From Candidatus Woesearchaeota archaeon (GTDB lineage: Archaea; Nanobdellota; Nanobdellia; Woesearchaeales; 0-14-0-80-44-23), in contig JAPLZQ010000095.1 in NCBI GenBank assembly GCA_026394965.1, positions 1 to 40,791 on the forward strand: 40,791 nt of DNA, written 5' to 3'. Both the position numbers and the translations under genes were made by a program. Every line of letters begins with the position of its first letter. Positions within the stretch are counted from its first letter, which is position 1. The notes beneath the pieces were generated by a model, which was given only the letters and a program-made list of their open reading frames with translations, searched no databases and was not told the origin of the DNA. This document shows, one piece after another, positions 1 through 40,791 of this stretch.

Positions 1-1
1 A

Positions 2-733
2 TTTCCCCAGATTAAGGAGATTATGTTTGAGACAGACACCTTTACTGCTTCAGAGGAGCAGGTTAGGGCTATATGCAACCTCATCATTAAGAAAAAACTG
101 AAATTTACATGGTCAGCAAATTCAAGGGTTGACACAATTAGGCACGAGGACACCTTTAATCTGATGAAAAGGGCAGGATGCCGTATGCTTCTGATAGGCG
201 CAGAATTCGGAACACAGTGCGCATTGAATGATGTTAAAAAGGACATAACGCCGAAGCTCACAAGGGATTTTGTGCTCGGCGCAAAGAAAGCGGGAATAAA
301 AGTCCATGGGTGCTTTATGATAGGCGCCCCAAATGAGACAAGGGAGAGTGCCCTTGCGACAATAAGGTTTGCAAAGAGCCTTCCATTGGATACAGTCCAG
401 TTTTCAGGAGTTGTTGCATATCCCGGAACTGAGTTTTACACCTGGGCCAAGGAAAAGGGCTACCTTGTCCCAAAGGACTGGACAGAATGGGTTAATGACA
501 ATTATGAGCAGGCGACAATCCTCAATTATCCGCAGCTTTCAACAGCAGAGATGAACGAGCTCATAGACAAGGGCTTGAAGGAGTTCTATTTTCAGCCGGG
601 AAAGATTTTATACCATCTTTTCACAATACGCGACTTTTCAGATTTCAAGAGGAAGGCAGGCGGGTTTTTCAGGTTTCTGGATTACCTGAATGGAAAAAAG
701 AAATCAAAAAAGGGAAAGGATCTTCCGCTATGA
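2..733 (+). CDS. radical SAM family enzyme, C-terminal part (5' end cut by window edge)
   Basis: The frame is open from nt 2, so the listed ATG at 23 is probably internal. The translation shows TIM-barrel-like radical SAM core motifs (RMLLIGAEFG, HGCFMIGAPNET, VQFSGVVAYPGTEFY) typical of B12-binding-type radical SAM proteins. The CxxxCxxC cluster would lie upstream, outside the window. Confidence 0.65.
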   Translation, partial: FPQIKEIMFETDTFTASEEQVRAICNLIIKKKLKFTWSANSRVDTIRHEDTFNLMKRAGCRMLLIGAEFGTQCALNDVKKDITPKLTRDFVLGAKKAGIKVHGCFMIGAPNETRESALATIRFAKSLPLDTVQFSGVVAYPGTEFYTWAKEKGYLVPKDWTEWVNDNYEQATILNYPQLSTAEMNELIDKGLKEFYFQPGKILYHLFTIRDFSDFKRKAGGFFRFLDYLNGKKKSKKGKDLPL

Positions 734-739
734 ATAAAG

Positions 740-1747
740 GTGGTTTCAACGGTTGAAATATCAGTTGTTGTTCCGGTCTACAATGGAAAAAGGACAATAA
801 GAAAAACCCTTGATTCCCTTCTCTCCCAGAAAATCGGCAGGAGCTATGAAATAATTGCTGTTGATGACGGAAGCAGGGATGAAACTCCTAAAATTCTTTC
901 AGAATACAGGAAGCGCGGGATAAGGGTTATAACACAGAAAAATGCAGGGCCTGCATCAGCAAGGAATGCCGGATGGAAAAAAGCTAGAGGAAAGATTGTG
1001 GCTTTTACTGATTCTGACTGCCGCCCTGTTCAGGACTGGCTTTCCTCAATCACAAAGCCCTTCTCAGACAGGAATGTGGGCGGCGTTGGCGGAACCTACA
1101 GGACTGAAAACAGGGACAAGATTCTTGCAAGATACATCGGGCTTGATATTGAACTCAGGCATTCCAGGTTCAAGAGGGAAATTGAGGGAACAGGAAGCTT
1201 CTCAATTGCATTCCGCAAAAATCTTCTTGAAAGGACAGGGGGCTTTGATGAGACATACAGAAAGCCTACTGCAGAGGATTTTGACCTCTGCTTTGCAGTT
1301 AGAAATCTTGGTAAGAAGATAATATTTGAGCCGAAGGCAATAGTTTACCATTACCATCCTGAGCATTTCTCAAATTTTATGAGAGAGCAGATGAGGCATG
1401 CAAGGGCAAGGGCATACATGTACAAAAAATTCACAGGGCGCGTGAAAGGCGAGTCATATACACCTCTTTCCACAATAATAACAGCGCCGCTTAGCTTCCT
1501 TTTCATTGCAACATTCCCCCTTTTCTTTTTAGGGAAAATCAATCCTGTTCTTCCAATCATCCCTTCTGCATTTTTTGCTGCGCTTTTTATCCTTGCCCTT
1601 CCCCTTTTCTTCTACTGCCTGAAAAAAAGGGATTATTCAGTTGCACTAATCTCAATTCCAGTTCAGCTTTCCCGCTTCTTTGCATGGACTCTTGGGGTAT
1701 TGGCAGGGTTTATTGACATAATATTCCATAGAAAGGGAAATTTTTAG
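740..1747 (+). CDS. family 2 glycosyltransferase with C-terminal membrane region
   Basis: GT-A/GT2 signature: SVVVPVYNG, IIAVDDGSRDET, DxD-like FTDSDC. The last ~90 aa are hydrophobic. GTG start lies 6 nt after the upstream stop. Confidence 0.9.
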   Translation: MVSTVEISVVVPVYNGKRTIRKTLDSLLSQKIGRSYEIIAVDDGSRDETPKILSEYRKRGIRVITQKNAGPASARNAGWKKARGKIVAFTDSDCRPVQDWLSSITKPFSDRNVGGVGGTYRTENRDKILARYIGLDIELRHSRFKREIEGTGSFSIAFRKNLLERTGGFDETYRKPTAEDFDLCFAVRNLGKKIIFEPKAIVYHYHPEHFSNFMREQMRHARARAYMYKKFTGRVKGESYTPLSTIITAPLSFLFIATFPLFFLGKINPVLPIIPSAFFAALFILALPLFFYCLKKRDYSVALISIPVQLSRFFAWTLGVLAGFIDIIFHRKGNF

Positions 1748-1797
1748 GGAAATACTTTTTTTTAAAATAATTAACTATTAATTTAATTAAATGTTAA

Positions 1798-2721
1798 TTA
1801 AATTTTTTCTCTCCAGTAATCAAGGATGCTTTCAAGTGTTTTCTCTATGCTTATCCTGGGCTGCCAGCCGGTTTCTGCACTGAACTTTTCGTGCGAGCCA
1901 AACATAACAGGAACATCAATTTTCCTGAATTTTTTTGGGTCTGATTCCTCCTTTATCTTTGCCCTGCTCATGGAAATTAATATGTCCAGAATTTCTCTTA
2001 TCGCATATGCCCTTCCTGAGCCGATGTTGTATATTCCCGGCTTGCATTTGTCAAAAAGAGAGTATGCAATTGAAATGTCCCTGACATCTGAGAAGTCCCT
2101 TTTCGCTTCAAGGTTTCCGACTTTGATTACAGGCTCTCTTTTCCCTTTCTCAATTTCTGCAATCTGCTTTGCAAAGTCAGAGCACACAAAGTCAGGGCTC
2201 TGCCCGGTTCCTGTGTGGTTGAAGCTTCTTGAGATTACTATTGAAAGCGATTTGTATTTTGGAAGGAGGCATATTCCCTCTGCCTCAAGCTTTGACTCTG
2301 CATAGGGATTTTCCGGATTCAGCGGATGCTCCTCTGTTATTGGGAAGAACTTTGGCTTGCCATAAACTTCTGCCGATGATATGAAAAGCAGCTTTGCCTT
2401 TATGTTTTCCTCAACAAGGGCATCGAGGAGGTTTCTTGTCCCTTCCACATTTATTTTTCTGCAGAGTTCAGGGTTTTCCCATGATTTTGCAACTGAGCTG
2501 AATCCTGCAAGATGAAAAACATATTCCGGCTTGAAGTCTGAAACAAGCTTTTTTACATCATCCTTGTTGAGAATGTCAAGCTTTTCATAATCAACCCCTT
2601 TTACAATCCTTCCTGGAGAAACAAGATAGGAGCCAATAATTGAATATCCCTTTTTCAGAAGCTCTTCTGCCAGGTATGGTGCAGCAAATCCGTCAATTCC
2701 GGTTATGAGCGCTTTTGCCAT
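1798..2721 (-). CDS. rmd: GDP-4-dehydro-6-deoxy-D-mannose reductase-like SDR (Rmd type)
   Basis: Rossmann motif ITGIDGFAAPYL, catalytic YAESK, and FNHTGTGQ, VGNLEAKRDFSDVRD, GWQPRISIEKTL are colinear with Rmd-type extended SDRs as I recall them. gmd lies 3.3 kb away. Confidence 0.75.
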   Translation of the reverse strand: MAKALITGIDGFAAPYLAEELLKKGYSIIGSYLVSPGRIVKGVDYEKLDILNKDDVKKLVSDFKPEYVFHLAGFSSVAKSWENPELCRKINVEGTRNLLDALVEENIKAKLLFISSAEVYGKPKFFPITEEHPLNPENPYAESKLEAEGICLLPKYKSLSIVISRSFNHTGTGQSPDFVCSDFAKQIAEIEKGKREPVIKVGNLEAKRDFSDVRDISIAYSLFDKCKPGIYNIGSGRAYAIREILDILISMSRAKIKEESDPKKFRKIDVPVMFGSHEKFSAETGWQPRISIEKTLESILDYWREKI

Positions 2722-2828
2722 ACTTTCCCTTTATTCTGGATTCTATTTAAAGTTTTCTTTAGAAATATAGATTCTCTAAAATCGGCAAAGTTTAAATATC
2801 CCCCCTTTAGATTTATCCAATTATCAAA

Positions 2829-4085
2829 ATGGATTCCAAACAATCTGAAAATAGATTTGTTCGCATAAAATCTCATCTTGGAAAAACATTCAAGGCATTA
2901 AACCACAGGAACTACAGGCTCTGGTTTTTCGGGCAGATGGTTTCCCTTTTCGGAACCTGGATGCAGAGCGCTGCGCAGGGCTTCTTTATTTTTGAGCTTA
3001 CTCACTCTGTTTTCTACCTCGGGCTTGTTGGATTTTTTTTAGGGCTTCCAACCTGGCTCTTCATGCTTTACGGAGGAGTTGTTTCAGACAGGTTTTCCCG
3101 AAAGAAAATTCTTCTTATAACCCAATTTTCAATGATGCTTCTTGCATTAATCCTTGCGGGGCTCTATTTCACAGGATGGATTCAACCCTGGCACATACTT
3201 GTGCTTTCCTTTCTCTTGGGAACAGCAAATGCCTTTGATGCTCCTGCAAGGCAGTCCTTTGTAGTTGACCTTGTCCCAAGGGAAGACCTGAATAACGCAA
3301 TTGCCCTTAACGGCACGATGTTCAATGCTTCTGTTGTTGTGGGGCCTGCTCTTGGAGGGCTTGTCTACGCTCTTGTCGGGCCAGGCTGGTGCTTCATAAT
3401 TAATGCATTTTCCTTTACTGCAGTTATAGGAGGGCTTCTTCTTATGAGGATAGAATATCAAAAAATACGCAAGAGCAAGTTCTCTGCTTTTTCAGAAATA
3501 AGAAACGGGCTTTTGTATGTGAGTAAAAATCCCTCAATAATCGGAATTTTTAGCGCAATTGCCTGTTTCAGCCTTTTTGGGCTTGCATTCATCAATCTTC
3601 TCCCGGCGTGGTCTGTTAATGTTCTTCACGGGAATTCTGAGACAAACGGGCTTCTTCAGGCAGCAAGGGGCTTTGGAGCCCTTCTTGTTGCGCTTTCAGT
3701 TGCATCAATTGGAGTAATCAGAATTAAGGGAAAGCTTCTTACCTCAGGCACTTTTCTTGTTCCCTTTTCAGTTCTTCTTTTTTCATTAATAAAATATGCG
3801 CCGATGTCTATTGCAGTTATAATTCTTGTCGGAATTTCGGGCATGCTTGTTTCAAATATGTGCATGACTCTCTTGCAGAATATAACTGCAGATGAATTTC
3901 GCGGGCGTGTTTTAAGCATCTACAACCTTGTCTTTTCAGGATTCCTGCCTTTTGGCTCGCTCTGGATTGGAACTGCAGCAGGATTTTTTGGGGAGAAAAC
4001 AGCAGTTATTATGAGTTCAGGGCTCGCATTCTTGGGTGCACTTGCAATATGGAAGCTGTTCCCGAAATTAAGAAAAATTGAATGA
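2829..4085 (+). CDS. MFS transporter (MFS_3 / EntS-like exporter family)
   Basis: About 12 hydrophobic helices. The N-terminal NYRLWFFGQMVSLFGTWMQ pattern is typical of this MFS subfamily. TATA-like AAAGTTTAAATA sits about 35 nt upstream. Confidence 0.85.
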   Translation: MDSKQSENRFVRIKSHLGKTFKALNHRNYRLWFFGQMVSLFGTWMQSAAQGFFIFELTHSVFYLGLVGFFLGLPTWLFMLYGGVVSDRFSRKKILLITQFSMMLLALILAGLYFTGWIQPWHILVLSFLLGTANAFDAPARQSFVVDLVPREDLNNAIALNGTMFNASVVVGPALGGLVYALVGPGWCFIINAFSFTAVIGGLLLMRIEYQKIRKSKFSAFSEIRNGLLYVSKNPSIIGIFSAIACFSLFGLAFINLLPAWSVNVLHGNSETNGLLQAARGFGALLVALSVASIGVIRIKGKLLTSGTFLVPFSVLLFSLIKYAPMSIAVIILVGISGMLVSNMCMTLLQNITADEFRGRVLSIYNLVFSGFLPFGSLWIGTAAGFFGEKTAVIMSSGLAFLGALAIWKLFPKLRKIE

Positions 4086-4095
4086 GTTTCCTGAT

Positions 4096-4467
4096 TTATT
4101 TTTTCTTGTATCCCAACTTCTTATTATATACTTTATGGCTCAGAATATCCAGAACAAAGCAGATTATCTCAATCTCATCTCCTTTTATTGTGTAGAGCAT
4201 TCTCCAAAAGTTAGTGAGTTCAACTCTCCACAGGTTTTTTGTATTATATCTTTTAAGATATTCCTTTGGAATCAGATTTTTCTGAATATTGTCGCCGTAA
4301 AAAGGATTTGCCCTTAAGAATTCAGATTTTTGCTTTATTGACTTTATCAGTTGAATTTCTTCTGTGTTTTCTTTTCCTTCTGACTTCTGTTTTTCAGCAA
4401 TATCATTCAATTTTGTGTATTCTTCTTCTGCTTCATCTAAGAGAACTATTTTGACTGCCTTATTCAT
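4096..4467 (-). CDS. RelE/ParE-family type II toxin
   Basis: C-terminal NLWRVELTNFWRMLYTIKGDEIEIICFVLDILSHKVY matches the RelE/ParE fold pattern (R..l...yRiiY.i......i..i..H..Y). It overlaps the upstream gene by 4 nt (ATGA). Confidence 0.7.
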   Translation of the reverse strand: MNKAVKIVLLDEAEEEYTKLNDIAEKQKSEGKENTEEIQLIKSIKQKSEFLRANPFYGDNIQKNLIPKEYLKRYNTKNLWRVELTNFWRMLYTIKGDEIEIICFVLDILSHKVYNKKLGYKKK

Positions 4468-4757
4468 ATTTCAGTTCCTTTTTTTATTAACTCGTTCAGC
4501 TCTTTTCTTTCTGTAAAAATCCAAAGAATCCCCTTTGTTCCTATCATTATCTTTCCGCTTACCTGCAGATAGTCCAGTATCTGAAGCTGTGTTTGATGCA
4601 TAACCTTTCTTGGCAGTTTTCTTTTCAATTCCGCTAAGCTCATCAGTTCTCCGCTTTTGTTCAGCACTTCTTCAACCATAAGAACGGTGTTCAGAGTAGG
4701 CGAATGATTTGATGTTACTTTATCTCGCATTTTTTGTTTCATTTTTGTGTGTTCCAT
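4464..4757 (-). CDS. winged-helix-like small protein, candidate antitoxin/regulator
   Basis: 97 aa, translationally coupled to the toxin gene. The stretch MSLAELKRKLPRKVMHQTQLQILDYLQVSGKI looks like a wHTH. Palindromic operators lie just upstream. Confidence 0.6.
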   Translation of the reverse strand: MEHTKMKQKMRDKVTSNHSPTLNTVLMVEEVLNKSGELMSLAELKRKLPRKVMHQTQLQILDYLQVSGKIMIGTKGILWIFTERKELNELIKKGTEI

Positions 4758-4766
4758 AATTTTTAT

Positions 4767-4802
4767 ATATCTAATTGATATAAATATATATCTAATAGAT
4801 AT
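4767..4802. promoter_or_regulatory. two phased palindromic operator-like sites in the TA promoter region
   Basis: ATATCTAATTGATAT (4767-4781) and ATATCTAATAGATAT (4788-4802). Each has 5-bp inverted arms ATATC/GATAT. They are 21 bp apart and lie 10-45 bp upstream of the ATG at 4757. Confidence 0.6.
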
Positions 4803-5036
4803 ACAAATATATAAATCTTTCTTTTTTTTAAATATTCATAATAGCTTCTTTTTTTCATTTCTATTTATATTTCTTTTCCGCACTTGTCTTTTGTCCTGTG
4901 CGAATTTCCGGTTATTTCGGTTTACAGAAAGGGTTTTAAATCTGAATAACGCAGTCGCCATGAACGCCTACCGGCTCTGTTTTCTCAAATCCAGTATACG
5001 TCACATTTTGTTAAAAATAGTTAAATTTATATATTT

Positions 5037-5963
5037 GTGACGTATACTTCTTTTATGGTCAATGTGAGAACAGTCAATAAAGGAACTAAGAAGTATTACT
5101 ACTTAGAGCACACAATAAGAACAAAGGATGGTTTTTCTAACAAAAGATTATATCTGGGCAATACCCTGCCAAAAACTATCGGTAAAATAAAAGAAAAATT
5201 TCTCTATGATTTATTTGAAGAATTATACGGCAAGGAATTAGAAGCCGTAAAAGAGCTCTGGAATAAAGAATACAAGAATTATCCTGCGTCCGCCAAGGAA
5301 AAGTACATAGAATCTTTTATGATTAAATTCACCTACAACACCAGCAAAATAGAGGGAAGCACGCTGACATTAAAAGAAACAGCAGATCTTCTCCAGGAAC
5401 AGGTTACCCCAAGAAATAAGGCATTGAAATTTGTCAGGGAAGCAGAAGCACATAAGACCATATTCTACCAGATGCTGAAGAATAAAAATAAGCTGAACTT
5501 AGCAGCTGTTCTTTATTGGCATAAAGAATTATTCAGAGAATCAGACCCTGAAATTGCGGGAAAAATAAGAAAGCACCCTGTAGCGATAGCGAGAAGTAAA
5601 GTGGAATTGCCCTTGCCTGTAGAATTGAATATATTATTAAAAGAATTCTTTACATGGTATAATAAATACTATGGAAAGATAAATCCGGTATTAATGGCAG
5701 CGCTTGTGCATTTGAAGTTTGTATCCATACACCCGTTCAGCGACGGCAACGGAAGAATATCTAGGCTGATGATGAATCACACGCTGAACAGTTTAGGATA
5801 TCCTATGCTGAACATAGAATACACGAACAGAAACGCATATTACACAGCGCTGGAGCGAAGCCAGACAAGAAGCAAAGAGGAAACATTCATGTTATATGCA
5901 GTAAAAAGGTATTTGAGGGAATACACTTCTTTAAGGAAGCGCAGGCGGCTTTTCTTCCATTAA
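5037..5963 (+). CDS. Fic domain protein (AMPylase family)
   Basis: Catalytic motif HPFSDGNGRISRLM (HxFx[DE]GNGRxxR). An N-terminal TSKIEG fits the (S/T)xxxE(G/N) inhibitory helix motif. The ORF opens with GTG at 5037; ATG at 5055 is the more likely start. Confidence 0.9.
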   Translation: MTYTSFMVNVRTVNKGTKKYYYLEHTIRTKDGFSNKRLYLGNTLPKTIGKIKEKFLYDLFEELYGKELEAVKELWNKEYKNYPASAKEKYIESFMIKFTYNTSKIEGSTLTLKETADLLQEQVTPRNKALKFVREAEAHKTIFYQMLKNKNKLNLAAVLYWHKELFRESDPEIAGKIRKHPVAIARSKVELPLPVELNILLKEFFTWYNKYYGKINPVLMAALVHLKFVSIHPFSDGNGRISRLMMNHTLNSLGYPMLNIEYTNRNAYYTALERSQTRSKEETFMLYAVKRYLREYTSLRKRRRLFFH

Positions 5964-6006
5964 GCGCACTCTGGAACAGCAGCAGAATAATTGAATGATG
6001 TGTTTT

Positions 6007-6978
6007 TTATAGTTTTTTTATTCTTTCAATGTCAGATTCAACCATCGTCTTAACAAGCGCGGAAAAGCTCATCTTGGGCTTCCAGCCAAGCTCTTTTTTT
6101 GCCTTTGCCGTGTCTGCAAGAAGCAGGTTCACATCAGCGGGGCGCATGAATTTCTCATCAACCTTCACATATTTCTGGTAATCCTTTATTCCCGCTGCCT
6201 TGAATGCCTCTTCAACAAACTCCCTTACAGTATGGGTTTCGCCTGTTCCTATGACATAGTCTTCCGGTTTTTCCTTCTGGAGCATAAGCCACATCGCTTC
6301 AACATAGTCCCCTGCAAATCCCCAGTCCCTCTTGGCATCAAGGTTTCCAAGCCTTAGCTCATCCTGAAGCCCAAGCTTTATCCTTGCGACTCCGTCAGTT
6401 ATTTTTCTTGTTACAAACTCAATTCCCCTTCTTGGGGATTCATGATTGAACAGTATTCCGTTGCACGCAAACATTCCGTAGCTCTCTCTGTAATTTACTG
6501 CCGTCCAGTATCCGAAGAGCTTTGAAACGCCGTAAGGGCTTCTTGGGTAAAAAGGGGTTTTTTCAGACTGGGGAGTTTCAGCTGCCTTTCCAAAAAGCTC
6601 GCTGCTGGATGCCTGGTAGAATTTTGCCTTGCATCCGCTGATTCTTAATGCCTCAAGAACATTCAGCACTCCAAGCCCGGTTATCTCTGCTGTTGTTATC
6701 GGGCTTTTCCATGAGTGCGCAACAAAAGACATTGAGGCAAGATTGTAAACTTCGTCTGGCTTTGAATATTCCACAGCCCGTATTATTGAGGAAAGGTCTG
6801 TCAAGTCCCCCTCAATCAGCTCAATCTTACTTAGAATGTGCTTTATTCTTTCTGTGCTTTCAGTGCTTGTCCTTCTGATAAACCCGTAAACCTTATAATC
6901 CTTTGAAAGCAGGAACTCTGCAAGGTAGCTTCCGTCCTGCCCGGTTATTCCTGTTATAAGAGCGCTTTTCTGTTTCAT
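6007..6978 (-). CDS. gmd: GDP-mannose 4,6-dehydratase
   Basis: [39 protein letters not shown] and [11 protein letters not shown] are the canonical Gmd signature blocks. Confidence 0.95.
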
Positions 6979-7225
6979 GAATTAATCACCCCACGATTAT
7001 AATTGATTTCTTTTAATAAATAAGGCATAATGCGGATTTATTTAACTATTTTTAATCAAATTTTTTTTAATCTTTTTTATCCAAATTTTATTTGATATTA
7101 TATGCAATCTGCTTTAACCATTGTTGTCATCTGCTTTTATTATTAATATTTAACTGTTTTTCGCGCTTTTTATGCATATTATTTTTCAGTAAGATTTATA
7201 AAATGACTGCCGCTTATAGAAAGGC

Positions 7226-8956
7226 ATGTCGCAAAAAGAGGTTGTGGGGAAAGAAGAATCTATCTTCAGCAAAAGAATTTTCAATATCAAATGGAGCTGG
7301 GTTGTCCTTGCTCTCATCCTTCTTTTAGGGTTTTATTTCAGGGCTTATCACATTGATTACCCCGTCATAGGATACCATAACTGGAAGGAAGTCCATCACC
7401 TTTCAGAGGCAAGGAATTATGTTCTTGACGGATTCTCAAAAGACGGGCTTTTCATGCCTCACTATGATGACAACACATTCGGGGAAAATCCCTACGGGCT
7501 CCATTCAGACACTTTTCCTCTTGTGCAGATAATGGGCGCTGTGATTTTCAGGATTTTCGGCTACAAGCTCTGGATGGCAAGGATGATAAGCATTATTTTC
7601 AATCTCGGCGCTGTCCTTATGTTTTATCTGCTGATAAAACAGCTCTTCAAAAAATATGACAAAAAGGAAGAGCTCTCGCTTACATGCGCGTTTCTTGCTG
7701 CAATAAATCCCCTTCTTGTTTTCTTCAGCCACAATTTTGACGACATAAACCCCGCATTGTTTTTCATGCTGGGGTGCGCATTTCTTTATGCAAAATGGGT
7801 TGATGAGCAAAAGGGATGGCAGCTTGCGCTTGCAGCGTTATTCGGCGGATTTGCAACTGTCCTGAAATACACTTTTGGGATAATTGCTGTTCCAATCCTC
7901 ATCACTTTCCCTTACAAAAAGGTGTTTTCTGCGCTTAAAAAATACTGGAAATCCCTTGCAGTATCAGCATTGATGATTTTAGTCTGCCTGAGCTGGATTC
8001 CATATGCGTCTTACATGAACAAGATTCATCAGGGAATGTCCTACAGCGCAGTTGAGATTGTTAAAATGAAGGTTACCTGGGGAAACATCCCCCTCCTGTT
8101 TTCGCAGGATTTTCTCGTGCCAGTTCTTCTGAGCCCAAATTCCTATGTTGCTGACAACTACTCAAAAATCGGTTTCACATTTGCAGCGCTCGGGTTTGTC
8201 CTCCTTTTGATTTTCTGGAAAAAGGGCTTTGGGAACAAGTTTATGTCAGCATACTTCATAGCATTCATTCTTTTTATTGTCGTCGGCTCTGACACATTGC
8301 GGGGGCACAGCTACCACCAGTATCCTATTGCTCCCCTGATAATATTTCTCATGGCGTACTTATTCACATTCGTCGGGACTACCCTTGAGAAGTTTTTCAA
8401 TGTGAAATTCCTTTCCTGGTTTGTGATAATAATTTTCATAGCCCTCCTTATGAAGCCCTCTGTTGATGCAAAGAACAGGCAGTTCAACACCCAGTTCATA
8501 GGGCAGGATGTTGCAGGAGATTACATAAAGAAGCATATGCTTCCCGGAGAGAGAATGCTTTTCCCGAGCCACCAAAGCTACGGCGTAATCTGGAACAGCG
8601 GGATGAAGGCATATATGTTCCCTGAAAACGCAAGCATAATTCCTCTTATGGAAGAAGAGGCAAATGTGTCATGGGTTTTTGTTTACCAGTGGGGCTTTTC
8701 AATACTTGACAACAAGCCGGTTTGGGATTACATAAAGGAGCACTATTCCCTTGCGCAGTTCGGCTTCCAGCAGAATACTGGCTTAATCTACATACTCCTG
8801 AAAAAAGGGGGCTCTTTCAATGCCTCAAACATGGAGGAAGTTTCAAATCAGCTCAACGCAATACTTCAGAAGAGCCTTGCCTCTTCAATAAAGTCAAAGG
8901 AGTATGAATACACAACAGGCAAGTTTACAATGAATTATTATGATGTGATAGCGTAA
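7226..8956 (+). CDS. GT-C fold glycosyltransferase (ArnT / PMT_2, GT39/83-like)
   Basis: 576 aa with more than 10 TM helices followed by a soluble C-terminal domain. The first-loop pattern YHIDYPVIGYHNWKEVHHLSEARNY is typical of polyprenyl-phosphate-sugar dependent GT-C enzymes. TATA-like AAGATTTATAAAA lies about 30 nt upstream. Confidence 0.8.
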   Translation: MSQKEVVGKEESIFSKRIFNIKWSWVVLALILLLGFYFRAYHIDYPVIGYHNWKEVHHLSEARNYVLDGFSKDGLFMPHYDDNTFGENPYGLHSDTFPLVQIMGAVIFRIFGYKLWMARMISIIFNLGAVLMFYLLIKQLFKKYDKKEELSLTCAFLAAINPLLVFFSHNFDDINPALFFMLGCAFLYAKWVDEQKGWQLALAALFGGFATVLKYTFGIIAVPILITFPYKKVFSALKKYWKSLAVSALMILVCLSWIPYASYMNKIHQGMSYSAVEIVKMKVTWGNIPLLFSQDFLVPVLLSPNSYVADNYSKIGFTFAALGFVLLLIFWKKGFGNKFMSAYFIAFILFIVVGSDTLRGHSYHQYPIAPLIIFLMAYLFTFVGTTLEKFFNVKFLSWFVIIIFIALLMKPSVDAKNRQFNTQFIGQDVAGDYIKKHMLPGERMLFPSHQSYGVIWNSGMKAYMFPENASIIPLMEEEANVSWVFVYQWGFSILDNKPVWDYIKEHYSLAQFGFQQNTGLIYILLKKGGSFNASNMEEVSNQLNAILQKSLASSIKSKEYEYTTGKFTMNYYDVIA

Positions 8957-9013
8957 TCAGAAAAAACATAATCAGAAAAAAAGGAATTATCATTTTCAAT
9001 CAAGGGTGATTTA

Positions 9014-10267
9014 ATGAAAGTATGCGTTCTTGGAATGGGATACATGGGGCTTCCCACCTCCTGCATCATCTCAAATTCCGGGCACAAGGTAATAGGGATT
9101 GACATTGACAAAAAAAGGGTTGAGCTTCTCAACAAGGGAATTCTGCCTTTTGAGGAAAACGGGCTTCCCGAAATATTTGAAAATGCAAGGAAGAACGGCT
9201 TTATCGCAAAGTCAGAAGTTGAGGATGCTGATGTTTTCATAATTGAGGTTCCAACCCCAGTTGGCATTAAGGAAAAGAAGGCGGAGCTGAAATATGTGAA
9301 ATCGGCTGCAGAGATGATTGTTCCATATCTTAAAAAGGGAAATCTTGTGATACTGGAATCAACTGTTCCACCTCTCACATGCAGGAACTTTCTTATCCCA
9401 ATACTTGAGCGCTCGCATCTTTCGGCAGGAGCTGATTTTTCTGTTGCGCACTGCCCTGAGCGGGCTTTTCCGGGGCAGACCCTTTATGAGCTTGTGAATA
9501 ATGACAGGGTTATCGGGGGCATTGATGAGAAATCATGCGCTCTTGCAAAAGAGCTTTACTCCTCTTTTGTCAAGGCAAAAATCTCAACAACAGACACTAC
9601 AACAGCTGAATTTGTAAAGCTTTCTGAGAACACATTCAGGGACATAAACATTGCCCTTGCTAATGAATTCGCGCTGATATGCGAGCAGATAGGAGTGGAT
9701 TCCCATGAGGCAATAGCGCTTGCAAACAGGCATCCCCGAGTTAAGATATTGTCTCCAGGCCCGGGTGTTGGTGGGCACTGCATCGCAGTTGACCCCTGGT
9801 TCATGACTGAGGTTACTGACAGGGCAAAAATAATCCCCCTTGCGAGGAAGATAAATGACAGGATGCCTTCTCATGTTGTTGAACTTGCAGAGAAGATGCT
9901 TTCAGGAATTGAAAATCCAGTTGTTTCAGTGCTGGGAGTTTCATACAAGGCAGATGTGGATGACACAAGGGAAAGCCCTGCAATAGGAGTGATAAAGCTT
10001 GCAAAGAGGAAGGGATGGAAGGTAAAGATTCATGACCCGATTGCAAAGCGGTTTGAATACAGGATGACTGACCTTGAAAGCGCACTTTCTGGCTCTGACT
10101 GCGCAATCATTGTTGCAAACCACAAGGAATTCCTTGACATTGACTTTTCAAAATTCGGAATGAGGAATAAGAACATCCTTGACACAAGAAACTTCCTTAA
10201 CCATGAAAAGCTCAGAAAGGAAGGGTTTAAGGTTTTTGTCCTCGGAAACGGAAAGAGCATAGCATAA
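9014..10267 (+). CDS. wecC: UDP-N-acetyl-D-mannosamine dehydrogenase-like nucleotide-sugar dehydrogenase
   Basis: VLGMGYMGLP Rossmann motif, CPERAFPG, GPGVGGHCIAVDPWF. It is adjacent to wecB. A strong SD (AAGGGTGAT) sits 4 nt before the ATG. Confidence 0.85.
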   Translation: MKVCVLGMGYMGLPTSCIISNSGHKVIGIDIDKKRVELLNKGILPFEENGLPEIFENARKNGFIAKSEVEDADVFIIEVPTPVGIKEKKAELKYVKSAAEMIVPYLKKGNLVILESTVPPLTCRNFLIPILERSHLSAGADFSVAHCPERAFPGQTLYELVNNDRVIGGIDEKSCALAKELYSSFVKAKISTTDTTTAEFVKLSENTFRDINIALANEFALICEQIGVDSHEAIALANRHPRVKILSPGPGVGGHCIAVDPWFMTEVTDRAKIIPLARKINDRMPSHVVELAEKMLSGIENPVVSVLGVSYKADVDDTRESPAIGVIKLAKRKGWKVKIHDPIAKRFEYRMTDLESALSGSDCAIIVANHKEFLDIDFSKFGMRNKNILDTRNFLNHEKLRKEGFKVFVLGNGKSIA

Positions 10268-10326
10268 AAGCATGACATATTAACATATGAATTGAGCAGC
10301 AGGAAATAGTATGAAGGAATAAAAAA

Positions 10327-11400
10327 ATGAAAATATGTATCCTTGTAGGAACGCGCCCTGAAATAATAAAGATGGCGCCGGTAATAAGGGAGTGCGAAAG
10401 AAGGAAGCTTGACTTCTTTATTGTCCATTCAGGGCAGCACTATTCCTACAATATGGACAAAATTTTCTTTGAGGAGCTGAAGCTTCCTGAGCCGAAATAC
10501 AACCTTGAGGTTGGCTCAGGCGCCCACTACGCCCAGACAGCGCTGATTCTTGAGAGGATTGGAGAGGTTTTTTCAAAAGAAAAGCCGGATGTTCTTATTG
10601 TCCAAGGCGATACAAACACTGTTTTTGCAGGAGCAATAACAGCGTCCAAGATGGGAATAAGGGTTGCCCATGTGGAAGCAGGATTAAGGAGCTATGACAG
10701 AAGCATGCCTGAGGAAATCAACAGAATTCTAACTGACCACTGCTCTGACCTGCTCTTTGCCCCTACAAAGCTCCAGAGGAAAATCCTGATAAAAGAAGGG
10801 ATTCCGAAAGAAAGGATATTTGTAACCGGAAACACAATAGTTGATTCAGTGCGTGAGAATATAAAATTCAGCGATGGAAAAATCCTTGAAAAGTTCGGGC
10901 TGAAAAAGGGAAATTATTTCCTGATTACAGCTCACAGGCAGGAGAATGTTGAAGACAAAACGCGCCTTGAAGGCATTCTTAATGGGATAAAAATGCTTTA
11001 TGACAAGTTCGGGCTTCAGATAATCTATCCGCTCCATCCAAGGACAAAAAAGAAGATTGAGGAATTCAATCTTTCCATTCCAAAGGAAATAATAATTGCA
11101 GAGCCCCTGGGCTTCCTTGAATTCCTGAGGCTTGAATCTGATTCCGCCTTAATCCTAACTGATTCAGGCGGATTGCAGGAAGAGGCATGCATCCTTAAAG
11201 TTCCCTGCGTTACTTTGAGAGACAATACCGAGCGCCCTGAGACAATAGAAGCAGGCGCAAACATGCTTTCAGGAATAAATCCTGAAAAGATAGTTGAATG
11301 CGCAGGAAAGATGCTCGCAGCCAGGCGCGACTGGAAGAACCCTCTTGGAAAAGGGAAGAGCGCAAGGAAAATAATTGATGCAATTCTTGACTGCAAATAA
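10327..11400 (+). CDS. wecB: UDP-N-acetylglucosamine 2-epimerase (non-hydrolysing)
   Basis: GTRPEIIKMAPV, HSGQHY, QGDTNTVFAGA and HVEAGLRSYDRSMPEEINR are the canonical WecB blocks. Confidence 0.95.
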   Translation: MKICILVGTRPEIIKMAPVIRECERRKLDFFIVHSGQHYSYNMDKIFFEELKLPEPKYNLEVGSGAHYAQTALILERIGEVFSKEKPDVLIVQGDTNTVFAGAITASKMGIRVAHVEAGLRSYDRSMPEEINRILTDHCSDLLFAPTKLQRKILIKEGIPKERIFVTGNTIVDSVRENIKFSDGKILEKFGLKKGNYFLITAHRQENVEDKTRLEGILNGIKMLYDKFGLQIIYPLHPRTKKKIEEFNLSIPKEIIIAEPLGFLEFLRLESDSALILTDSGGLQEEACILKVPCVTLRDNTERPETIEAGANMLSGINPEKIVECAGKMLAARRDWKNPLGKGKSARKIIDAILDCK

Positions 11401-11542
11401 TCATATCCTGCTGCGAACAATATGTTATTCCTGACTGTTTATTCCCTGATTTTTTCTGGAAAATTCATTAAATGCAGGTTATTCCCTCTTTAAAGCGGGA
11501 TTTTAGCAAATTATTTAAACATATTTCGCATTTTTTGCCTTT

Positions 11543-12490
11543 ATGATAACAGTAATAACCCCCATGTTCAATGAGGAAGAGTGCATTAGCGCAAATATAA
11601 GGAAGCTTTCAGCAGCAATAGATGGAATTGGAGAGGATTGGGAATTAATTATTGTTGATGATGGCAGCACAGACAAATCTCTTGAGTATGCAAAATCCGC
11701 AATGAAGGAAAAGAAGAACATAAGGATTCTCTCATACAAGCCGAATCGAGGGCGGGGATACGCGTTAAGGCAGGGATTCTCCCATGCAAAGGGCGACATA
11801 ATAATCACCACAGAGTCAGACCTGAGCTGGGGCGCTGACATTGTTAGGAAGCTTTTTTATGCAATCAATAAATCAAATTATGACATTGTGATTGCAAGCC
11901 CCCACAAGAAAGGCGGCGGGTTTGTCAATGTCCCGTTTTTCAGGGTTCTCCTTACAACAGTTGGGAATAAGATTCTCGGGCGCGCATTTCCAGGAAACTT
12001 AACCATGCTTAGCGGGATGACAAGGGCATACAAGAGGGAAGTTATTGATTCATTGGAGCTTATTTCAGACGGCAAGGAGATTCACCCAGAGATAATCTCA
12101 AAGGCATATGCTTTAGGATTCAGGGCAACCGAGATTCCCGCGATTCTTAAGTGGACCGGAAAAAGAACAGGGAGAAGGTCAACATTTGATGCAAAGAAGC
12201 TCATGTTTTCCCATCTCATGCTGGGCTTCAATGAAGGCCCGCTGATTATTCTCGGCTCAATCGGGATGTCCTTTATGCTGATAGGGATAATTGCAGCATT
12301 TTACTCATTCCACCTCTGGCTTACAGAGTCCCTTTCAAACCACATTCCAATTGTGATGTTCACTCTTATAATGCTCAGCCTGGGGGTGCAGACTCTTGTT
12401 TTCTCATTCCTTGCATACCAGAACAGGGAGCTGAGAAACGAGATTTTCAGAATGGAAGGTAATCTCCTGAAGATTAGAAAGGGCAAGTGA
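11543..12490 (+). CDS. GT2 glycosyltransferase, dolichyl-phosphate hexose synthase-like, with C-terminal TM helices
   Basis: ITPMFNEEE, LIIVDDGSTDKS, TTESDLS, plus two C-terminal hydrophobic helices. This is the DPM1/AglD/AglJ-like layout. Confidence 0.85.
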   Translation: MITVITPMFNEEECISANIRKLSAAIDGIGEDWELIIVDDGSTDKSLEYAKSAMKEKKNIRILSYKPNRGRGYALRQGFSHAKGDIIITTESDLSWGADIVRKLFYAINKSNYDIVIASPHKKGGGFVNVPFFRVLLTTVGNKILGRAFPGNLTMLSGMTRAYKREVIDSLELISDGKEIHPEIISKAYALGFRATEIPAILKWTGKRTGRRSTFDAKKLMFSHLMLGFNEGPLIILGSIGMSFMLIGIIAAFYSFHLWLTESLSNHIPIVMFTLIMLSLGVQTLVFSFLAYQNRELRNEIFRMEGNLLKIRKGK

Positions 12491-12540
12491 TTAATTGATT
12501 ATTTAAGAAATTATAATTTTTTTATTATCTCTCTGTCTTT

Positions 12541-13458
12541 TTATTTCTCAGCGAGTATTACAAAGAATCCCGCGATTCCCGGAATTATCAGGCTTACAAT
12601 TGTGTTTGTAAGTGAGATTGCAACAGCAGCCTCAAATCCTATTCCTATGAGCCCGAAAAGGTATGCAACCATTGCTTCTGTTGAGCCGATTCCGTTAAGC
12701 GTAAGCGGGAAAAGCCGTGCAAGCATGAAAAGAGAGGAAACTGCAAGGAGGTAAAAAAAGCTGACATCTGCCGAATATGCAATGCATATCAGGTAAAGCT
12801 GAGAGTATGTTACAATCCACCCGGCAATTGAAAGCAGAATTGTTCTTAATTTCAGCCCTGAATCAAGGGTGAATGTTTTAACAAGCTTTTTTTCATCCAG
12901 CTTATTCCTCTTTAATGCTGCCAGAAATTTATTCAAAATCTTCCATGGGAGAATCCTTGGGAAAAAAACAACTGCGCTGCACATCAAGAGGCAGAATAGT
13001 GATATAAGAAAAAAGCTTGTCATCCTGAAAATAAGAGAAGAGATTCCTGATATTATGAAAAGGGAGAGAAGCGCTATTATCTTGTCCACAATGCTTGCGG
13101 AAATCATCTCCTCTTTTATCCTATGCCTTTTGTATCCGTAATAAGCCTTTGCAAAGTCGCCTGTGCTTGCAGGCATAAAGATATTCAGGGCAGAGCCTAT
13201 CAGGGCAAGTTTGAATGAGTCGTTTGTGGATATTGAGAAGCCCTCCTTGTTGATTATTAATTTGAACCTTATTGCGCGAAGGAGCATTCCCGGATAGATG
13301 AGGGCAGCTGACAAGAGAAAAAGCCAGATGTTCATTCCTTTTATGCTTTCTGAAAGAGCCTTAAAGTCCGCAATCCTAAAGAGGAAGAATATTATGAGAG
13401 CAGATACTGCAATCTTTACTGCTATTGAAAACCACGAATTTTTTCCTCTCTTTTTCAC
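12541..13458 (-). CDS. flippase-like membrane protein (UPF0104 / LPG-synthase TM domain family)
   Basis: 305 aa with about 8 TM helices. The N-terminal pattern KIAVSALIIFFLFRIADFKAL...RAIRFKLI is typical of this family, which is commonly co-encoded with GT2 genes. Confidence 0.7.
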   Translation of the reverse strand: MKKRGKNSWFSIAVKIAVSALIIFFLFRIADFKALSESIKGMNIWLFLLSAALIYPGMLLRAIRFKLIINKEGFSISTNDSFKLALIGSALNIFMPASTGDFAKAYYGYKRHRIKEEMISASIVDKIIALLSLFIISGISSLIFRMTSFFLISLFCLLMCSAVVFFPRILPWKILNKFLAALKRNKLDEKKLVKTFTLDSGLKLRTILLSIAGWIVTYSQLYLICIAYSADVSFFYLLAVSSLFMLARLFPLTLNGIGSTEAMVAYLFGLIGIGFEAAVAISLTNTIVSLIIPGIAGFFVILAEK

Positions 13459-13499
13459 AATATTCCCTCTAAAAAATCATTTCTAAAAAGTATTAATGA

Positions 13500-13850
13500 C
13501 TATTTCTTTTTTCCTTTGCCTTCATCAATTTTTTCAAGCGCAAGCTTTCTTATTATCCTTGTTATGTCCTGCTCAATTTTCTCCATCTTGACATAAATTC
13601 GAAATACCATGTACAAAAGAAGGACAACGCTCACATAAACTACAAGGTCAGAGCCCCTTGAGATTCCCAGGAATTCAGATGCCATGAAAGTCAGCTTCTG
13701 GAAAAAAACAGCTATCCCAATTCCCGCCCATATGAGAGTCCAAAGCAGAAGCTGCTTGACATTTATCTTTTTCTCCCTAAATCTCAGAAGCGCCCTTGTC
13801 CACGCAAAAAGAATGAAAACAAAAGCAGCTATTTTCAGGAAATGCATCAT
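13500..13850 (-). CDS. DUF2304-like small membrane protein
   Basis: 116 aa with 3 TM helices and a charged C-terminal helix. It lies directly downstream of a soluble GT2, which is the usual DUF2304 context as I recall it. Confidence 0.6.
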   Translation of the reverse strand: MMHFLKIAAFVFILFAWTRALLRFREKKINVKQLLLWTLIWAGIGIAVFFQKLTFMASEFLGISRGSDLVVYVSVVLLLYMVFRIYVKMEKIEQDITRIIRKLALEKIDEGKGKKK

Positions 13851-13885
13851 TTTATCACCCTCCTACAAAATCTCTTGCTAAATTA

Positions 13886-14596
13886 TTATCTCATCCACCA
13901 GTTTATGAAAAGCTTCATCATTATGCGGAAGCCGTTTATTGTGCTCTGCCCCTTTCGCAGGGAGTATTCGCTGTATATTGCTTTTATCGGAACCTCTTTC
14001 AGCCTAAGCTTCTTGTCCCCAATCTCCCGGATTATTTCTGAACTTACTTCCATTGCATTTGTCCTTATATCCATTTTCTCTGCAGCATTTTTTGAGAATG
14101 CCCTTAGCCCTGACTGCGAGTCTGTCACAAACACCCCGAAAAGCAGGTATGTGAAAAAATTAAGCCCCCAGTTTCCAACTCTTCTTACAAATGGCATGCC
14201 TTTTGAATTAACAAGCCTTGAGCCTATTGCAACATCAGCCTCTCCCCTTCTTATCGGAGCAGCCACTTTTTTTATGTCAGAAACATCATGCTGTCCGTCT
14301 GAGTCAAATGTAACTATGATTTCAGCGCCCATCTTAAGAGCAGCTGAAATCCCTGTTCCGAGAGCGCCCCCCAATCCGCGGTTTATGAAATGCCGGATGA
14401 GGATAACTCCCTCTTTTTCGGCAATGGCGGAAGTTTTATCCCTGCTTCCGTCATCAACAACAATTATATTGTTGTATCCGGAATGCTTAAGGCTCCTAAT
14501 CACGCCGGCTATTGCCTTTTCCTCATTATAAGCAGGCATGACTATGAAAAGCCTTTTTCCCTTCCTTCCTTTCCCGCTGATTTTTTTCTCTGGCAT
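13886..14596 (-). CDS. GT2 glycosyltransferase (Dol-P-sugar synthase-like, soluble)
   Basis: VMPAYNEEKAI, IIVVDDGSRDKT, FDSDGQHD. The listed ORF runs to 14710 and overlaps aglB. I trimmed it to the ATG at 14596 (MPEKK...), which leaves 34 nt after the aglB stop. Confidence 0.85.
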   Translation of the reverse strand: MPEKKISGKGRKGKRLFIVMPAYNEEKAIAGVIRSLKHSGYNNIIVVDDGSRDKTSAIAEKEGVILIRHFINRGLGGALGTGISAALKMGAEIIVTFDSDGQHDVSDIKKVAAPIRRGEADVAIGSRLVNSKGMPFVRRVGNWGLNFFTYLLFGVFVTDSQSGLRAFSKNAAEKMDIRTNAMEVSSEIIREIGDKKLRLKEVPIKAIYSEYSLRKGQSTINGFRIMMKLFINWWMR

Positions 14597-14630
14597 TTTG
14601 GTCTTATCTGTTTCTTCGCCGAATAATTCC

Positions 14631-17480
14631 CTACTTTTTTCCGTCCCAAAGAACCTTCCAGGTGTAGATGTCCTCTCCGGTAAGCTCTTTCTGCTGGTCA
14701 AAAAGCTCAAAATGCGAAAGCCCTGCGCCGTTAAGGAAGAACAGCCGTGTGAAAATGCTCTTTGAAAGTTCCGGAGATGAGACTGTTGTGCTGTAGCCGT
14801 TGTTTGAAGAGAGCACTATTGAGTATGGGAAATCCGGATTTTCATAATGTTTCTCATCCACATCCCCTGTGCTTGTCACATACACAAACGAGTGGGGCAG
14901 AAGCCTTCCCTGCGGAACCTCTATTCCTGCATCCCTTGTTGTCAGGTTTATCACAATGCTTATTGTCTGCCCCTGAATGTTGTTCAGGCAGGTTATTGTT
15001 AAGTTGTCAGAGCTGCAGCTTCCCCCTATTGATATGTAAGCTGGCCAGGGTGAAATCCAGTTTTCATCATCCCTGCTTGTTGAAAGCGACTGAACATCAT
15101 ATACTGCCCTCTCAATCTGCTCATCTGAGTAGTTGAACTCCTCTTTCATGAATTTCTTGGCTTCCTCAACTTTTGAATTTTTTATGCTCAAAAGTATCTT
15201 TGCCTTTTCAAAATCCCATAGCCCGAAATGAGCCCACACCCCTGATTTTCCAATCATGTCTCCGCTTGTGATAAGGTAATCCTCAGGCGGGTTGCAGTGC
15301 GTCTCTTTAAGGACTCTTTCAGCATCCTCTTTTGTTATGTGCTTTAGAAGTTCTTTTTCTGCGCTGCTTCTGTCCATCATTATTATGCTTCTCAGCAGCT
15401 TGACTGACTTTTCAGTGTCATTCAGTGTGCTGTCTACTATGTCAAATGAGTCTGTGGCGCCGCAGTCAAGCATTCTGAGGACTGCAATTGCCTCATCCTC
15501 ATTTTCTGTTGCAAGTATCCTTCCAAGCCAGTATGCCTGGGGCCTGTTCTGAGTTGCCCCATCTGCTGATACAGCCCTGTCTCCGACATATTTGAACCAG
15601 TGCCCGAAATCCCACCATGAGTTTATTATTGCATCCTGGGATGAATTGTTCTTTATTTTTGTGAGAGCATCATACCATGCATCATTCATATTTGGAATGT
15701 ATCCCCTTCCTGACTCATATCCTGCTTTAATTGGGTTTATCAGCATAACCATGAAAAGCAAAAAGATTATTGCTCCGGCAATTCCCTTTTCAATTTTGAA
15801 TTCCTTTGAGGCAAAATCATTGAGCCACTTGTGGAAGCTTCCAATTGCTATTCCCACTGCAACTGCAAATGCAGGAACAAGGAGCATGCTGAACCTGCTT
15901 CCGGTAAGTGTTGCATAATATGTTCCAAAAAACCATATTATGAGAAGGATTCCTATCTTTATGTCAAAATGCCCGTGGGAATCTTTCTTGAAAAATGCGA
16001 TTATTATCCCTAAAATTGAAAGCACAAAAAACAGCCACCCTCCGACTATTGTGAGTATAGTGTCAAATGTCCCCGGATTCATTTCTGCAACAGTAAGATA
16101 AATGTTCGGCCAGAGAGCTTCATGAACAACTTCTTTTATCAGCAGGAAATTCAGCGGCTCAATTGGCGCCATGTAAAATGTTGAAAATCCAGAGAATATG
16201 CTTACAAACACGCATGAGGATAGTATAAGAGCAGCAGTCATAAAAATTGCATTCTTAAACGACTTGCTTCTGATTGCCTTTCCAATGCTTTTTTCCCTTT
16301 TGTAATTTGCAAAGACAAGGTATGCAAGGTATATTCCCATCGCGCCCATCACAAAGTCAAATATGTACCACCAGCCAGGCCAGGCAACGCTGAAAATCCC
16401 CATGAAAAGCCCGGTGAGCCCCATAAAAGCGAACCTTGCCTTGTTGTTCTTGGCTTCAAATCCCTCAATGATGCTCCACACTATAAGAATTGGGAAAACA
16501 ACATTGTATACATCTGTGTCAGAGCCAATTGTCCTTGTGATGAACATTGGGTTTACTGAAACCAGGACTGAAGTTATTACCGCGCCTGTGTTTCCGGCAA
16601 GCTTCTTCCCTATGAAGAATGCTGCAACTGCGCCTATTAATGCAAAAACGAGAGGAGTATAGAAAGACGCCTGCATTGTAGTCATGTTCCTGTTGAATGC
16701 CTTAAGCACACGATAAAGCCAGGCAATTGAATATGGATGAAGTGAAAAATAAACCGGAGCGCCCAGCGGAGCAGTCATGTGGTTGTCCCATTCAATTGTG
16801 TCATTCACAAGAATGTCGCCCTGCCTCCCGTATTTTACAATATTATCCGCATATCTCAGGAAGAAGTATGAGTCCAAATCCCCAAGGTAAGTATAGCTCT
16901 TTCCGTTAACATCATACTGGAGCTTTGCCTTGAAAAAATTGGCTGTCTCCTTAACCTGCCCTGAAATCACGCTTCCCTGCGTTTTCAAAAGCTCGCTGAA
17001 CTGCTTCTCAACCAGGAGCTGTCTGTTCTCCTCAGGAAGGTTCGGGTAAAGCGAGTTAACCTGCGCAGATATCGTGTTCCGGTAATATCCGTAAACGCTG
17101 CTCTCTGCCCAGTCATTTGTAATTGAAAGCACATTTGGCTGTATCCTTATGAAAATAGTAAGAATTATGGGTATCAAAAGCAGGAGATAGGAAATCTTTT
17201 CATTTTTAAGAAATTTGAATGCGCCCTTCCGGCTGAAATTTTCCTCATTTTCCTGCTCTTCATTTCCTGGTTTTTTTGCCCTGAAATTCCAGTTTTTCCT
17301 TTTGGCTTTTTCCGGGCGCGCTTTTGCCTCTTCTTCAGATTTTCCTCTTCTGAATGCTTTTCTCAGGTCAAATGAGAACTCATCATCTTTTGGGCTCTCT
17401 TCTTTTGTTTTTTCAGATTCAGTTTTATTCTCAATTATTTCTGCATCTATGGCATCATTTTTTCCAGCATTATCTTCCAT
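14631..17480 (-). CDS. aglB: archaeal oligosaccharyltransferase AglB (STT3 family)
   Basis: WWDFGHW (the WWDYG motif). GDLDSYFFLRY is a DxD-type first-loop motif. There are 13 or so TM helices and a soluble C-terminal domain. Confidence 0.9.
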   Translation of the reverse strand: MEDNAGKNDAIDAEIIENKTESEKTKEESPKDDEFSFDLRKAFRRGKSEEEAKARPEKAKRKNWNFRAKKPGNEEQENEENFSRKGAFKFLKNEKISYLLLLIPIILTIFIRIQPNVLSITNDWAESSVYGYYRNTISAQVNSLYPNLPEENRQLLVEKQFSELLKTQGSVISGQVKETANFFKAKLQYDVNGKSYTYLGDLDSYFFLRYADNIVKYGRQGDILVNDTIEWDNHMTAPLGAPVYFSLHPYSIAWLYRVLKAFNRNMTTMQASFYTPLVFALIGAVAAFFIGKKLAGNTGAVITSVLVSVNPMFITRTIGSDTDVYNVVFPILIVWSIIEGFEAKNNKARFAFMGLTGLFMGIFSVAWPGWWYIFDFVMGAMGIYLAYLVFANYKREKSIGKAIRSKSFKNAIFMTAALILSSCVFVSIFSGFSTFYMAPIEPLNFLLIKEVVHEALWPNIYLTVAEMNPGTFDTILTIVGGWLFFVLSILGIIIAFFKKDSHGHFDIKIGILLIIWFFGTYYATLTGSRFSMLLVPAFAVAVGIAIGSFHKWLNDFASKEFKIEKGIAGAIIFLLFMVMLINPIKAGYESGRGYIPNMNDAWYDALTKIKNNSSQDAIINSWWDFGHWFKYVGDRAVSADGATQNRPQAYWLGRILATENEDEAIAVLRMLDCGATDSFDIVDSTLNDTEKSVKLLRSIIMMDRSSAEKELLKHITKEDAERVLKETHCNPPEDYLITSGDMIGKSGVWAHFGLWDFEKAKILLSIKNSKVEEAKKFMKEEFNYSDEQIERAVYDVQSLSTSRDDENWISPWPAYISIGGSCSSDNLTITCLNNIQGQTISIVINLTTRDAGIEVPQGRLLPHSFVYVTSTGDVDEKHYENPDFPYSIVLSSNNGYSTTVSSPELSKSIFTRLFFLNGAGLSHFELFDQQKELTGEDIYTWKVLWDGKK

Positions 17481-17581
17481 TAAAGCACCCCTCTTAAAAA
17501 TAGTATCCTAAAGTGTTATGCTTCAATTCATGGTTTATTCATTATTTATAAAGATTTTCCTTGCAGGGACAGAATGCGGTT

Positions 17582-18685
17582 TTAGAACGCATTTTTCAGG
17601 AAATAAATCAGGCGCGGCTCTTCAAGGAGGGCGTTTAATCCGAGGGAAAACATCCTGTCCCTGCTTTTTTCCCCAATAAGTTTATTCATCCTTCTGCTTC
17701 CAAGAATCTTTATTATCTCTTCTGTCTCCTGTTCATTGCACCTGTTGAGGATTTTTCTAACAACAAGAGAAGCGTATAAGTCGGGAAAAAGCTCTTTTGC
17801 GCACATGAGGGAATAGCTTTTCTTTTCAAGGATTGAGCGCGAGAGTATTTTCGCTGCCTTAAGCCCGGGAACAATGCCGCCGAAAGTTGTTGCCTTTACC
17901 TGCCTTGCAGAATCGCCCAAAAGGAAAACATTCCCCTTCTGTATTTTCTGGAAAGGGCTGAAAAGGGGTATCAATCCGGCATTCTTTTCAGTGCTTGTTA
18001 AAACTGAATTCCTCCAGGATTTTCCAAACACTCTCCGCAGAAATGCATTAAATTTTATTCCGGAATCGCGCTCAAATGCAACTCCAATCCTTGCTGTTTT
18101 TTCATCCAGGGGGACAATCCACCCTATTCCTTTTTTAAGAAGGAAAAAGTCAATGAAGTTCTCATTTTTGTATTTTGTGACAATCTGCGTTCCAGTTAAA
18201 AAACCGCTTCTCCGGAAAAGCCCGAAAGCGCGTGCAACGCTTGATGAAGGGCCGTCTGCCCCAACCAGCATTTCAGTGTTTATTGCTTTAATTCCTTTTT
18301 TATTCCTTATTTTCATCTCAAGCCCGCTCTTTTCAAATGTCATTCCCTCAAACCTTGAGTTTAAGTGGAATTTGGCGCCTTCTGATTCTGCCTTTTCAGC
18401 AATGCTTCTGTCAAATTTTCTCCTGTCGACAATGATATTCTCATTGACAGAAAGAGATGCATAATTTCCGCTTTCAGAAAAAACCCTTGCCTTGCCTGAC
18501 TTGTTTATTATTGAGTTCTCATCGGGTTTTGCTATCCTGTATATCTCTTCGGAGATTATCCCTGTGCACTGAACTGGGCTGCCTATTCTCTGATGCTCCT
18601 CAAAAACAGAGACCTTCTCCCCTTCCCTTGAGAGAAGGTATGCAAGCTGGCTTCCGCAAGGCCCTGCGCCGATTATGGATATCAT
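17582..18685 (-). CDS. geranylgeranyl reductase family FAD-dependent oxidoreductase
   Basis: N-terminal IIGAGPCGS dinucleotide motif, VGADGPSS, LLGDSARQV. TATA-like AAAGATATAAAAG on the minus strand lies about 25 nt upstream. Confidence 0.85.
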   Translation of the reverse strand: MISIIGAGPCGSQLAYLLSREGEKVSVFEEHQRIGSPVQCTGIISEEIYRIAKPDENSIINKSGKARVFSESGNYASLSVNENIIVDRRKFDRSIAEKAESEGAKFHLNSRFEGMTFEKSGLEMKIRNKKGIKAINTEMLVGADGPSSSVARAFGLFRRSGFLTGTQIVTKYKNENFIDFFLLKKGIGWIVPLDEKTARIGVAFERDSGIKFNAFLRRVFGKSWRNSVLTSTEKNAGLIPLFSPFQKIQKGNVFLLGDSARQVKATTFGGIVPGLKAAKILSRSILEKKSYSLMCAKELFPDLYASLVVRKILNRCNEQETEEIIKILGSRRMNKLIGEKSRDRMFSLGLNALLEEPRLIYFLKNAF

Positions 18686-18794
18686 TTCTTTTCCGGCAAA
18701 CTAATCCCTCTTTTATATCTTTTTGCTTATTCTCCATTTAAATTGCCATTTTTAAATGCTCCTTTTCTGTATTCCCTACCGAATGGTGACAAAA

Positions 18795-18810
18795 CGAAAG
18801 ATTTATATAT
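18795..18810 (+). promoter_or_regulatory. BRE/TATA promoter (CGAAAGATTTATATAT)
   Basis: Purine-rich BRE-like CGAAAG followed by TTTATATA, 75 nt before the ATG at 18884. It is flanked by inverted GTGAC/GTCAC. The core AAGATTTATATAT recurs at 25081 and 28281. Confidence 0.6.
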
Positions 18811-18883
18811 GTCACACTCCTTTTCAGCTAAAATTCAAGTGTATTATATTGTCGTTTAATTATGGTAATGTGGGGGTGTCTTA

Positions 18884-19906
18884 ATGAATAAGTTCAAGAA
18901 AGGATTAGTTTCACTCATTGCAGCTGCAACAATATGCGCCGGAGGAGTTTTTTCCCAGCCAGCACACACAATAAAAAGCGAGCAGCAGGATGTTCCGTAT
19001 GAGACAATTGAAGAGACTCTTGGCGGATTCACAGGCGGATGGAGCAATGAATCTGAGATGACTCCTGAGGAAAAGGAGAGCTTTGGAAGATACACAAAGG
19101 CATTTGAGACATTCATGACTCCTGAACTCTTAATTGAACTTACAAAGAATTATTCTGATATGGAGAAGCTTAACCTCACCCTTTCAGACGGCGACAAGAA
19201 AAACGGAGAATTCATCAACGGAAAGGAAACGGTTTATTTCATAAACAACGGCAAAGAGTCCCCTCTTGTGTGCAAGATTGAGGATGACAAGGGCAATTTC
19301 TATTACGGATTCTCAAACCTTTCAAAATGCCTTTCAGATGGCATTGAGAAGCAGGTTCATGACACAGCATCAAGAAAGACAGAGGAGGAATTCTCGAAGC
19401 TTGAATGCGCATGCAACGGCGGAGTGAATTTCAATTACAATTTTGCAAGGGCGCTAATCAACGGCGAAGGGCTGTACAAGCCGCGCCTTGACTCAATTGT
19501 TTCTGCAATTGAGCTTGCCACAACTGACGCAACAGGACTACAGAGGAAAAATGCACTTCTGAAGCTTTCTGACGGAATTTACTCATACCCGGCTAATTAT
19601 GAAATCAATGATGAAAGGACATTCCGGCTTTACACCGGCGATGATGTTAACATTGCAATGAGGATGGATACAGGATATTTTGATGCTCAAAAGAAAGTTT
19701 TCTGCGGGCACATATCATTTTACAACAAGACAGACAACACAAATAAATTCAAGCAGAAGATAAGCGCTGCAAATTACACTTATACAGGGCAGGAGGGGCA
19801 AATCCATTTCAATCTGGCAAAGGACATTATGGAATGCGCAACTCAGGAATACCTTGAAAGGCATCCTACAGAGGACTTTACAACAAACAGCCCCAAGGCA
19901 GAGTGA
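18884..19906 (+). CDS. secreted protein of unknown function
   Basis: N-terminal MNKFKKGLVSLIAAATICAGGVF is signal-peptide-like. No recognisable domain. It is the first gene of a three-gene, translationally coupled set. Confidence 0.75.
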   Translation: MNKFKKGLVSLIAAATICAGGVFSQPAHTIKSEQQDVPYETIEETLGGFTGGWSNESEMTPEEKESFGRYTKAFETFMTPELLIELTKNYSDMEKLNLTLSDGDKKNGEFINGKETVYFINNGKESPLVCKIEDDKGNFYYGFSNLSKCLSDGIEKQVHDTASRKTEEEFSKLECACNGGVNFNYNFARALINGEGLYKPRLDSIVSAIELATTDATGLQRKNALLKLSDGIYSYPANYEINDERTFRLYTGDDVNIAMRMDTGYFDAQKKVFCGHISFYNKTDNTNKFKQKISAANYTYTGQEGQIHFNLAKDIMECATQEYLERHPTEDFTTNSPKAE

Positions 19907-19917
19907 GGCGAAAAAAA

Positions 19918-20090
19918 TGAGTATTGATGATAAGATTGATTGGCGTGTTGGTATGGCTTCGGTAAGCATACTAAGAAATTTCGTTGAGGAATACATAAAA
20001 GCCAGCACGATAAAAGGCAAGTATGAAGGTAAGTTTGAAGCACTAATCCAATATTCAGAACTGACAGATTATTTAAAAAAGAACGAGTGA
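19918..20090 (+). CDS. small soluble protein (57 aa), unknown function
   Basis: The ATG at 19918 is preceded by GAGTGAGGCGAAAAAA (stop plus SD). The same cassette precedes the next gene. The listed ORF start at 19854 would overlap the upstream gene. Confidence 0.55.
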
Positions 20091-20107
20091 GGCAGTGAGG
20101 CGAAAAA

Positions 20108-23100
20108 ATGAAAAGCAAAATCTCAAAATCATTACTCTTCATATTCATGTTTGCAGCAGTTTTGCTGCTTTCAGCAGGATTTGCATCTTCAGCATGCGAT
20201 CCATTAGTTGACCCCGACTGCGGGGATGACCCAATTGAGCCGCCATGCATAGGATGCTATCCAACACCCACCCCAACGCCAACTCCAACGCCTATTGTGC
20301 TTTGCGGAAACGGAGTAATAAACACAGGGGAGCAGTGCGAGATGCCTGGAACATCAAACAATAATTACTGCGTCCAGTCAATGCATCAGTGCTCAGGGAA
20401 TAAATACGGAAGCAGGGACATGTACGGAAACTGCAACTCAGCATGCGGATGCTCCAATGATGCATTCACATATTCCTGTTCTTTCGGGAACTGCGGCTCA
20501 GAGTGTGATGCAGCCCATTCCTGCGCCTCAACTGACTGCGACTACCTTGACGGATGCCAGGGAAATTATTATTATGATTACCATGATGTTTCAAACAGCT
20601 GCACAGGAGACTGCGGCTGCACAGAAAATTCATGCACAGCTTACACTGCCACGGTAAACGATCCAAGATGCGTTGAGTGCAATGTTGATTCGGACTGCGA
20701 CAGCAGGGACAAAACTTACTGCTCAGGAGATTCTGTTGTGAGCGTAGAGGGAAAGTGTGTGAGCCACAAGTGCACAGATTCTTCACCATCAATTGTTGAG
20801 AACTGCAATTCCCTTGACAGAGATTACTGCGAGGGAACATCAATAAAGAATGATGACGGATACTGCTCATTTGGCGAATGCAAGGTAACAAAGACAAATG
20901 TGCTTAATTGTAATGATGGGCTTTTCTGCAATGGAGTTGAGTCCTGCAGTGCGGGAAACTGTGTTTCTGGAAGTTCTGTTGATTGCTCAGCAAATGATAT
21001 TTTTGGAATTTCATCTTGCAATAATGTTCCTGATGGCAATTCTTTGACTTGGGATTACCGGGCTTCTTTTGATTCAACATGCAACGAAGCAAGTGATTCG
21101 TGCACTGCTGGTATTTATTCAATAAGCCATTCGTGCAGTGTTAATTCCTGCGGAGCAGAGTGTGATGCTGCCCATGGATGTAGTGCTACTGATTGTGATT
21201 GGAAGGATGGTTGTGTTGGGAAGGATTATTATGATTATTCAGATGTTTCTAATAGTTGCTTGGGTGGTTGTTCTTGCACTGATAATGTGTGTGCTGCTCC
21301 GGTGATTTCATATAATGATGCCAGGTGTGGTGAGTGTGTTTCTGATTCTCAGTGTGATTATTTGGATTCTGATTTTTGCAGCGGGGATTCTGTTTTTCAT
21401 GTTGAGGGGAAATGCATAAATTATGATTGTGTTTCAGGGACAGCTGCTTTGGTGCAGAACTGCAATTCCCTTGACAGGAATTTCTGCGAGGGAACATCAA
21501 TAAAGAATGATGATGGTTATTGCGCTTCAGGGGCTTGTTATGTTTCTACATCTACTGTTATGAATTGTAATGATGGGCTTTTCTGCAATGGGGTTGAGTC
21601 CTGTAGTGCTGGAAACTGTGTTTCTGGAAGTTCTGTTGATTGCTCATCAAATGATATTTTTGGAATTTCATCTTGCAATAATGTTCCTGATGGTAATTCT
21701 TTGACTTGGGATTATAGGGTTTCTTTTGATTCAACTTGTAATGAGGCAAGTGATTCGTGCACTGCTGGTATTTATTCAATAAGTCATTCATGCAGTGTTA
21801 ATTCCTGCGGAGCAGAGTGCGATGTGGTTCATGGATGCGCAGACACATACTGCGACTGGAAGGACGGTTGCGTTGGAAAGGACTATTACGATTATTCCGG
21901 AGTAGAGAATTCATGCCTTTCTGGCTGCGCATGCGAAAACAACGTATGCAGGGCTCCAACAATATATTATGATGATGAAAGATGCAGCGACCATTGCCTT
22001 AATGACAATGACTGCAATTACCTTGATTCAGATTTCTGCAGCAGCGATTCTGTAATGCACATTGATGGAATGTGCATAAGCGGAATCTGCTCAAGCAGCA
22101 CTCCATCTCTTGTAGGGGACTGCACACTGCTTGACAGGAACTTCTGCGAAGGAAGCATTGTCAAGGAGGATACTGGCTACTGCGCAAATGCAGAGTGCAG
22201 GATAACCACATCAATTCTAATGAACTGCAATGATGGGCTTTTCTGCAATGGGGTTGAGTCCTGCAGTGCTGGGAACTGTGTTGCTGGAAGTTCTGTTGAT
22301 TGTTCGGGTAATGATGTTTTTGGGGTTTCTTCTTGTAATAATGTTCCTGATGGCAATTCTTTGACTTGGGATTATAGGGCTTCTTTTGATTCAACATGCA
22401 ACGAGGCAACTGACTCCTGCACAGCAGGAAGTTCTGCAATAAGCCATTCGTGCAGCGTTGATTCCTGCGGAGCAGAGTGCTCAAACGGGCAGGTTGAAGT
22501 AAGGAGCTGCACATACGGGGGAATCCAGAGCAGGAGCTGCACAGACAGCTGCATCTGGGGAATCTGGAGCAATTGCGAAAATGAGGGCGTATGCACACCA
22601 GGAACAAAGGAAAGCAGGGAATGCGGCTACTGCGGCACATCTGAACGGGTATGCCTTGAAAATTACCAGTGGGGCTTATGGGGCTCATGCTCAGGCGCAG
22701 GAGTATGCGTTTCAGGATTAGTTGACTATGAAATGTGCGGAAAAGGCGGCTCAAGATTCAGGACATGCGATGATTCATGCTACTGGGGCGCATTCAGCAA
22801 CTGCACAGATGAAAAGGAGTGCTATCCAGGAACAATTGAAGAGGAAAAATGCCTTATCTTTGGGGTAAGGAAAAGGATATGCCAATCAAACTATTACTGG
22901 GGCTCATGGAGTTCCTGCACTTTCCCAAGAGGGGACATTGCAATAAACCAGCTTCAGATAATAAATGAGGACTGCATCCAGCCAGGAGAGGATTTGACTG
23001 CGCTTGTTGACTTCAGCATGCTTGGATACCATGAGCAGGAAGTCAAGATAACAGCAGTCATACCAGACCTTTCCTTAAGAAGCAGGATAGGTCCGATTGA

Positions 23101-23275
23101 TGTTGAGGCAGACGGCGAAATCTCAAGGGTTTTGCTCCTGACTCTCCCAGAGGACACGCCCGAGGGAGTTTATGACGTTAGATTCACTATCAATGACGAC
23201 ATAAGAAGGGTAAAGCACAGAAGCATCATAGTGAAAAAAACCTGCTGCAGAAGTTGCTCATGCAGCAGCTGCTGA
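20108..23275 (+). CDS. giant cysteine-rich secreted repeat protein
   Basis: Domain order:
- signal peptide;
- (PT)6 linker;
- CGNGVINTGEQCE motif;
- three ~219-aa Cys-rich repeats;
- four short WGxWSxC repeats;
- a CARDB-like C-terminal domain;
- a CCRSCSCSSC tail.
No TM anchor. Confidence 0.9.
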   Translation: MKSKISKSLLFIFMFAAVLLLSAGFASSACDPLVDPDCGDDPIEPPCIGCYPTPTPTPTPTPIVLCGNGVINTGEQCEMPGTSNNNYCVQSMHQCSGNKYGSRDMYGNCNSACGCSNDAFTYSCSFGNCGSECDAAHSCASTDCDYLDGCQGNYYYDYHDVSNSCTGDCGCTENSCTAYTATVNDPRCVECNVDSDCDSRDKTYCSGDSVVSVEGKCVSHKCTDSSPSIVENCNSLDRDYCEGTSIKNDDGYCSFGECKVTKTNVLNCNDGLFCNGVESCSAGNCVSGSSVDCSANDIFGISSCNNVPDGNSLTWDYRASFDSTCNEASDSCTAGIYSISHSCSVNSCGAECDAAHGCSATDCDWKDGCVGKDYYDYSDVSNSCLGGCSCTDNVCAAPVISYNDARCGECVSDSQCDYLDSDFCSGDSVFHVEGKCINYDCVSGTAALVQNCNSLDRNFCEGTSIKNDDGYCASGACYVSTSTVMNCNDGLFCNGVESCSAGNCVSGSSVDCSSNDIFGISSCNNVPDGNSLTWDYRVSFDSTCNEASDSCTAGIYSISHSCSVNSCGAECDVVHGCADTYCDWKDGCVGKDYYDYSGVENSCLSGCACENNVCRAPTIYYDDERCSDHCLNDNDCNYLDSDFCSSDSVMHIDGMCISGICSSSTPSLVGDCTLLDRNFCEGSIVKEDTGYCANAECRITTSILMNCNDGLFCNGVESCSAGNCVAGSSVDCSGNDVFGVSSCNNVPDGNSLTWDYRASFDSTCNEATDSCTAGSSAISHSCSVDSCGAECSNGQVEVRSCTYGGIQSRSCTDSCIWGIWSNCENEGVCTPGTKESRECGYCGTSERVCLENYQWGLWGSCSGAGVCVSGLVDYEMCGKGGSRFRTCDDSCYWGAFSNCTDEKECYPGTIEEEKCLIFGVRKRICQSNYYWGSWSSCTFPRGDIAINQLQIINEDCIQPGEDLTALVDFSMLGYHEQEVKITAVIPDLSLRSRIGPIDVEADGEISRVLLLTLPEDTPEGVYDVRFTINDDIRRVKHRSIIVKKTCCRSCSCSSC
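20477..22450 (+). repeat. three in-frame tandem repeats of 657, 657 and 660 nt
   Basis: Units start at the Cys codons 20477, 21134 and 21791, and the array ends before 22451. Each unit begins CS(F/V)xxCG(S/A)EC and ends SISHS/AISHS. Confidence 0.95.
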
Positions 23276-23418
23276 TTGATTTATGATTTCAGCTCAAAAG
23301 GATAAATCCGCAAATTTCCGACGGAAGCAAAATTCACCGATGAATTTTTCGTCGCAGGTAAAAATCAGATGACTACCGAAATGTAGGCAAGTGTAATCAC
23401 TATATAATGCTAAAAAAA

Positions 23419-23436
23419 CCGAAAGTTTTATATAGG
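23419..23436 (+). promoter_or_regulatory. BRE/TATA promoter (CCGAAAGTTTTATATAGG)
   Basis: About 140 nt upstream of the ATG at 23577, which implies a long 5' UTR. A second TATA-like CTATATAA lies at 23400. Confidence 0.5.
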
Positions 23437-23576
23437 GGTTGTGATTACTACACAGCAACAAATAAAATATTCGACGCTGATTTTTGAATTTGCGGAGAAA
23501 TTATCAACAGTAAGAGACAAAAGGTCAAAAACAATAAACCGATAAAGTTAAATTAAAACAATGGGGGTAGGAAAAA

Positions 23577-24824
23577 ATGAAAAATTTTTGGTTAATTTTG
23601 TTTGTTGTTGGAATTATAACAACAGTATTTGTTAGCGCACTGCCAACAGTAGAACAGCTGAAGATAAACGGCGATGTCTTTGAGACTGGAGACACATTAG
23701 TTGTTGAAAGAGGAGAGACACTTGACATCAAGGTTAAGCTTCAGGCAGAAAATGTTGAGAAGAATATAGAAGGAGATGCAGTTATTCTTGGTTATGAATA
23801 CAATGACCATGAATCAATCTCAGACTCAACTCACCTATTCGACATGGAAGCAGGCGATACTGTCTACAAGACTATGCAGATAAAGGTGCCAGAGAAGACA
23901 GAAAAGGACTTCTACGACTTGAGAATCAGGTTCGGCACAAGGACAGAAGACGCATTTGAAGGAAGATACAGGCTTCACATTGTTGAATCAAGACATGATG
24001 TTGTCATAAAAGACGTCGTTTTGAGCCCAGAAGGAACAGTAAAGTCCGGAAGAGCTTTGCTCGCAATTGTAAGAGTGAAGAACATGGGCGCAAAGGACGA
24101 AGACGGAATAAAGATCAAGGTTTCAATACCAGACCTTGGAATCTCAGGCTCTGAATACATTGACGAGCTCAAGGCAGGAGAGTCAACATCCTCAGAAGAG
24201 ATATACCTCAAGATACCAACATGCGTTGCATCAGGAAGTTATGCAGTAAAGGCATCAATTGAGTATGATGAATCTTATGAAGAATCAACATACACAACTG
24301 AAATTGACATAGTTGAAGAGGATGTCTGCAAGGCAAAGGCTACAACTGTTGAAGAGAAGACAGAAATAATGATAGGCGCAGTAAGCCAGTCTGTCAAGAG
24401 AGGAGGAGCAGGAGCAGTCTATCCAATCACAATAAAGAACGCAGGAAACTCAGCACAGACATATATAGTGTCAGTTGCAGGAGTAGATGACTGGGCATCA
24501 GTCCAGATATCACCTAGCGCTGTGTTCATCGTTCAGCCAGGCGAGCTGAAATCAGCTTATGTCTACCTATCCCCTAGAGAGAACGCAGCTGAAGGCGAAC
24601 ACGTGTTTAGCATAAAGGTTGGATCAGCAGGCGAGGAGAAGCAGATTCCGGTCAGTGTAGTGGTCTCAGGAAAGCCAGCCAACTCTTGGACAAATGTCAA
24701 GAGAGGGCTTGAAATTGCTGGGATCGTCTTGGTTGTTTTGCTTGTAATATTGGGCATCATACTTGCCTTAAACAGGCTTGGCGGCAAAGAGCACAAGGAA
24801 GAAGAGAACCAGACCTACTATTAA
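23577..24824 (+). CDS. membrane-anchored CARDB-like surface (S-layer-like) protein
   Basis: Signal peptide, three beta-sandwich-like modules (VRVKNMGAKDEDGIKIKVSIPDLGISGSEY...; ITIKNAGNSAQTYIVSV...), and a C-terminal TM helix GIVLVVLLVILGIILAL. Confidence 0.85.
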   Translation: MKNFWLILFVVGIITTVFVSALPTVEQLKINGDVFETGDTLVVERGETLDIKVKLQAENVEKNIEGDAVILGYEYNDHESISDSTHLFDMEAGDTVYKTMQIKVPEKTEKDFYDLRIRFGTRTEDAFEGRYRLHIVESRHDVVIKDVVLSPEGTVKSGRALLAIVRVKNMGAKDEDGIKIKVSIPDLGISGSEYIDELKAGESTSSEEIYLKIPTCVASGSYAVKASIEYDESYEESTYTTEIDIVEEDVCKAKATTVEEKTEIMIGAVSQSVKRGGAGAVYPITIKNAGNSAQTYIVSVAGVDDWASVQISPSAVFIVQPGELKSAYVYLSPRENAAEGEHVFSIKVGSAGEEKQIPVSVVVSGKPANSWTNVKRGLEIAGIVLVVLLVILGIILALNRLGGKEHKEEENQTYY

Positions 24825-25077
24825 ATTATTTATATTTTTTAATTATTATTTTTTTTATTTTTTCTCATTAAATTTTTCTAATTAAATGCCTGTTTTCTTT
24901 GCGTATTGTTATGAACTGATTTAGTTTAGTATATAATAAATCCCGCTTATTTTTGGCTTGCAGGGCTTTTACATAATGGATAACAAAAGCCCAAAAATAT
25001 TCCGGACATCTATTGCCTTCATTTATTCTCCTTTTTTATTGCGCCCTGAAAAGCCATTTTTCAGCACGCCTTAAAAC

Positions 25078-25094
25078 CAAAAGATTTATATATT
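25078..25094 (+). promoter_or_regulatory. BRE/TATA promoter (AAAAGATTTATATAT)
   Basis: Same core as at 18798 and 28281. It lies about 110 nt before the ATG at 25206, which has the SD GGGGGTG. Confidence 0.55.
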
Positions 25095-25205
25095 CTGACT
25101 TCTCTCTCCAGTAGTAAATAATTTAAATGTGCGCTTTTTCACCAGACGGAAAAAGTTGAAATAGTTTAAGATAACTTTTGCATATTTTGAGATGGGGGTG
25201 CTTTT

Positions 25206-26906
25206 ATGGGCAAAATTTCAAGTGAAAAATCCAGCAAGAAAAGTCTTATTTTGATTCCGCTTATCGTCATGATTCTTATATTCTTTTCATCAATCGCATC
25301 TGCAGCCCTGTCTGATTTCTCAGCATATTCAAGCAACGCAGAGATAAGGATAAATTCCTGCAGTGTTTTCACAGACACAATAAAATTCCGAAACAACGGA
25401 AATGAGATAGTTACATTCAAGCTTGGGCTGTCTGGTTCAGCATCGGGATTTTCAGTGCTTACGCCAGGAGACTTCTTCCTCCTTCCAGGAGAATCAAAGG
25501 AGGTATACTCCTTCATAAGCCCGGGCTGCGAGAATGCAGGAAAATACTCTCTTAAAGTAATTATTGATACTAACTTCGGCACCAAGGAATTGAGCCAGGA
25601 GATAATTGTCACAAAGCCATCCAACCTGGAGCTCTCTGTTGCTGAAAGCTCAATTGAGTCCTGCTCAAATGAGAGTGCAGTCTTTGAATTCACATTAAGA
25701 AACACAGGAACATTCAAGGAGCATTACACCTTTGGGACAAGAGGGCTTTTCGGCAAGTCATCCCTTGACAGGAAAGAGGCATGGCTCATGCCAAATGAAA
25801 CTGCAAAGATAGCCCTTAATTTCACCATAGGAAAGGCAGGGAAATATGAGTCAACTTTCATTGCAAAATCTGAAAATTCAGGGCTTTCTTCTGAAATCCC
25901 ATTAAAGATAACTCTCAATAAATGCGGAGTCCAGAAAAGCATTATTACAAGAATAGGAGAGATGCTTAAGGGAATCGCAAAATTACTTAAAATAATAATT
26001 ATTGCGCTTCTCATACTGATAGCTGTTATAATCCTGCTTGTCCTTTTAATCAGGAAATTCATTCCCTTCTTAAGGAATAAGCTTGCAGAAAGGAAAATGA
26101 AAAAGGCAGAGGAAAAAGCGCAGGAGCCTTATTACAAGCCGATTGTGGGAAAGAAAGAAAAGAACGTCCTAAAGGCGAAATCAGTCGCCAAGGCAGAAAA
26201 GACGCTTAAGCCAAAGGCTGCTAAGCCAAAGGTATCAGAAAAGCCAATAAAGGAAAAGCCAGCTGAAAAAATGAGGATTGACTGGCTGAAATGGATTGTG
26301 GTATTCCTTTGGATAGCGCTGATTGTTTTTGCCATTCTCTACTTTGTGGGATTTTCCAATGTCAAGGCAGGAATCTCCGATGCAGCAGAATCTGTAAAGA
26401 ATTTCTTTGCAGAAATTTTCAAGAGCCTCAAGCTTTTCTTTGCAAATGTTTTTGCAAAGGCAGTCAAAAGCCCTGAGAAAGAGGCAATTAGCCAGAACCT
26501 TTCAGGGAAAAATGCCTCTGGTGGTATAATTGTTCCTGCTGAAAATGCAACTGCGCCAAAGCCAGTTGAATCATCCAATAAAAGCGGCGGAATAAAGCCA
26601 ATGCTCACAATAAACAACACTGGCGCAGGAAATGCAACTGAAAGTGCAACTCCAAACGCTTCAACTGCTCCAAAACAGAATGGAACAGCAGCAAAGGAGA
26701 GTCCAATTCCAAGCCCGGTTCAGAAGGAAAGCCCTGCAGCAAACAAGACGCAACTGCCAAAAACTAATTCAAAGGCAAAGGATTTCATAACGTCTGCATG
26801 GGAGTATGTAAAGCTCTACCTTAATTACATAGTTCTTGGAGTCGCCCTGACAATAGTTTTCATAATATTCATGAATGTTTCAGAGAACAGGGCAAAGAAA
26901 AAGTAA
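25206..26906 (+). CDS. multi-pass surface protein with CARDB-like domains, Lys-rich loop and sequon-rich segment
   Basis: N-terminal TM or signal peptide and two beta-sandwich-like modules. These are followed by a TM helix, a KPK/KEK-rich loop, a second TM helix, an N-x-S/T-rich segment and a C-terminal TM helix. Confidence 0.8.
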   Translation: MGKISSEKSSKKSLILIPLIVMILIFFSSIASAALSDFSAYSSNAEIRINSCSVFTDTIKFRNNGNEIVTFKLGLSGSASGFSVLTPGDFFLLPGESKEVYSFISPGCENAGKYSLKVIIDTNFGTKELSQEIIVTKPSNLELSVAESSIESCSNESAVFEFTLRNTGTFKEHYTFGTRGLFGKSSLDRKEAWLMPNETAKIALNFTIGKAGKYESTFIAKSENSGLSSEIPLKITLNKCGVQKSIITRIGEMLKGIAKLLKIIIIALLILIAVIILLVLLIRKFIPFLRNKLAERKMKKAEEKAQEPYYKPIVGKKEKNVLKAKSVAKAEKTLKPKAAKPKVSEKPIKEKPAEKMRIDWLKWIVVFLWIALIVFAILYFVGFSNVKAGISDAAESVKNFFAEIFKSLKLFFANVFAKAVKSPEKEAISQNLSGKNASGGIIVPAENATAPKPVESSNKSGGIKPMLTINNTGAGNATESATPNASTAPKQNGTAAKESPIPSPVQKESPAANKTQLPKTNSKAKDFITSAWEYVKLYLNYIVLGVALTIVFIIFMNVSENRAKKK

Positions 26907-26994
26907 ACTATAATTTTTTTGCTTTTTAATATTTTTTAAATAATCCTTTGAGAAATAACATTTAATATTTTAAATTTTAATTTTGAAATGTTTC

Positions 26995-28128
26995 TTAAAT
27001 TCTTATTATCCCAAGTTCGCTGAGGGTTTCATAGATTATCCCTATTGCAAATATCAGGATAAGGATTGCGCAGCCCCAGTTAGGGAGATTGACTGAATAT
27101 TCCGGCTCGTGGTCTCCGTGGGTTTTTGCCTTTACATAGGAAAGTATCAGGAGAATTCCAGTGATTCCTCCTGTAAATGCGCCTGTTACTGAAAGCACTT
27201 TTATGAAGTTCTTAACAAATAGGAAAAGCCCCAGGGGAACAAAGCATGTTAAAAACCACGCCCAAAGCCTGTTCTTGTGATAATCATATATGTACATGTT
27301 TTTCAGCGCAAGCCCTAATGCAAGGGATGCTGTTGTCATTGAAAGCACAGCAAAGCTTGCCGCAAATACTCCCGCCGATTTTCCAACATATTCCATTATT
27401 GACTCAACTGCGCCCTCGCTTGTCCATATGCCTGCTGCCCCAACAACGCTTAATGCAAACACAGAATATACTGCAAGGGGAATAAGAGTTCCTATTACCA
27501 CTGCCTTCCTGAATTCTTTCCTGTTTGCCCTGAGCTCCTCCCTGAGTTCAGGGATGCAGGTTGTCCCCATGAAAGCAAAGAGAACAACTCCGTAGGGCAC
27601 AAGAAGCCTTTTTGCATCAAATCCGCTGAGGTTATTTGCGCTTATTTTCGGGACTGCGAGGAAGAATATTACCGCAATCATTGCTATAACAATTGTCACG
27701 ATTATCTTCTCTGAGCGCTCAATCATCTTCAATCCTGAATAAATCAAAAAAGAGATTACCCCGAAAAAAAGAAGGCTGTTTACAAAAGGGACTCCTCCGA
27801 ATAGAAATGTAAGGAATTCCCCCTCTTTTATCAGGTATGCAAGCATTGCCCCGTATATGCTTAGCACCATTGAGATTCCCATAATCTTCTTTGCGCCTTT
27901 TCCAAGGTACTTGTTTACATACCCTGCAAGCTGGTGGTCGCCGTTTGTCCTTAGGACAATCTCACCAGCACAGAGGTTAAGAGTGAGCATAACAATCCCG
28001 ATGATAATTATCACAAAGAGTCCAGTCAGGAACCCTGCCCTTGAGACAACATAGGGTATTCCGAGAATGCCTGCGCCTATTGTGCAGCCGACAAGCGTTG
28101 CTATTGCTTCAAAAGTGTGTTTTGGCAT
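26995..28128 (-). CDS. amino acid permease (aromatic/hydroxy amino acid permease-like)
   Basis: 377 aa with about 11 TM helices. The N-terminal FEAIATLVGCTIGAGILGIPY is typical of Aa_trans/Trp_Tyr_perm type carriers. Confidence 0.8.
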   Translation of the reverse strand: MPKHTFEAIATLVGCTIGAGILGIPYVVSRAGFLTGLFVIIIIGIVMLTLNLCAGEIVLRTNGDHQLAGYVNKYLGKGAKKIMGISMVLSIYGAMLAYLIKEGEFLTFLFGGVPFVNSLLFFGVISFLIYSGLKMIERSEKIIVTIVIAMIAVIFFLAVPKISANNLSGFDAKRLLVPYGVVLFAFMGTTCIPELREELRANRKEFRKAVVIGTLIPLAVYSVFALSVVGAAGIWTSEGAVESIMEYVGKSAGVFAASFAVLSMTTASLALGLALKNMYIYDYHKNRLWAWFLTCFVPLGLFLFVKNFIKVLSVTGAFTGGITGILLILSYVKAKTHGDHEPEYSVNLPNWGCAILILIFAIGIIYETLSELGIIRI

Positions 28129-28277
28129 TTAATCCATTCTTATCCTGATTGATATTTATATGTTTTTATGGAAAATACAAGGAAAGCGAAAGAAAGCAGC
28201 TGGCAGGAAAAGGCAAAAGAAATCCCCTGACACCGCCAATAAAATAAAAGTTTTCACAGGTAAACCCCCAAAACAAG

Positions 28278-28293
28278 GGAAAGATTTATATAT
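28278..28293 (+). promoter_or_regulatory. BRE/TATA promoter (GGGAAAGATTTATATAT)
   Basis: Third copy of the AAGATTTATATAT core. A second TATA-like TTTTTATATATT lies at about 28303. Confidence 0.55.
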
Positions 28294-28418
28294 GAGTATA
28301 TCTTTTTATATATTGAAGTATAATTTGTTGATACTACATCAACCAATATACAGATTGCGTAAAAACAATTCAAGCAAAAATACAAACTCAAAACAAGCAA
28401 GTAAGAAGAGGTGTTGGC

Positions 28419-28562
28419 ATGAAGAAAATAAGTTTTCTGGCATCTGCTTTAATGGCATTACCCATCTTTTCCGTTCTTATTTCGAGACGCAATAAAAGGG
28501 GAATCCTTTCCTTTTTTTTAATTTTTAAAAATTCCCAAATAAAAATAAAAGGCAGGGAGTGA
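28419..28562 (+). CDS. possible 47-aa membrane peptide (not in ORF track)
   Basis: The ATG is preceded by AGAGGTG with a 7-nt spacer. Translation is MKKISFLASALMALPIFSVLISRRNKRG.... The stop overlaps the next gene start (GTGATG). A T8 run inside the ORF (28512-28519) argues against it. Confidence 0.3.
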   Translation: MKKISFLASALMALPIFSVLISRRNKRGILSFFLIFKNSQIKIKGRE

Positions 28563-28567
28563 TGGTC

Positions 28568-28762
28568 ATGAATGCGCTAAAAATTCAACAAATGCCCTAC
28601 AAAAAGATTGTCTGGCAGGAAACCCCCCAGTCAGTGAGGGTTATCCAGGGGATTTATTCAGAGGAAGGCGACTTTGTGAGGGTAAAGGGCGATTACAAGG
28701 AAGTCCTCATAAGAAAGGACAGGATAATTTCAATTGAACACAAGCAAGCGAGGGGTGATTAA
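28568..28762 (+). CDS. small soluble protein (64 aa), unknown function
   Basis: SD-like GGGAGTGAT ends 5 nt before the ATG at 28568. The track lists GTG 28559; ATG 28562 is also possible. The stop lies 1 nt before the TTG start of the next gene. Confidence 0.6.
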   Translation: MNALKIQQMPYKKIVWQETPQSVRVIQGIYSEEGDFVRVKGDYKEVLIRKDRIISIEHKQARGD

Positions 28763-28763
28763 T

Positions 28764-29684
28764 TTGAAAACCAAGCAAGCAATGAAGGCATTAGCAGTAT
28801 TAATCCCTGTGGCTTTCATATTATATTTCTGGCTGGCGTCCTTCCTGCTCTTTTCAGGAGGGGCTATTGCCGCCACGTATTGGGATGTAAACGCAACTGT
28901 CAATGTGACAAATGTGGCTTCAAATGTCACTTTAGTGACAGTTGATGACAATACCCCATCACCGCCCAACCAGATAGACCTCACTGCAGGAGGGACAACT
29001 ACAGTATACTGCAACGGCACAATAAATGACACAAACGGATATGCAGACATAGCCTCAGCATCAGCCAAGCTTTATGATAATGTTAGTGCAACTGCAACAA
29101 GCGCTGACAACAACGAAACACATTACACTAATGGAAGCTGCTCGCTTGACGTTGGTTCAGGGATAACGAGGAATGCAGTGTGCGCATTTAGCCTGCTCTA
29201 CTACTCAAACAACCAAAGCTGGATATGCAATATAACCGCACTTGATTTAGACAGCGCATCTAGCTCAGGAGTTGATGGAACAGCTGTCAATTTGCTCCTC
29301 GCGCTGAATATATCAAACAACATAATTAACTATGGGAACCTTGCGCCAGATGAAACTTCAGCATCAGGCGCGACAGAGAACATCACAAACCATGGCAACA
29401 CCCAGATTGACCTCAAATTGAACGGCACTAATATGGCGTGCAGCAGCGTAGGAAGCATAAATGTGGAAAGGCAGAGATACAATGTTACCGGAACAGATGA
29501 GGCATATGCCACACTGAAAAACCTCACTGGAACAGCAGCAACAACCACCACATTTGATCTGGTGAAGAGAACAGATGCACTGGGGCAGGACAGCAAGAGG
29601 GTTACATACTGGAGAATTCAGGTTCCTCTCGGTGTAAAAGGCAGGTGCGACGGCAATGTGACATTTGCGGCGATTGCAGGATAA
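28764..29684 (+). CDS. sequon-dense secreted glycoprotein, short paralogue (candidate fibre/surface subunit)
   Basis: SD GGGGTGAT precedes TTG 28764; the alternative start is ATG 28782 (MKALAVL...). There is an N-terminal hydrophobic helix followed by GGAIAATYWD. I count 16 N-x-S/T sequons. The C-terminal ~250 aa are paralogous to the end of the 678-aa protein. Confidence 0.85.
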   Translation: MKTKQAMKALAVLIPVAFILYFWLASFLLFSGGAIAATYWDVNATVNVTNVASNVTLVTVDDNTPSPPNQIDLTAGGTTTVYCNGTINDTNGYADIASASAKLYDNVSATATSADNNETHYTNGSCSLDVGSGITRNAVCAFSLLYYSNNQSWICNITALDLDSASSSGVDGTAVNLLLALNISNNIINYGNLAPDETSASGATENITNHGNTQIDLKLNGTNMACSSVGSINVERQRYNVTGTDEAYATLKNLTGTAATTTTFDLVKRTDALGQDSKRVTYWRIQVPLGVKGRCDGNVTFAAIAG

Positions 29685-29780
29685 ATTTTTTTTATTTCCA
29701 ATTCTTTTTTTTAATTAATTGCCTTTCTTTAACCCTGTCCTTCTATCTCATTTTTTGCAGCATCAATTTTTTTTATGCTG

Positions 29781-29956
29781 AAAAACGGCGCTAAAACTCA
29801 ATACTTTAGTTTGGAGATACAGCGCCGTTTTTGGCACAAAGAAATGCTATGACATTTCTTGAACAAGAAATTCCTTTGGAATTTCTTTGTTTCTCTGGGC
29901 GCAAGAAAACTCTTCAAGTTTTCTGCGCACAAGAAATCTCAGAGATTTCTTTGTGC
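29781..29956. repeat. array of one long and four short tandem hairpins
   Basis: A 12-bp stem: AAAAACGGCGCT (29781-92) with AGCGCCGTTTTT (29821-32). Four hairpins follow with arms AAGAAAnnn / nnnTTTCTT:
- 29839-60;
- 29865-87;
- 29899-928;
- 29927-56.
The inner stem bases differ between units but stay complementary. Confidence 0.8.
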
Positions 29957-30393
29957 TTTAGTGCGGAGTAGGATGCTCTCAGCGGATTTTTATGATTATC
30001 TTCTTGTCTTGTGCTCTCTCATCTCATATTTTATTAGCATTTCATATTCTGTTTGCAATTGTTTTTTTCTGTTATTTTGTTTGTTTTCTTTAACTATCTT
30101 CTTTTTTTTATTTTCCTTTTTAAATTATTTATTTATTAAAGCATAATTTTTTATACTCGCTGCTTTTTTATAAATTGTAAAAGCATAAAGAAGTGATAGA
30201 ACAAAACAAATTGATAAGATAATGTGATAAAATAAGATATAAAATAAGAAGAATGATGCTTTGAGCAGCCTTGAACAGTATAGTGTCAAAGGTGGTTTAA
30301 CTGAAAATCAAAACGAATTTCTTTTTTGGATTAGTTCTAATTGAAATATTTGTTCTTCTCACCCTGTTTCAAGCAAAAAGTGTTGTTGGGACT

Positions 30394-32430
30394 GTGGGAA
30401 GTTCCGGTTTTGAATTCTTTACTGATGCAATAAATGTTACTCCCTCCACAGTTGGAAGCTGGACCGCTGTTGATGTTTCTTCTTATGTTCCAAGCGGGGC
30501 AACAGGAGTTCTTCTCGCTTTTGTTAATAATGGGGCTGCAAACTACATGATTGTTGCAAGGCATCCTGACAGCACGGATAATTTTTACACTGCAAGCACC
30601 ACTGATGTAAGGATAACATCGCAAATATACACTGTAACTTCAATAAATAGCAGCAGAATTTTTGAAGCAGCCAGAGAAAATAGCGCTTGTAATATATACC
30701 TCTTGGGATACACTGATGAAGAATTTGGCCTGTTTACAAATATGGTTAACATTACAAGTCTTTATTCAGGAACAGGAACCTGGCAGGATATGAATGTGAG
30801 CAGTTATGTTCCGGCAGATGCAAAGGGAATAATACTTAGGGTTTATTCTTCAACAGCTGCAAACGTAATTGTTGCAAGAGCTGATGGGAGCACTACAAAC
30901 TGGAATGATTCTCAGGTTATTGCACAGGGCTGGTACACAATAATAATAAAAAACAACAATCAGGTTGTTGAAGGTTATCGCAATTCAGCAAATGGACGCT
31001 TTTTTCTTATAGGATATATAAATGGGACAGCTCCTGTAACAATGTTTACAGACCCTTATGATGTTTCAACAGGCACTGCAGGCAGTTGGGTAAATACTGA
31101 TGTTGGAGGTTATACAAGCACTATTGCAGATGGGGCAATCCTGGTAAGAAAGAATACGGCAAACTCTGTTAAGGCAGGGCAGTCAAGAACTGTGGGAAGC
31201 ACTAATAACTGGTATTCGTCTTCAGATATAAGAAATTATATGGCTCATTGGGAATTTAGCGGACTTAATGGGACACAGTGCTTTCAGCAGAAGATAGAAG
31301 CAAATACCCAGGATTATTATATTATTGGATATGCTGAACCAGAAATTCCCCTAGCGATAAATTTTTCAAACATCACAAGTTCAGAAAATAATTTTTACTA
31401 CAACGCAACCCTTCTCGGCTGGTGCAATGCGACCCAGCCGGACATGCAGAATGTCAGTTACTATTACAAATGGTATTTGAATGGAATCCTTAACAGCACA
31501 GGGCAGACCGCATATTACCCTCCAGAAATATTAGTAAATATTGCAAACATAACCTCAGATAAACTTTCAATCGGGCAGAATTGGACTCTTGAGTGCACTG
31601 CTTATGACGGAATCGTTAATTCCTCAGCGCTCAATTCAACAGAAATAACGATTGTTGACATAAATTCGCTGCCCAATATCACTTCAATATTTGTGGATGA
31701 CGAAACATTTTCCCCTGCAGGCGAGATAGACCTTATTGCAGGAGATTTAAGGCAGGTGCTCTGCAACGGGACTGCTGATGACCCAGATGGCTTCTCTGAC
31801 ATTGACAATGTAACAGCAGTATTTTATGCGAGCGGAAACGGAACATTGCCCACAGACCCAGAAAACAACAACACCCTTTACCAAAACAATTCCTGCTCAC
31901 TATCTGCAGGATATGACACAACAAAAAAGGACTTCAACTGCTCATTTTCGCTTTTCTACTATGCCCAGAATGGGACCTGGACATGCAATGCAACTGTTAA
32001 TGATACAAAATCAGAAGCTTCATCATCTATAGCAACTTCAAACGTAAACAATCTCATTGCCCTCAATGTATCCTCGCTTGAAATTAATTATGGAAATCTC
32101 GCAGCAGGAGGCGAGTCTGCATCTTCAGTTGTTTTTTACATAACGAACCTTGGAAACACAAAAATTGACCTTTCATTAAACGGAACAAACATGAGCTGCG
32201 CAATAGGTGCAATAGGCGCATCATATCAGCATTACAACATAACCGGGACAGACCAGGCATATTCCCAGATGAAAGCGCTTTCAAATTCACCCTTCCTTTC
32301 CTCGAACTTTGACCTTAATAAGAGAATCACAGCTGATTCCGACAGGACAACATACTGGAGAATTCAGGTTCCTTCGGGAGTAAAAGGAAAATGCACAGGA
32401 GTAATAAGCCTTTCAGCTCAGCAGGGCTAA
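30394..32430 (+). CDS. sequon-dense secreted glycoprotein, long paralogue (start uncertain)
   Basis: The first canonical start is GTG 30394. The frame is open from 30301 and there encodes a signal-peptide-like LKIKTNFFFGLVLIEIFVLLTLFQAKSVVGT. The protein has three ~100-aa N-terminal modules. Its C-terminal ~250 aa are shared with the 316-aa protein. I count 31 sequons. Confidence 0.85.
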   Translation: MGSSGFEFFTDAINVTPSTVGSWTAVDVSSYVPSGATGVLLAFVNNGAANYMIVARHPDSTDNFYTASTTDVRITSQIYTVTSINSSRIFEAARENSACNIYLLGYTDEEFGLFTNMVNITSLYSGTGTWQDMNVSSYVPADAKGIILRVYSSTAANVIVARADGSTTNWNDSQVIAQGWYTIIIKNNNQVVEGYRNSANGRFFLIGYINGTAPVTMFTDPYDVSTGTAGSWVNTDVGGYTSTIADGAILVRKNTANSVKAGQSRTVGSTNNWYSSSDIRNYMAHWEFSGLNGTQCFQQKIEANTQDYYIIGYAEPEIPLAINFSNITSSENNFYYNATLLGWCNATQPDMQNVSYYYKWYLNGILNSTGQTAYYPPEILVNIANITSDKLSIGQNWTLECTAYDGIVNSSALNSTEITIVDINSLPNITSIFVDDETFSPAGEIDLIAGDLRQVLCNGTADDPDGFSDIDNVTAVFYASGNGTLPTDPENNNTLYQNNSCSLSAGYDTTKKDFNCSFSLFYYAQNGTWTCNATVNDTKSEASSSIATSNVNNLIALNVSSLEINYGNLAAGGESASSVVFYITNLGNTKIDLSLNGTNMSCAIGAIGASYQHYNITGTDQAYSQMKALSNSPFLSSNFDLNKRITADSDRTTYWRIQVPSGVKGKCTGVISLSAQQG

Positions 32431-32434
32431 GATT

Positions 32435-32523
32435 TATAGGCAAGGACATTAATGTTCGTTATTATTTACCTTGCCTATATCCAGAAGACTTTAACAAATT
32501 CCATACAAATATTAAAGTCTTCT
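32435..32523. promoter_or_regulatory. two consecutive perfect stem-loops
   Basis: TATAGGCAAGG (32435-45) pairs with CCTTGCCTATA (32469-79). AGAAGACTTTAA (32483-94) pairs with TTAAAGTCTTCT (32512-23). They lie between the 678-aa gene stop and the 393-aa gene start. Confidence 0.7.
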
Positions 32524-32557
32524 CGTATAAATAACTGCTGAGGAAAAGAGTGAGACA

Positions 32558-33739
32558 ATGAATAAAAAAAATGCGGCAATGATTTTTTTAGCGCTTGCGC
32601 TTATCCTTTTTTCATATAACACATTTGCAAGTTTGGGAGTGAGCCCCGCAACATTGAGGTTTCCAAACCTTCTCAGGGGCGGATTTTCCCAGAGAAGCAT
32701 TCTCATAAGCACAATGTCAGATGCAATGAAAGTGGATATTCATGCAGAGGGCAATATATCATCATGGCTCAGCTTTTCAAATTACACAATTAATGTTTCA
32801 GCAGGGAATTCAAAGCCGATTAAGGTTTTTGTAAAGCCGCCTATTGACGTCCCAAACGGCAACTACAGCGGGTATATTGTTGTAACAAGGAAGCCCCTTG
32901 AAACGCAGGCTCTCTCAACAGGCATTGGAAATTTAGTCATAATGAGCGTGAATATCCCTGTTGATGTTGTTATAACTGACATTGAAACAATTGACTGCAC
33001 TGCAAACTCATTTTTAATCTCTGATGCTGAAGAGGGAAGCCAGCCCAAATTAGCAGTTTCAATAATAAATTCGGGCAATGTCAGGATGAGCCCGGTTATA
33101 AGGGCAGACATCTGGGACCAGGAAAAAGAGAATGCATTGGAATTCCTTGAATTCAATGCAGATGAGATTCTTCCAAGCGTTGAGCAGCAGTTTGAATTTT
33201 CAATGCCCCTGCAGGAGCTTCCTGTCGGGCAGTACTGGGCTCAAATGTCTGTTCCGGAATGCAGGAATTCCGAACTCTTGACATTTGACATCTTGAAGAA
33301 AGGCTCGCTTACCACAAGCGGAAAGCTTATCCAGATAAAAAATTTGCCATGGCTGAATTTAGGCGCTACTGCAAAAATCAGCGCGATATTCAAGAATGAC
33401 GGGAAAAAGGATGTTTCAGCCAGGTTTAAGGGGATTGTATCAATTGACGGGCAGATTATAAAAGTTCTTGAGTCAGAGCAGTTAAACATTCCCGTTGGAG
33501 AAACAGTTGACTTAAACACTTTTTTCAAGCCCGAAGCCATGGGAAGGTATGTGATATCAGGCAAGGTTTACTATGACAGGAAGGTCACATACGAGCTTTC
33601 CTCAATTCTTAATGTGATTGAAGGGAAAAAAGGCATAAGCGGGATAACAATTGCATACATTGCGATAATTGCAATAAGCCTTTTCCTGCTTTTCATCATT
33701 TTCAAGAAGAGGAGGAAGAAAAGGGTGAGAAGGTTCTAA
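32558..33739 (+). CDS. membrane-anchored protein with tandem Ig-like modules
   Basis: Sec-type signal peptide ending TFA. The LGVSPATLRFPNLLRGG...ILIST pattern and a second similar module both look like beta-sandwich folds. C-terminal TM helix plus KKRRKKRVRRF tail. Confidence 0.8.
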   Translation: MNKKNAAMIFLALALILFSYNTFASLGVSPATLRFPNLLRGGFSQRSILISTMSDAMKVDIHAEGNISSWLSFSNYTINVSAGNSKPIKVFVKPPIDVPNGNYSGYIVVTRKPLETQALSTGIGNLVIMSVNIPVDVVITDIETIDCTANSFLISDAEEGSQPKLAVSIINSGNVRMSPVIRADIWDQEKENALEFLEFNADEILPSVEQQFEFSMPLQELPVGQYWAQMSVPECRNSELLTFDILKKGSLTTSGKLIQIKNLPWLNLGATAKISAIFKNDGKKDVSARFKGIVSIDGQIIKVLESEQLNIPVGETVDLNTFFKPEAMGRYVISGKVYYDRKVTYELSSILNVIEGKKGISGITIAYIAIIAISLFLLFIIFKKRRKKRVRRF

Positions 33740-33755
33740 AGAATTTTACAGGCAT

Positions 33756-35516
33756 TTAAGGATACTTTTTTGAGAAGTCAATATAATAGGCGTCCATTAT
33801 TTTTATCTGATAATTCACCTTTACAGTTGTAAGCTCGGGCTTGGTTGAGCGTTTTATTGTGTATTCTGCAATGAAACTCTCCCCTTTTGACAATTCAGTG
33901 GCGCTTATCATAAGCATGTTCCCGCTAATCTCATTTTTTATGTCTCCAGATGCTTTCTTTGAAATGCTTACCTCTCCGACAATCTCCGAGTTTTCAGGAA
34001 TTACCTCAGAAAGGGCAAGGTTTTCAAGCATTGCACTTCCTAAATTAAGCACGCTTATCTGAATCCTGAACTTTGAGTCCTTGCAGGGGAAAATGCGCTT
34101 TGAGATTTCAAGGGGGTCCCTGCTCCTTCTCTTTTCTGCAAGCCATGCTTTAATCCATATGAATAATAGGAGCAGAATAAGAATGATTAAATTTATTGCA
34201 ATAAGCGAAATTACAGATGTAGGGGGTATAAATTTCGGAAGCTCTGTTCTCGGCGTTTTAACTGACTCAAGAATTATCTCATACTTCCCGCCGAGTCTTC
34301 TTTCATATGAAATCCTTATGTCCTGCTGTTCATCCTTGTCCAAATCCACAAGCGTTTCAGCGGGCTTTCTGAAAAGGAATCCGGGACCGCTGAAGAATCC
34401 TATGAATATTGAATCTCCTGACATGTTTGTTAAGGTGAGGAAATAATTCTTGTCATTGTAGATGAAGAACCATATTGGGCCTTCATACGTTGTGACATTG
34501 AAGATGTTTTGGAGCTTGAAGTTTCCGATGTAAATTATCTCTGCCCGGGTAAACCTTGCCGCTTCTTTAGGGGTAAGCTCCTCAACTGGCTTATTTGTAA
34601 TCCCGCTTTCATTTTTATTTTCTCTTATGTATTTCGAGATGAAGACGCTTCCCTTTGCTGCATCTCCCTCCCCCCCTGTCTCATTCCCCATGCTGCCCTG
34701 AGATTCGTTTGTTGTTCCTGCAACTCCTCCCGTTCCTCCTCCCTCATCTCCTGTTTCAATCACTTCCAGAGGAATCACATTAAGAGTGAATATCTCATGG
34801 ATTGCTGAGCAGGCATCGCTTATTACTATTGTAATTATGAATGTTCCAGTATCATTTGCCTGAAAGCTGATAAGCCCGCTTGAATTGTCTATTGTGAAAA
34901 GTGCGCTGTTGTCAGTGAATGAAAGGGAATCCCCGTCAGGGTCGCTTGCTATCACCTTATAGATGAAATAATCACCCTTGTTTATCGTGAATGAACTGAT
35001 TGGGTTTATCAGCGGAGGGCTAGGAGGGCTGTTCCCGAAGCAGTACCGAAACTGCCCGGCATCGCTCCAGTTGCTGTAATTGGCGCTGTCAAAAGCCCGG
35101 ACTCTCCAGTAATAATTGATAAAAGAGTATGACACTATCGGGTTCGTGTTTGTCTTTTCAGGGGTTTCAGATATTCCCGTCTGGTTCACAAGAGTCCCTT
35201 CAGGCGAGAAATTAAGATTGTTTGCAAGAATGAATTCATATGTAACAGAATCCCCGTTTGGGTCAATTGTGTTGTTCCAGAAGAAATTTATGCTCTCATT
35301 GTATGTTAGGGAGTCGTTTTCAGGAAGATAAATATTCGGCTTTAAAGGCGGGACATCTATAACATTCACTCCGGATGATGCAAATCCCGTTATTTTAAAT
35401 CTGCTTTCGGAATTGAAGAATACTGCAAACAGGAATACTGCAGAAAGAAAGCCAATCAGCAGGGCAAATGAAAGCGCGCTCTTGTTAAGGGCGCCCAAGC
35501 GTCCAAAGCCAGCCAT
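33756..35516 (-). CDS. bitopic surface protein with Fn3-like and cadherin-like modules (586 aa)
   Basis: Trimmed to the ATG at 35516 (MAGFGRLGALNK...), 1 nt after the upstream stop. Domain order:
- TM helix;
- YYWRVRAFD Fn3-like module;
- ASDPDGDSLSF module;
- Gly/Thr linker;
- second TM helix;
- ~125-aa DUF11/CARDB-like C-terminal domain. Confidence 0.8.
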   Translation of the reverse strand: MAGFGRLGALNKSALSFALLIGFLSAVFLFAVFFNSESRFKITGFASSGVNVIDVPPLKPNIYLPENDSLTYNESINFFWNNTIDPNGDSVTYEFILANNLNFSPEGTLVNQTGISETPEKTNTNPIVSYSFINYYWRVRAFDSANYSNWSDAGQFRYCFGNSPPSPPLINPISSFTINKGDYFIYKVIASDPDGDSLSFTDNSALFTIDNSSGLISFQANDTGTFIITIVISDACSAIHEIFTLNVIPLEVIETGDEGGGTGGVAGTTNESQGSMGNETGGEGDAAKGSVFISKYIRENKNESGITNKPVEELTPKEAARFTRAEIIYIGNFKLQNIFNVTTYEGPIWFFIYNDKNYFLTLTNMSGDSIFIGFFSGPGFLFRKPAETLVDLDKDEQQDIRISYERRLGGKYEIILESVKTPRTELPKFIPPTSVISLIAINLIILILLLLFIWIKAWLAEKRRSRDPLEISKRIFPCKDSKFRIQISVLNLGSAMLENLALSEVIPENSEIVGEVSISKKASGDIKNEISGNMLMISATELSKGESFIAEYTIKRSTKPELTTVKVNYQIKIMDAYYIDFSKKYP

Positions 35517-35517
35517 C

Positions 35518-38496
35518 TTAACACTCGCCTCTATTCCTGAGAACAGAAAGGGCTTCTTCCCTGCTCCTGACTCTTTCCATTTCTGCTGCAAGCCTTCTGT
35601 CATTGAGGCTTTTTTTCAGCCAGATTGAAAAGTCATTTTTCTCAAAATTCACGTGATAATTAAAGGTCTCAGAATCCATGCTTTCAAGGGCATTCTCAAG
35701 TTCACTTACATTTTTCAGAACCATTCCATTGTAAAGCCTAAGGAAATCCTTTTCATTCAGGGGCTCATCATCTGAAATTTTTTCTTTAGGTTCTCTTGGC
35801 AATGCCCTTGCGCTGTTTTTTTTCAGGAGCTCACTCTTGTCCCTTACTATTTTCTTAGAATCTTCATTAAGTCCGTCAAGGGGAAGCGAGCTTATTATCA
35901 ATGCACGCTCGTCTGCCTGTCCTATCAGATTTTTCCCTGAAAAACTATAATCTGAAGCATAGGAATAAGGGCGGCTTTCTTCATTTAAGCCCTTTTCAAG
36001 CTCTGAGCTTTTTGGGAGTGTACTTTCTATTATGTCATCTATGTCATCTTCCCTGTTCCTTCCAATCCTGAAGTAATAGGCAAGGAGAAGCCCAACAATT
36101 ATCACGCCAATTATTATTCCCGCGTATTTTGCATTTCCCTTTATGCTGTTGAAAACCGAATTTCCAGTGAGCGGGCTTGTTTTTTTATCCTTTCCTTCTG
36201 TCAGGAGGATTGTCTTTATCCCCGAAAGCTCTGATTCTCCTGTCTTTTCCTTGATATAAAATGCTATTTCCAGTTTTTCTCCCTCGGATATTGAACTGTA
36301 TTTCCAGCTTATTATCGGATCGTTTTCTATAATCTGGTATCCCGGAGTGAGGAATTCCAGCATTGAGGAATCCTCTGCAACTGATTTTGGTATTATCACC
36401 ACAATTTCGCTGTTGTTTACTGCTCTGCTGAAAGAGAGGGTTTCAGAAACAAGGGTGTATTCCTCTGTTGAGGATTCATATATTACGCTTAAACTGACTG
36501 GCTTTATCCTTGTGAAAAATATTCCCTGAAGTTCTGATGTTTCAGACATGTATTCAAGGTCAGAGGCGTATTCGCTCCTTGCTTTTGAAATGGCTTCTGC
36601 TATGTCCTCTGAGCCTGCCTGAACCCCGAACTCATTCATATTCTCTGTCCTTATGTCAATCGGGACTGATTTTTCAATTGATTTTATTGAGAGCTCCTGC
36701 CTTGCAAGGTTTGACTTAAGTTCCTCCTCATTTGCGCTTTTTGACTTAAGCTGATTAAGCTCAGAATATATGCTTTCAAGCCTTGATTTGGCATCTTCAA
36801 CATCCTTAAGGAGCCCTATTTTTTCCATAAGGGCTTTGTCTCCCTTTTCCAGAAGGTTCTTCTCCCTCGCTAAAATCTTCTGCATTGATGAGTCAGCAAG
36901 ATTTATCGCATCATCAATCTTTTTCAGAATTGTTGGCGAAAGAGTTGAGTTTCCCTTATTGCTGCTCTTTGTGGAGATTGCATATGATTCAGCTGAAAGA
37001 GCACCCTCATTATCCGCCTTGTCAACTGCTGAAACAGCATAGTAATAAGTTGTTCCTGAAGCCACATTTGTGTCAGCATAGCTGTTTCCTGATGAGTTGG
37101 CGTAAAAGTTGAGCAGGGAAACTCCTGAAGAGGTGCTTCTGTATATTCTGAATCCCTTGACCTCCTCCCCGTCATACCTCCATGAAAGCCTTATGCTTCC
37201 GTCACTTGCGCTGAATGCCTCTATAACAGGGGTTGGCGGCTTTATTGTGTCCACGAGGAATACCTTTCCTTCTTTTATTATGCTGCCGGTAATCCCCCAG
37301 TAATCTGTTGCAGAGAAGCTGAATGAGCCAACCTGGTTGCCCCTGTCGCCCTCTATTATCATGAATCCGTTCCAGATGTTCCCTGAGCCGCTCAGCGGTA
37401 TGGGATATGCTGATGAGCTTCCCAGCTGGTAATTCAGGATTGGGGTTGACTGGACATTCTTTGAGGTTGTAAGAGTCACTTCATAGACGCCCTCTTTCAG
37501 GGGAGATGATTTTGAGATTTCAACTCTGGCAGAGGGCGGAAGGCTTACCTCAAATCTTATCGTGTAATTCTCAGCCATCCTGTTTCCGTAAAGGTCTGTG
37601 CAGCTTATGTAGTAATTGTAGTTCCCTTCTGAAAGCCCTTCCATCTGGTAGGAATGGGTAATCCGGTTATCTGTATGCATTGGTGACATTAGGAGATACG
37701 TTCCATTTTCCCTGCTTTGCCTGCATTCAGATTCCTCGCTTGTTATCACCGTCAATGTTGCATATGATGATACAACTGCGCTCCTTGGCGAAAAATCAGT
37801 TATTATGGGGGGCGTTGTGTCAATAGTTATAGGAACTGAATAGGACTGAGGCATTGTGTTATTGTAGGAATCAGCGCATTTCACAAAGAACTCCATGCTT
37901 CCTTCTGACAATGTTGCGTTGTAGTAATGCTTCTGCCCTGCTCCCAAAAGCTCTGCCTCCATCAATTCATAGCTTTTATCAATGTCTGAAAAAGAGCCCC
38001 TGCATGTTGAGTTCTCATTTGTAGTTATCGCAATCTGGATTTTCGTGCTGTTCAAGGTATTAGATGGATAAACTGAAACTATCTCAGGCGGGCTTATGTC
38101 AAGGCTCAAAAGGACTTTTCCTGCCTTGAATGCGCTCTCAAGAGAGGATGTTCCGTTGAAGAGAGTTGCTGTTATGAAATAGTCGCCCTGTGCTGTTGCA
38201 GTGAATATCCGGGATTTACTAATCGAATAGATTCCTGAGGAGTAGGAGAATTCAGAATCTGAAAATGTGATTTCAGATGGTGCAGCAATGTTGCCGCTTG
38301 ATATTACTGATATTGAGCCGTTGAAGGGATTGTTTGCATCAATTGAGAAGAGCACAGCATTCTCTCCCAGGAGAATATTGGAGTTCACTATTATCTCAAT
38401 TCCCGCGCTTGCAGAGAGGGAAAGAATTATTGTAATTAAAAGTGCCCGCGCCAGAAATAATGTCTCCGTTCCCAGTCCAGCTGTTGTTTTTCTCAT
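35518..38496 (-). CDS. giant bitopic surface protein (992 aa)
   Basis: Domain order:
- signal peptide;
- several Ig-like modules;
- a clear Fn3 module (IRLSWRYDGEEVKGFRIYRS...TTYYYAVSAVDKADNEG);
- a coiled-coil segment;
- TM helix IIIGVIIVGLLLAYYF;
- a ~183-aa C-terminal tail. Confidence 0.85.
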   Translation of the reverse strand: MRKTTAGLGTETLFLARALLITIILSLSASAGIEIIVNSNILLGENAVLFSIDANNPFNGSISVISSGNIAAPSEITFSDSEFSYSSGIYSISKSRIFTATAQGDYFITATLFNGTSSLESAFKAGKVLLSLDISPPEIVSVYPSNTLNSTKIQIAITTNENSTCRGSFSDIDKSYELMEAELLGAGQKHYYNATLSEGSMEFFVKCADSYNNTMPQSYSVPITIDTTPPIITDFSPRSAVVSSYATLTVITSEESECRQSRENGTYLLMSPMHTDNRITHSYQMEGLSEGNYNYYISCTDLYGNRMAENYTIRFEVSLPPSARVEISKSSPLKEGVYEVTLTTSKNVQSTPILNYQLGSSSAYPIPLSGSGNIWNGFMIIEGDRGNQVGSFSFSATDYWGITGSIIKEGKVFLVDTIKPPTPVIEAFSASDGSIRLSWRYDGEEVKGFRIYRSTSSGVSLLNFYANSSGNSYADTNVASGTTYYYAVSAVDKADNEGALSAESYAISTKSSNKGNSTLSPTILKKIDDAINLADSSMQKILAREKNLLEKGDKALMEKIGLLKDVEDAKSRLESIYSELNQLKSKSANEEELKSNLARQELSIKSIEKSVPIDIRTENMNEFGVQAGSEDIAEAISKARSEYASDLEYMSETSELQGIFFTRIKPVSLSVIYESSTEEYTLVSETLSFSRAVNNSEIVVIIPKSVAEDSSMLEFLTPGYQIIENDPIISWKYSSISEGEKLEIAFYIKEKTGESELSGIKTILLTEGKDKKTSPLTGNSVFNSIKGNAKYAGIIIGVIIVGLLLAYYFRIGRNREDDIDDIIESTLPKSSELEKGLNEESRPYSYASDYSFSGKNLIGQADERALIISSLPLDGLNEDSKKIVRDKSELLKKNSARALPREPKEKISDDEPLNEKDFLRLYNGMVLKNVSELENALESMDSETFNYHVNFEKNDFSIWLKKSLNDRRLAAEMERVRSREEALSVLRNRGEC

Positions 38497-38572
38497 TTTA
38501 AACGAATTATTTTTTCCGCTTGCAATTCTGAAGCGGAATTCAAATATTCATTCAGAAAAGTATTTTTCATCA

Positions 38573-38725
38573 TACCTTCATCTTTGAAATCAGCCCGTTG
38601 TCTTTTTTGACTGAGTCCTCAACTGCCTTCTGCAGGTATTTCTTAAGAGTTGTTCCCTTAAGGAAGGCAATAACCTTCGCTTTTGTGTGCAGCTCGTCTT
38701 CCAAATCCATGTTTATCTTTTTCAT
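38573..38725 (-). CDS. ribbon-helix-helix (CopG-like) small protein, 50 aa (not in ORF track)
   Basis: My translation is MKKINMDLDELHTKAKVIAFLKGTTLKKYLQKAVEDSVKKDNGLISKMKV. The beta-strand/helix/helix pattern is typical of RHH regulators. It lies 76 nt upstream of the 992-aa gene on the same strand. Confidence 0.55.
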
Positions 38726-38839
38726 CTTTCCCTTCTCTTGCTTTTTTTTAAAAAATGCGAAAAGGCAGCATCTTCAGAATTAATGCTACCCATTACCAAC
38801 TTAGTATAGTTATTTATGTAATTTATATACTTTTCTATT

Positions 38840-38855
38840 CTTTAGTATACTAAAG
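38840..38855. promoter_or_regulatory. perfect 16-bp palindrome CTTTAGTATACTAAAG
   Basis: It lies just upstream of a minus-strand TATA-like element (AAAGTATATAAAT, about 38816-38832). The half-site TTAGTATA recurs at 38804-38811. Confidence 0.5.
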
Positions 38856-38993
38856 GATAAGAGTGCCTTAATAGACATAAATAATTAAAGTTATAAAAAT
38901 ACTTTAATTATTAAAGTTATTAAAATAATTCGGCAGAGGAAGGGTTAATTTTATAAACAAAATGCATTATCCATTTTCTGTTTGTTTTTTTCA

Positions 38994-39128
38994 GGGGACA
39001 TAGTATAACCTGGCTAGAACGTGAGGCTCCAGAAACTGGAGCGCTGAGCGAAAGCGATGAAGAACTTAGGGTATGAGTTCAATACTTGGTGATACCTTGA
39101 GATCGGGGTTCAAATCCCCGTGTCCCCA
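38994..39128 (+). tRNA. tRNA-Trp (anticodon CCA) with a 61-nt intron
   Basis: Cloverleaf elements:
- acceptor stem GGGGACA/TGTCCCC;
- D arm GTAT-AACCTGGCTA-GAAC;
- anticodon stem TGAGG/CCTTG;
- anticodon loop C-T-CCA-G;
- T arm CGGGG-TTCAAAT-CCCCG;
- discriminator A.
No encoded CCA. The mature length is 74 nt after removing 39033-39093 (junction ambiguous by 1 nt). Confidence 0.9.
39033..39093 (+). ncRNA. tRNA-Trp intron with box C/D-like elements
   Basis: The intron lies at the canonical 37/38 site. CUGA (39044-47) follows CUGGAGC, which is complementary to G31-G37. GAUGA lies at 39056-60. AUGA (39073-76) comes exactly 12 nt later. GUGAU lies at the 3' end. Confidence 0.5.
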
Positions 39129-39140
39129 TTTATTTTTTCT
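39129..39140 (+). terminator. oligo-T tract after the tRNA
   Basis: TTTATTTTTTCT lies immediately 3' of the discriminator base. Archaeal RNA polymerase terminates at T runs. Confidence 0.5.
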
Positions 39141-39237
39141 TAGAATTTCCTATGAACTTTTATTTACAATTATTTCTATTTTTAGATTATCCAGGTTTTA
39201 TAATCATTAAAATTCATTCTTTCAATTATAATCTCTT

Positions 39238-39603
39238 TCAGAGTGATTTTATTCTAAGAACATCGCCGATTTTTGCTTTCTTGGCACTATTCATATTGAT
39301 GGAAATCTCAAGTATGTGCTTTGCCTTTTTCCTTGGAGAGTAAACCGTGAAAGGGAGAAGAACTGCTTTTTCAACAATCCTGAATTTTGAGTCAAGAAAA
39401 ATCGCGCATATCGGAAAGAAAACGAAGAGCATGTGCAACGGCACAATGTCTTCCTTTTTAAAGGTAAACAGGAGATCCCTCTTAAGCGAGAACATAAGCC
39501 CTCTTGCCTGCGAAAACATGCTTGTGCATAAAGATGCCCTTTCCGAGATAACTCCCTTACCTTTTATGTCTATTTTTATACATTTTACCATATTAGTATC
39601 CAT
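39238..39603 (-). CDS. DUF192 (COG1430) family protein
   Basis: The blocks ARGLMF...LLFTF...PLHMLFVFFPICAIFLD...RIVE...AKHILEI...IGDVL follow the DUF192 pattern. Confidence 0.7.
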   Translation of the reverse strand: MDTNMVKCIKIDIKGKGVISERASLCTSMFSQARGLMFSLKRDLLFTFKKEDIVPLHMLFVFFPICAIFLDSKFRIVEKAVLLPFTVYSPRKKAKHILEISINMNSAKKAKIGDVLRIKSL

Positions 39604-39673
39604 AAAACCGCAAAGTATTTAAATATGTTGTGTTTTTTTATAATAAGATTATTTTGTTAAAGGTGATAAATTT

Positions 39674-39970
39674 ATGAAGCGACTGAAGAGATATGTCACA
39701 GAAATAAAGCAGAGCCTCTCAGGCACAACATCCCAGGACAGGTTCAACATAATCCTTGTGTGCAGGGATGCAATCTGCTACATCGTCAGGAATTCTGAAA
39801 AGCCAGGCTACCTCGACCTGAGAAAGAGCTTTGAGGACATGGAAGTGCTTGCAGAGAATGCAGCTTCAGAAGGGCAGCACAAGAAGATGGATGTAACCCA
39901 TTCCCGTGCTGAAAAGATGAAGACGATTGTTTCTGCCCTTGAGAAATACTTCGCTTCAAAAGGGATTTAA
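39674..39970 (+). CDS. hypothetical protein (98 aa)
   Basis: A strong SD (AAGGTGAT) ends 6 nt before the ATG. No recognisable motif. Confidence 0.65.
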   Translation: MKRLKRYVTEIKQSLSGTTSQDRFNIILVCRDAICYIVRNSEKPGYLDLRKSFEDMEVLAENAASEGQHKKMDVTHSRAEKMKTIVSALEKYFASKGI

Positions 39971-39989
39971 TCCCTTTCTATTTCTTTTT

Positions 39990-40409
39990 TTAAATCTGCC
40001 TGGACAGGACTATAATCTCCCTGTTGTTTATTTTGGCTGACTCGAGAAGGCTGTTTTTCTTAAGCTCGTCTATATACCTGTAGAATGTGGCTTTTGAGCA
40101 GTATCTCATCTGGTCAACAGCAATCTCCTTGAGCTCAGGGATGCTTATGTTCCTGCTGCTCCCGATTAAATCCATAATCTTGCCCTTGACAAGGTTTCTC
40201 TTGTTCCTGTTAAATTTCTGAAGAATCTCCTTTTTCAGCGGCTCCTCATTCTTTTTTTCAAGCGCCGATGTAAGCTTTTTTATTTCCTTCAGAAGAAGTT
40301 TGTTCTGTTTTTCAAGGAGCTCAATCTTCTTGTTGCTGTTGTCAATATCCTCTTTCACCTTTGCAAAGGTGCTCTTCAGAGAAAATTTAAGCTCTTCGAC
40401 ATCCCCCAT
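39990..40409 (-). CDS. coiled-coil plus winged-helix DNA-binding protein (139 aa)
   Basis: The N-terminal heptad-like region is KIELLEKQNKLLLKEIKKLTSALEKK. The C-terminal ISIPELKEIAVDQMRYCSKATFYRYIDELKKNSLL is wHTH-like. TATA-like AAAGATTTTTATATTAG on the minus strand lies about 25 nt upstream, which suggests a leaderless transcript. Confidence 0.7.
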   Translation of the reverse strand: MGDVEELKFSLKSTFAKVKEDIDNSNKKIELLEKQNKLLLKEIKKLTSALEKKNEEPLKKEILQKFNRNKRNLVKGKIMDLIGSSRNISIPELKEIAVDQMRYCSKATFYRYIDELKKNSLLESAKINNREIIVLSRQI

Positions 40410-40449
40410 GAAAACAAGGCATAAACATCTAATATAAAAATCTTTCTAA

Positions 40450-40577
40450 TGAGACAAGTCTCATACAGTCCTGAGACTTAACTGAGACACCCCCTTATTT
40501 CCTATTGACGACACCCCCCTGTTTCCTGTGGAACATTTGAGACAAAATTGAGACAATACTGAGACAGGATTGAGACA
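40450..40577. repeat. TGAGAC(A) iteron array
   Basis: Palindrome TGAGAC-AA-GTCTCA (40450-63). Single copies at 40472 and 40483, and a variant TGACGACA at 40507. Four copies lie at 40538, 40549, 40560 and 40571, exactly 11 bp apart. Confidence 0.85.
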
Positions 40578-40707
40578 AAAACAGCGATTTGAGGCATCTT
40601 TTGAAATTGGCTGTTAATTCATCAATCCTTTTGATTAATTGGATAAGGAAAGCGGCTTAAATCCCCAAAAAGCAGTTTCTGAAATTAAAATGAAGATTTT
40701 TTAACAG

Positions 40708-40791
40708 GTGTGAGCCAGAAATCTCCGCACACAAAACGCAAAGACAGGGTCTTGCGCACAAAAATTGTTTTAACAATTTTTTGTGAATTGC
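40708..40791. repeat. second locus of the tandem-hairpin repeat family (cut by window end)
   Basis: Hairpins GTGTG...CACAC (40708-33), GCAAAGAC...GTCTTGC (40738-55) and CACAAAAATTGTT/AACAATTTTTTGTG (40757-85). They share GCGCACAA and AGAAATCTC strings with the 29.8-kb array. Confidence 0.65.

Follow-up and report, generated by a model that had tools for sequence, protein, structure and literature searches.

Two separate candidate cell-envelope gene modules in a Woesearchaeota archaeon

Genes and signals between 18.9 and 38.7 kb

The window, by which we mean the whole stretch of DNA that was analyzed, comprises 40,791 nucleotides of a contig (JAPLZQ010000095.1, assembly GCA_026394965.1) from a Candidatus Woesearchaeota archaeon, of the tiny symbiotic type (DPANN); its relevant features are listed in Table 1. 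The genes from 18.9 to 38.7 kb had been proposed to encode secreted or anchored proteins and no enzymes. ORF calls and hydropathy confirmed that all of the large ORFs in this interval except one permease gene, which is not a surface-structure gene, specify a signal peptide or a TM anchor. Signal-like N-terminal segments were seen in p340, p1055, p415, p566, p316, p393, and p992, and C-terminal or internal TM anchors in p415 (residues 380-398), p566 (four segments), p393 (363-381), p615 (464-482), and p992 (791-809). Pfam and NCBIfam searches detected no enzyme domain; apart from the permease, the matches were Ig-like only (CARDB, NPCBM_assoc, FixG_C, Big_9, Big_3_3, and Fn3-like). The reading of these genes as surface or envelope genes was supported.

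Table 1. Features of the region, with positions in the window
Feature	Position	Strand	Basis or remark
AglB/STT3 oligosaccharyltransferase; context, conserved left neighbor of Module A	14631..17480	-	Pfam STT3 2e-28
GGR-like FAD oxidoreductase; context, divergent from p340	17582..18685	-	Pfam FAD_binding_3
BRE/TATA consensus, p340	18796..18809	+	88 nt from ATG
p340, secreted, 340 aa, 7 Cys, 6 sequons	18884..19906	+	signal-like N-terminus
p1055, secreted, Cys-rich, about three ~220-aa repeats	20108..23275	+	sequence, hydropathy
Conserved C-terminal domain (CTD, ~105 aa) of p1055, CARDB-like, ending ...GVYDVRFTINDDIRRVKHRSIIV	22925..23242	+	orthologue-built HMM
BRE/TATA consensus, p415	23421..23434	+	156 nt from ATG
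p415, Module A core: signal peptide, three Ig-like beta-sandwich domains, C-terminal TM helix	23577..24824	+	Pfam CARDB/NPCBM_assoc/FixG_C
Hairpin 3' of p415	24941..25006	+	16-nt arms, 81% complementary
BRE/TATA consensus, p566	25079..25092	+	1 mismatch; 127 nt from ATG
p566, polytopic, Ig ectodomain, sequon-dense Ser/Asn/Pro-rich extracellular loop	25206..26906	+	Pfam, hydropathy, hhalign
Trp/Tyr-family amino-acid permease, frequent right-hand neighbor of Module A	26995..28128	-	Pfam Trp_Tyr_perm 1.9e-30
BRE/TATA consensus, s67-p316	28279..28292	+	followed by ~280-nt leader
s67, small cytoplasmic protein, first gene of Module B	28562..28762	+	ORF; conservation
p316, secreted, two beta-sandwich domains, sequon-dense, conserved Cys; short "core-only" paralogue	28764..29684	+	alignment, AF2
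Strongly structured intergenic element, includes 25-nt-arm hairpin	29760..29990	+	fold z-score -7.75
p678: variable "head" made of three N-terminal repeats of ~106 aa, one more domain, p316-paralogous C-terminal core	30301..32430	+	sequence comparison
Hairpin directly 3' of p678	32435..32479	+	19-nt arms, 84% complementary
p393: signal peptide, all-beta ectodomain, C-terminal TM, basic tail	32558..33739	+	hydropathy
p615, bitopic membrane protein, Big_9 Ig ectodomain	33756..35516	-	Pfam, hydropathy; ORF open up to 35603
p992: signal peptide, Ig-like and Fn3 ectodomain, coiled-coil-like segment, TM helix	35518..38496	-	Pfam, hydropathy
p992 residues 912-989: cytoplasmic, DUF5752-like domain of ~75 aa	35530..35763	-	Pfam DUF5752 18.7 bits, cut-off 23
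s51, heads s51-p992-p615 unit	38570..38725	-	ParD 7e-4; Arc-like PHROG 3e-3
tRNA-Trp(CCA) with intron of 61 nt; bounds Module B on the right	38994..39128	+	Rfam tRNA 41.8 bits; aragorn -i
DUF192 gene; context, conserved right-hand neighbor of Module A in relatives	39238..39603	-	Pfam

The shared strong promoters of the original prediction are real: GAAAGWTTTATATA occurs six times against 0.07 expected, and four of the copies lie 5' of p340, p415, p566, and s67/p316, at 88-283 nt from the ATG. Because the two further copies lie outside the island, the motif represents the organism's strong BRE/TATA consensus and is not specific to these genes. The genes p678 and p393 are possibly downstream members of the s67-p316 transcription unit. 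Translational coupling was likewise upheld, both for s67 and p316, where the s67 stop codon (TAA, 28760-28762) is followed by the TTG of p316 at 28764 (from which p316 counts 306 aa), and for p992 and p615, where the stop codon of the one and the ATG of the other form TAAGATG. No canonical start was found for p678 5' of a signal-peptide-like segment encoded by in-frame codons from 30301; the first is a GTG at 30394. The intergenic hairpins were confirmed at 24941-25006, 29781-29832, and 32435-32479. The structured element that contains the second of these matched no Rfam family and is 94% identical over 67 nt to a sequence in L091, where it also lies 3' of the p316 orthologue. Finally, an ORF of 47 codons (28419-28562), previously taken for a small partner protein, had a homologue in none of 169 loci and is probably part of the 5' leader.

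Module A adjoins protein-glycosylation genes

Module A spans about 18.8-26.9 kb and is kept in about 80 Woesearchaeota/Nanoarchaeota species in the order AglB, GGR-like reductase, hypervariable secreted CTD protein, 415-aa protein, and polytopic Ig protein, with the permease and DUF192 genes following in the synteny of relatives. As had been noted, AglB/STT3 and glycosylation genes lie directly to its left. Among 26 relatives whose locus is flanked by at least 8 kb to either side, an AglB homologue is found at most 10 kb from the p415 homologue in 20 and DUF192 is present in 17. Over 85 Module A loci, the GGR-like gene, likely by inference a polyprenol/dolichol reductase gene, is immediately 5' of the module in 39, the permease occurs in 25, and DUF192 occurs in 36.

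The core of the module is p415. In a scan of the GTDB species-representative genomes, 147 stretches coding for its relatives were confirmed, and it is kept in all 80 loci that were fetched; its homologues form 142 clusters of constant length, with an acidic cytoplasmic tail that ends in an invariant YY. The AF2 model (pLDDT 81) shows three domains of beta-sandwich fold plus a TM helix, and Foldseek returned for it, as for p316, generic tandem-Ig matches only (TM-scores 0.3 or less), recovering none of the known structures of S-layers, pilins, or threads. The claim that no component maps to a nameable system held only in part: p415 matches NCBIfam NF033506 ("putative S-layer protein") with 102.4 bits, just under the cut-off of 110, and the 32 family members tested also all match, the family name being itself a computational prediction. 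We regard p415 as a candidate membrane-anchored S-layer or stalk protein, albeit one that is atypical among archaeal S-layer glycoproteins both in its scarcity of sequons (one, also the family median) and in its small ectodomain of only ~350 aa.

Two neighbors of p415 are paralogous to it. The ectodomain of p566 matches domains D2-D3 of p415 (hhalign 93%), and a homologous N-terminal ectodomain is encoded immediately 3' of p415 in 44 of the 85 loci; p566 is enriched in sequons (13 versus 4.8 expected). On the other side, p1055 is 11.6% Cys, has no TM anchor as judged by hydropathy, and is depleted of sequons (1 versus 13 expected). Its C-terminal domain resembles p415 weakly by BLASTP (E = 6e-4), but an HMM built from more than 40 orthologues scored 4e-36 on p1055, 5e-14 on p415 D2, and 2e-5 on p415 D1. 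Profile comparison found the CTD homologous to D1 and D2 across all 80 loci, bearing out the paralogy originally proposed. In relatives the gene upstream of p415 encodes 600-2400 aa with 0-11.6% Cys, and the C-terminal Ig domain is the only conserved part of the secreted product, the remainder being hypervariable. Of the 74 loci with room for it, 61 have an ORF bearing the CTD, always at its extreme C-terminus, immediately 5' of the p415 homologue, and the other 13 lack one there. Meanwhile, p340, which had no match in Pfam, NCBIfam, or PDB, is a lineage-specific member of the module and not a shared component, its homologues being confined to the closest relatives (L001, L002, L006, and L007).

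Because the CTD is paralogous to p415's own Ig domains, an envelope made of an anchor and an interchangeable canopy is suggested. We propose that p415, anchored in the membrane, would serve as base or stalk for an S-layer-like wall and that the variable secreted protein (here p1055) would dock onto it by Ig-Ig contacts of the paralogous domain, as paralogy and adjacency suggest; the outer face could then be exchanged while the anchor stays constant. The arrangement can be likened, as a functional analogy, to SlaB/SlaA. A model proposed for Nanobdella has an unanchored assembly protein and a TM-anchored Ig protein, and no S-layer protein of DPANN archaea has been experimentally determined (bioRxiv 10.1101/2023.10.27.564410). 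The top-expressed genes of Woesearchaeota include ones annotated as S-layer proteins (PMC11606122).

Module B is found at other genomic positions

The seven genes of Module B (s67, p316, p678, p393, p615, p992, and s51; 28.3-38.7 kb) lie here between the permease gene and the intron-containing tRNA-Trp gene. In most relatives these two are adjacent at this site, the homologous tRNA gene sitting between permease and DUF192. Its synteny is shared by at least four further lineages, where the module occupies other places in the genome: the full order recurs in L086/L087 and L090, and the part from p678 to p992 is kept in L091 and in L088/L089, where the contig stops a short way upstream of p678. 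Of 27 metagenome loci that have a p316-like gene and are at least 12 kb long, 20 also have one or more of its partners, whereas any partner match was found in only one of 85 Module A loci used as controls. Only some of these divergent loci gave a match to a given partner, with p393 seen in 12 and the p992 ectodomain in 13 of the 27.

These distributions bear on whether the region is one dedicated 20-kb system, as the original prediction had it. Its genes are indeed co-conserved in relatives and not scattered, but the relatives carry Modules A and B independently. A single apparatus is not supported, as the 80 GTDB loci all have Module A without Module B genes nearby: tblastn within 10 kb on either side gave no match to p316, p678, p393, p615, s67, or s51, and p992 had a weak partial match in only one locus (L074, 49 bits). 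In one relative Module B lies 35 kb away from the p415 of the same genome. The explanation we favor, with moderate confidence, is that two cell-envelope modules, distinct from each other and each conserved in its own right, lie side by side here: Module A, a lineage-wide candidate cell-wall (S-layer-like) locus, and Module B, a movable cassette for heavily glycosylated surface proteins. The roles first put forward (anchored Ig proteins, docked Cys-rich proteins, glycosylated secreted proteins, and TM connectors) are compatible with what the domain architectures and the comparative data show. The functions given here for all components of both modules are those that we infer, and the host attachment or adhesion first proposed is likewise a hypothesis.

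Proteins of Module B and their possible roles

The paralogy of p316 and p678 is real (48% identity over 259 aa, E = 7e-70), and both are enriched in sequons (17 versus 6.7 expected and 31 versus 14.3 expected, respectively). The p316 family comprises 33 clusters with a median of 56 sequons per 1000 aa. Its AF2 model (pLDDT 90.3) consists of two beta-sandwich domains; the folds nearest to it belong, with a low TM-score, to biofilm or adhesin proteins. Orthologues of p678 are 64-79% identical in the C-terminal core and have swapped heads (for example LamG/DUF2341 or beta-propeller-like repeats). The small protein s67, which has no TM segment and no Pfam or PHROG match, is 87% identical to its L086/L087 orthologue, as against 35-64% for the neighboring genes.

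We propose that p316 and p678, as secreted and presumably very heavily N-glycosylated two-domain proteins, would be held at the surface by the anchored Ig proteins p393, p615, and p992, where the short form and the form with the same core and a variable head might build an accessory glycoprotein or adhesin layer or a short fiber. The candidate membrane anchor of the module is p393, which has no detectable relationship to p415. Orthologues of p615, which has a signal-like segment at residues 44-62 by hydropathy and is enriched in sequons (15 versus 6.7 expected), occur in L086-L091. Those of p992 are 35-47% identical. Through the DUF5752-like domain in its cytoplasmic tail of ~180 aa, p992 may connect the surface layer to the cytoplasm; such a domain is carried by 2241 representative proteins and is elsewhere fused to KaiC-like ATPases and also found in proteins with CarboxypepD_reg repeats and HerA/DUF87. 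Finally, s51 had been called a small ribbon-helix-helix regulator. Its similarity to ParD and Arc-like proteins makes this probable, although the match falls under the curated Pfam cut-off, and s51 could regulate the s51-p992-p615 unit. It is 69-73% identical in orthologous cassettes and also adjoins p992-like genes in divergent loci.

Gene content and expression signals of the island

The contig has a GC content of 41%, and the closest homologues and conserved genes of the window are found in metagenome-assembled genomes (MAGs) of Candidatus Woesearchaeota and Nanoarchaeota, which belong to the DPANN archaea. Many MAGs with this Woesearchaeota-type locus (e.g., those of L006, L009, and L020) carry the record title "uncultured Methanosarcinales archaeon." To judge by their gene content and closest relatives, the assembly pipeline probably assigned them to the wrong taxon.

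The original prediction that the region from 18.9 to 38.7 kb is an island of exported and membrane proteins was borne out by the ORF map, by hydropathy, and by counts of N-glycosylation sites (sequons). As had also been proposed, no enzyme was detected among its genes with Pfam and NCBIfam, which revealed only Ig-like domains. The island comprises two gene sets, whose products we designate by length in amino acids: Module A (18.8–26.9 kb), with p1055, p415, and p566 as its core, and Module B (28.3–38.7 kb), a cassette of seven genes (s67, p316, p678, p393, p615, p992, and s51).

Features of the window, with coordinates where available
Feature	Positions	Strand	Remarks
UDP-glucose dehydrogenase			N-glycosylation locus, left of island
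UDP-GlcNAc 2-epimerase			N-glycosylation locus, left of island
Two GT2 glycosyltransferases			N-glycosylation locus, left of island
DUF2304			N-glycosylation locus, left of island
AglD-C-terminal-type flippase-like protein			N-glycosylation locus, left of island; LPG_synthase_TM (see PMC5898192)
97-aa ORF	4464-4757	minus	
GAAAGWTTTATATA-consensus copy	4808-4821	minus	outside island; 5′ of 97-aa ORF
AglB/STT3	14631-17480	minus	N-glycosylation locus
GGR-like FAD oxidoreductase	17582-18685	minus	N-glycosylation locus
p340			signal peptide
p1055			signal peptide; 11.6% Cys; about three 220-aa repeats; no anchor
p415			signal peptide and C-terminal TM segment
p566			four TM segments
Permease			Trp_Tyr_perm family; between the modules
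s67			small; no TM segment
p316			signal peptide
Structured intergenic element	29760-29990		3′ of p316; fold z = -7.75
Hairpin core of the element	29781-29832		
Signal-peptide-like segment of p678	30301-30393		
p393			signal peptide and C-terminal TM segment
p615			two TM segments
p992			signal peptide, TM segment, and 180-aa cytoplasmic tail
DUF5752-like domain of p992	35530-35763	minus	residues 912-989
s51			51 aa; RHH-like
tRNA-Trp(CCA)	38994-39128	plus	61-nt intron; Rfam, aragorn -i; bounds island
139-aa ORF	39990-40409	minus	coiled-coil/HTH-like
GAAAGWTTTATATA-consensus copy	40433-40446	minus	outside island; 5′ of 139-aa ORF

No Pfam match (E <= 0.1) was obtained for p340, p1055, p678, p393, or s67, and p316 gave a single weak, sub-threshold match to Calycin_like (1.4e-3). 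NCBIfam returned nothing for p340, p1055, p316, p678, or s67 and one insignificant match, to laccase (E 0.07), for p393. A sequence search of the PDB recovered nothing for p340 or p1055 and an Fn3 domain only for p992, and an exact-sequence look-up of p316 and p415 in the contig collection found no record. With no match for p1055 in Pfam or NCBIfam, a possible likeness of its repeats to the Cys-rich repeats of myxobacteria was not confirmed. These two databases also revealed no PilB/FlaI-type ATPase, PilC/FlaJ platform, or prepilin peptidase in any ORF of the island.

The three core genes of Module A are linked by domain paralogy. The proposed paralogy of p1055 and p415 was weak by BLASTP and became clear with a profile built from orthologues (5e-14 for domain 2 and 2e-5 for domain 1), and the ectodomain of p566 proved to be a third paralogue in the set formed by p415 and the conserved C-terminal domain (CTD; residues ~940–1045) of p1055 (hhalign 93%). 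In Module B, the paralogy of p316 and p678 was confirmed (48% identity over 259 aa). As a candidate paralogue of p415, p393 was rejected (hhalign probability 0.6%).

A strong promoter shared by the island genes had also been proposed. The BRE/TATA consensus GAAAGWTTTATATA is real: it occurs six times against an expectation of 0.07, and four of the copies, including a strong consensus upstream of p415, lie 88–283 nt 5′ of p340, p415, p566, and s67. The motif is not confined to the island, however, and the two copies outside it indicate that it marks strong promoters in general. The 139-aa gene that follows one of these copies is a conserved neighbor of DUF192 in relatives. Translational coupling was recognized at two stop–start junctions (s67/p316 and p992/p615), and intergenic hairpins were found 3′ of p415, p316, and p678. 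A 47-aa ORF that had been taken for a small partner protein is conserved nowhere among the loci compared.

Two independently conserved modules

The p415 family, which comprises 142 clusters of nearly constant length (415–460 aa), was used in the form of a family alignment (A1) to scan GTDB species-representative genomes. This yielded 147 matching stretches, 80 of which were fetched with 10-kb flanks; an earlier GTDB scan with the permease as central anchor had given no matches. A tblastn comparison of the window proteins with the fetched loci revealed the recurrent order AglB(-), GGR(-), [large + gene], p415, p566-like, [permease(-)], tRNA-Trp, DUF192(-), p139(-). Among 26 loci with at least 8 kb of flank on both sides, AglB was present in 20, DUF192 in 17, and a p566-like gene likewise in 17. 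Homologues of p340 were found only in the nearest relatives (L001, L002, L006, and L007).

Within 10 kb on either side, none of the 80 Module A loci had a homologue of p316, p678, p393, p615, s67, or s51, and p992 gave one weak partial match only (L074). Searches with p678 and p316 led to small families, whose contigs keep the gene order of Module B. The order is complete in L090, runs from p678 to s51 in L088 and L089 (where the contig ends just 5′ of p678), and runs from p316 to p992 in L091 (where s67 and s51 were undetected). In L086 and L087, identity to the window proteins is 87% for s67, 58% for p316, 64% for the p678 core, and 50% for p393, and, among the products of the minus-strand genes, 38% for p615, 35% for p992, and 73% for s51. 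L087 and L007 lie on one 910-kb contig, on which the cassette is 35 kb from p415. A metagenome scan with a p316 alignment added 144 relatives, 80 of which were fetched; a further Module B partner (p393, the p992 ectodomain, s51, or a small DUF5752-like protein) was found at 20 of the 27 loci of at least 12 kb. The metagenome loci have one to three p316-core genes each, mostly one or two. In the window the cassette lies between the permease and tRNA-Trp, which in most relatives are only 100–300 bp apart.

Modules A and B are thus independently conserved, and the genomic position of Module B is variable. This arrangement in relatives is at odds with the claim that the island is one dedicated 20-kb system. 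A single integrated machine for the envelope and for host attachment, built from all of the approximately ten proteins, would fit with the fact that every product is exported or membrane-bound, with the promoter consensus common to both halves, and with the occurrence of the two gene sets within ~35 kb of each other in three genomes (the window, the DRTY-6 MAG that holds L007 and L087, and L091). However, apart from the weak partial match to p992 in L074, Module B genes are missing from the surroundings of p415 in the 80 loci, other neighbors flank Module B elsewhere, the ancestral arrangement has the permease, tRNA-Trp, and DUF192 adjacent to each other, and the promoter motif is present outside the island too. 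We consider such a machine quite unlikely; the synteny data have already largely refuted it.

In the closest relatives with long contigs, L001 (14117–21260) and L002 (14120–21260), the slot that follows the permease has different cargo, in repeated units; L007 has cargo of this kind there too. The unit consists of two small RHH genes, a gene for a PKD/CarboxypepD_reg surface protein of >1100 aa, and a gene for a HerA/DUF87 ATPase, which in the cargo of L001 and L002 is sometimes fused to the surface protein. Giant fusions similar to this cargo (P0210 and P0238) end in the DUF5752-like domain of p992. The cargo of L001 and L002 seems to be a separate DPANN system of surface proteins and ATPases, as yet uncharacterized. 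Differing cargo in this slot and the lineage-specific nature of p340 are what might be expected of a loose neighborhood of unrelated, fast-evolving surface genes, uncoupled from one another and gathered near AglB where insertions are tolerated. Gene order within each module nevertheless survives at 35–60% protein identity, adjacent genes are tied by paralogy at the level of domains, and s67 is coupled stop-to-start to p316, as is p992 to p615. A loose neighborhood is therefore highly improbable.

We rate the region as an S-layer-like anchor/canopy locus together with an adhesin-type cassette. An anonymous 20-kb stretch has in this way become two defined, testable gene sets, both of which are targets for metaproteomics, for antibody/cryo-ET labeling, and for complex prediction, and the CTD and the p316 core can serve as markers for cataloguing surface diversity in DPANN metagenomes. 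Woesearchaeota are one of the most widespread uncultured groups of archaea. To our knowledge, no host-attachment protein of DPANN archaea has been experimentally determined, and we know of nothing established about the woesearchaeotal envelope. What the two gene sets chiefly offer is not a surprising mechanism but well-defined candidates for the question of how DPANN archaea build their envelope and attach to hosts.

Module A: an anchored Ig-domain protein and its proposed variable partner

Hydropathy places an N-terminal hydrophobic segment of p415 at residues 4–22 and its C-terminal TM segment at residues 380–398. An AF2 model (pLDDT 81) has three beta-sandwich domains and a C-terminal helix (residues 371–401), and Pfam detects CARDB, NPCBM_assoc, and FixG_C domains. 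The protein has in common with the S-layer class its export and membrane anchoring and its Ig-like beta-sandwich architecture, but not the extensive N-glycosylation: its one sequon lies in the cytoplasmic tail, and the family median is 1 (79 members). Despite the neighboring AglB gene, p1055 is sequon-depleted as well, and the members of alignment A1 are nearly without sequons though they are encoded beside AglB. Following the TM helix, the tail of the family has a conserved acidic stretch and an invariant C-terminal Tyr-Tyr. These features may serve as a signal for sorting or anchoring and could correspond to the "PACE-CTERM" in the name of an NCBIfam family.

The nearest named entity to p415 is the family so named, NF033506 ("PACE-CTERM-PROT, putative S-layer protein"), a purely computational family of Pace- and Woesearchaeota proteins whose name is a prediction. 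With 102.4 bits (2.6e-29), p415 narrowly missed the curated cut-off (110 bits); each of the 32 homologues tested matched the model, the best with 7.8e-34. Residues 81–397 of p415 align to positions 287–621 of 627, that is, to the C-terminal ~335 positions including the TM segment and tail; given this partial coverage, p415 is a shorter relative of the family. One p415 homologue has been named "putative S-layer protein" by NCBI. A literature search found no paper that uses the name PACE-CTERM and none on the NF033506/p415 family or on this gene cluster. When the p415 model was compared with the PDB using Foldseek, only generic tandem-Ig matches with TM-scores of 0.3 or less were returned (ciliary ASH/HYDIN proteins, integrins, and alpha-2-macroglobulin). 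Since p415 and p316 have only generic matches, we rejected any specific identification of either with a known S-layer protein, a pilin, a thread, TasA, or a viral glycoprotein.

These properties suggest that p415 could be the membrane-anchored base or stalk of an S-layer. As the central member of a lineage-wide, AglB-linked trio, it is the leading candidate for an S-layer or anchor protein across the order. Being nearly free of sequons, it would, if in the wall, form an unglycosylated proximal element, and the glycan coat would then be supplied by p566, p316, p678, and p615.

The gene 5′ of p415 varies greatly: its product ranges from 600 to 2400 aa and from 0 to 11.6% Cys, with Big_9, cadherin-like, or Cys-rich content. 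All of these products have a signal peptide, no anchor, and, as a shared end domain, the ~105-aa CTD, with the tail consensus GxYDVRItvSNDxxRRVKHRxIxI. Of the 74 loci with room for such a gene, 61 have an ORF directly 5′ of p415 whose extreme C-terminus was recognized by a profile of the CTD; GGR abuts p415 in the remaining 13. The same profile also recognized domains 1 and 2 of p415 at every locus. We infer that the variable CTD protein docks onto p415, for which SlaB/SlaA and a proposed pair in Nanobdella would be analogues. Such a partner would let these organisms vary their outer surface on a constant anchor. The design of a variable head on a constant domain is common to this upstream partner and to p678 of Module B.

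SlaA and SlaB of the Sulfolobales and the SlaA-like/SlaB-like pair proposed for the DPANN archaeon Nanobdella aerobiophila (bioRxiv 10.1101/2023.10.27.564410) are, like Module A, adjacent genes for a large, unanchored secreted protein and an Ig-rich protein with a C-terminal TM anchor, and Ig-like folds build both SlaA/SlaB-type pairs and the Module A pair. No sequence similarity or specific fold similarity between SlaA/SlaB and Module A was detected, however, and, unlike the SlaB-type system, p415 is without a coiled-coil stalk. SlaA/SlaB and the Nanobdella candidates carry extensive N-glycosylation, for which p415 and p1055 have almost no sequons. Module A would also differ from SlaA/SlaB in docking by means of a paralogous Ig domain and in having an outer protein that is hypervariable between species.

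Reviews and recent work describe the S-layer proteins of DPANN archaea as still undetermined (PMC5744192; bioRxiv 10.1101/2023.10.27.564410). In Woesearchaeota MAGs, genes with an S-layer annotation rank near the top in expression (PMC11606122); this annotation need not refer to the p415 family. Secretion and S-layer-associated neighborhoods (arCOG02884/arCOG01314) were proposed by Makarova et al. from gene neighborhoods alone, and the DPANN cluster cls.004306 was described as "often next to S-layer-like proteins" (PMC5898192, PMC6393860). We set the arCOG02884/arCOG01314 system aside because Pfam detected none of its defining components (DUF4350 protein, vWA protein, and MoxR-type AAA+ ATPase) in the window.

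Module B: putative glycoproteins, cytoplasmic domains, and the tRNA-Trp boundary

The p316 model (pLDDT 90.3) consists of an N-terminal helix and two beta-sandwich domains. Its best Foldseek matches in the PDB were RbmA, SdrG, and the CFA/I tip adhesin, so that it has a tandem beta-sandwich likeness to FimH-type tip adhesins, MSCRAMMs, and RbmA; with TM-scores of 0.2–0.3, the likeness is generic Ig only. Threads, TasA, and bundling-pilus subunits were not recovered in this search. The family has 56 sequons per 1000 aa and invariant Cys residues, and its N-terminus is a helix of 25–30 residues followed by an A-x-A-like site, which would fit signal peptidase I better than a class III signal peptide. 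In L086 and L087, from DRTY-6-type genomes, the cassette has three additional genes. Two of them (7295–8065 and 8336–9028) encode secreted paralogues rich in sequons, 256 and 230 aa long, which end in ...YYFYVELQ and ...YYLYVELI, and the other encodes a stand-alone DUF5752-like protein of 164 aa; none of the three has a separate-gene counterpart in the window.

Orthologues of p678 are 64–79% identical in their C-terminal halves and unrelated in their N-terminal halves. The window protein has a head of three ~106-aa repeats; P0126 and P0123 have beta-propeller-like repeats instead, and P0124 has LamG/DUF2341. In its conserved core and exchangeable N-terminal head, p678 is like stalk/variable-head adhesins. 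Unlike these, Module B is without a sortase, usher, chaperone, or LPXTG/PGF-type sorting signal; also, the p678 head lies N-terminal to a C-terminal core, and p316 and p678 are extremely dense in sequons. No ATG, GTG, or TTG is present 5′ of the in-frame, signal-peptide-like segment KIKTNFFFGLVLIEIFVLLTLFQAKSVVGT of p678, and the corresponding segment of its orthologue P0122 is a normal signal peptide. The lack of a canonical start points to near-cognate initiation (at CTG 30301 or ATC 30307) or to a recently damaged start.

On this basis, Module B could be an accessory, heavily glycosylated layer of adhesins or a fiber, held by p393, p615, and p992, and the choice of host or substrate could plausibly depend on it. 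A more specific proposal is a fiber or pilus assembled without an ATPase by strand exchange, in the manner of Sulfolobus threads, TasA/archaeal bundling pili, or chaperone-usher pili, in which the roles of major subunit, tip adhesin, and membrane base would fall to p316, p678, and p393, respectively. It fits the pattern of major and minor paralogues: a short, core-only protein accompanies a long one with a variable head on the same core, each locus has one to three core paralogues, the cassette has no assembly ATPase, and a hairpin lies 3′ of the putative major-subunit gene. A conserved N-terminal alternating stretch (W-NVNATVNVTN) is not a strand in the p316 monomer model, and CFA/I pilin and adhesin are among the weak Foldseek matches. 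Structural support is lacking here, however, in that all TM-scores are at most 0.3, threads, TasA, and bundling-pilus subunits went unrecovered, and the monomer model is confident and has no obvious missing strand; nor is there a chaperone, usher, or dedicated signal peptidase. We regard this fiber, with the roles assigned to its subunits, as unlikely.

The last ~75 residues of the p992 tail form a DUF5752-like domain. The window protein scored 18.7 bits, short of the Pfam gathering threshold of 23, but this threshold is passed by the homologues nearest to it (among them P0171, P0175, and P0188), which supports the relationship transitively. The domain occurs in 2241 representative proteins at 50% clustering and is often duplicated; it also forms small stand-alone proteins beside p316-like genes, and fusions join it to KaiC-like ATPases or to CarboxypepD_reg-repeat/HerA proteins. 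In archaea generally, the domain may act as a cytoplasmic adaptor between membrane proteins and KaiC/HerA-type ATPases. We propose that p992 signals to the cytoplasm. A literature search on DUF5752 found nothing. The small protein s51 gave weak matches to ParD (E = 7e-4, 20.3 bits, cut-off 27.3) and to an Arc-like PHROG (3e-3); an RHH fold would agree with its sequence pattern and with its conservation, and it is presumably a regulator.

A broader proposition, which we advance as a whole and only tentatively, with more doubt than confidence, is that Module B and the related RHH/giant/HerA cassettes represent an undescribed class of DPANN surface apparatus. This would be an ATPase-independent, heavily glycosylated array of fibers or adhesins with exchangeable receptor-binding heads, mounted on transmembrane Ig proteins and coupled by the cytoplasmic DUF5752 domain, so that surface engagement is relayed to KaiC/HerA-type ATPases. 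Jointly with it, Module A would embody a new building principle for S-layers, in which a paralogous Ig domain connects an exchangeable canopy to a constant anchor. If so, an apparatus of the Module B type would be the host-attachment or contact-sensing device of Woesearchaeota.

The tRNA-Trp gene that bounds the island contains an intron and was missed by a default ARAGORN scan. Most relatives have the homologous tRNA in the opposite orientation, and the flipped gene suggests that an inversion accompanied the insertion of Module B. Insertion beside a tRNA gene, at a point where most relatives carry no insert, a position that differs between genomes, an Arc/ParD-like RHH gene aboard, and a near-identical hairpin in common with L091 despite ~59% protein identity would all be in keeping with an integrated mobile element or provirus, whose glycoproteins would belong to a virion or to the element and not to the cellular envelope. 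Yet Pfam, NCBIfam, and PHROGs disclosed no integrase, replication, packaging, or capsid gene, no att-like direct repeat derived from the tRNA was found flanking the block, and 2.9 million IMG/VR viral contigs contained no relative. Matches to PHROGs and BFVD were generic Ig/Fn3 only, and the divergence of orthologous cassettes (35–87% identity) tracks that of host genes. We accordingly judge a mobile origin of this kind improbable and favor the reading of Module B as part of the cell surface.

Finally, we note that the intergenic element 3′ of p316 is strongly structured and has no family in Rfam. Over 67 nt, the hairpin of this element (AAAAACGGCGCT...AGCGCCGTTTTT) shares 94% identity with sequence 3′ of the p316 orthologue of L091, although the proteins that flank the copy there are only ~59% identical to those of the window. 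The two copies in L091 lie at 11063–11129 and 3462–3536; the second of them to be noted is partial and is found near the tRNA-Trp of that locus. The element could be a terminator or attenuator, an sRNA, or a MITE-like repeat. In the window it contains an insertion of ~105 nt composed of three similar small hairpins (AAGAAAT...ATTTCTT).

What the first reader, a model, noticed from the sequence alone, without database searches (positions are those of the whole stretch)
20108..23275. 1055-aa extracellular protein with about 12 percent cysteine and a modular, eukaryote-like Cys-rich architecture
The protein has these parts in order:
- a signal peptide;
- a (PT)6 linker (20261-20293);
- a CGNGVINTGEQCE motif, resembling the Myxococcus-type cysteine-rich repeat as I recall it;
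- three ~219-aa repeats with about 30 Cys each, including NCNDGLFCNGVESCSAGNCVxGSSVDCS;
- four short Trp/Cys repeats;
- a CARDB-like domain;
- a CCRSCSCSSC tail.
It has no membrane anchor. Proteins this disulfide-rich are rare in archaea. The design resembles adhesins or variant surface proteins, which makes it a plausible host-contact or matrix protein for an episymbiotic archaeon.
Basis: partly seen in the sequence, partly recalled or inferred. Interest (0 to 1): 0.65.

Follow-up and report, generated by a model that had tools for sequence, protein, structure and literature searches.

The report
Cysteine-rich partner of archaeal surface-layer protein
This gene of a tiny freshwater archaeon (Woesearchaeota) encodes a secreted, cysteine-packed rod that most likely sits on the cell surface, held by a conserved end domain to the membrane-anchored putative surface-layer protein encoded next door, which makes it a candidate for what these presumed symbionts (the lifestyle is not tested here) show to the outside world.

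Summary
ORF 20108-23275 encodes 1055 aa with 122 Cys (11.6%): a signal peptide, a PT linker, three 219/219/220-aa repeats (28 Cys each), four ~38-aa Trp/Cys hairpin repeats, a CARDB-fold C-terminal domain (CTD) and a Cys tail. It has no membrane anchor.

New findings:
- **The gene fills a conserved slot.** In Woesearchaeota the order is AglB, geranylgeranyl reductase, unknown secreted gene(s), a CTD-bearing protein, then a ~420-aa membrane-anchored "putative S-layer protein" (NF033506-like). All 26 CTD genes seen in context sit directly upstream of that gene.
- **The body is variable.** Most relatives have PKD/Ig repeats there. A minority, including this gene, have Cys-rich modules.
- **The CTD is large and unmodelled.** The family has 1721 clusters at E<=1e-10, is almost always at the extreme C-terminus, and has no Pfam or NCBIfam model.
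- **The repeat fold is unmatched.** It has no match in the PDB or BFVD.
- **Glycosylation sites are avoided.** The protein has 1 N-X-S/T sequon against ~14 expected, while neighbouring surface proteins are enriched.

Best reading: the variable, unglycosylated, disulfide-stiffened outer partner of a two-gene envelope module, analogous to SlaA/SlaB. A host-contact role is plausible but untested. I rate it a new variant of a known kind, interest ~0.6.

The parts
14631..17480 (-). AglB/STT3 oligosaccharyltransferase. It marks the conserved envelope locus.
   Evidence: Pfam STT3 2e-28. It is syntenic in L001, L083, L084 and L085; in L002 the gene in that position is cut by the contig end and has no Pfam call, and L004 was retrieved through its AglB match.
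17582..18685 (-). Geranylgeranyl reductase family gene, a conserved neighbour.
   Evidence: TIGR02032 6e-49. Homologues lie beside the module in most loci.
18796..18809 (+). BRE/TATA-like motif GAAAGATTTATATA, 75 nt before the 340-aa ORF. It is the likely promoter of the unit that includes the Cys-rich gene.
   Evidence: The motif occurs 9 times against 2.3 expected, mostly just upstream of genes. None lies between 18810 and 20107.
18884..19906 (+). 340-aa secreted protein of unknown family (UP340), upstream in the same direction.
   Evidence: N-terminal hydrophobic segment. No Pfam or NCBIfam hit. Homologues end 2-9 nt before the Cys-rich gene in L001, L002 and L004.
20108..20194 (+). Signal peptide (aa 1-29).
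   Evidence: Lys-rich start, hydrophobic core aa 9-21, then SAGFASSA. No predictor was run.
20195..20293 (+). Four-Cys cap (aa 30-51) followed by the PT linker (aa 52-62, PTPTPTPTPTP).
   Evidence: Read from the sequence. The cap is shared with P0004.
20303..20506 (+). N-terminal 10-Cys module starting CGNGVINTGEQCE (aa 66-133); it overlaps the start of repeat 1, so the natural module boundary follows CG.EC.
   Evidence: It is 48-61% identical to at least 13 tandem units of P0007, which passes Pfam DUF4215. There is no direct Pfam or NCBIfam hit.
20453..21109 (+). Cys-rich repeat 1 (aa 116-334, 28 Cys).
21110..21766 (+). Cys-rich repeat 2 (aa 335-553, 28 Cys).
   Evidence: AF2 gives pLDDT 77.7, rising to 86-96 for residues 20-150, mostly beta-hairpins. 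No PDB or BFVD fold match.
21767..22426 (+). Cys-rich repeat 3 (aa 554-773, 28 Cys).
   Evidence: The last ~70 codons of each repeat are 87-97% identical in DNA, against 50-70% for the rest.
22466..22927 (+). Four ~38-aa Trp/Cys repeats (within aa 787-940).
   Evidence: Each is predicted as a beta-hairpin with pLDDT ~80. They are shared only with P0002-P0005 and a deltaproteobacterial protein, P0083. No Pfam hit.
22928..23242 (+). C-terminal CARDB-fold domain (CTD, aa 941-1045), ending ..RRVKHRSIIV.
   Evidence: The family has 5019 representatives at E<=1e-3. Of 132 top hits, 117 end within 3 aa of the C-terminus. Foldseek matches 2kl6 and 3idu, both CARDB. It aligns to aa 139-231 of the next gene at E 2e-6. 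CTDs hit positions 367-458 of NF033506.
23243..23275 (+). Cys tail CCRSCSCSSC plus the stop codon.
   Evidence: AF2 confidence is low here. Cys tails co-occur with Cys inside the CTD: 15/17 against 18/136.
23421..23434 (+). BRE/TATA-like motif GAAAGTTTTATATA, ~143 nt before the downstream gene.
23577..24824 (+). 415-aa putative S-layer protein (SL): signal peptide, Ig-like domains and a C-terminal transmembrane anchor.
   Evidence: NF033506 PACE-CTERM-PROT 2.6e-29, 102.4 bits against a cut-off of 110. Pfam CARDB, NPCBM_assoc and FixG_C. TM segment aa 373-404. 141 homologues of 412-460 aa in Woesearchaeota/Nanoarchaeota.
25206..26906 (+). 566-aa Ig-like membrane protein, a frequent third member of the locus.
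   Evidence: Homologues follow SL in L001, L002, L004, L038, L043, L045, L047, L051, L067, L078 and L082.

Best explanation
The gene encodes the variable, outward-facing partner of a conserved two-gene cell-envelope module of Woesearchaeota.

Proposed mechanism, step by step:
1. The protein is exported by the Sec route through its signal peptide (inferred).
2. Outside the cell its ~120 cysteines pair up and pin stacks of short beta-hairpins into a stiff, elongated body. This is inferred from invariant Cys columns, even Cys counts and the AF2 models.
3. It has no anchor of its own. Its strictly C-terminal CARDB-fold domain docks it, non-covalently, onto the ~420-aa membrane-anchored putative S-layer protein encoded immediately downstream. 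That protein contains a homologous domain. This step is inferred from synteny and homology and has not been shown.
4. The Cys tail probably staples back onto the CTD (inferred).
5. The body is kept free of N-glycans. It forms the outermost protein surface of the cell, a spike or canopy that contacts the environment or a host (speculative).

In most relatives the body at this slot is built of PKD/Ig repeats. In this lineage it is built of Cys-rich modules.
For: - **Real, conserved gene.** There are 104 homologues and nearly all 28 Cys per repeat are invariant.
- **Export and no anchor.** The only hydrophobic segment is N-terminal.
- **Directional sequon avoidance.** N-X-S/T occurs once against 13.8+-3.2 expected, while the reversed S/T-X-N occurs 19 times. 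A conservative test counting one repeat copy gives P = 0.007. ORFs 25206, 28734, 30394 and 33756 in the same window are enriched (z +3.8 to +5.6), and AglB lies 2.6 kb away. This makes sense only for a protein exposed to the oligosaccharyltransferase.
- **Synteny with close relatives.** The order GGR, UP340, Cys-rich gene, SL, DN566 is identical in L001, L002 and L004, with AglB also called upstream in L001.
- **Synteny across the group.** In 80 Woesearchaeota loci, 22 of 30 complete SL genes have a CTD-bearing gene directly upstream on the same strand. No CTD gene was seen anywhere else in those loci.
- **Independent check.** Four CTD proteins chosen by CTD profile alone all sit directly upstream of a 422-440-aa SL homologue.
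- **The CTD is the constant part.** It has 1721 clusters at E<=1e-10. It is terminal in 117 of 132 top hits and within 25 aa of the end in 13 more. The attached bodies range from 85 to 2800 aa and 0-11% Cys.
- **CTD is homologous to an SL domain.**
- **SL has the anchor.** It has a C-terminal TM segment and matches NCBIfam 'putative S-layer protein'.
- **Fold.** The CTD is CARDB-like. The body is beta-hairpin rich with confident AF2 cores.
- **Tail.** Cys in the tail correlates with Cys in the CTD.
Against: - There is no experimental or co-folding evidence that the CTD binds SL. Adjacency could reflect co-regulation within a surface-gene island.
- SL scores 102 bits, below the NF033506 cut-off of 110. 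'S-layer' is itself only a putative label, and no DPANN S-layer structure has been resolved (PMC11329633).
- 8 of 30 SL genes lack an upstream CTD gene.
- Bodies at the slot vary from ~135 to ~1940 aa, which is odd for a lattice-forming subunit.
- The strict C-terminal position and the conserved basic end motif (RRVKHR) would also suit a sorting signal.
- Disulfide bonding is inferred, not shown. The habitat is sediment and probably low in oxygen, and no disulfide-forming gene is in the window.
- No genome-wide census of CTD genes was possible.
Confidence: 0.5

Rival explanations
1. The CTD is a sorting or secretion signal rather than a docking domain. A dedicated machinery would recognise it at the extreme C-terminus and perhaps remove it, as happens with the type IX secretion CTD of Bacteroidota. 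The Cys-rich body would then be released or attached in some other way.
For: The CTD ends within 3 aa of the C-terminus in 117 of 132 representatives. Its last strand is conserved and basic..RR[VIT][KR][HY]R.[IF].[VI]. It is a ~105-aa beta-sandwich attached to very diverse bodies.
Against: No candidate machinery is encoded in the conserved locus. The CTD is homologous to an internal, non-terminal domain of SL. Its constant neighbour is a structural membrane protein, not an enzyme. The proteins already carry Sec-type signal peptides.
Confidence: 0.15
2. The protein is a free-standing adhesin or matrix protein for host contact. Its position next to SL would reflect only shared regulation in a surface-gene island.
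For: The body is hypervariable between related genomes. The family is modular and shuffled. Sequons are avoided, which fits a bare binding surface. The organism belongs to DPANN, whose cultivated members are episymbionts (PMC11329633).
Against: The protein has no anchor of its own and no known adhesin domain. All 26 CTD genes seen in context are next to SL, which is hard to explain by co-regulation alone. This rival overlaps with the best explanation on function and differs only on attachment.
Confidence: 0.2
3. The protein is an extracellular metal-binding or redox-buffering protein whose cysteines bind metals instead of forming disulfides.
For: Some homologues are named 'putative metal-binding motif-containing' or 'MopE-related' and carry PF11617. 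The protein has 11.6% Cys, is rich in Asp, and comes from sediment.
Against: This protein does not match PF11617. Cys counts are even: 122 in total and 28 per repeat. The spacing is invariant, as in disulfide frameworks. AF2 gives confident hairpin stacks without metals. His is scarce at 1.3%.
Confidence: 0.05

Closest known systems
SlaA/SlaB two-component S-layer of Sulfolobales
   Same: Two adjacent genes. One encodes a large, anchor-less, sequence-variable outer protein. The other encodes a ~400-475-aa partner with a C-terminal transmembrane anchor (own knowledge; SlaA/SlaB are discussed in PMC11329633). The gene order, large gene first and then the anchor gene, is the same.
   Different: No sequence or fold relationship was found; the top 50 Foldseek hits contain no SlaA or SlaB. 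SlaA is heavily N-glycosylated (own knowledge), whereas this protein avoids sequons. The body here is swapped between PKD-type and Cys-rich types among relatives. Lattice formation has not been shown.
Cell-wall-protein families that share an anchoring module with the S-layer protein (Clostridioides difficile CWB2 proteins; SLH-domain proteins)
   Same: A constant domain is shared with the S-layer protein and joined to variable functional parts (own knowledge).
   Different: In those families there are many paralogues per genome, scattered around the chromosome. Here every CTD gene seen in context is the single gene directly upstream of SL. The CTD has a CARDB fold, not CWB2 or SLH.
CARDB domain (Pfam PF07705; P. 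furiosus PF1109, PDB 2kl6 and 3idu)
   Same: The same beta-sandwich fold: TM 0.68 normalised to the target and rmsd 2.8 A over 112 columns. Some family members reach weak CARDB or NPCBM_assoc HMM hits.
   Different: This CTD does not reach any Pfam threshold. It is strictly C-terminal and has a conserved RRxxHR end motif.
Myxococcus cysteine-rich repeat (Pfam DUF4215 / TIGR02232), with the Dictyostelium CTDC repeat and the MopE motif
   Same: Short disulfide-type modules beginning CG[DN]G....E.C and C[ND]DG.FCNG.E.C. Homologues of this protein carry these Pfam families. The N-terminal module is homologous to the units of P0007, which passes DUF4215.
   Different: No module of this protein reaches these models, even when scanned piece by piece at E<=10. 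The 219-aa composite unit has no match in the PDB or BFVD.

Membership tests
Myxococcus cysteine-rich repeat (Pfam PF13948 DUF4215 / NCBIfam TIGR02232) | A match to the family HMM at or above the curated cut-off. | tested here: not met
   No hit at E<=10 for the whole protein or for aa 30-134 scanned alone.
Myxococcus cysteine-rich repeat (Pfam PF13948 DUF4215 / NCBIfam TIGR02232) | Homology to sequences that are accepted members. | tested here: inconclusive
   aa 62-133 align at 48-61% identity (E down to 8e-27) to at least 13 units of P0007. P0007 as a whole scores 30.5 bits against a cut-off of 27 for DUF4215. The link is transitive only.
CARDB (Pfam PF07705) | A match to the family HMM at or above the cut-off. 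| tested here: not met
   This CTD gives only FixG_C at E 0.056. Among 20 CTDs, 2 hit CARDB (best 3.9e-4) and 10 hit NPCBM_assoc (best 2.9e-5).
CARDB (Pfam PF07705) | A CARDB-type seven-strand beta-sandwich fold. | tested here: met
   AF2 gives pLDDT 80-97 for the CTD. Foldseek matches 2kl6 (TMt 0.68, rmsd 2.8) and 3idu (TMt 0.55-0.57).
MopE-type putative metal-binding motif (Pfam PF11617) | A match to the family HMM. | tested here: not met
   No hit. The motif is present only in some homologues.
Thrombospondin type 1 repeat (Pfam PF00090), considered for the Trp/Cys repeats | A match to the family HMM, with the WSxW...CSxTCG order of motifs. | tested here: not met
   No hit for aa 787-940 at E<=10. 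Here the Trp motif lies at the end of the unit, not the start.
NCBIfam NF033506 PACE-CTERM-PROT, putative S-layer protein (tested on the downstream gene 23577-24824) | A whole-protein score at or above the cut-off of 110 bits. | tested here: not met
   102.4 bits, E 2.6e-29, covering profile positions 287-621 of 627. This is a close relative that falls just under the cut-off.
SlaA/SlaB-type two-component S-layer | Adjacent genes encoding a large anchor-less outer subunit and a smaller subunit with a C-terminal TM anchor. | tested here: met
SlaA/SlaB-type two-component S-layer | Sequence or fold homology to SlaA or SlaB. | tested here: not met
   No SlaA or SlaB chain appears among the Foldseek PDB hits shown for either model. 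No PDB sequence hit.
SlaA/SlaB-type two-component S-layer | Physical complex and two-dimensional lattice on the cell. | not testable with these tools
   This needs cryo-ET, biochemistry or multimer prediction.
Type IX secretion C-terminal domain | A T9SS machinery in a diderm bacterium, with CTD cleavage. | not tested
   The organism is an archaeon and T9SS belongs to diderm bacteria (own knowledge). No scan for T9SS components was made beyond the Pfam scan of the window's ORFs, which showed none. Only the strict C-terminal position is alike.

The most novel reading that the evidence does not exclude
Woesearchaeota, and perhaps other DPANN archaea, build their outer envelope from a conserved membrane-anchored protein plus one dedicated partner. 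The partner's body is a swappable cassette, either PKD/Ig-type or Cys-rich, joined to an undescribed CARDB-fold docking domain. This hypervariable, glycan-free partner would be the determinant of host or surface specificity.
Probability: 0.3. Interest if true: 0.8.

Novelty: new variant of a known kind. Interest (0 to 1): 0.6.

Why it matters
A recent cryo-tomography study states that no S-layer structure has been obtained for any DPANN member (PMC11329633). How these ultra-small, presumably host-dependent archaea recognise and hold on to partners is an open question.

This locus gives a concrete and widely conserved pair of genes to test. One partner is constant and membrane-anchored. The other is extremely variable and carries a recognisable C-terminal domain.

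That domain can serve as a search handle. It pulls the presumed outermost surface protein out of any Woesearchaeota genome.

The Cys-rich body has no structural relatives in the PDB or BFVD. Its avoidance of N-glycosylation sites, next to heavily sequon-rich neighbours, is a simple and testable signature of a functionally bare surface.

Tried and rejected
- **Family scans of the protein.** Pfam and NCBIfam scans of the whole protein and of four separate pieces gave nothing meaningful.
- **Fold and PDB sequence searches for the repeat.** Foldseek of the repeat model against the PDB and BFVD gave no hit with E<0.5 and TM at most 0.18. The PDB sequence profile searches were also empty.
- **Single-protein genome scan.** Scanning GTDB genomes with the whole protein found no relative.
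- **CTD alignment scans.** The word-indexed homologue search with the CTD profile returned only short fragments and was uninformative.
- **Literature.** Searches for DPANN/Woesearchaeota with cysteine-rich, disulfide, surface proteins and PACE-CTERM found no description of this family. The Asgard 'cysteine-rich' paper concerns small viral nucleases and is irrelevant.
- **N-terminal lipoprotein anchor.** I rejected this. The residues before Cys30 (ASSA-C) do not fit a lipobox, and P0002 and P0003 lack the motif.
- **Cys tail as a separate anchor.** I rejected this because tail Cys co-occur with Cys inside the CTD.
- **Disulfide-forming genes.** None were found in the window.
- **Laying public contigs on the locus.** Related populations at 85-99% identity exist in four freshwater or sediment studies. 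The contigs are too fragmented to say anything about strain-level variability of the gene.
Full report
**1. The observation.** ORF 20108-23275 (+) is real. It encodes 1055 aa from the first ATG after an in-frame stop.

- It holds 122 Cys (11.6%), 13.7% Ser and 9.4% Asp.
- The only hydrophobic stretch is aa 3-31. A Sec-type signal peptide and the absence of a membrane anchor are therefore both plausible.
- The PT run is PTPTPTPTPTP (aa 52-62).
- Three tandem repeats of 219, 219 and 220 aa (aa 116-773) carry 28 Cys each and are 60-74% identical.
- Four ~38-aa Trp/Cys units follow, then a ~105-aa domain, then the tail TCCRSCSCSSC.

**2. Anatomy of the Cys-rich body.** A profile of the three repeats finds the unit, whole or in pieces, in most of the 104 database homologues. 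The pieces occur independently.
- Profile positions 1-75/110, 75-150 and 150-218 behave as separate sub-modules.
- The last sub-module (CNDGLFCNG.E.C...) is the most widespread and is also found in bacterial proteins.
- In an alignment of 19 full units, nearly every Cys column is invariant.
- AF2 on that alignment gives pLDDT 77.7, rising to 86-96 for residues 20-150, with mostly short beta-hairpins.
- Foldseek finds nothing comparable in the PDB (best E 1.2, TM at most 0.15) or in BFVD. A sequence profile finds no solved relative.
- No Pfam or NCBIfam model matches the protein, whether whole or cut into four pieces.
- The N-terminal module (aa 62-133, starting CGNGVINTGEQCE) is 48-61% identical to at least 13 tandem units of homologue P0007, and that protein passes Pfam DUF4215.
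- That alignment also shows that the natural module boundary lies after the CG.EC motif. This explains the truncated repeat start (SAISHSCSVDSCGAEC) after repeat 3.
- At the DNA level the last ~70 codons of the repeats are 87-97% identical, while the rest is 50-70%. This points to gene conversion or very strong constraint on that sub-module.

**3. The C-terminal part.** AF2 of aa 774-1055 gives pLDDT 82.
- Each Trp/Cys unit forms a hairpin, and aa ~941-1045 form a seven-strand sandwich.
- The best single-domain Foldseek hits are the CARDB domain of P. furiosus PF1109: 2kl6 with TM 0.68 and rmsd 2.8 A, and 3idu.
- Among 20 homologous C-terminal domains, 10 touch NPCBM_assoc and 2 touch CARDB weakly.
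- 'CARDB-like' is therefore right at the level of fold and superfamily, but no curated model covers the domain.

**4. The CTD is the constant part of a very large family.** The CTD lies at the extreme C-terminus of 23 of the 104 homologues.
- A CTD profile searched against 1.84 billion representatives finds 5019 proteins at E<=1e-3 and 1721 at E<=1e-10.
- Of 132 top hits with a significant single CTD match, 117 end within 3 residues of the C-terminus and 13 more within 25.
- The end motif is conserved: ..RR[VIT][KR][HY]R.[IF].[VI].
- The proteins are 85-2800 aa long, have 0-11% Cys, and mostly carry N-terminal signal peptides.
- Their bodies are PKD, He_PIG, Big_9 or cadherin-like repeats, or Cys-rich motifs.
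- One is named an S8 peptidase of a Nanoarchaeota archaeon.

**5. Context.** The window is a cell-envelope island.
- It contains AglB/STT3, a geranylgeranyl reductase, glycosyltransferases, nucleotide-sugar enzymes and several secreted Ig-like proteins.
- AglB relatives in GTDB genomes are overwhelmingly Woesearchaeota/Nanoarchaeota, with best identities of 58% and 48%.
- Related DNA occurs in freshwater sediment and lake metagenomes.
- The gene directly downstream (23577-24824, 415 aa) has a signal peptide, Ig-like domains and a C-terminal transmembrane anchor.
- That gene matches NCBIfam NF033506 'putative S-layer protein' at E 2.6e-29 and 102 bits, just under the cut-off of 110.
- Its family is length-conserved at 412-460 aa and found in Woesearchaeota/Nanoarchaeota. 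One member is named 'putative S-layer protein' by NCBI.
- The CTD of the Cys-rich protein aligns to aa 139-231 of this neighbour (E 2e-6). Other CTDs hit positions 367-458 of the same NCBIfam model.

**6. The slot.** The three closest relatives show the same order: GGR, a ~340-aa unknown secreted gene, the Cys-rich gene, SL, a ~500-aa Ig-like gene and a permease. AglB is also called upstream in L001.
- Among 80 Woesearchaeota loci fetched around AglB, 30 hold a complete SL gene with room upstream.
- In 22 of those 30, the gene immediately upstream on the same strand carries the CTD. No CTD-bearing ORF was found anywhere else in those loci.
- The body at that slot is Cys-rich (10-12% Cys) in 5 loci and Cys-poor (0-4%) in 17. 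Of the 20 slot proteins scanned, 12 carry PKD domains, and He_PIG and Big_9 are also frequent.
- As an independent check, four CTD proteins chosen only by the CTD profile were looked up. All four lie directly upstream of a 422-440-aa SL homologue. STT3 is upstream in three of them and the reductase in two.
- In total, all 26 CTD genes seen in context are the upstream neighbour of SL.
- A BRE/TATA-like motif, GAAAGNTTTATATA, occurs 9 times in the window against 2.3 expected.
  - It lies before the 340-aa ORF (18796) and before SL (23421), but not before the Cys-rich gene.
  - The Cys-rich gene is therefore probably co-transcribed with the upstream ORF, while SL has its own promoter.
  - This is read from the sequence only.

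**7. Sequon avoidance.** The protein has 73 Asn, 145 Ser and 57 Thr, yet only one N-X-S/T sequon against 13.8+-3.2 expected from shuffles.
- The reversed pattern S/T-X-N occurs 19 times.
- Counting one repeat copy only, the result is 1 against 6.6 expected (P = 0.007).
- Several homologues show the same pattern: P0006 0/14.9, P0026 0/11.4 and P0033 0/8.3.
- A few homologues are enriched instead: P0008, P0022, P0036 and P0039.
- In the same window, the secreted ORFs 25206, 28734, 30394 and 33756 are 2-3 times enriched (z +3.8 to +5.6).
- A directional depletion next to an AglB gene argues that the protein is exposed to the oligosaccharyltransferase and is selected to stay free of N-glycans.

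**8. The tail.** Cys-containing tails beyond the CTD are rare.
- They occur in 17 of 153 CTD proteins examined, and they co-occur with Cys inside the CTD: 15/17 against 18/136.
- Fisher's test gives 5e-10, not corrected for relatedness.
- One other cluster, P0113, has a similar NCCRECSCC tail.
- The simplest reading is that the tail is stapled to the CTD by disulfides and is not a separate anchor.

**9. Interpretation.** The best-supported reading is a two-gene envelope module.
- One partner is a constant, membrane-anchored ~420-aa protein.
- The other is a variable, anchor-less partner whose only constant part is the CTD. The CTD is homologous to a domain of the anchor protein.
- This works like SlaA/SlaB of Sulfolobales, but no homology to them was found.
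- Whether the variable partner forms a lattice or decorates one cannot be decided here.
- Docking of the CTD on SL is inferred and not shown. A sorting-signal role for the CTD is the main alternative.
There is no direct evidence for it.
- A metal-binding role is unlikely. Cys counts are even, spacing is invariant, there is no MopE match and His is scarce.

**10. Novelty.** Cys-rich repeat proteins of DPANN archaea exist in databases as 'hypothetical' or 'MopE-related'. I found no paper describing them, the CTD or the slot. A recent cryo-ET study states that no DPANN S-layer structure has been obtained (PMC11329633). I rate the finding a new variant of a known kind: surface display through a constant domain shared with an S-layer protein.

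Noticed in passing
window 19920-20090 (+): A 56-aa ORF is preceded by the same GTGAGGCGAAAAAA-ATG context as the Cys-rich gene. It fills the 201-nt gap that is only 2-9 nt in the three closest relatives. It has no Pfam hit.
   Followed up: partly
window 25206-26906, 28734-29684, 30394-32430 (+) and 33756-35603 (-): Four secreted or membrane proteins are 2-3 times enriched in N-X-S/T sequons (13 vs 4.9, 17 vs 6.7, 31 vs 14.6, 15 vs 6.6). This is the opposite of the Cys-rich protein. ORFs 28734 and 30394 also share a similar C-terminal region.
   Followed up: partly
window, 9 sites including 2744, 4808, 7189, 18796, 23421, 25079, 28279 and 40433: The motif GAAAGNTTTATATA, which looks like an archaeal BRE plus TATA box, occurs 9 times against 2.3 expected. 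It mostly lies 25-145 nt upstream of gene starts.
   Followed up: partly
window 20799-21098, 21456-21755, 22116-22415: The last ~300 nt of each repeat are 79-97% identical in DNA, while the rest of the repeats is 50-70% identical. This suggests gene conversion or very strong constraint on that sub-module.
   Followed up: partly
window 20260-20292: Contigs from two other metagenomes break at the PT linker and continue with different Pro/Thr-coding runs. The linker length probably varies between strains.
   Followed up: no
window 4096-4467 (-) and 5037-5963 (+): A ParE-like toxin ORF (E 3.6e-4, below the cut-off) and a Fic/DOC family ORF lie inside the glycosylation gene region.
   Followed up: no
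loci L003, L005, L008, L009 and others: Many GTDB contigs that carry this Woesearchaeota-type locus are titled 'uncultured Methanosarcinales archaeon'. The label looks unreliable.
   Followed up: no
loci L083-L086, L001, L002, L004: One or two co-directional genes with no Pfam family (331-741 aa) end 1-64 nt before the CTD gene in the seven loci with gene calls (1-9 nt in five of them, 45 and 63 nt in L083 and L086). The module may have more than two components.
   Followed up: partly

Follow-up and report, generated by a model that had tools for sequence, protein, structure and literature searches.

What do two neighbouring genes for paralogous, sequon-rich proteins contribute to the surface of a woesearchaeal cell? 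We addressed this in a window of 40,791 nucleotides (contig JAPLZQ010000095.1) in which the short protein A is followed by the long protein B. A sequence-only reading had taken the pair for candidate subunits of an undescribed surface fibre, with A as major subunit and B as tip adhesin, exported by TasA/SipW-type signal peptides. Coordinates are collected in Table 1.

Table 1. Features of the A/B locus and its surroundings (window positions).
Feature	Position	Strand	Length, basis or remark
AglB/STT3 oligosaccharyltransferase	14631..17480	-	Pfam STT3 2e-28, STT3-PglB_core
67-aa protein gene	28559..28762	+	ORF list; without signal peptide
Protein A (headless A-module protein)	28764..29684	+	306 aa, most likely start
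A, predicted signal peptide	28764-28874	+	
A, conserved free N-terminal strand	28875-28922	+	
A, predicted Ig-like domain 1	28923-29288	+	
A, predicted Ig-like domain 2	29304-29681	+	
Probable B translation start	30289..30303	+	Shine-Dalgarno-like AAGGTGG, 5-nt spacer containing TAA, CTG 30301
Protein B (long A-module protein)	30301..32430	+	709 aa, probable
B, predicted signal peptide	30301-30390	+	
B, head, three divergent ~105-aa repeats	30391-31356	+	Repeat alignment
B, middle Ig-like-looking domain	31357-31671	+	
B, A-module	31672-32427	+	BLASTP vs A
p393, proposed membrane anchor/partner of A-module proteins	32558..33739	+	Hydropathy, homologue alignment
p615, membrane protein, FnIII/Big_9-like ectodomains and C-terminal domain	33756..35603	-	Pfam Big_9
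p992, single-pass membrane protein	35518..38496	-	Weak Pfam Big_3_3, Big_13, DUF5752; hydropathy

Two probably exported paralogues and their common module

The open reading frame first reported for A has 316 residues, but the protein most likely starts at TTG 28764 and has 306 residues, since inspection of the upstream sequence revealed a Shine-Dalgarno-like site, GAGGGGTGA, before this codon, which is also the start chosen by gene callers. The preceding 67-aa gene stops 1 nt upstream of the A start codon and holds the ribosome-binding site of A within its final codons, so that the two genes are probably translationally coupled. Its product, for which searches of Pfam and NCBIfam gave no matches, is 87% identical to a 67-aa counterpart at the same position in a related locus (L001), and the gene is also present in three others (L007, L012, L013).

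The start of B had to be moved in the opposite direction. The 678-aa frame described earlier opens at GTG 30394 and so misses the signal peptide, the hydrophobic helix of which lies immediately 3' of an in-frame TAA; neither the ORF list nor the sequence offers an ATG, GTG or TTG between this TAA and the signal peptide. The 5-nt spacing from AAGGTGG to CTG 30301 is that of the window's other genes (GGGGTG-N5-ATG), and in the orthologue P0045 a signal peptide that begins with ATG aligns to the same stretch of B. Because of this spacing, the aligned signal peptide and the helix upstream of GTG 30394, B probably comprises 709 residues, initiated either at CTG or at a start codon that has mutated; such a non-canonical codon may lead to poor expression of B in this organism.

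In both proteins a basic stretch leads into a hydrophobic helix, as had been pointed out, and hydropathy showed no C-terminal transmembrane helix in either. Small residues at -3 and -1 after the hydrophobic region (ASA, AEA, IFA, VLG, VWA; by inspection of the A family alignment) indicate SPase I as the likely processing enzyme of the predicted signal peptide.

The C-terminal paralogy was borne out by BLASTP (A, 28734-29681, against B, 30301-32427), with 48% identity over 259 aa and an E-value of 9e-70. The alignment covers residues 60-316 of A, in the numbering of the 316-aa frame (nt ~28911-29681), and residues 455-709 of B (nt ~31663-32427), and contains every sequence block listed in the sequence-only reading. 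BLASTP and the repeat alignment also agree that the long protein carries additional N-terminal modules on the core of the short one. The head repeats are 28-36% identical to one another, with motifs in register. All 43 homologues of A are hypothetical proteins from Woesearchaeota or Nanoarchaeota, and a Pfam search with all parts of B gave no matches. The best BLASTP segment in each of the 24 homologues of B spans just 12-51% of the protein; in the five that were aligned this segment is the C-terminal part, and the heads differ.

The heavy decoration with N-x-S/T sequons was likewise upheld, with 16 in the 306-aa A and 31 in B, against 6.7±2.2 and 14.3±3.3 in shuffles of the same composition, an excess of 2-2.5 times. 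Per 100 aa, A has 5.2 and B 4.6 sequons, compared with at most 2.4 in the other secreted proteins of the window. Proteins of the A-module family carry 20 on average, and at 13 columns of the alignment at least 50% of the sequences have one; within the module there is one per 16-20 residues. Density in B is highest in the stalk (9.5 per 100 aa in the middle domain, 5.6 in the A-module) and lowest in the head (2.2). The AglB/STT3 gene noted earlier is indeed nearby, and its product is the enzyme expected to glycosylate these sequons. The A/B genes belong to a run of genes for secreted or membrane surface proteins, at least nine of them Ig-like and including an S-layer-like PACE-CTERM-type protein, which adjoins AglB and glycosyltransferase genes.

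The AlphaFold2 model of A (pLDDT 90.2, pTM 0.74) consists of a helix (residues 2-30), a coil (31-53) and two all-beta domains with 7-8 predicted strands each, so that the A-module is predicted to fold as two tandem Ig-like sandwiches. Six cysteines (C83, C126, C140, C155, C226, C295) are invariant or nearly so in the A family alignment, and three disulfides probably hold the module. Just past the predicted SPase I site, residues 41-50 form the most conserved 10-aa block of A (0.73); they are strand-like, yet left unpaired as coil in the monomer model (pLDDT 55-67). Foldseek matches of the model in the PDB were two-domain Ig/FnIII proteins (RbmA, Fab light chains, CfaE, CsuE, factor XIII), and those among predicted viral proteins included phage tail-fibre, baseplate and Ig-like/Fn3-domain proteins. 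The best PDB match (E 1e-5) was RbmA, the tandem FnIII scaffold of the Vibrio cholerae biofilm. It resembles A in being a secreted two-domain beta-sandwich, and is a matrix protein, but with a TM-score of just 0.19-0.30 and 7-9% identity the structural match carries no claim of homology or of binding mode.

Family and gene neighbourhood

The A-module is an undescribed DPANN family; A and B match no described family and are, as the sequence-only reading had it, undescribed. An exhaustive profile search returned 3052 clusters at E<=1e-3 and 762 at E<=1e-30. In the best 150 of the 3052, apart from a few truncated entries, the module ends a few residues from the C-terminus. These 150 proteins range from 222 to 5014 aa (55 have at least 400 aa). 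In long forms the N-terminal part contains LamG, DUF2341, Big_x or MG2 domains; Ig arrays and propeller-like repeats also occur among the variable heads. The 16 loci assigned to genomes were from DPANN MAGs (Woesearchaeota, Nanoarchaeota, Nanobdellati), apart from two labelled 'archaeon' and two Methanosarcinales, and the loci examined were mainly of the Woesearchaeota/Nanoarchaeota type.

Typically, A-module genes are followed by the gene of a membrane-anchored Ig-like protein. In the window this is p393: hydropathy indicates a signal peptide and, at the C-terminus, a transmembrane helix with a poly-basic tail, and three Ig-like domains are probable; the helix and K/R tail recur in all seven aligned homologues. 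p393 lies immediately 3' of the last A-module gene in eight distinct loci (the window, L001, L010, L012, L019, L022, L024, L026). Searching from the p393 side, we retrieved 14 independent metagenome loci, and in 10 of them p393 directly follows an A-module ORF, with a gap of at most ~20 nt. Two loci (L024, L026) have B-type genes and p393 without any short A, and others (L009, L019) have short forms in tandem.

Ahead of short A-module forms there is usually a gene of a second uncharacterised secreted family, Y, which has no member in the window; at least 16 loci keep the order Y-Y-A. Short A-type genes with Y genes and without a nearby p393 were seen in L004-L009, L015-L018, L020, L023 and L025. 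For the Y family the PDB offered no significant structural neighbour, and profile comparison among the A, Y and p393 families gave no relationship hinting at an interface. Beyond p393, p615 has two TM-like segments (41-66 and 457-491; hydropathy) and homologues at the matching position in L001, L012 and L027, which makes it a conserved neighbour in the window's lineage. p992 combines a large Ig-like ectodomain and a coiled-coil region with a single TM helix (787-812) and a DUF5752-like tail on the cytoplasmic side. It, too, is conserved in the cluster: its homologue lies 3' of p393, in the same orientation, in L028, L031, L033, L035 and L037 and nearby in L001, L018, L022, L023 and L025.

A proposed docking stalk for variable heads

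We consider it about an even chance that the A-module is a glycan-shielded stalk or docking module which links variable adhesive heads to an anchor in the membrane, A being the headless form. A and B would be Sec-exported N-glycoproteins processed by signal peptidase I, and the lineage-specific module of ~250 aa would be the constant, cell-proximal end shared by a large class of surface proteins. In B the variable part would be the three-repeat head plus one Ig-like domain; other members, which reach ~5000 aa, have propeller-like repeats, arrays of Ig domains or lectin-like domains of the LamG/DUF2341 kind in its place. Lacking a membrane anchor of its own, the module would attach to the envelope through the ectodomain of p393, as suggested by the adjacency of the genes, and p615 and p992 would probably contribute. 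The many short A-type genes without a nearby p393, and the profile comparison with no hint of an interface, speak against this attachment. The heads may bind ligands, most plausibly on the surface of host cells or of a matrix, and the glycan coat would shield the stalk. A could act as adaptor or extension piece; its free N-terminal strand aligns with the sequence just upstream of the module in B, which we take to be the last strand of the preceding Ig-like domain. In most relatives the A-type protein would work with the co-encoded Y proteins.

Comparable designs are the two-component envelope pairs of archaea (SlaA/SlaB) and the bacterial anchoring modules of variable surface proteins (SLH domains, T9SS C-terminal domains, the stalks of fibrillar adhesins). 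Features in common with this group are a constant module on otherwise differing surface proteins, a separate, adjacently encoded membrane-anchored partner (proposed here), and Ig-like, glycosylated stalks (predicted here) with lectin-like heads. The A-module differs in being a folded two-Ig module of 250 aa and not a short sorting signal, and has no sequence relationship to SLH, the C-terminal domains or SlaB; the partner family p393 is uncharacterised, and the attachment is a proposed one.

Fibre, pilin and coat readings

Membership in the TasA/camelysin class, with SipW-dependent signals, a dedicated S26B peptidase and TasA- or bundling-pili-like assembly, is very improbable and was rejected. 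The motifs on which it was built, GGAIAATYWD in A and GSSGFEFFTD in B, resemble the GTxAxF(S/T)D box superficially, but the former is not kept among 37 homologues, and the F-x-x-F-T-D of the latter is the first strand of the ~105-aa repeat and reappears at the opening of repeats 2 and 3 (FGLFTN, VTMFTD). Neither protein matched TIGR04088, PF12389 (Peptidase_M73) or NF046066, the N-termini being tested to E<=10, while the positive control, TasA, reached 38-42 bits with TIGR04088 and 514 with NF046066; sequence similarity to TasA or AbpA was likewise absent. The tandem Ig-like model is not the jelly-roll of TasA and AbpA; TasA, AbpA, camelysin and thread entries were absent from its best 50 PDB matches, and the Y proteins encoded alongside are also unlike TasA. 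The window ORFs include no S26 peptidase. An archaeal-type signal-peptidase-I-like gene (S26B-like; TIGR02228, E 2e-10 to 3.5e-11, below cut-off) lies convergent to an A-like gene in L005 and L008, but the other loci examined have none nearby. Several relatives have a winged-helix regulator in the cluster, as does the ABP operon (PMC9245690). The TasA/AbpA class, in which secretion uses SipW or general SPase I, further shares with A and B a cleavable signal peptide (predicted here) and a beta-rich make-up, N-glycosylation in archaea (for A and B, predicted from sequons), and, with A, a co-encoded longer beta-sandwich accessory protein. L005 and L008 also carry a Peptidase_A24 gene ~2 kb from the A-like gene, which, with the long N-terminal helix before the beta domains, could suggest a type IV pilin- or archaellin-like protein whose helix is retained after prepilin-peptidase cleavage as the filament core, the Ig-like domains lying outside. 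We regard this as hardly credible: the family has no conserved [KR]-[GA] motif before the hydrophobic stretch and places its small -3/-1 residues after it, the module sits far from the N-terminal helix in proteins of up to 5000 aa, and pilus ATPase or platform genes were not found among the window ORFs scanned.

A fibre of another kind deserves more weight, though we hold it to be unlikely. A would be the shaft subunit of a chaperone-free archaeal pilus in which each copy inserts its N-terminal strand into its predecessor's A-module, head to tail; B, a head plus acceptor module without a free donor strand as in FimH, CfaE and CsuE, would be the distal tip adhesin, and p393 a membrane-anchored base or assembly factor. 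Such a pilus would follow Sulfolobus threads and bundling pili in logic, not in fold. Thread and ABP subunits are heavily N-glycosylated, use SPI-type signal peptides and have a conserved donor strand at the N-terminus (PMC9715654; PMC9245690), and A shares the predicted signal type, a conserved N-terminal strand and a high sequon density; its conserved, unpaired residues 41-50 look as a donor strand would. Like the Sulfolobus thread subunit Saci_0406 with its cap Saci_0405, and like chaperone-usher pilins, A and B combine an Ig-like body and dense N-glycosylation (both predicted) with a short subunit and a paralogue bearing an extra N-terminal head, the short form adjoining the long one or standing in tandem; neither has a membrane anchor, and the two-domain tip adhesins CfaE and CsuE are among the Foldseek matches (TMq 0.31-0.35). 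These similarities are weak and generic, however (TM <=0.35), with thread, ABP and TasA entries missing from the best 50. Both domains of A look complete, with no missing strand evident, and the segment upstream of the module in B is apparently part of the domain before it, so that the module in B does not obviously need a donated strand. No chaperone or usher accompanies A and B, B-type proteins occur with p393 where short A is absent, and modules that terminate proteins of 2000-5000 aa would be unusual pilus tips. The extreme C-terminal position and the tight p393 linkage fit a docking stalk at least as well as a fibre. More doubtful still is that these are generic envelope or S-layer-associated glycoproteins, the module a spacer without specific partner and the linkage a matter of co-regulated envelope genes. 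The run of Ig-like proteins in the window would suit this, as would the many glycosylated surface proteins with Ig-like domains known from DPANN genomes (bioRxiv 10.1101/2023.10.27.564410), but the strictly C-terminal position in the best 150 of 3052 clusters, the p393 adjacency recovered from both sides and the conserved Y-Y-A order argue for a specific assembly role over a passive spacer.

Paralogy, sequons and starts of genes A and B

Two genes oriented in the same direction (ORFs 28734/28764-29684 and, as listed, 30394-32430) encode a short secreted protein, A, and its long paralogue, B. When A was compared with the extended frame of B by BLASTP, 259 aa aligned at 48% identity (E 9e-70). 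The match spans the final ~255 residues of each protein and contains every sequence block from which the sequence-only reading had proposed a common C-terminal part, here called the A-module. The same reading had described both proteins as rich in N-x-S/T sequons and had pointed to a nearby AglB locus, and both statements were confirmed: the 306-aa A has 16 sequons and B has 31, as compared with 6.7±2.2 and 14.3±3.3 in shuffled sequences of the same composition, and an AglB/STT3 gene is present with glycosyltransferase genes around it. The density amounts to 5.2 sequons per 100 aa in A and 4.6 in B (other secreted proteins of the window, ≤2.4), and within B it is 9.5 in the middle domain, 5.6 in the module and 2.2 in the N-terminal head. 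The paralogy, the sequon excess and AglB together show that the core observation is real and well beyond chance.

A GGGGTG-type site is found ~5 nt 5' of the start codon of AglB, of the genes at 6978 (-), 9014, 18884 and 25206, and of A. The start of A reads GAGGGGTGAttaat-TTG, with the TTG at 28764, one base past the stop of a 67-aa ORF, which gives A a length of 306 aa; A is probably translationally coupled to this small ORF. For B, the listed GTG start at 30394 falls 3' of the signal peptide. Reading from 30301 onwards, the open frame encodes LKIKTNFFFGLVLIEIFVLLTLFQAKSVVG followed by GSSGFEFFTD, and a Shine-Dalgarno-like AAGGTGG is located 5 nt 5' of CTG 30301, the CTG itself coming directly after an in-frame TAA (30289-30303). 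Exactly this stretch of B aligns to the signal peptide of the orthologue P0045, which begins at an ATG. B is therefore most likely a 709-aa protein whose start codon is non-canonical or mutated, no canonical start codon being present 5' of its signal peptide. The CTG could itself serve as the start, or it could reflect mutation of a TTG or ATG, or an error in the assembly.

The 615-nt spacer between A and B has no counterpart in the syntenic locus L001, where the A-B gap is 48 nt. It contains two adjacent long hairpins (minimum free energy of the RNA -74.7 kcal/mol, z = -8.2 vs shuffles), which are single-copy within the window and match no Rfam family; they could derive from insertion of a palindrome, or act as a terminator array or a structured RNA.

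Positions of the features in the window and in related loci (L numbers, from other genomes or metagenomes)
Locus	Feature	Positions	Strand	Remarks
Window	Fic/DOC-domain protein	5037-5963	+	Pfam E 6.6e-19; among glycosylation genes
Window	AglB/STT3	14631-17480	-
Window	1055-aa protein	20108-23275	+	secreted; cysteine-rich N-terminus
Window	415-aa protein	23577-24824	+	putative S-layer type
Window	67-aa ORF, conserved	28559-28762	+	ends just before A start; without signal peptide
Window	A	28764-29684	+	306 aa
Window	A-B spacer	29685-30300
Window	Two long hairpins	29781-29956	+	within the spacer
Window	B	30301-32430	+	709 aa, from CTG
Window	p393	32558-33739	+	membrane protein
Window	p615	33756-35603	-	membrane protein
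Window	p992	35518-38496	-	membrane protein; DUF5752-like C-terminal segment
Window	tRNA (Rfam)	38994-39128	+	135 nt
L001	Y copies	8251-9984
L004	Y copies	6690-13030
L005	Y copies	8262-9821
L016, L018, L023	Y copies			many copies
L001	Stand-alone DUF5752-like protein	7453-7947
L004	Stand-alone DUF5752-like protein	13200-14273
L005	Signal-peptidase-I-like gene	10997-11590	-	convergent to A-like gene
L008	Signal-peptidase-I-like gene	3763-4365	-	convergent to A-like gene
L006	Multi-pass membrane protein	5094-6209	+	HEFSH motif; directly 3' of A-like gene

Predicted fold and the proposed relationship to TasA

A and B had been proposed to be fibre subunits of the TasA type, exported by SipW-type signal peptides. 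In scans of Pfam and NCBIfam neither protein matched TasA, Peptidase_M73 (PF12389; NF046066) or TIGR04088, a model in which a GGGTxAxFxD box comes after a hydrophobic region, and the isolated N-termini gave no match to any of these even at E ≤ 10, though the positive control, TasA from B. subtilis, scored 38-42 bits with TIGR04088 (cut-off 19) and 514 bits with NF046066. When A, B and the family profile A1 were searched against PDB sequences, nothing relevant was returned either. Of the two boxes that had been likened to TasA-type signals, the 'YWD' box of A is not conserved among 37 aligned homologues, and the 'FEFFTD' of B forms the opening strand in a unit of ~105 aa present in three copies in the head, with counterparts FGLFTN and VTMFTD at the openings of units 2 and 3. 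These repeats were missed by BLASTP self-comparison and became apparent when the three segments were aligned with MAFFT.

Inspection of the 37 homologues revealed small residues at -3/-1 (ASA, AEA, IFA, VLG, VWA) C-terminal to the hydrophobic region, the pattern of ordinary signal peptidase I sites. The same pattern argues against type IV pilins or archaellins, since no conserved class III [KR][GA] site precedes the hydrophobic stretch and the small residues follow it; this reading was rejected for A, and we consider it very improbable that A and B are type IV pilins.

The A model (AlphaFold2, 37-sequence alignment) had a mean pLDDT of 90.2 and a pTM of 0.74. A helix at residues 2-30, corresponding to the signal peptide, is followed by a coil (31-53) and by two all-beta domains (54-175 and 181-305), and the A-module is thereby predicted to consist of two tandem Ig-like sandwiches, not a jelly-roll. 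The best 50 Foldseek matches in the PDB comprised only two-domain Ig/FnIII proteins; TasA, AbpA and camelysin were absent from them. The Foldseek matches of the model included RbmA (E 1e-5, TM 0.19-0.30), Fab light chains, factor XIII and two tip adhesins of chaperone-usher pili, CfaE and CsuE (TM 0.31-0.35). Among predicted viral structures only generic Ig/Fn3 matches were obtained, to Ig-like, Fn3, tail-fibre, baseplate and many unnamed proteins. Six cysteines, of which domain 1 has four and domain 2 the other two, are invariant or near-invariant in the family, which suggests three disulfides.

A dedicated S26B/SipW-type signal peptidase, as a TasA-type system would have, was not encoded in the window, where tblastn with the peptidase-like protein of L005 gave no match. 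Genes for a signal-peptidase-I-like protein of archaeal/SipW type (TIGR02228 E 2e-10 to 3.5e-11, below cut-off; motifs SM-P, GDIV, HRVV and KGDNN) lie beside an A-like gene only in L005 and L008, and in none of 15 further loci found from the p393 side. A gene for an M50-like protease (weak Peptidase_M50 match) occurs in L006 only among the loci and is absent from the window. Neither enzyme was accepted as a dedicated processing enzyme for A and B. With profiles, motif conservation, head repeats, fold and peptidase all speaking against it, the TasA/SipW link was rejected; that A and B are TasA-type subunits is extremely doubtful, and annotators have grounds for not passing such a label on.

The A-module family and its gene neighbourhood

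Besides the proteins of the window itself, a word-indexed search retrieved 43 sequences related to A and 24 related to B. None of them is named, and those with a named source come from Woesearchaeota or Nanoarchaeota. An exhaustive profile search exposed a very large unannotated family (3052 clusters with E ≤ 1e-3, of which 762 reach E ≤ 1e-30), in which a constant C-terminal two-Ig module stands behind variable, partly lectin-like heads. Among the best 150 of the 3052, proteins range from 222 to 5014 aa (95 short, <400 aa, and 55 long), and, bar a few truncated entries, no more than a few residues follow the module at the C-terminus. Heads differ even within the close relatives of B: P0045 shares its three-repeat head, P0047 and P0048 carry propeller-like repeats, and P0046 and P0049 carry DUF2341. 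More distant long forms have LamG, DUF2341, Big_x or MG2 domains. Family-wide, there are on average 20 sequons per protein and 13 conserved sequon columns. The description of A and B as undescribed proved correct, as no relative of the A-module, the B head, the secreted Y family, p393 or the 67-aa protein was found in Pfam, NCBIfam or the PDB, and the 67-aa protein matches no family. The modules, scanned one by one, gave no Pfam assignment at E ≤ 1 (a sub-threshold Calycin_like match was disregarded), and profile-profile comparisons of A, Y, p393 and the B middle domain revealed no relationship. Two A-module loci, L014 and L021, one of which encodes a 2237-aa protein, come from MAGs labelled 'uncultured Methanosarcinales archaeon'; these could be mis-binned DPANN contigs or reflect co-occurrence with methanogen hosts.

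To map the neighbourhood, six-frame ORFs of 26 related loci and the window were searched with profiles of each family. Short A-type genes have one or two Y genes immediately 5' in ~16 distinct loci, and an ArsR/Lrs14-like winged-helix regulator is often found 5' of the Y-A genes; neither Y nor such a regulator was detected in the window. The last A-module gene leads directly into a p393-type gene in 8 distinct loci including the window. The p393 protein has a signal peptide, Ig-like domains, a C-terminal TM helix and a poly-basic tail. A metagenome search from the p393 side added 15 further loci. Fourteen of these include DNA 5' of p393, and in 10 of the fourteen the end of an A-module ORF is ≤ ~20 nt 5' of p393. 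In L035 and L037 the order HTH-Y-A-p393-p992like-Amodule runs in a single direction, and the window order 67aa-A-B-p393, with p615 and p992 encoded on the opposite strand, is the same as in L001. The A-module is genetically locked to membrane-anchored p393 and to the secreted Y family. The 67-aa protein recurs between Y genes and A in L001 (87% identical), L007, L012 and L013. The DUF5752-like segment, the cytoplasmic C-terminal ~70 aa of p992, also occurs as stand-alone small proteins in L001 and L004.

Y proteins are secreted, ~230-270 aa long, and end in the motif W-x-G-Y-x-G-N-V-T-G ... Y-Y-F-Y-V-E-L; the family has at least 474 members, all from DPANN archaea, and as many as 8 copies occur in one locus. 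In the Y model (AlphaFold2, pLDDT 82), residues 23-54 form an N-terminal extension that is disordered despite being conserved, and the model has no significant PDB neighbour, the best being adenovirus knob (E 0.035, TM<0.2), and the Y profile found nothing among PDB sequences. Y therefore does not rescue the TasA-like reading: an arrangement with Y as TasA/AbpA-like major subunit and A as TapA/AbpB-like accessory was rejected on these grounds and on the lack of a Y copy in the window.

Proposed docking of variable heads and alternative readings

Woesearchaeota and other DPANN archaea probably live attached to other cells, by a mechanism about which, to our knowledge, little has been established. 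As a candidate for the attachment apparatus, the A-module system is concrete and can be tested. We give about even weight for and against the A-module being a stalk or docking module, by which variable adhesive heads would be held on the envelope through p393; p615 and p992 would probably act alongside p393, and A would be a headless adaptor. Docking is the most economical mechanism because the module is constant, C-terminal, anchorless, glycan-rich and linked to membrane-anchored p393, while the N-terminal parts vary. In all sequences inspected the module was C-terminal and the parts preceding it varied and were often lectin-like. A and B have neither a TM helix nor a known sorting signal, and p393 is the genetically linked, membrane-anchored partner candidate. 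Docking, glycosylation and adhesion of A and B are all inferred. Proteins of this general type, modular Ig-like surface glycoproteins that have a partner for anchoring, are familiar; signal peptide, Ig-like module and variable or lectin-like heads are common to modular Ig-like surface adhesins and A-module proteins. The module is defined, it has a partner to seek, and its headless short form suits structural work.

An alternative, which we consider rather unlikely, is donor-strand assembly, in a fibre or a split adhesin, by the N-terminal strand of A. Residues 41-50 (DVNATVNVTN), at the mature N-terminus, are the most conserved 10-aa block (0.73) and, in short A-type proteins only, form an unpaired coil in the AlphaFold monomer model (pLDDT 55-67). 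A conserved free strand after the signal peptidase I site is also found in thread and bundling-pilus subunits (PMC9715654; PMC9245690), and short A-type proteins share with thread Saci_0406 and chaperone-usher pilins a conserved N-terminal strand that is unpaired in the monomer; the pairing of short A with long B moreover mirrors that of pilin and tip adhesin. However, both A domains look complete by DSSP (7-8 strands each, none obviously missing), L024 and L026 have B-type genes and p393 without a short A, and the A-module also terminates proteins of thousands of residues. In B the 41-50 strand aligns with EITIVDIN-SLP just N-terminal to the module, which, to judge from the sequence pattern, is probably the last strand of the preceding Ig-like domain. 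It is unlikely that the A-module system is a DPANN-specific, chaperone-free apparatus for beta-strand complementation. In such an apparatus the orphan strand would have one of two roles: A would polymerise through it to build a stalk, coated with glycans, that connects the p393 anchor to a tip adhesin of the B type, or the strand would capture Y proteins, which would act as exchangeable heads from genes of their own. If true, either version would amount to a novel archaeal structure for host attachment, a surface fibre or a split adhesin. That A and B are generic envelope glycoproteins appears quite improbable. DPANN surface proteomes have already been noted to be rich in Ig-like glycoproteins (bioRxiv 10.1101/2023.10.27.564410).

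Elsewhere in the window, Rfam called a tRNA (41.8 bits) whose length implies an intron, and ARAGORN in default mode reported no tRNA in the window. The 1055-aa secreted protein contains just one sequon and is not matched by any Pfam family. The 415-aa protein, which has a C-terminal TM helix, resembles a PACE-CTERM-type putative S-layer protein and scored 102 bits with NF033506 (cut-off 110).
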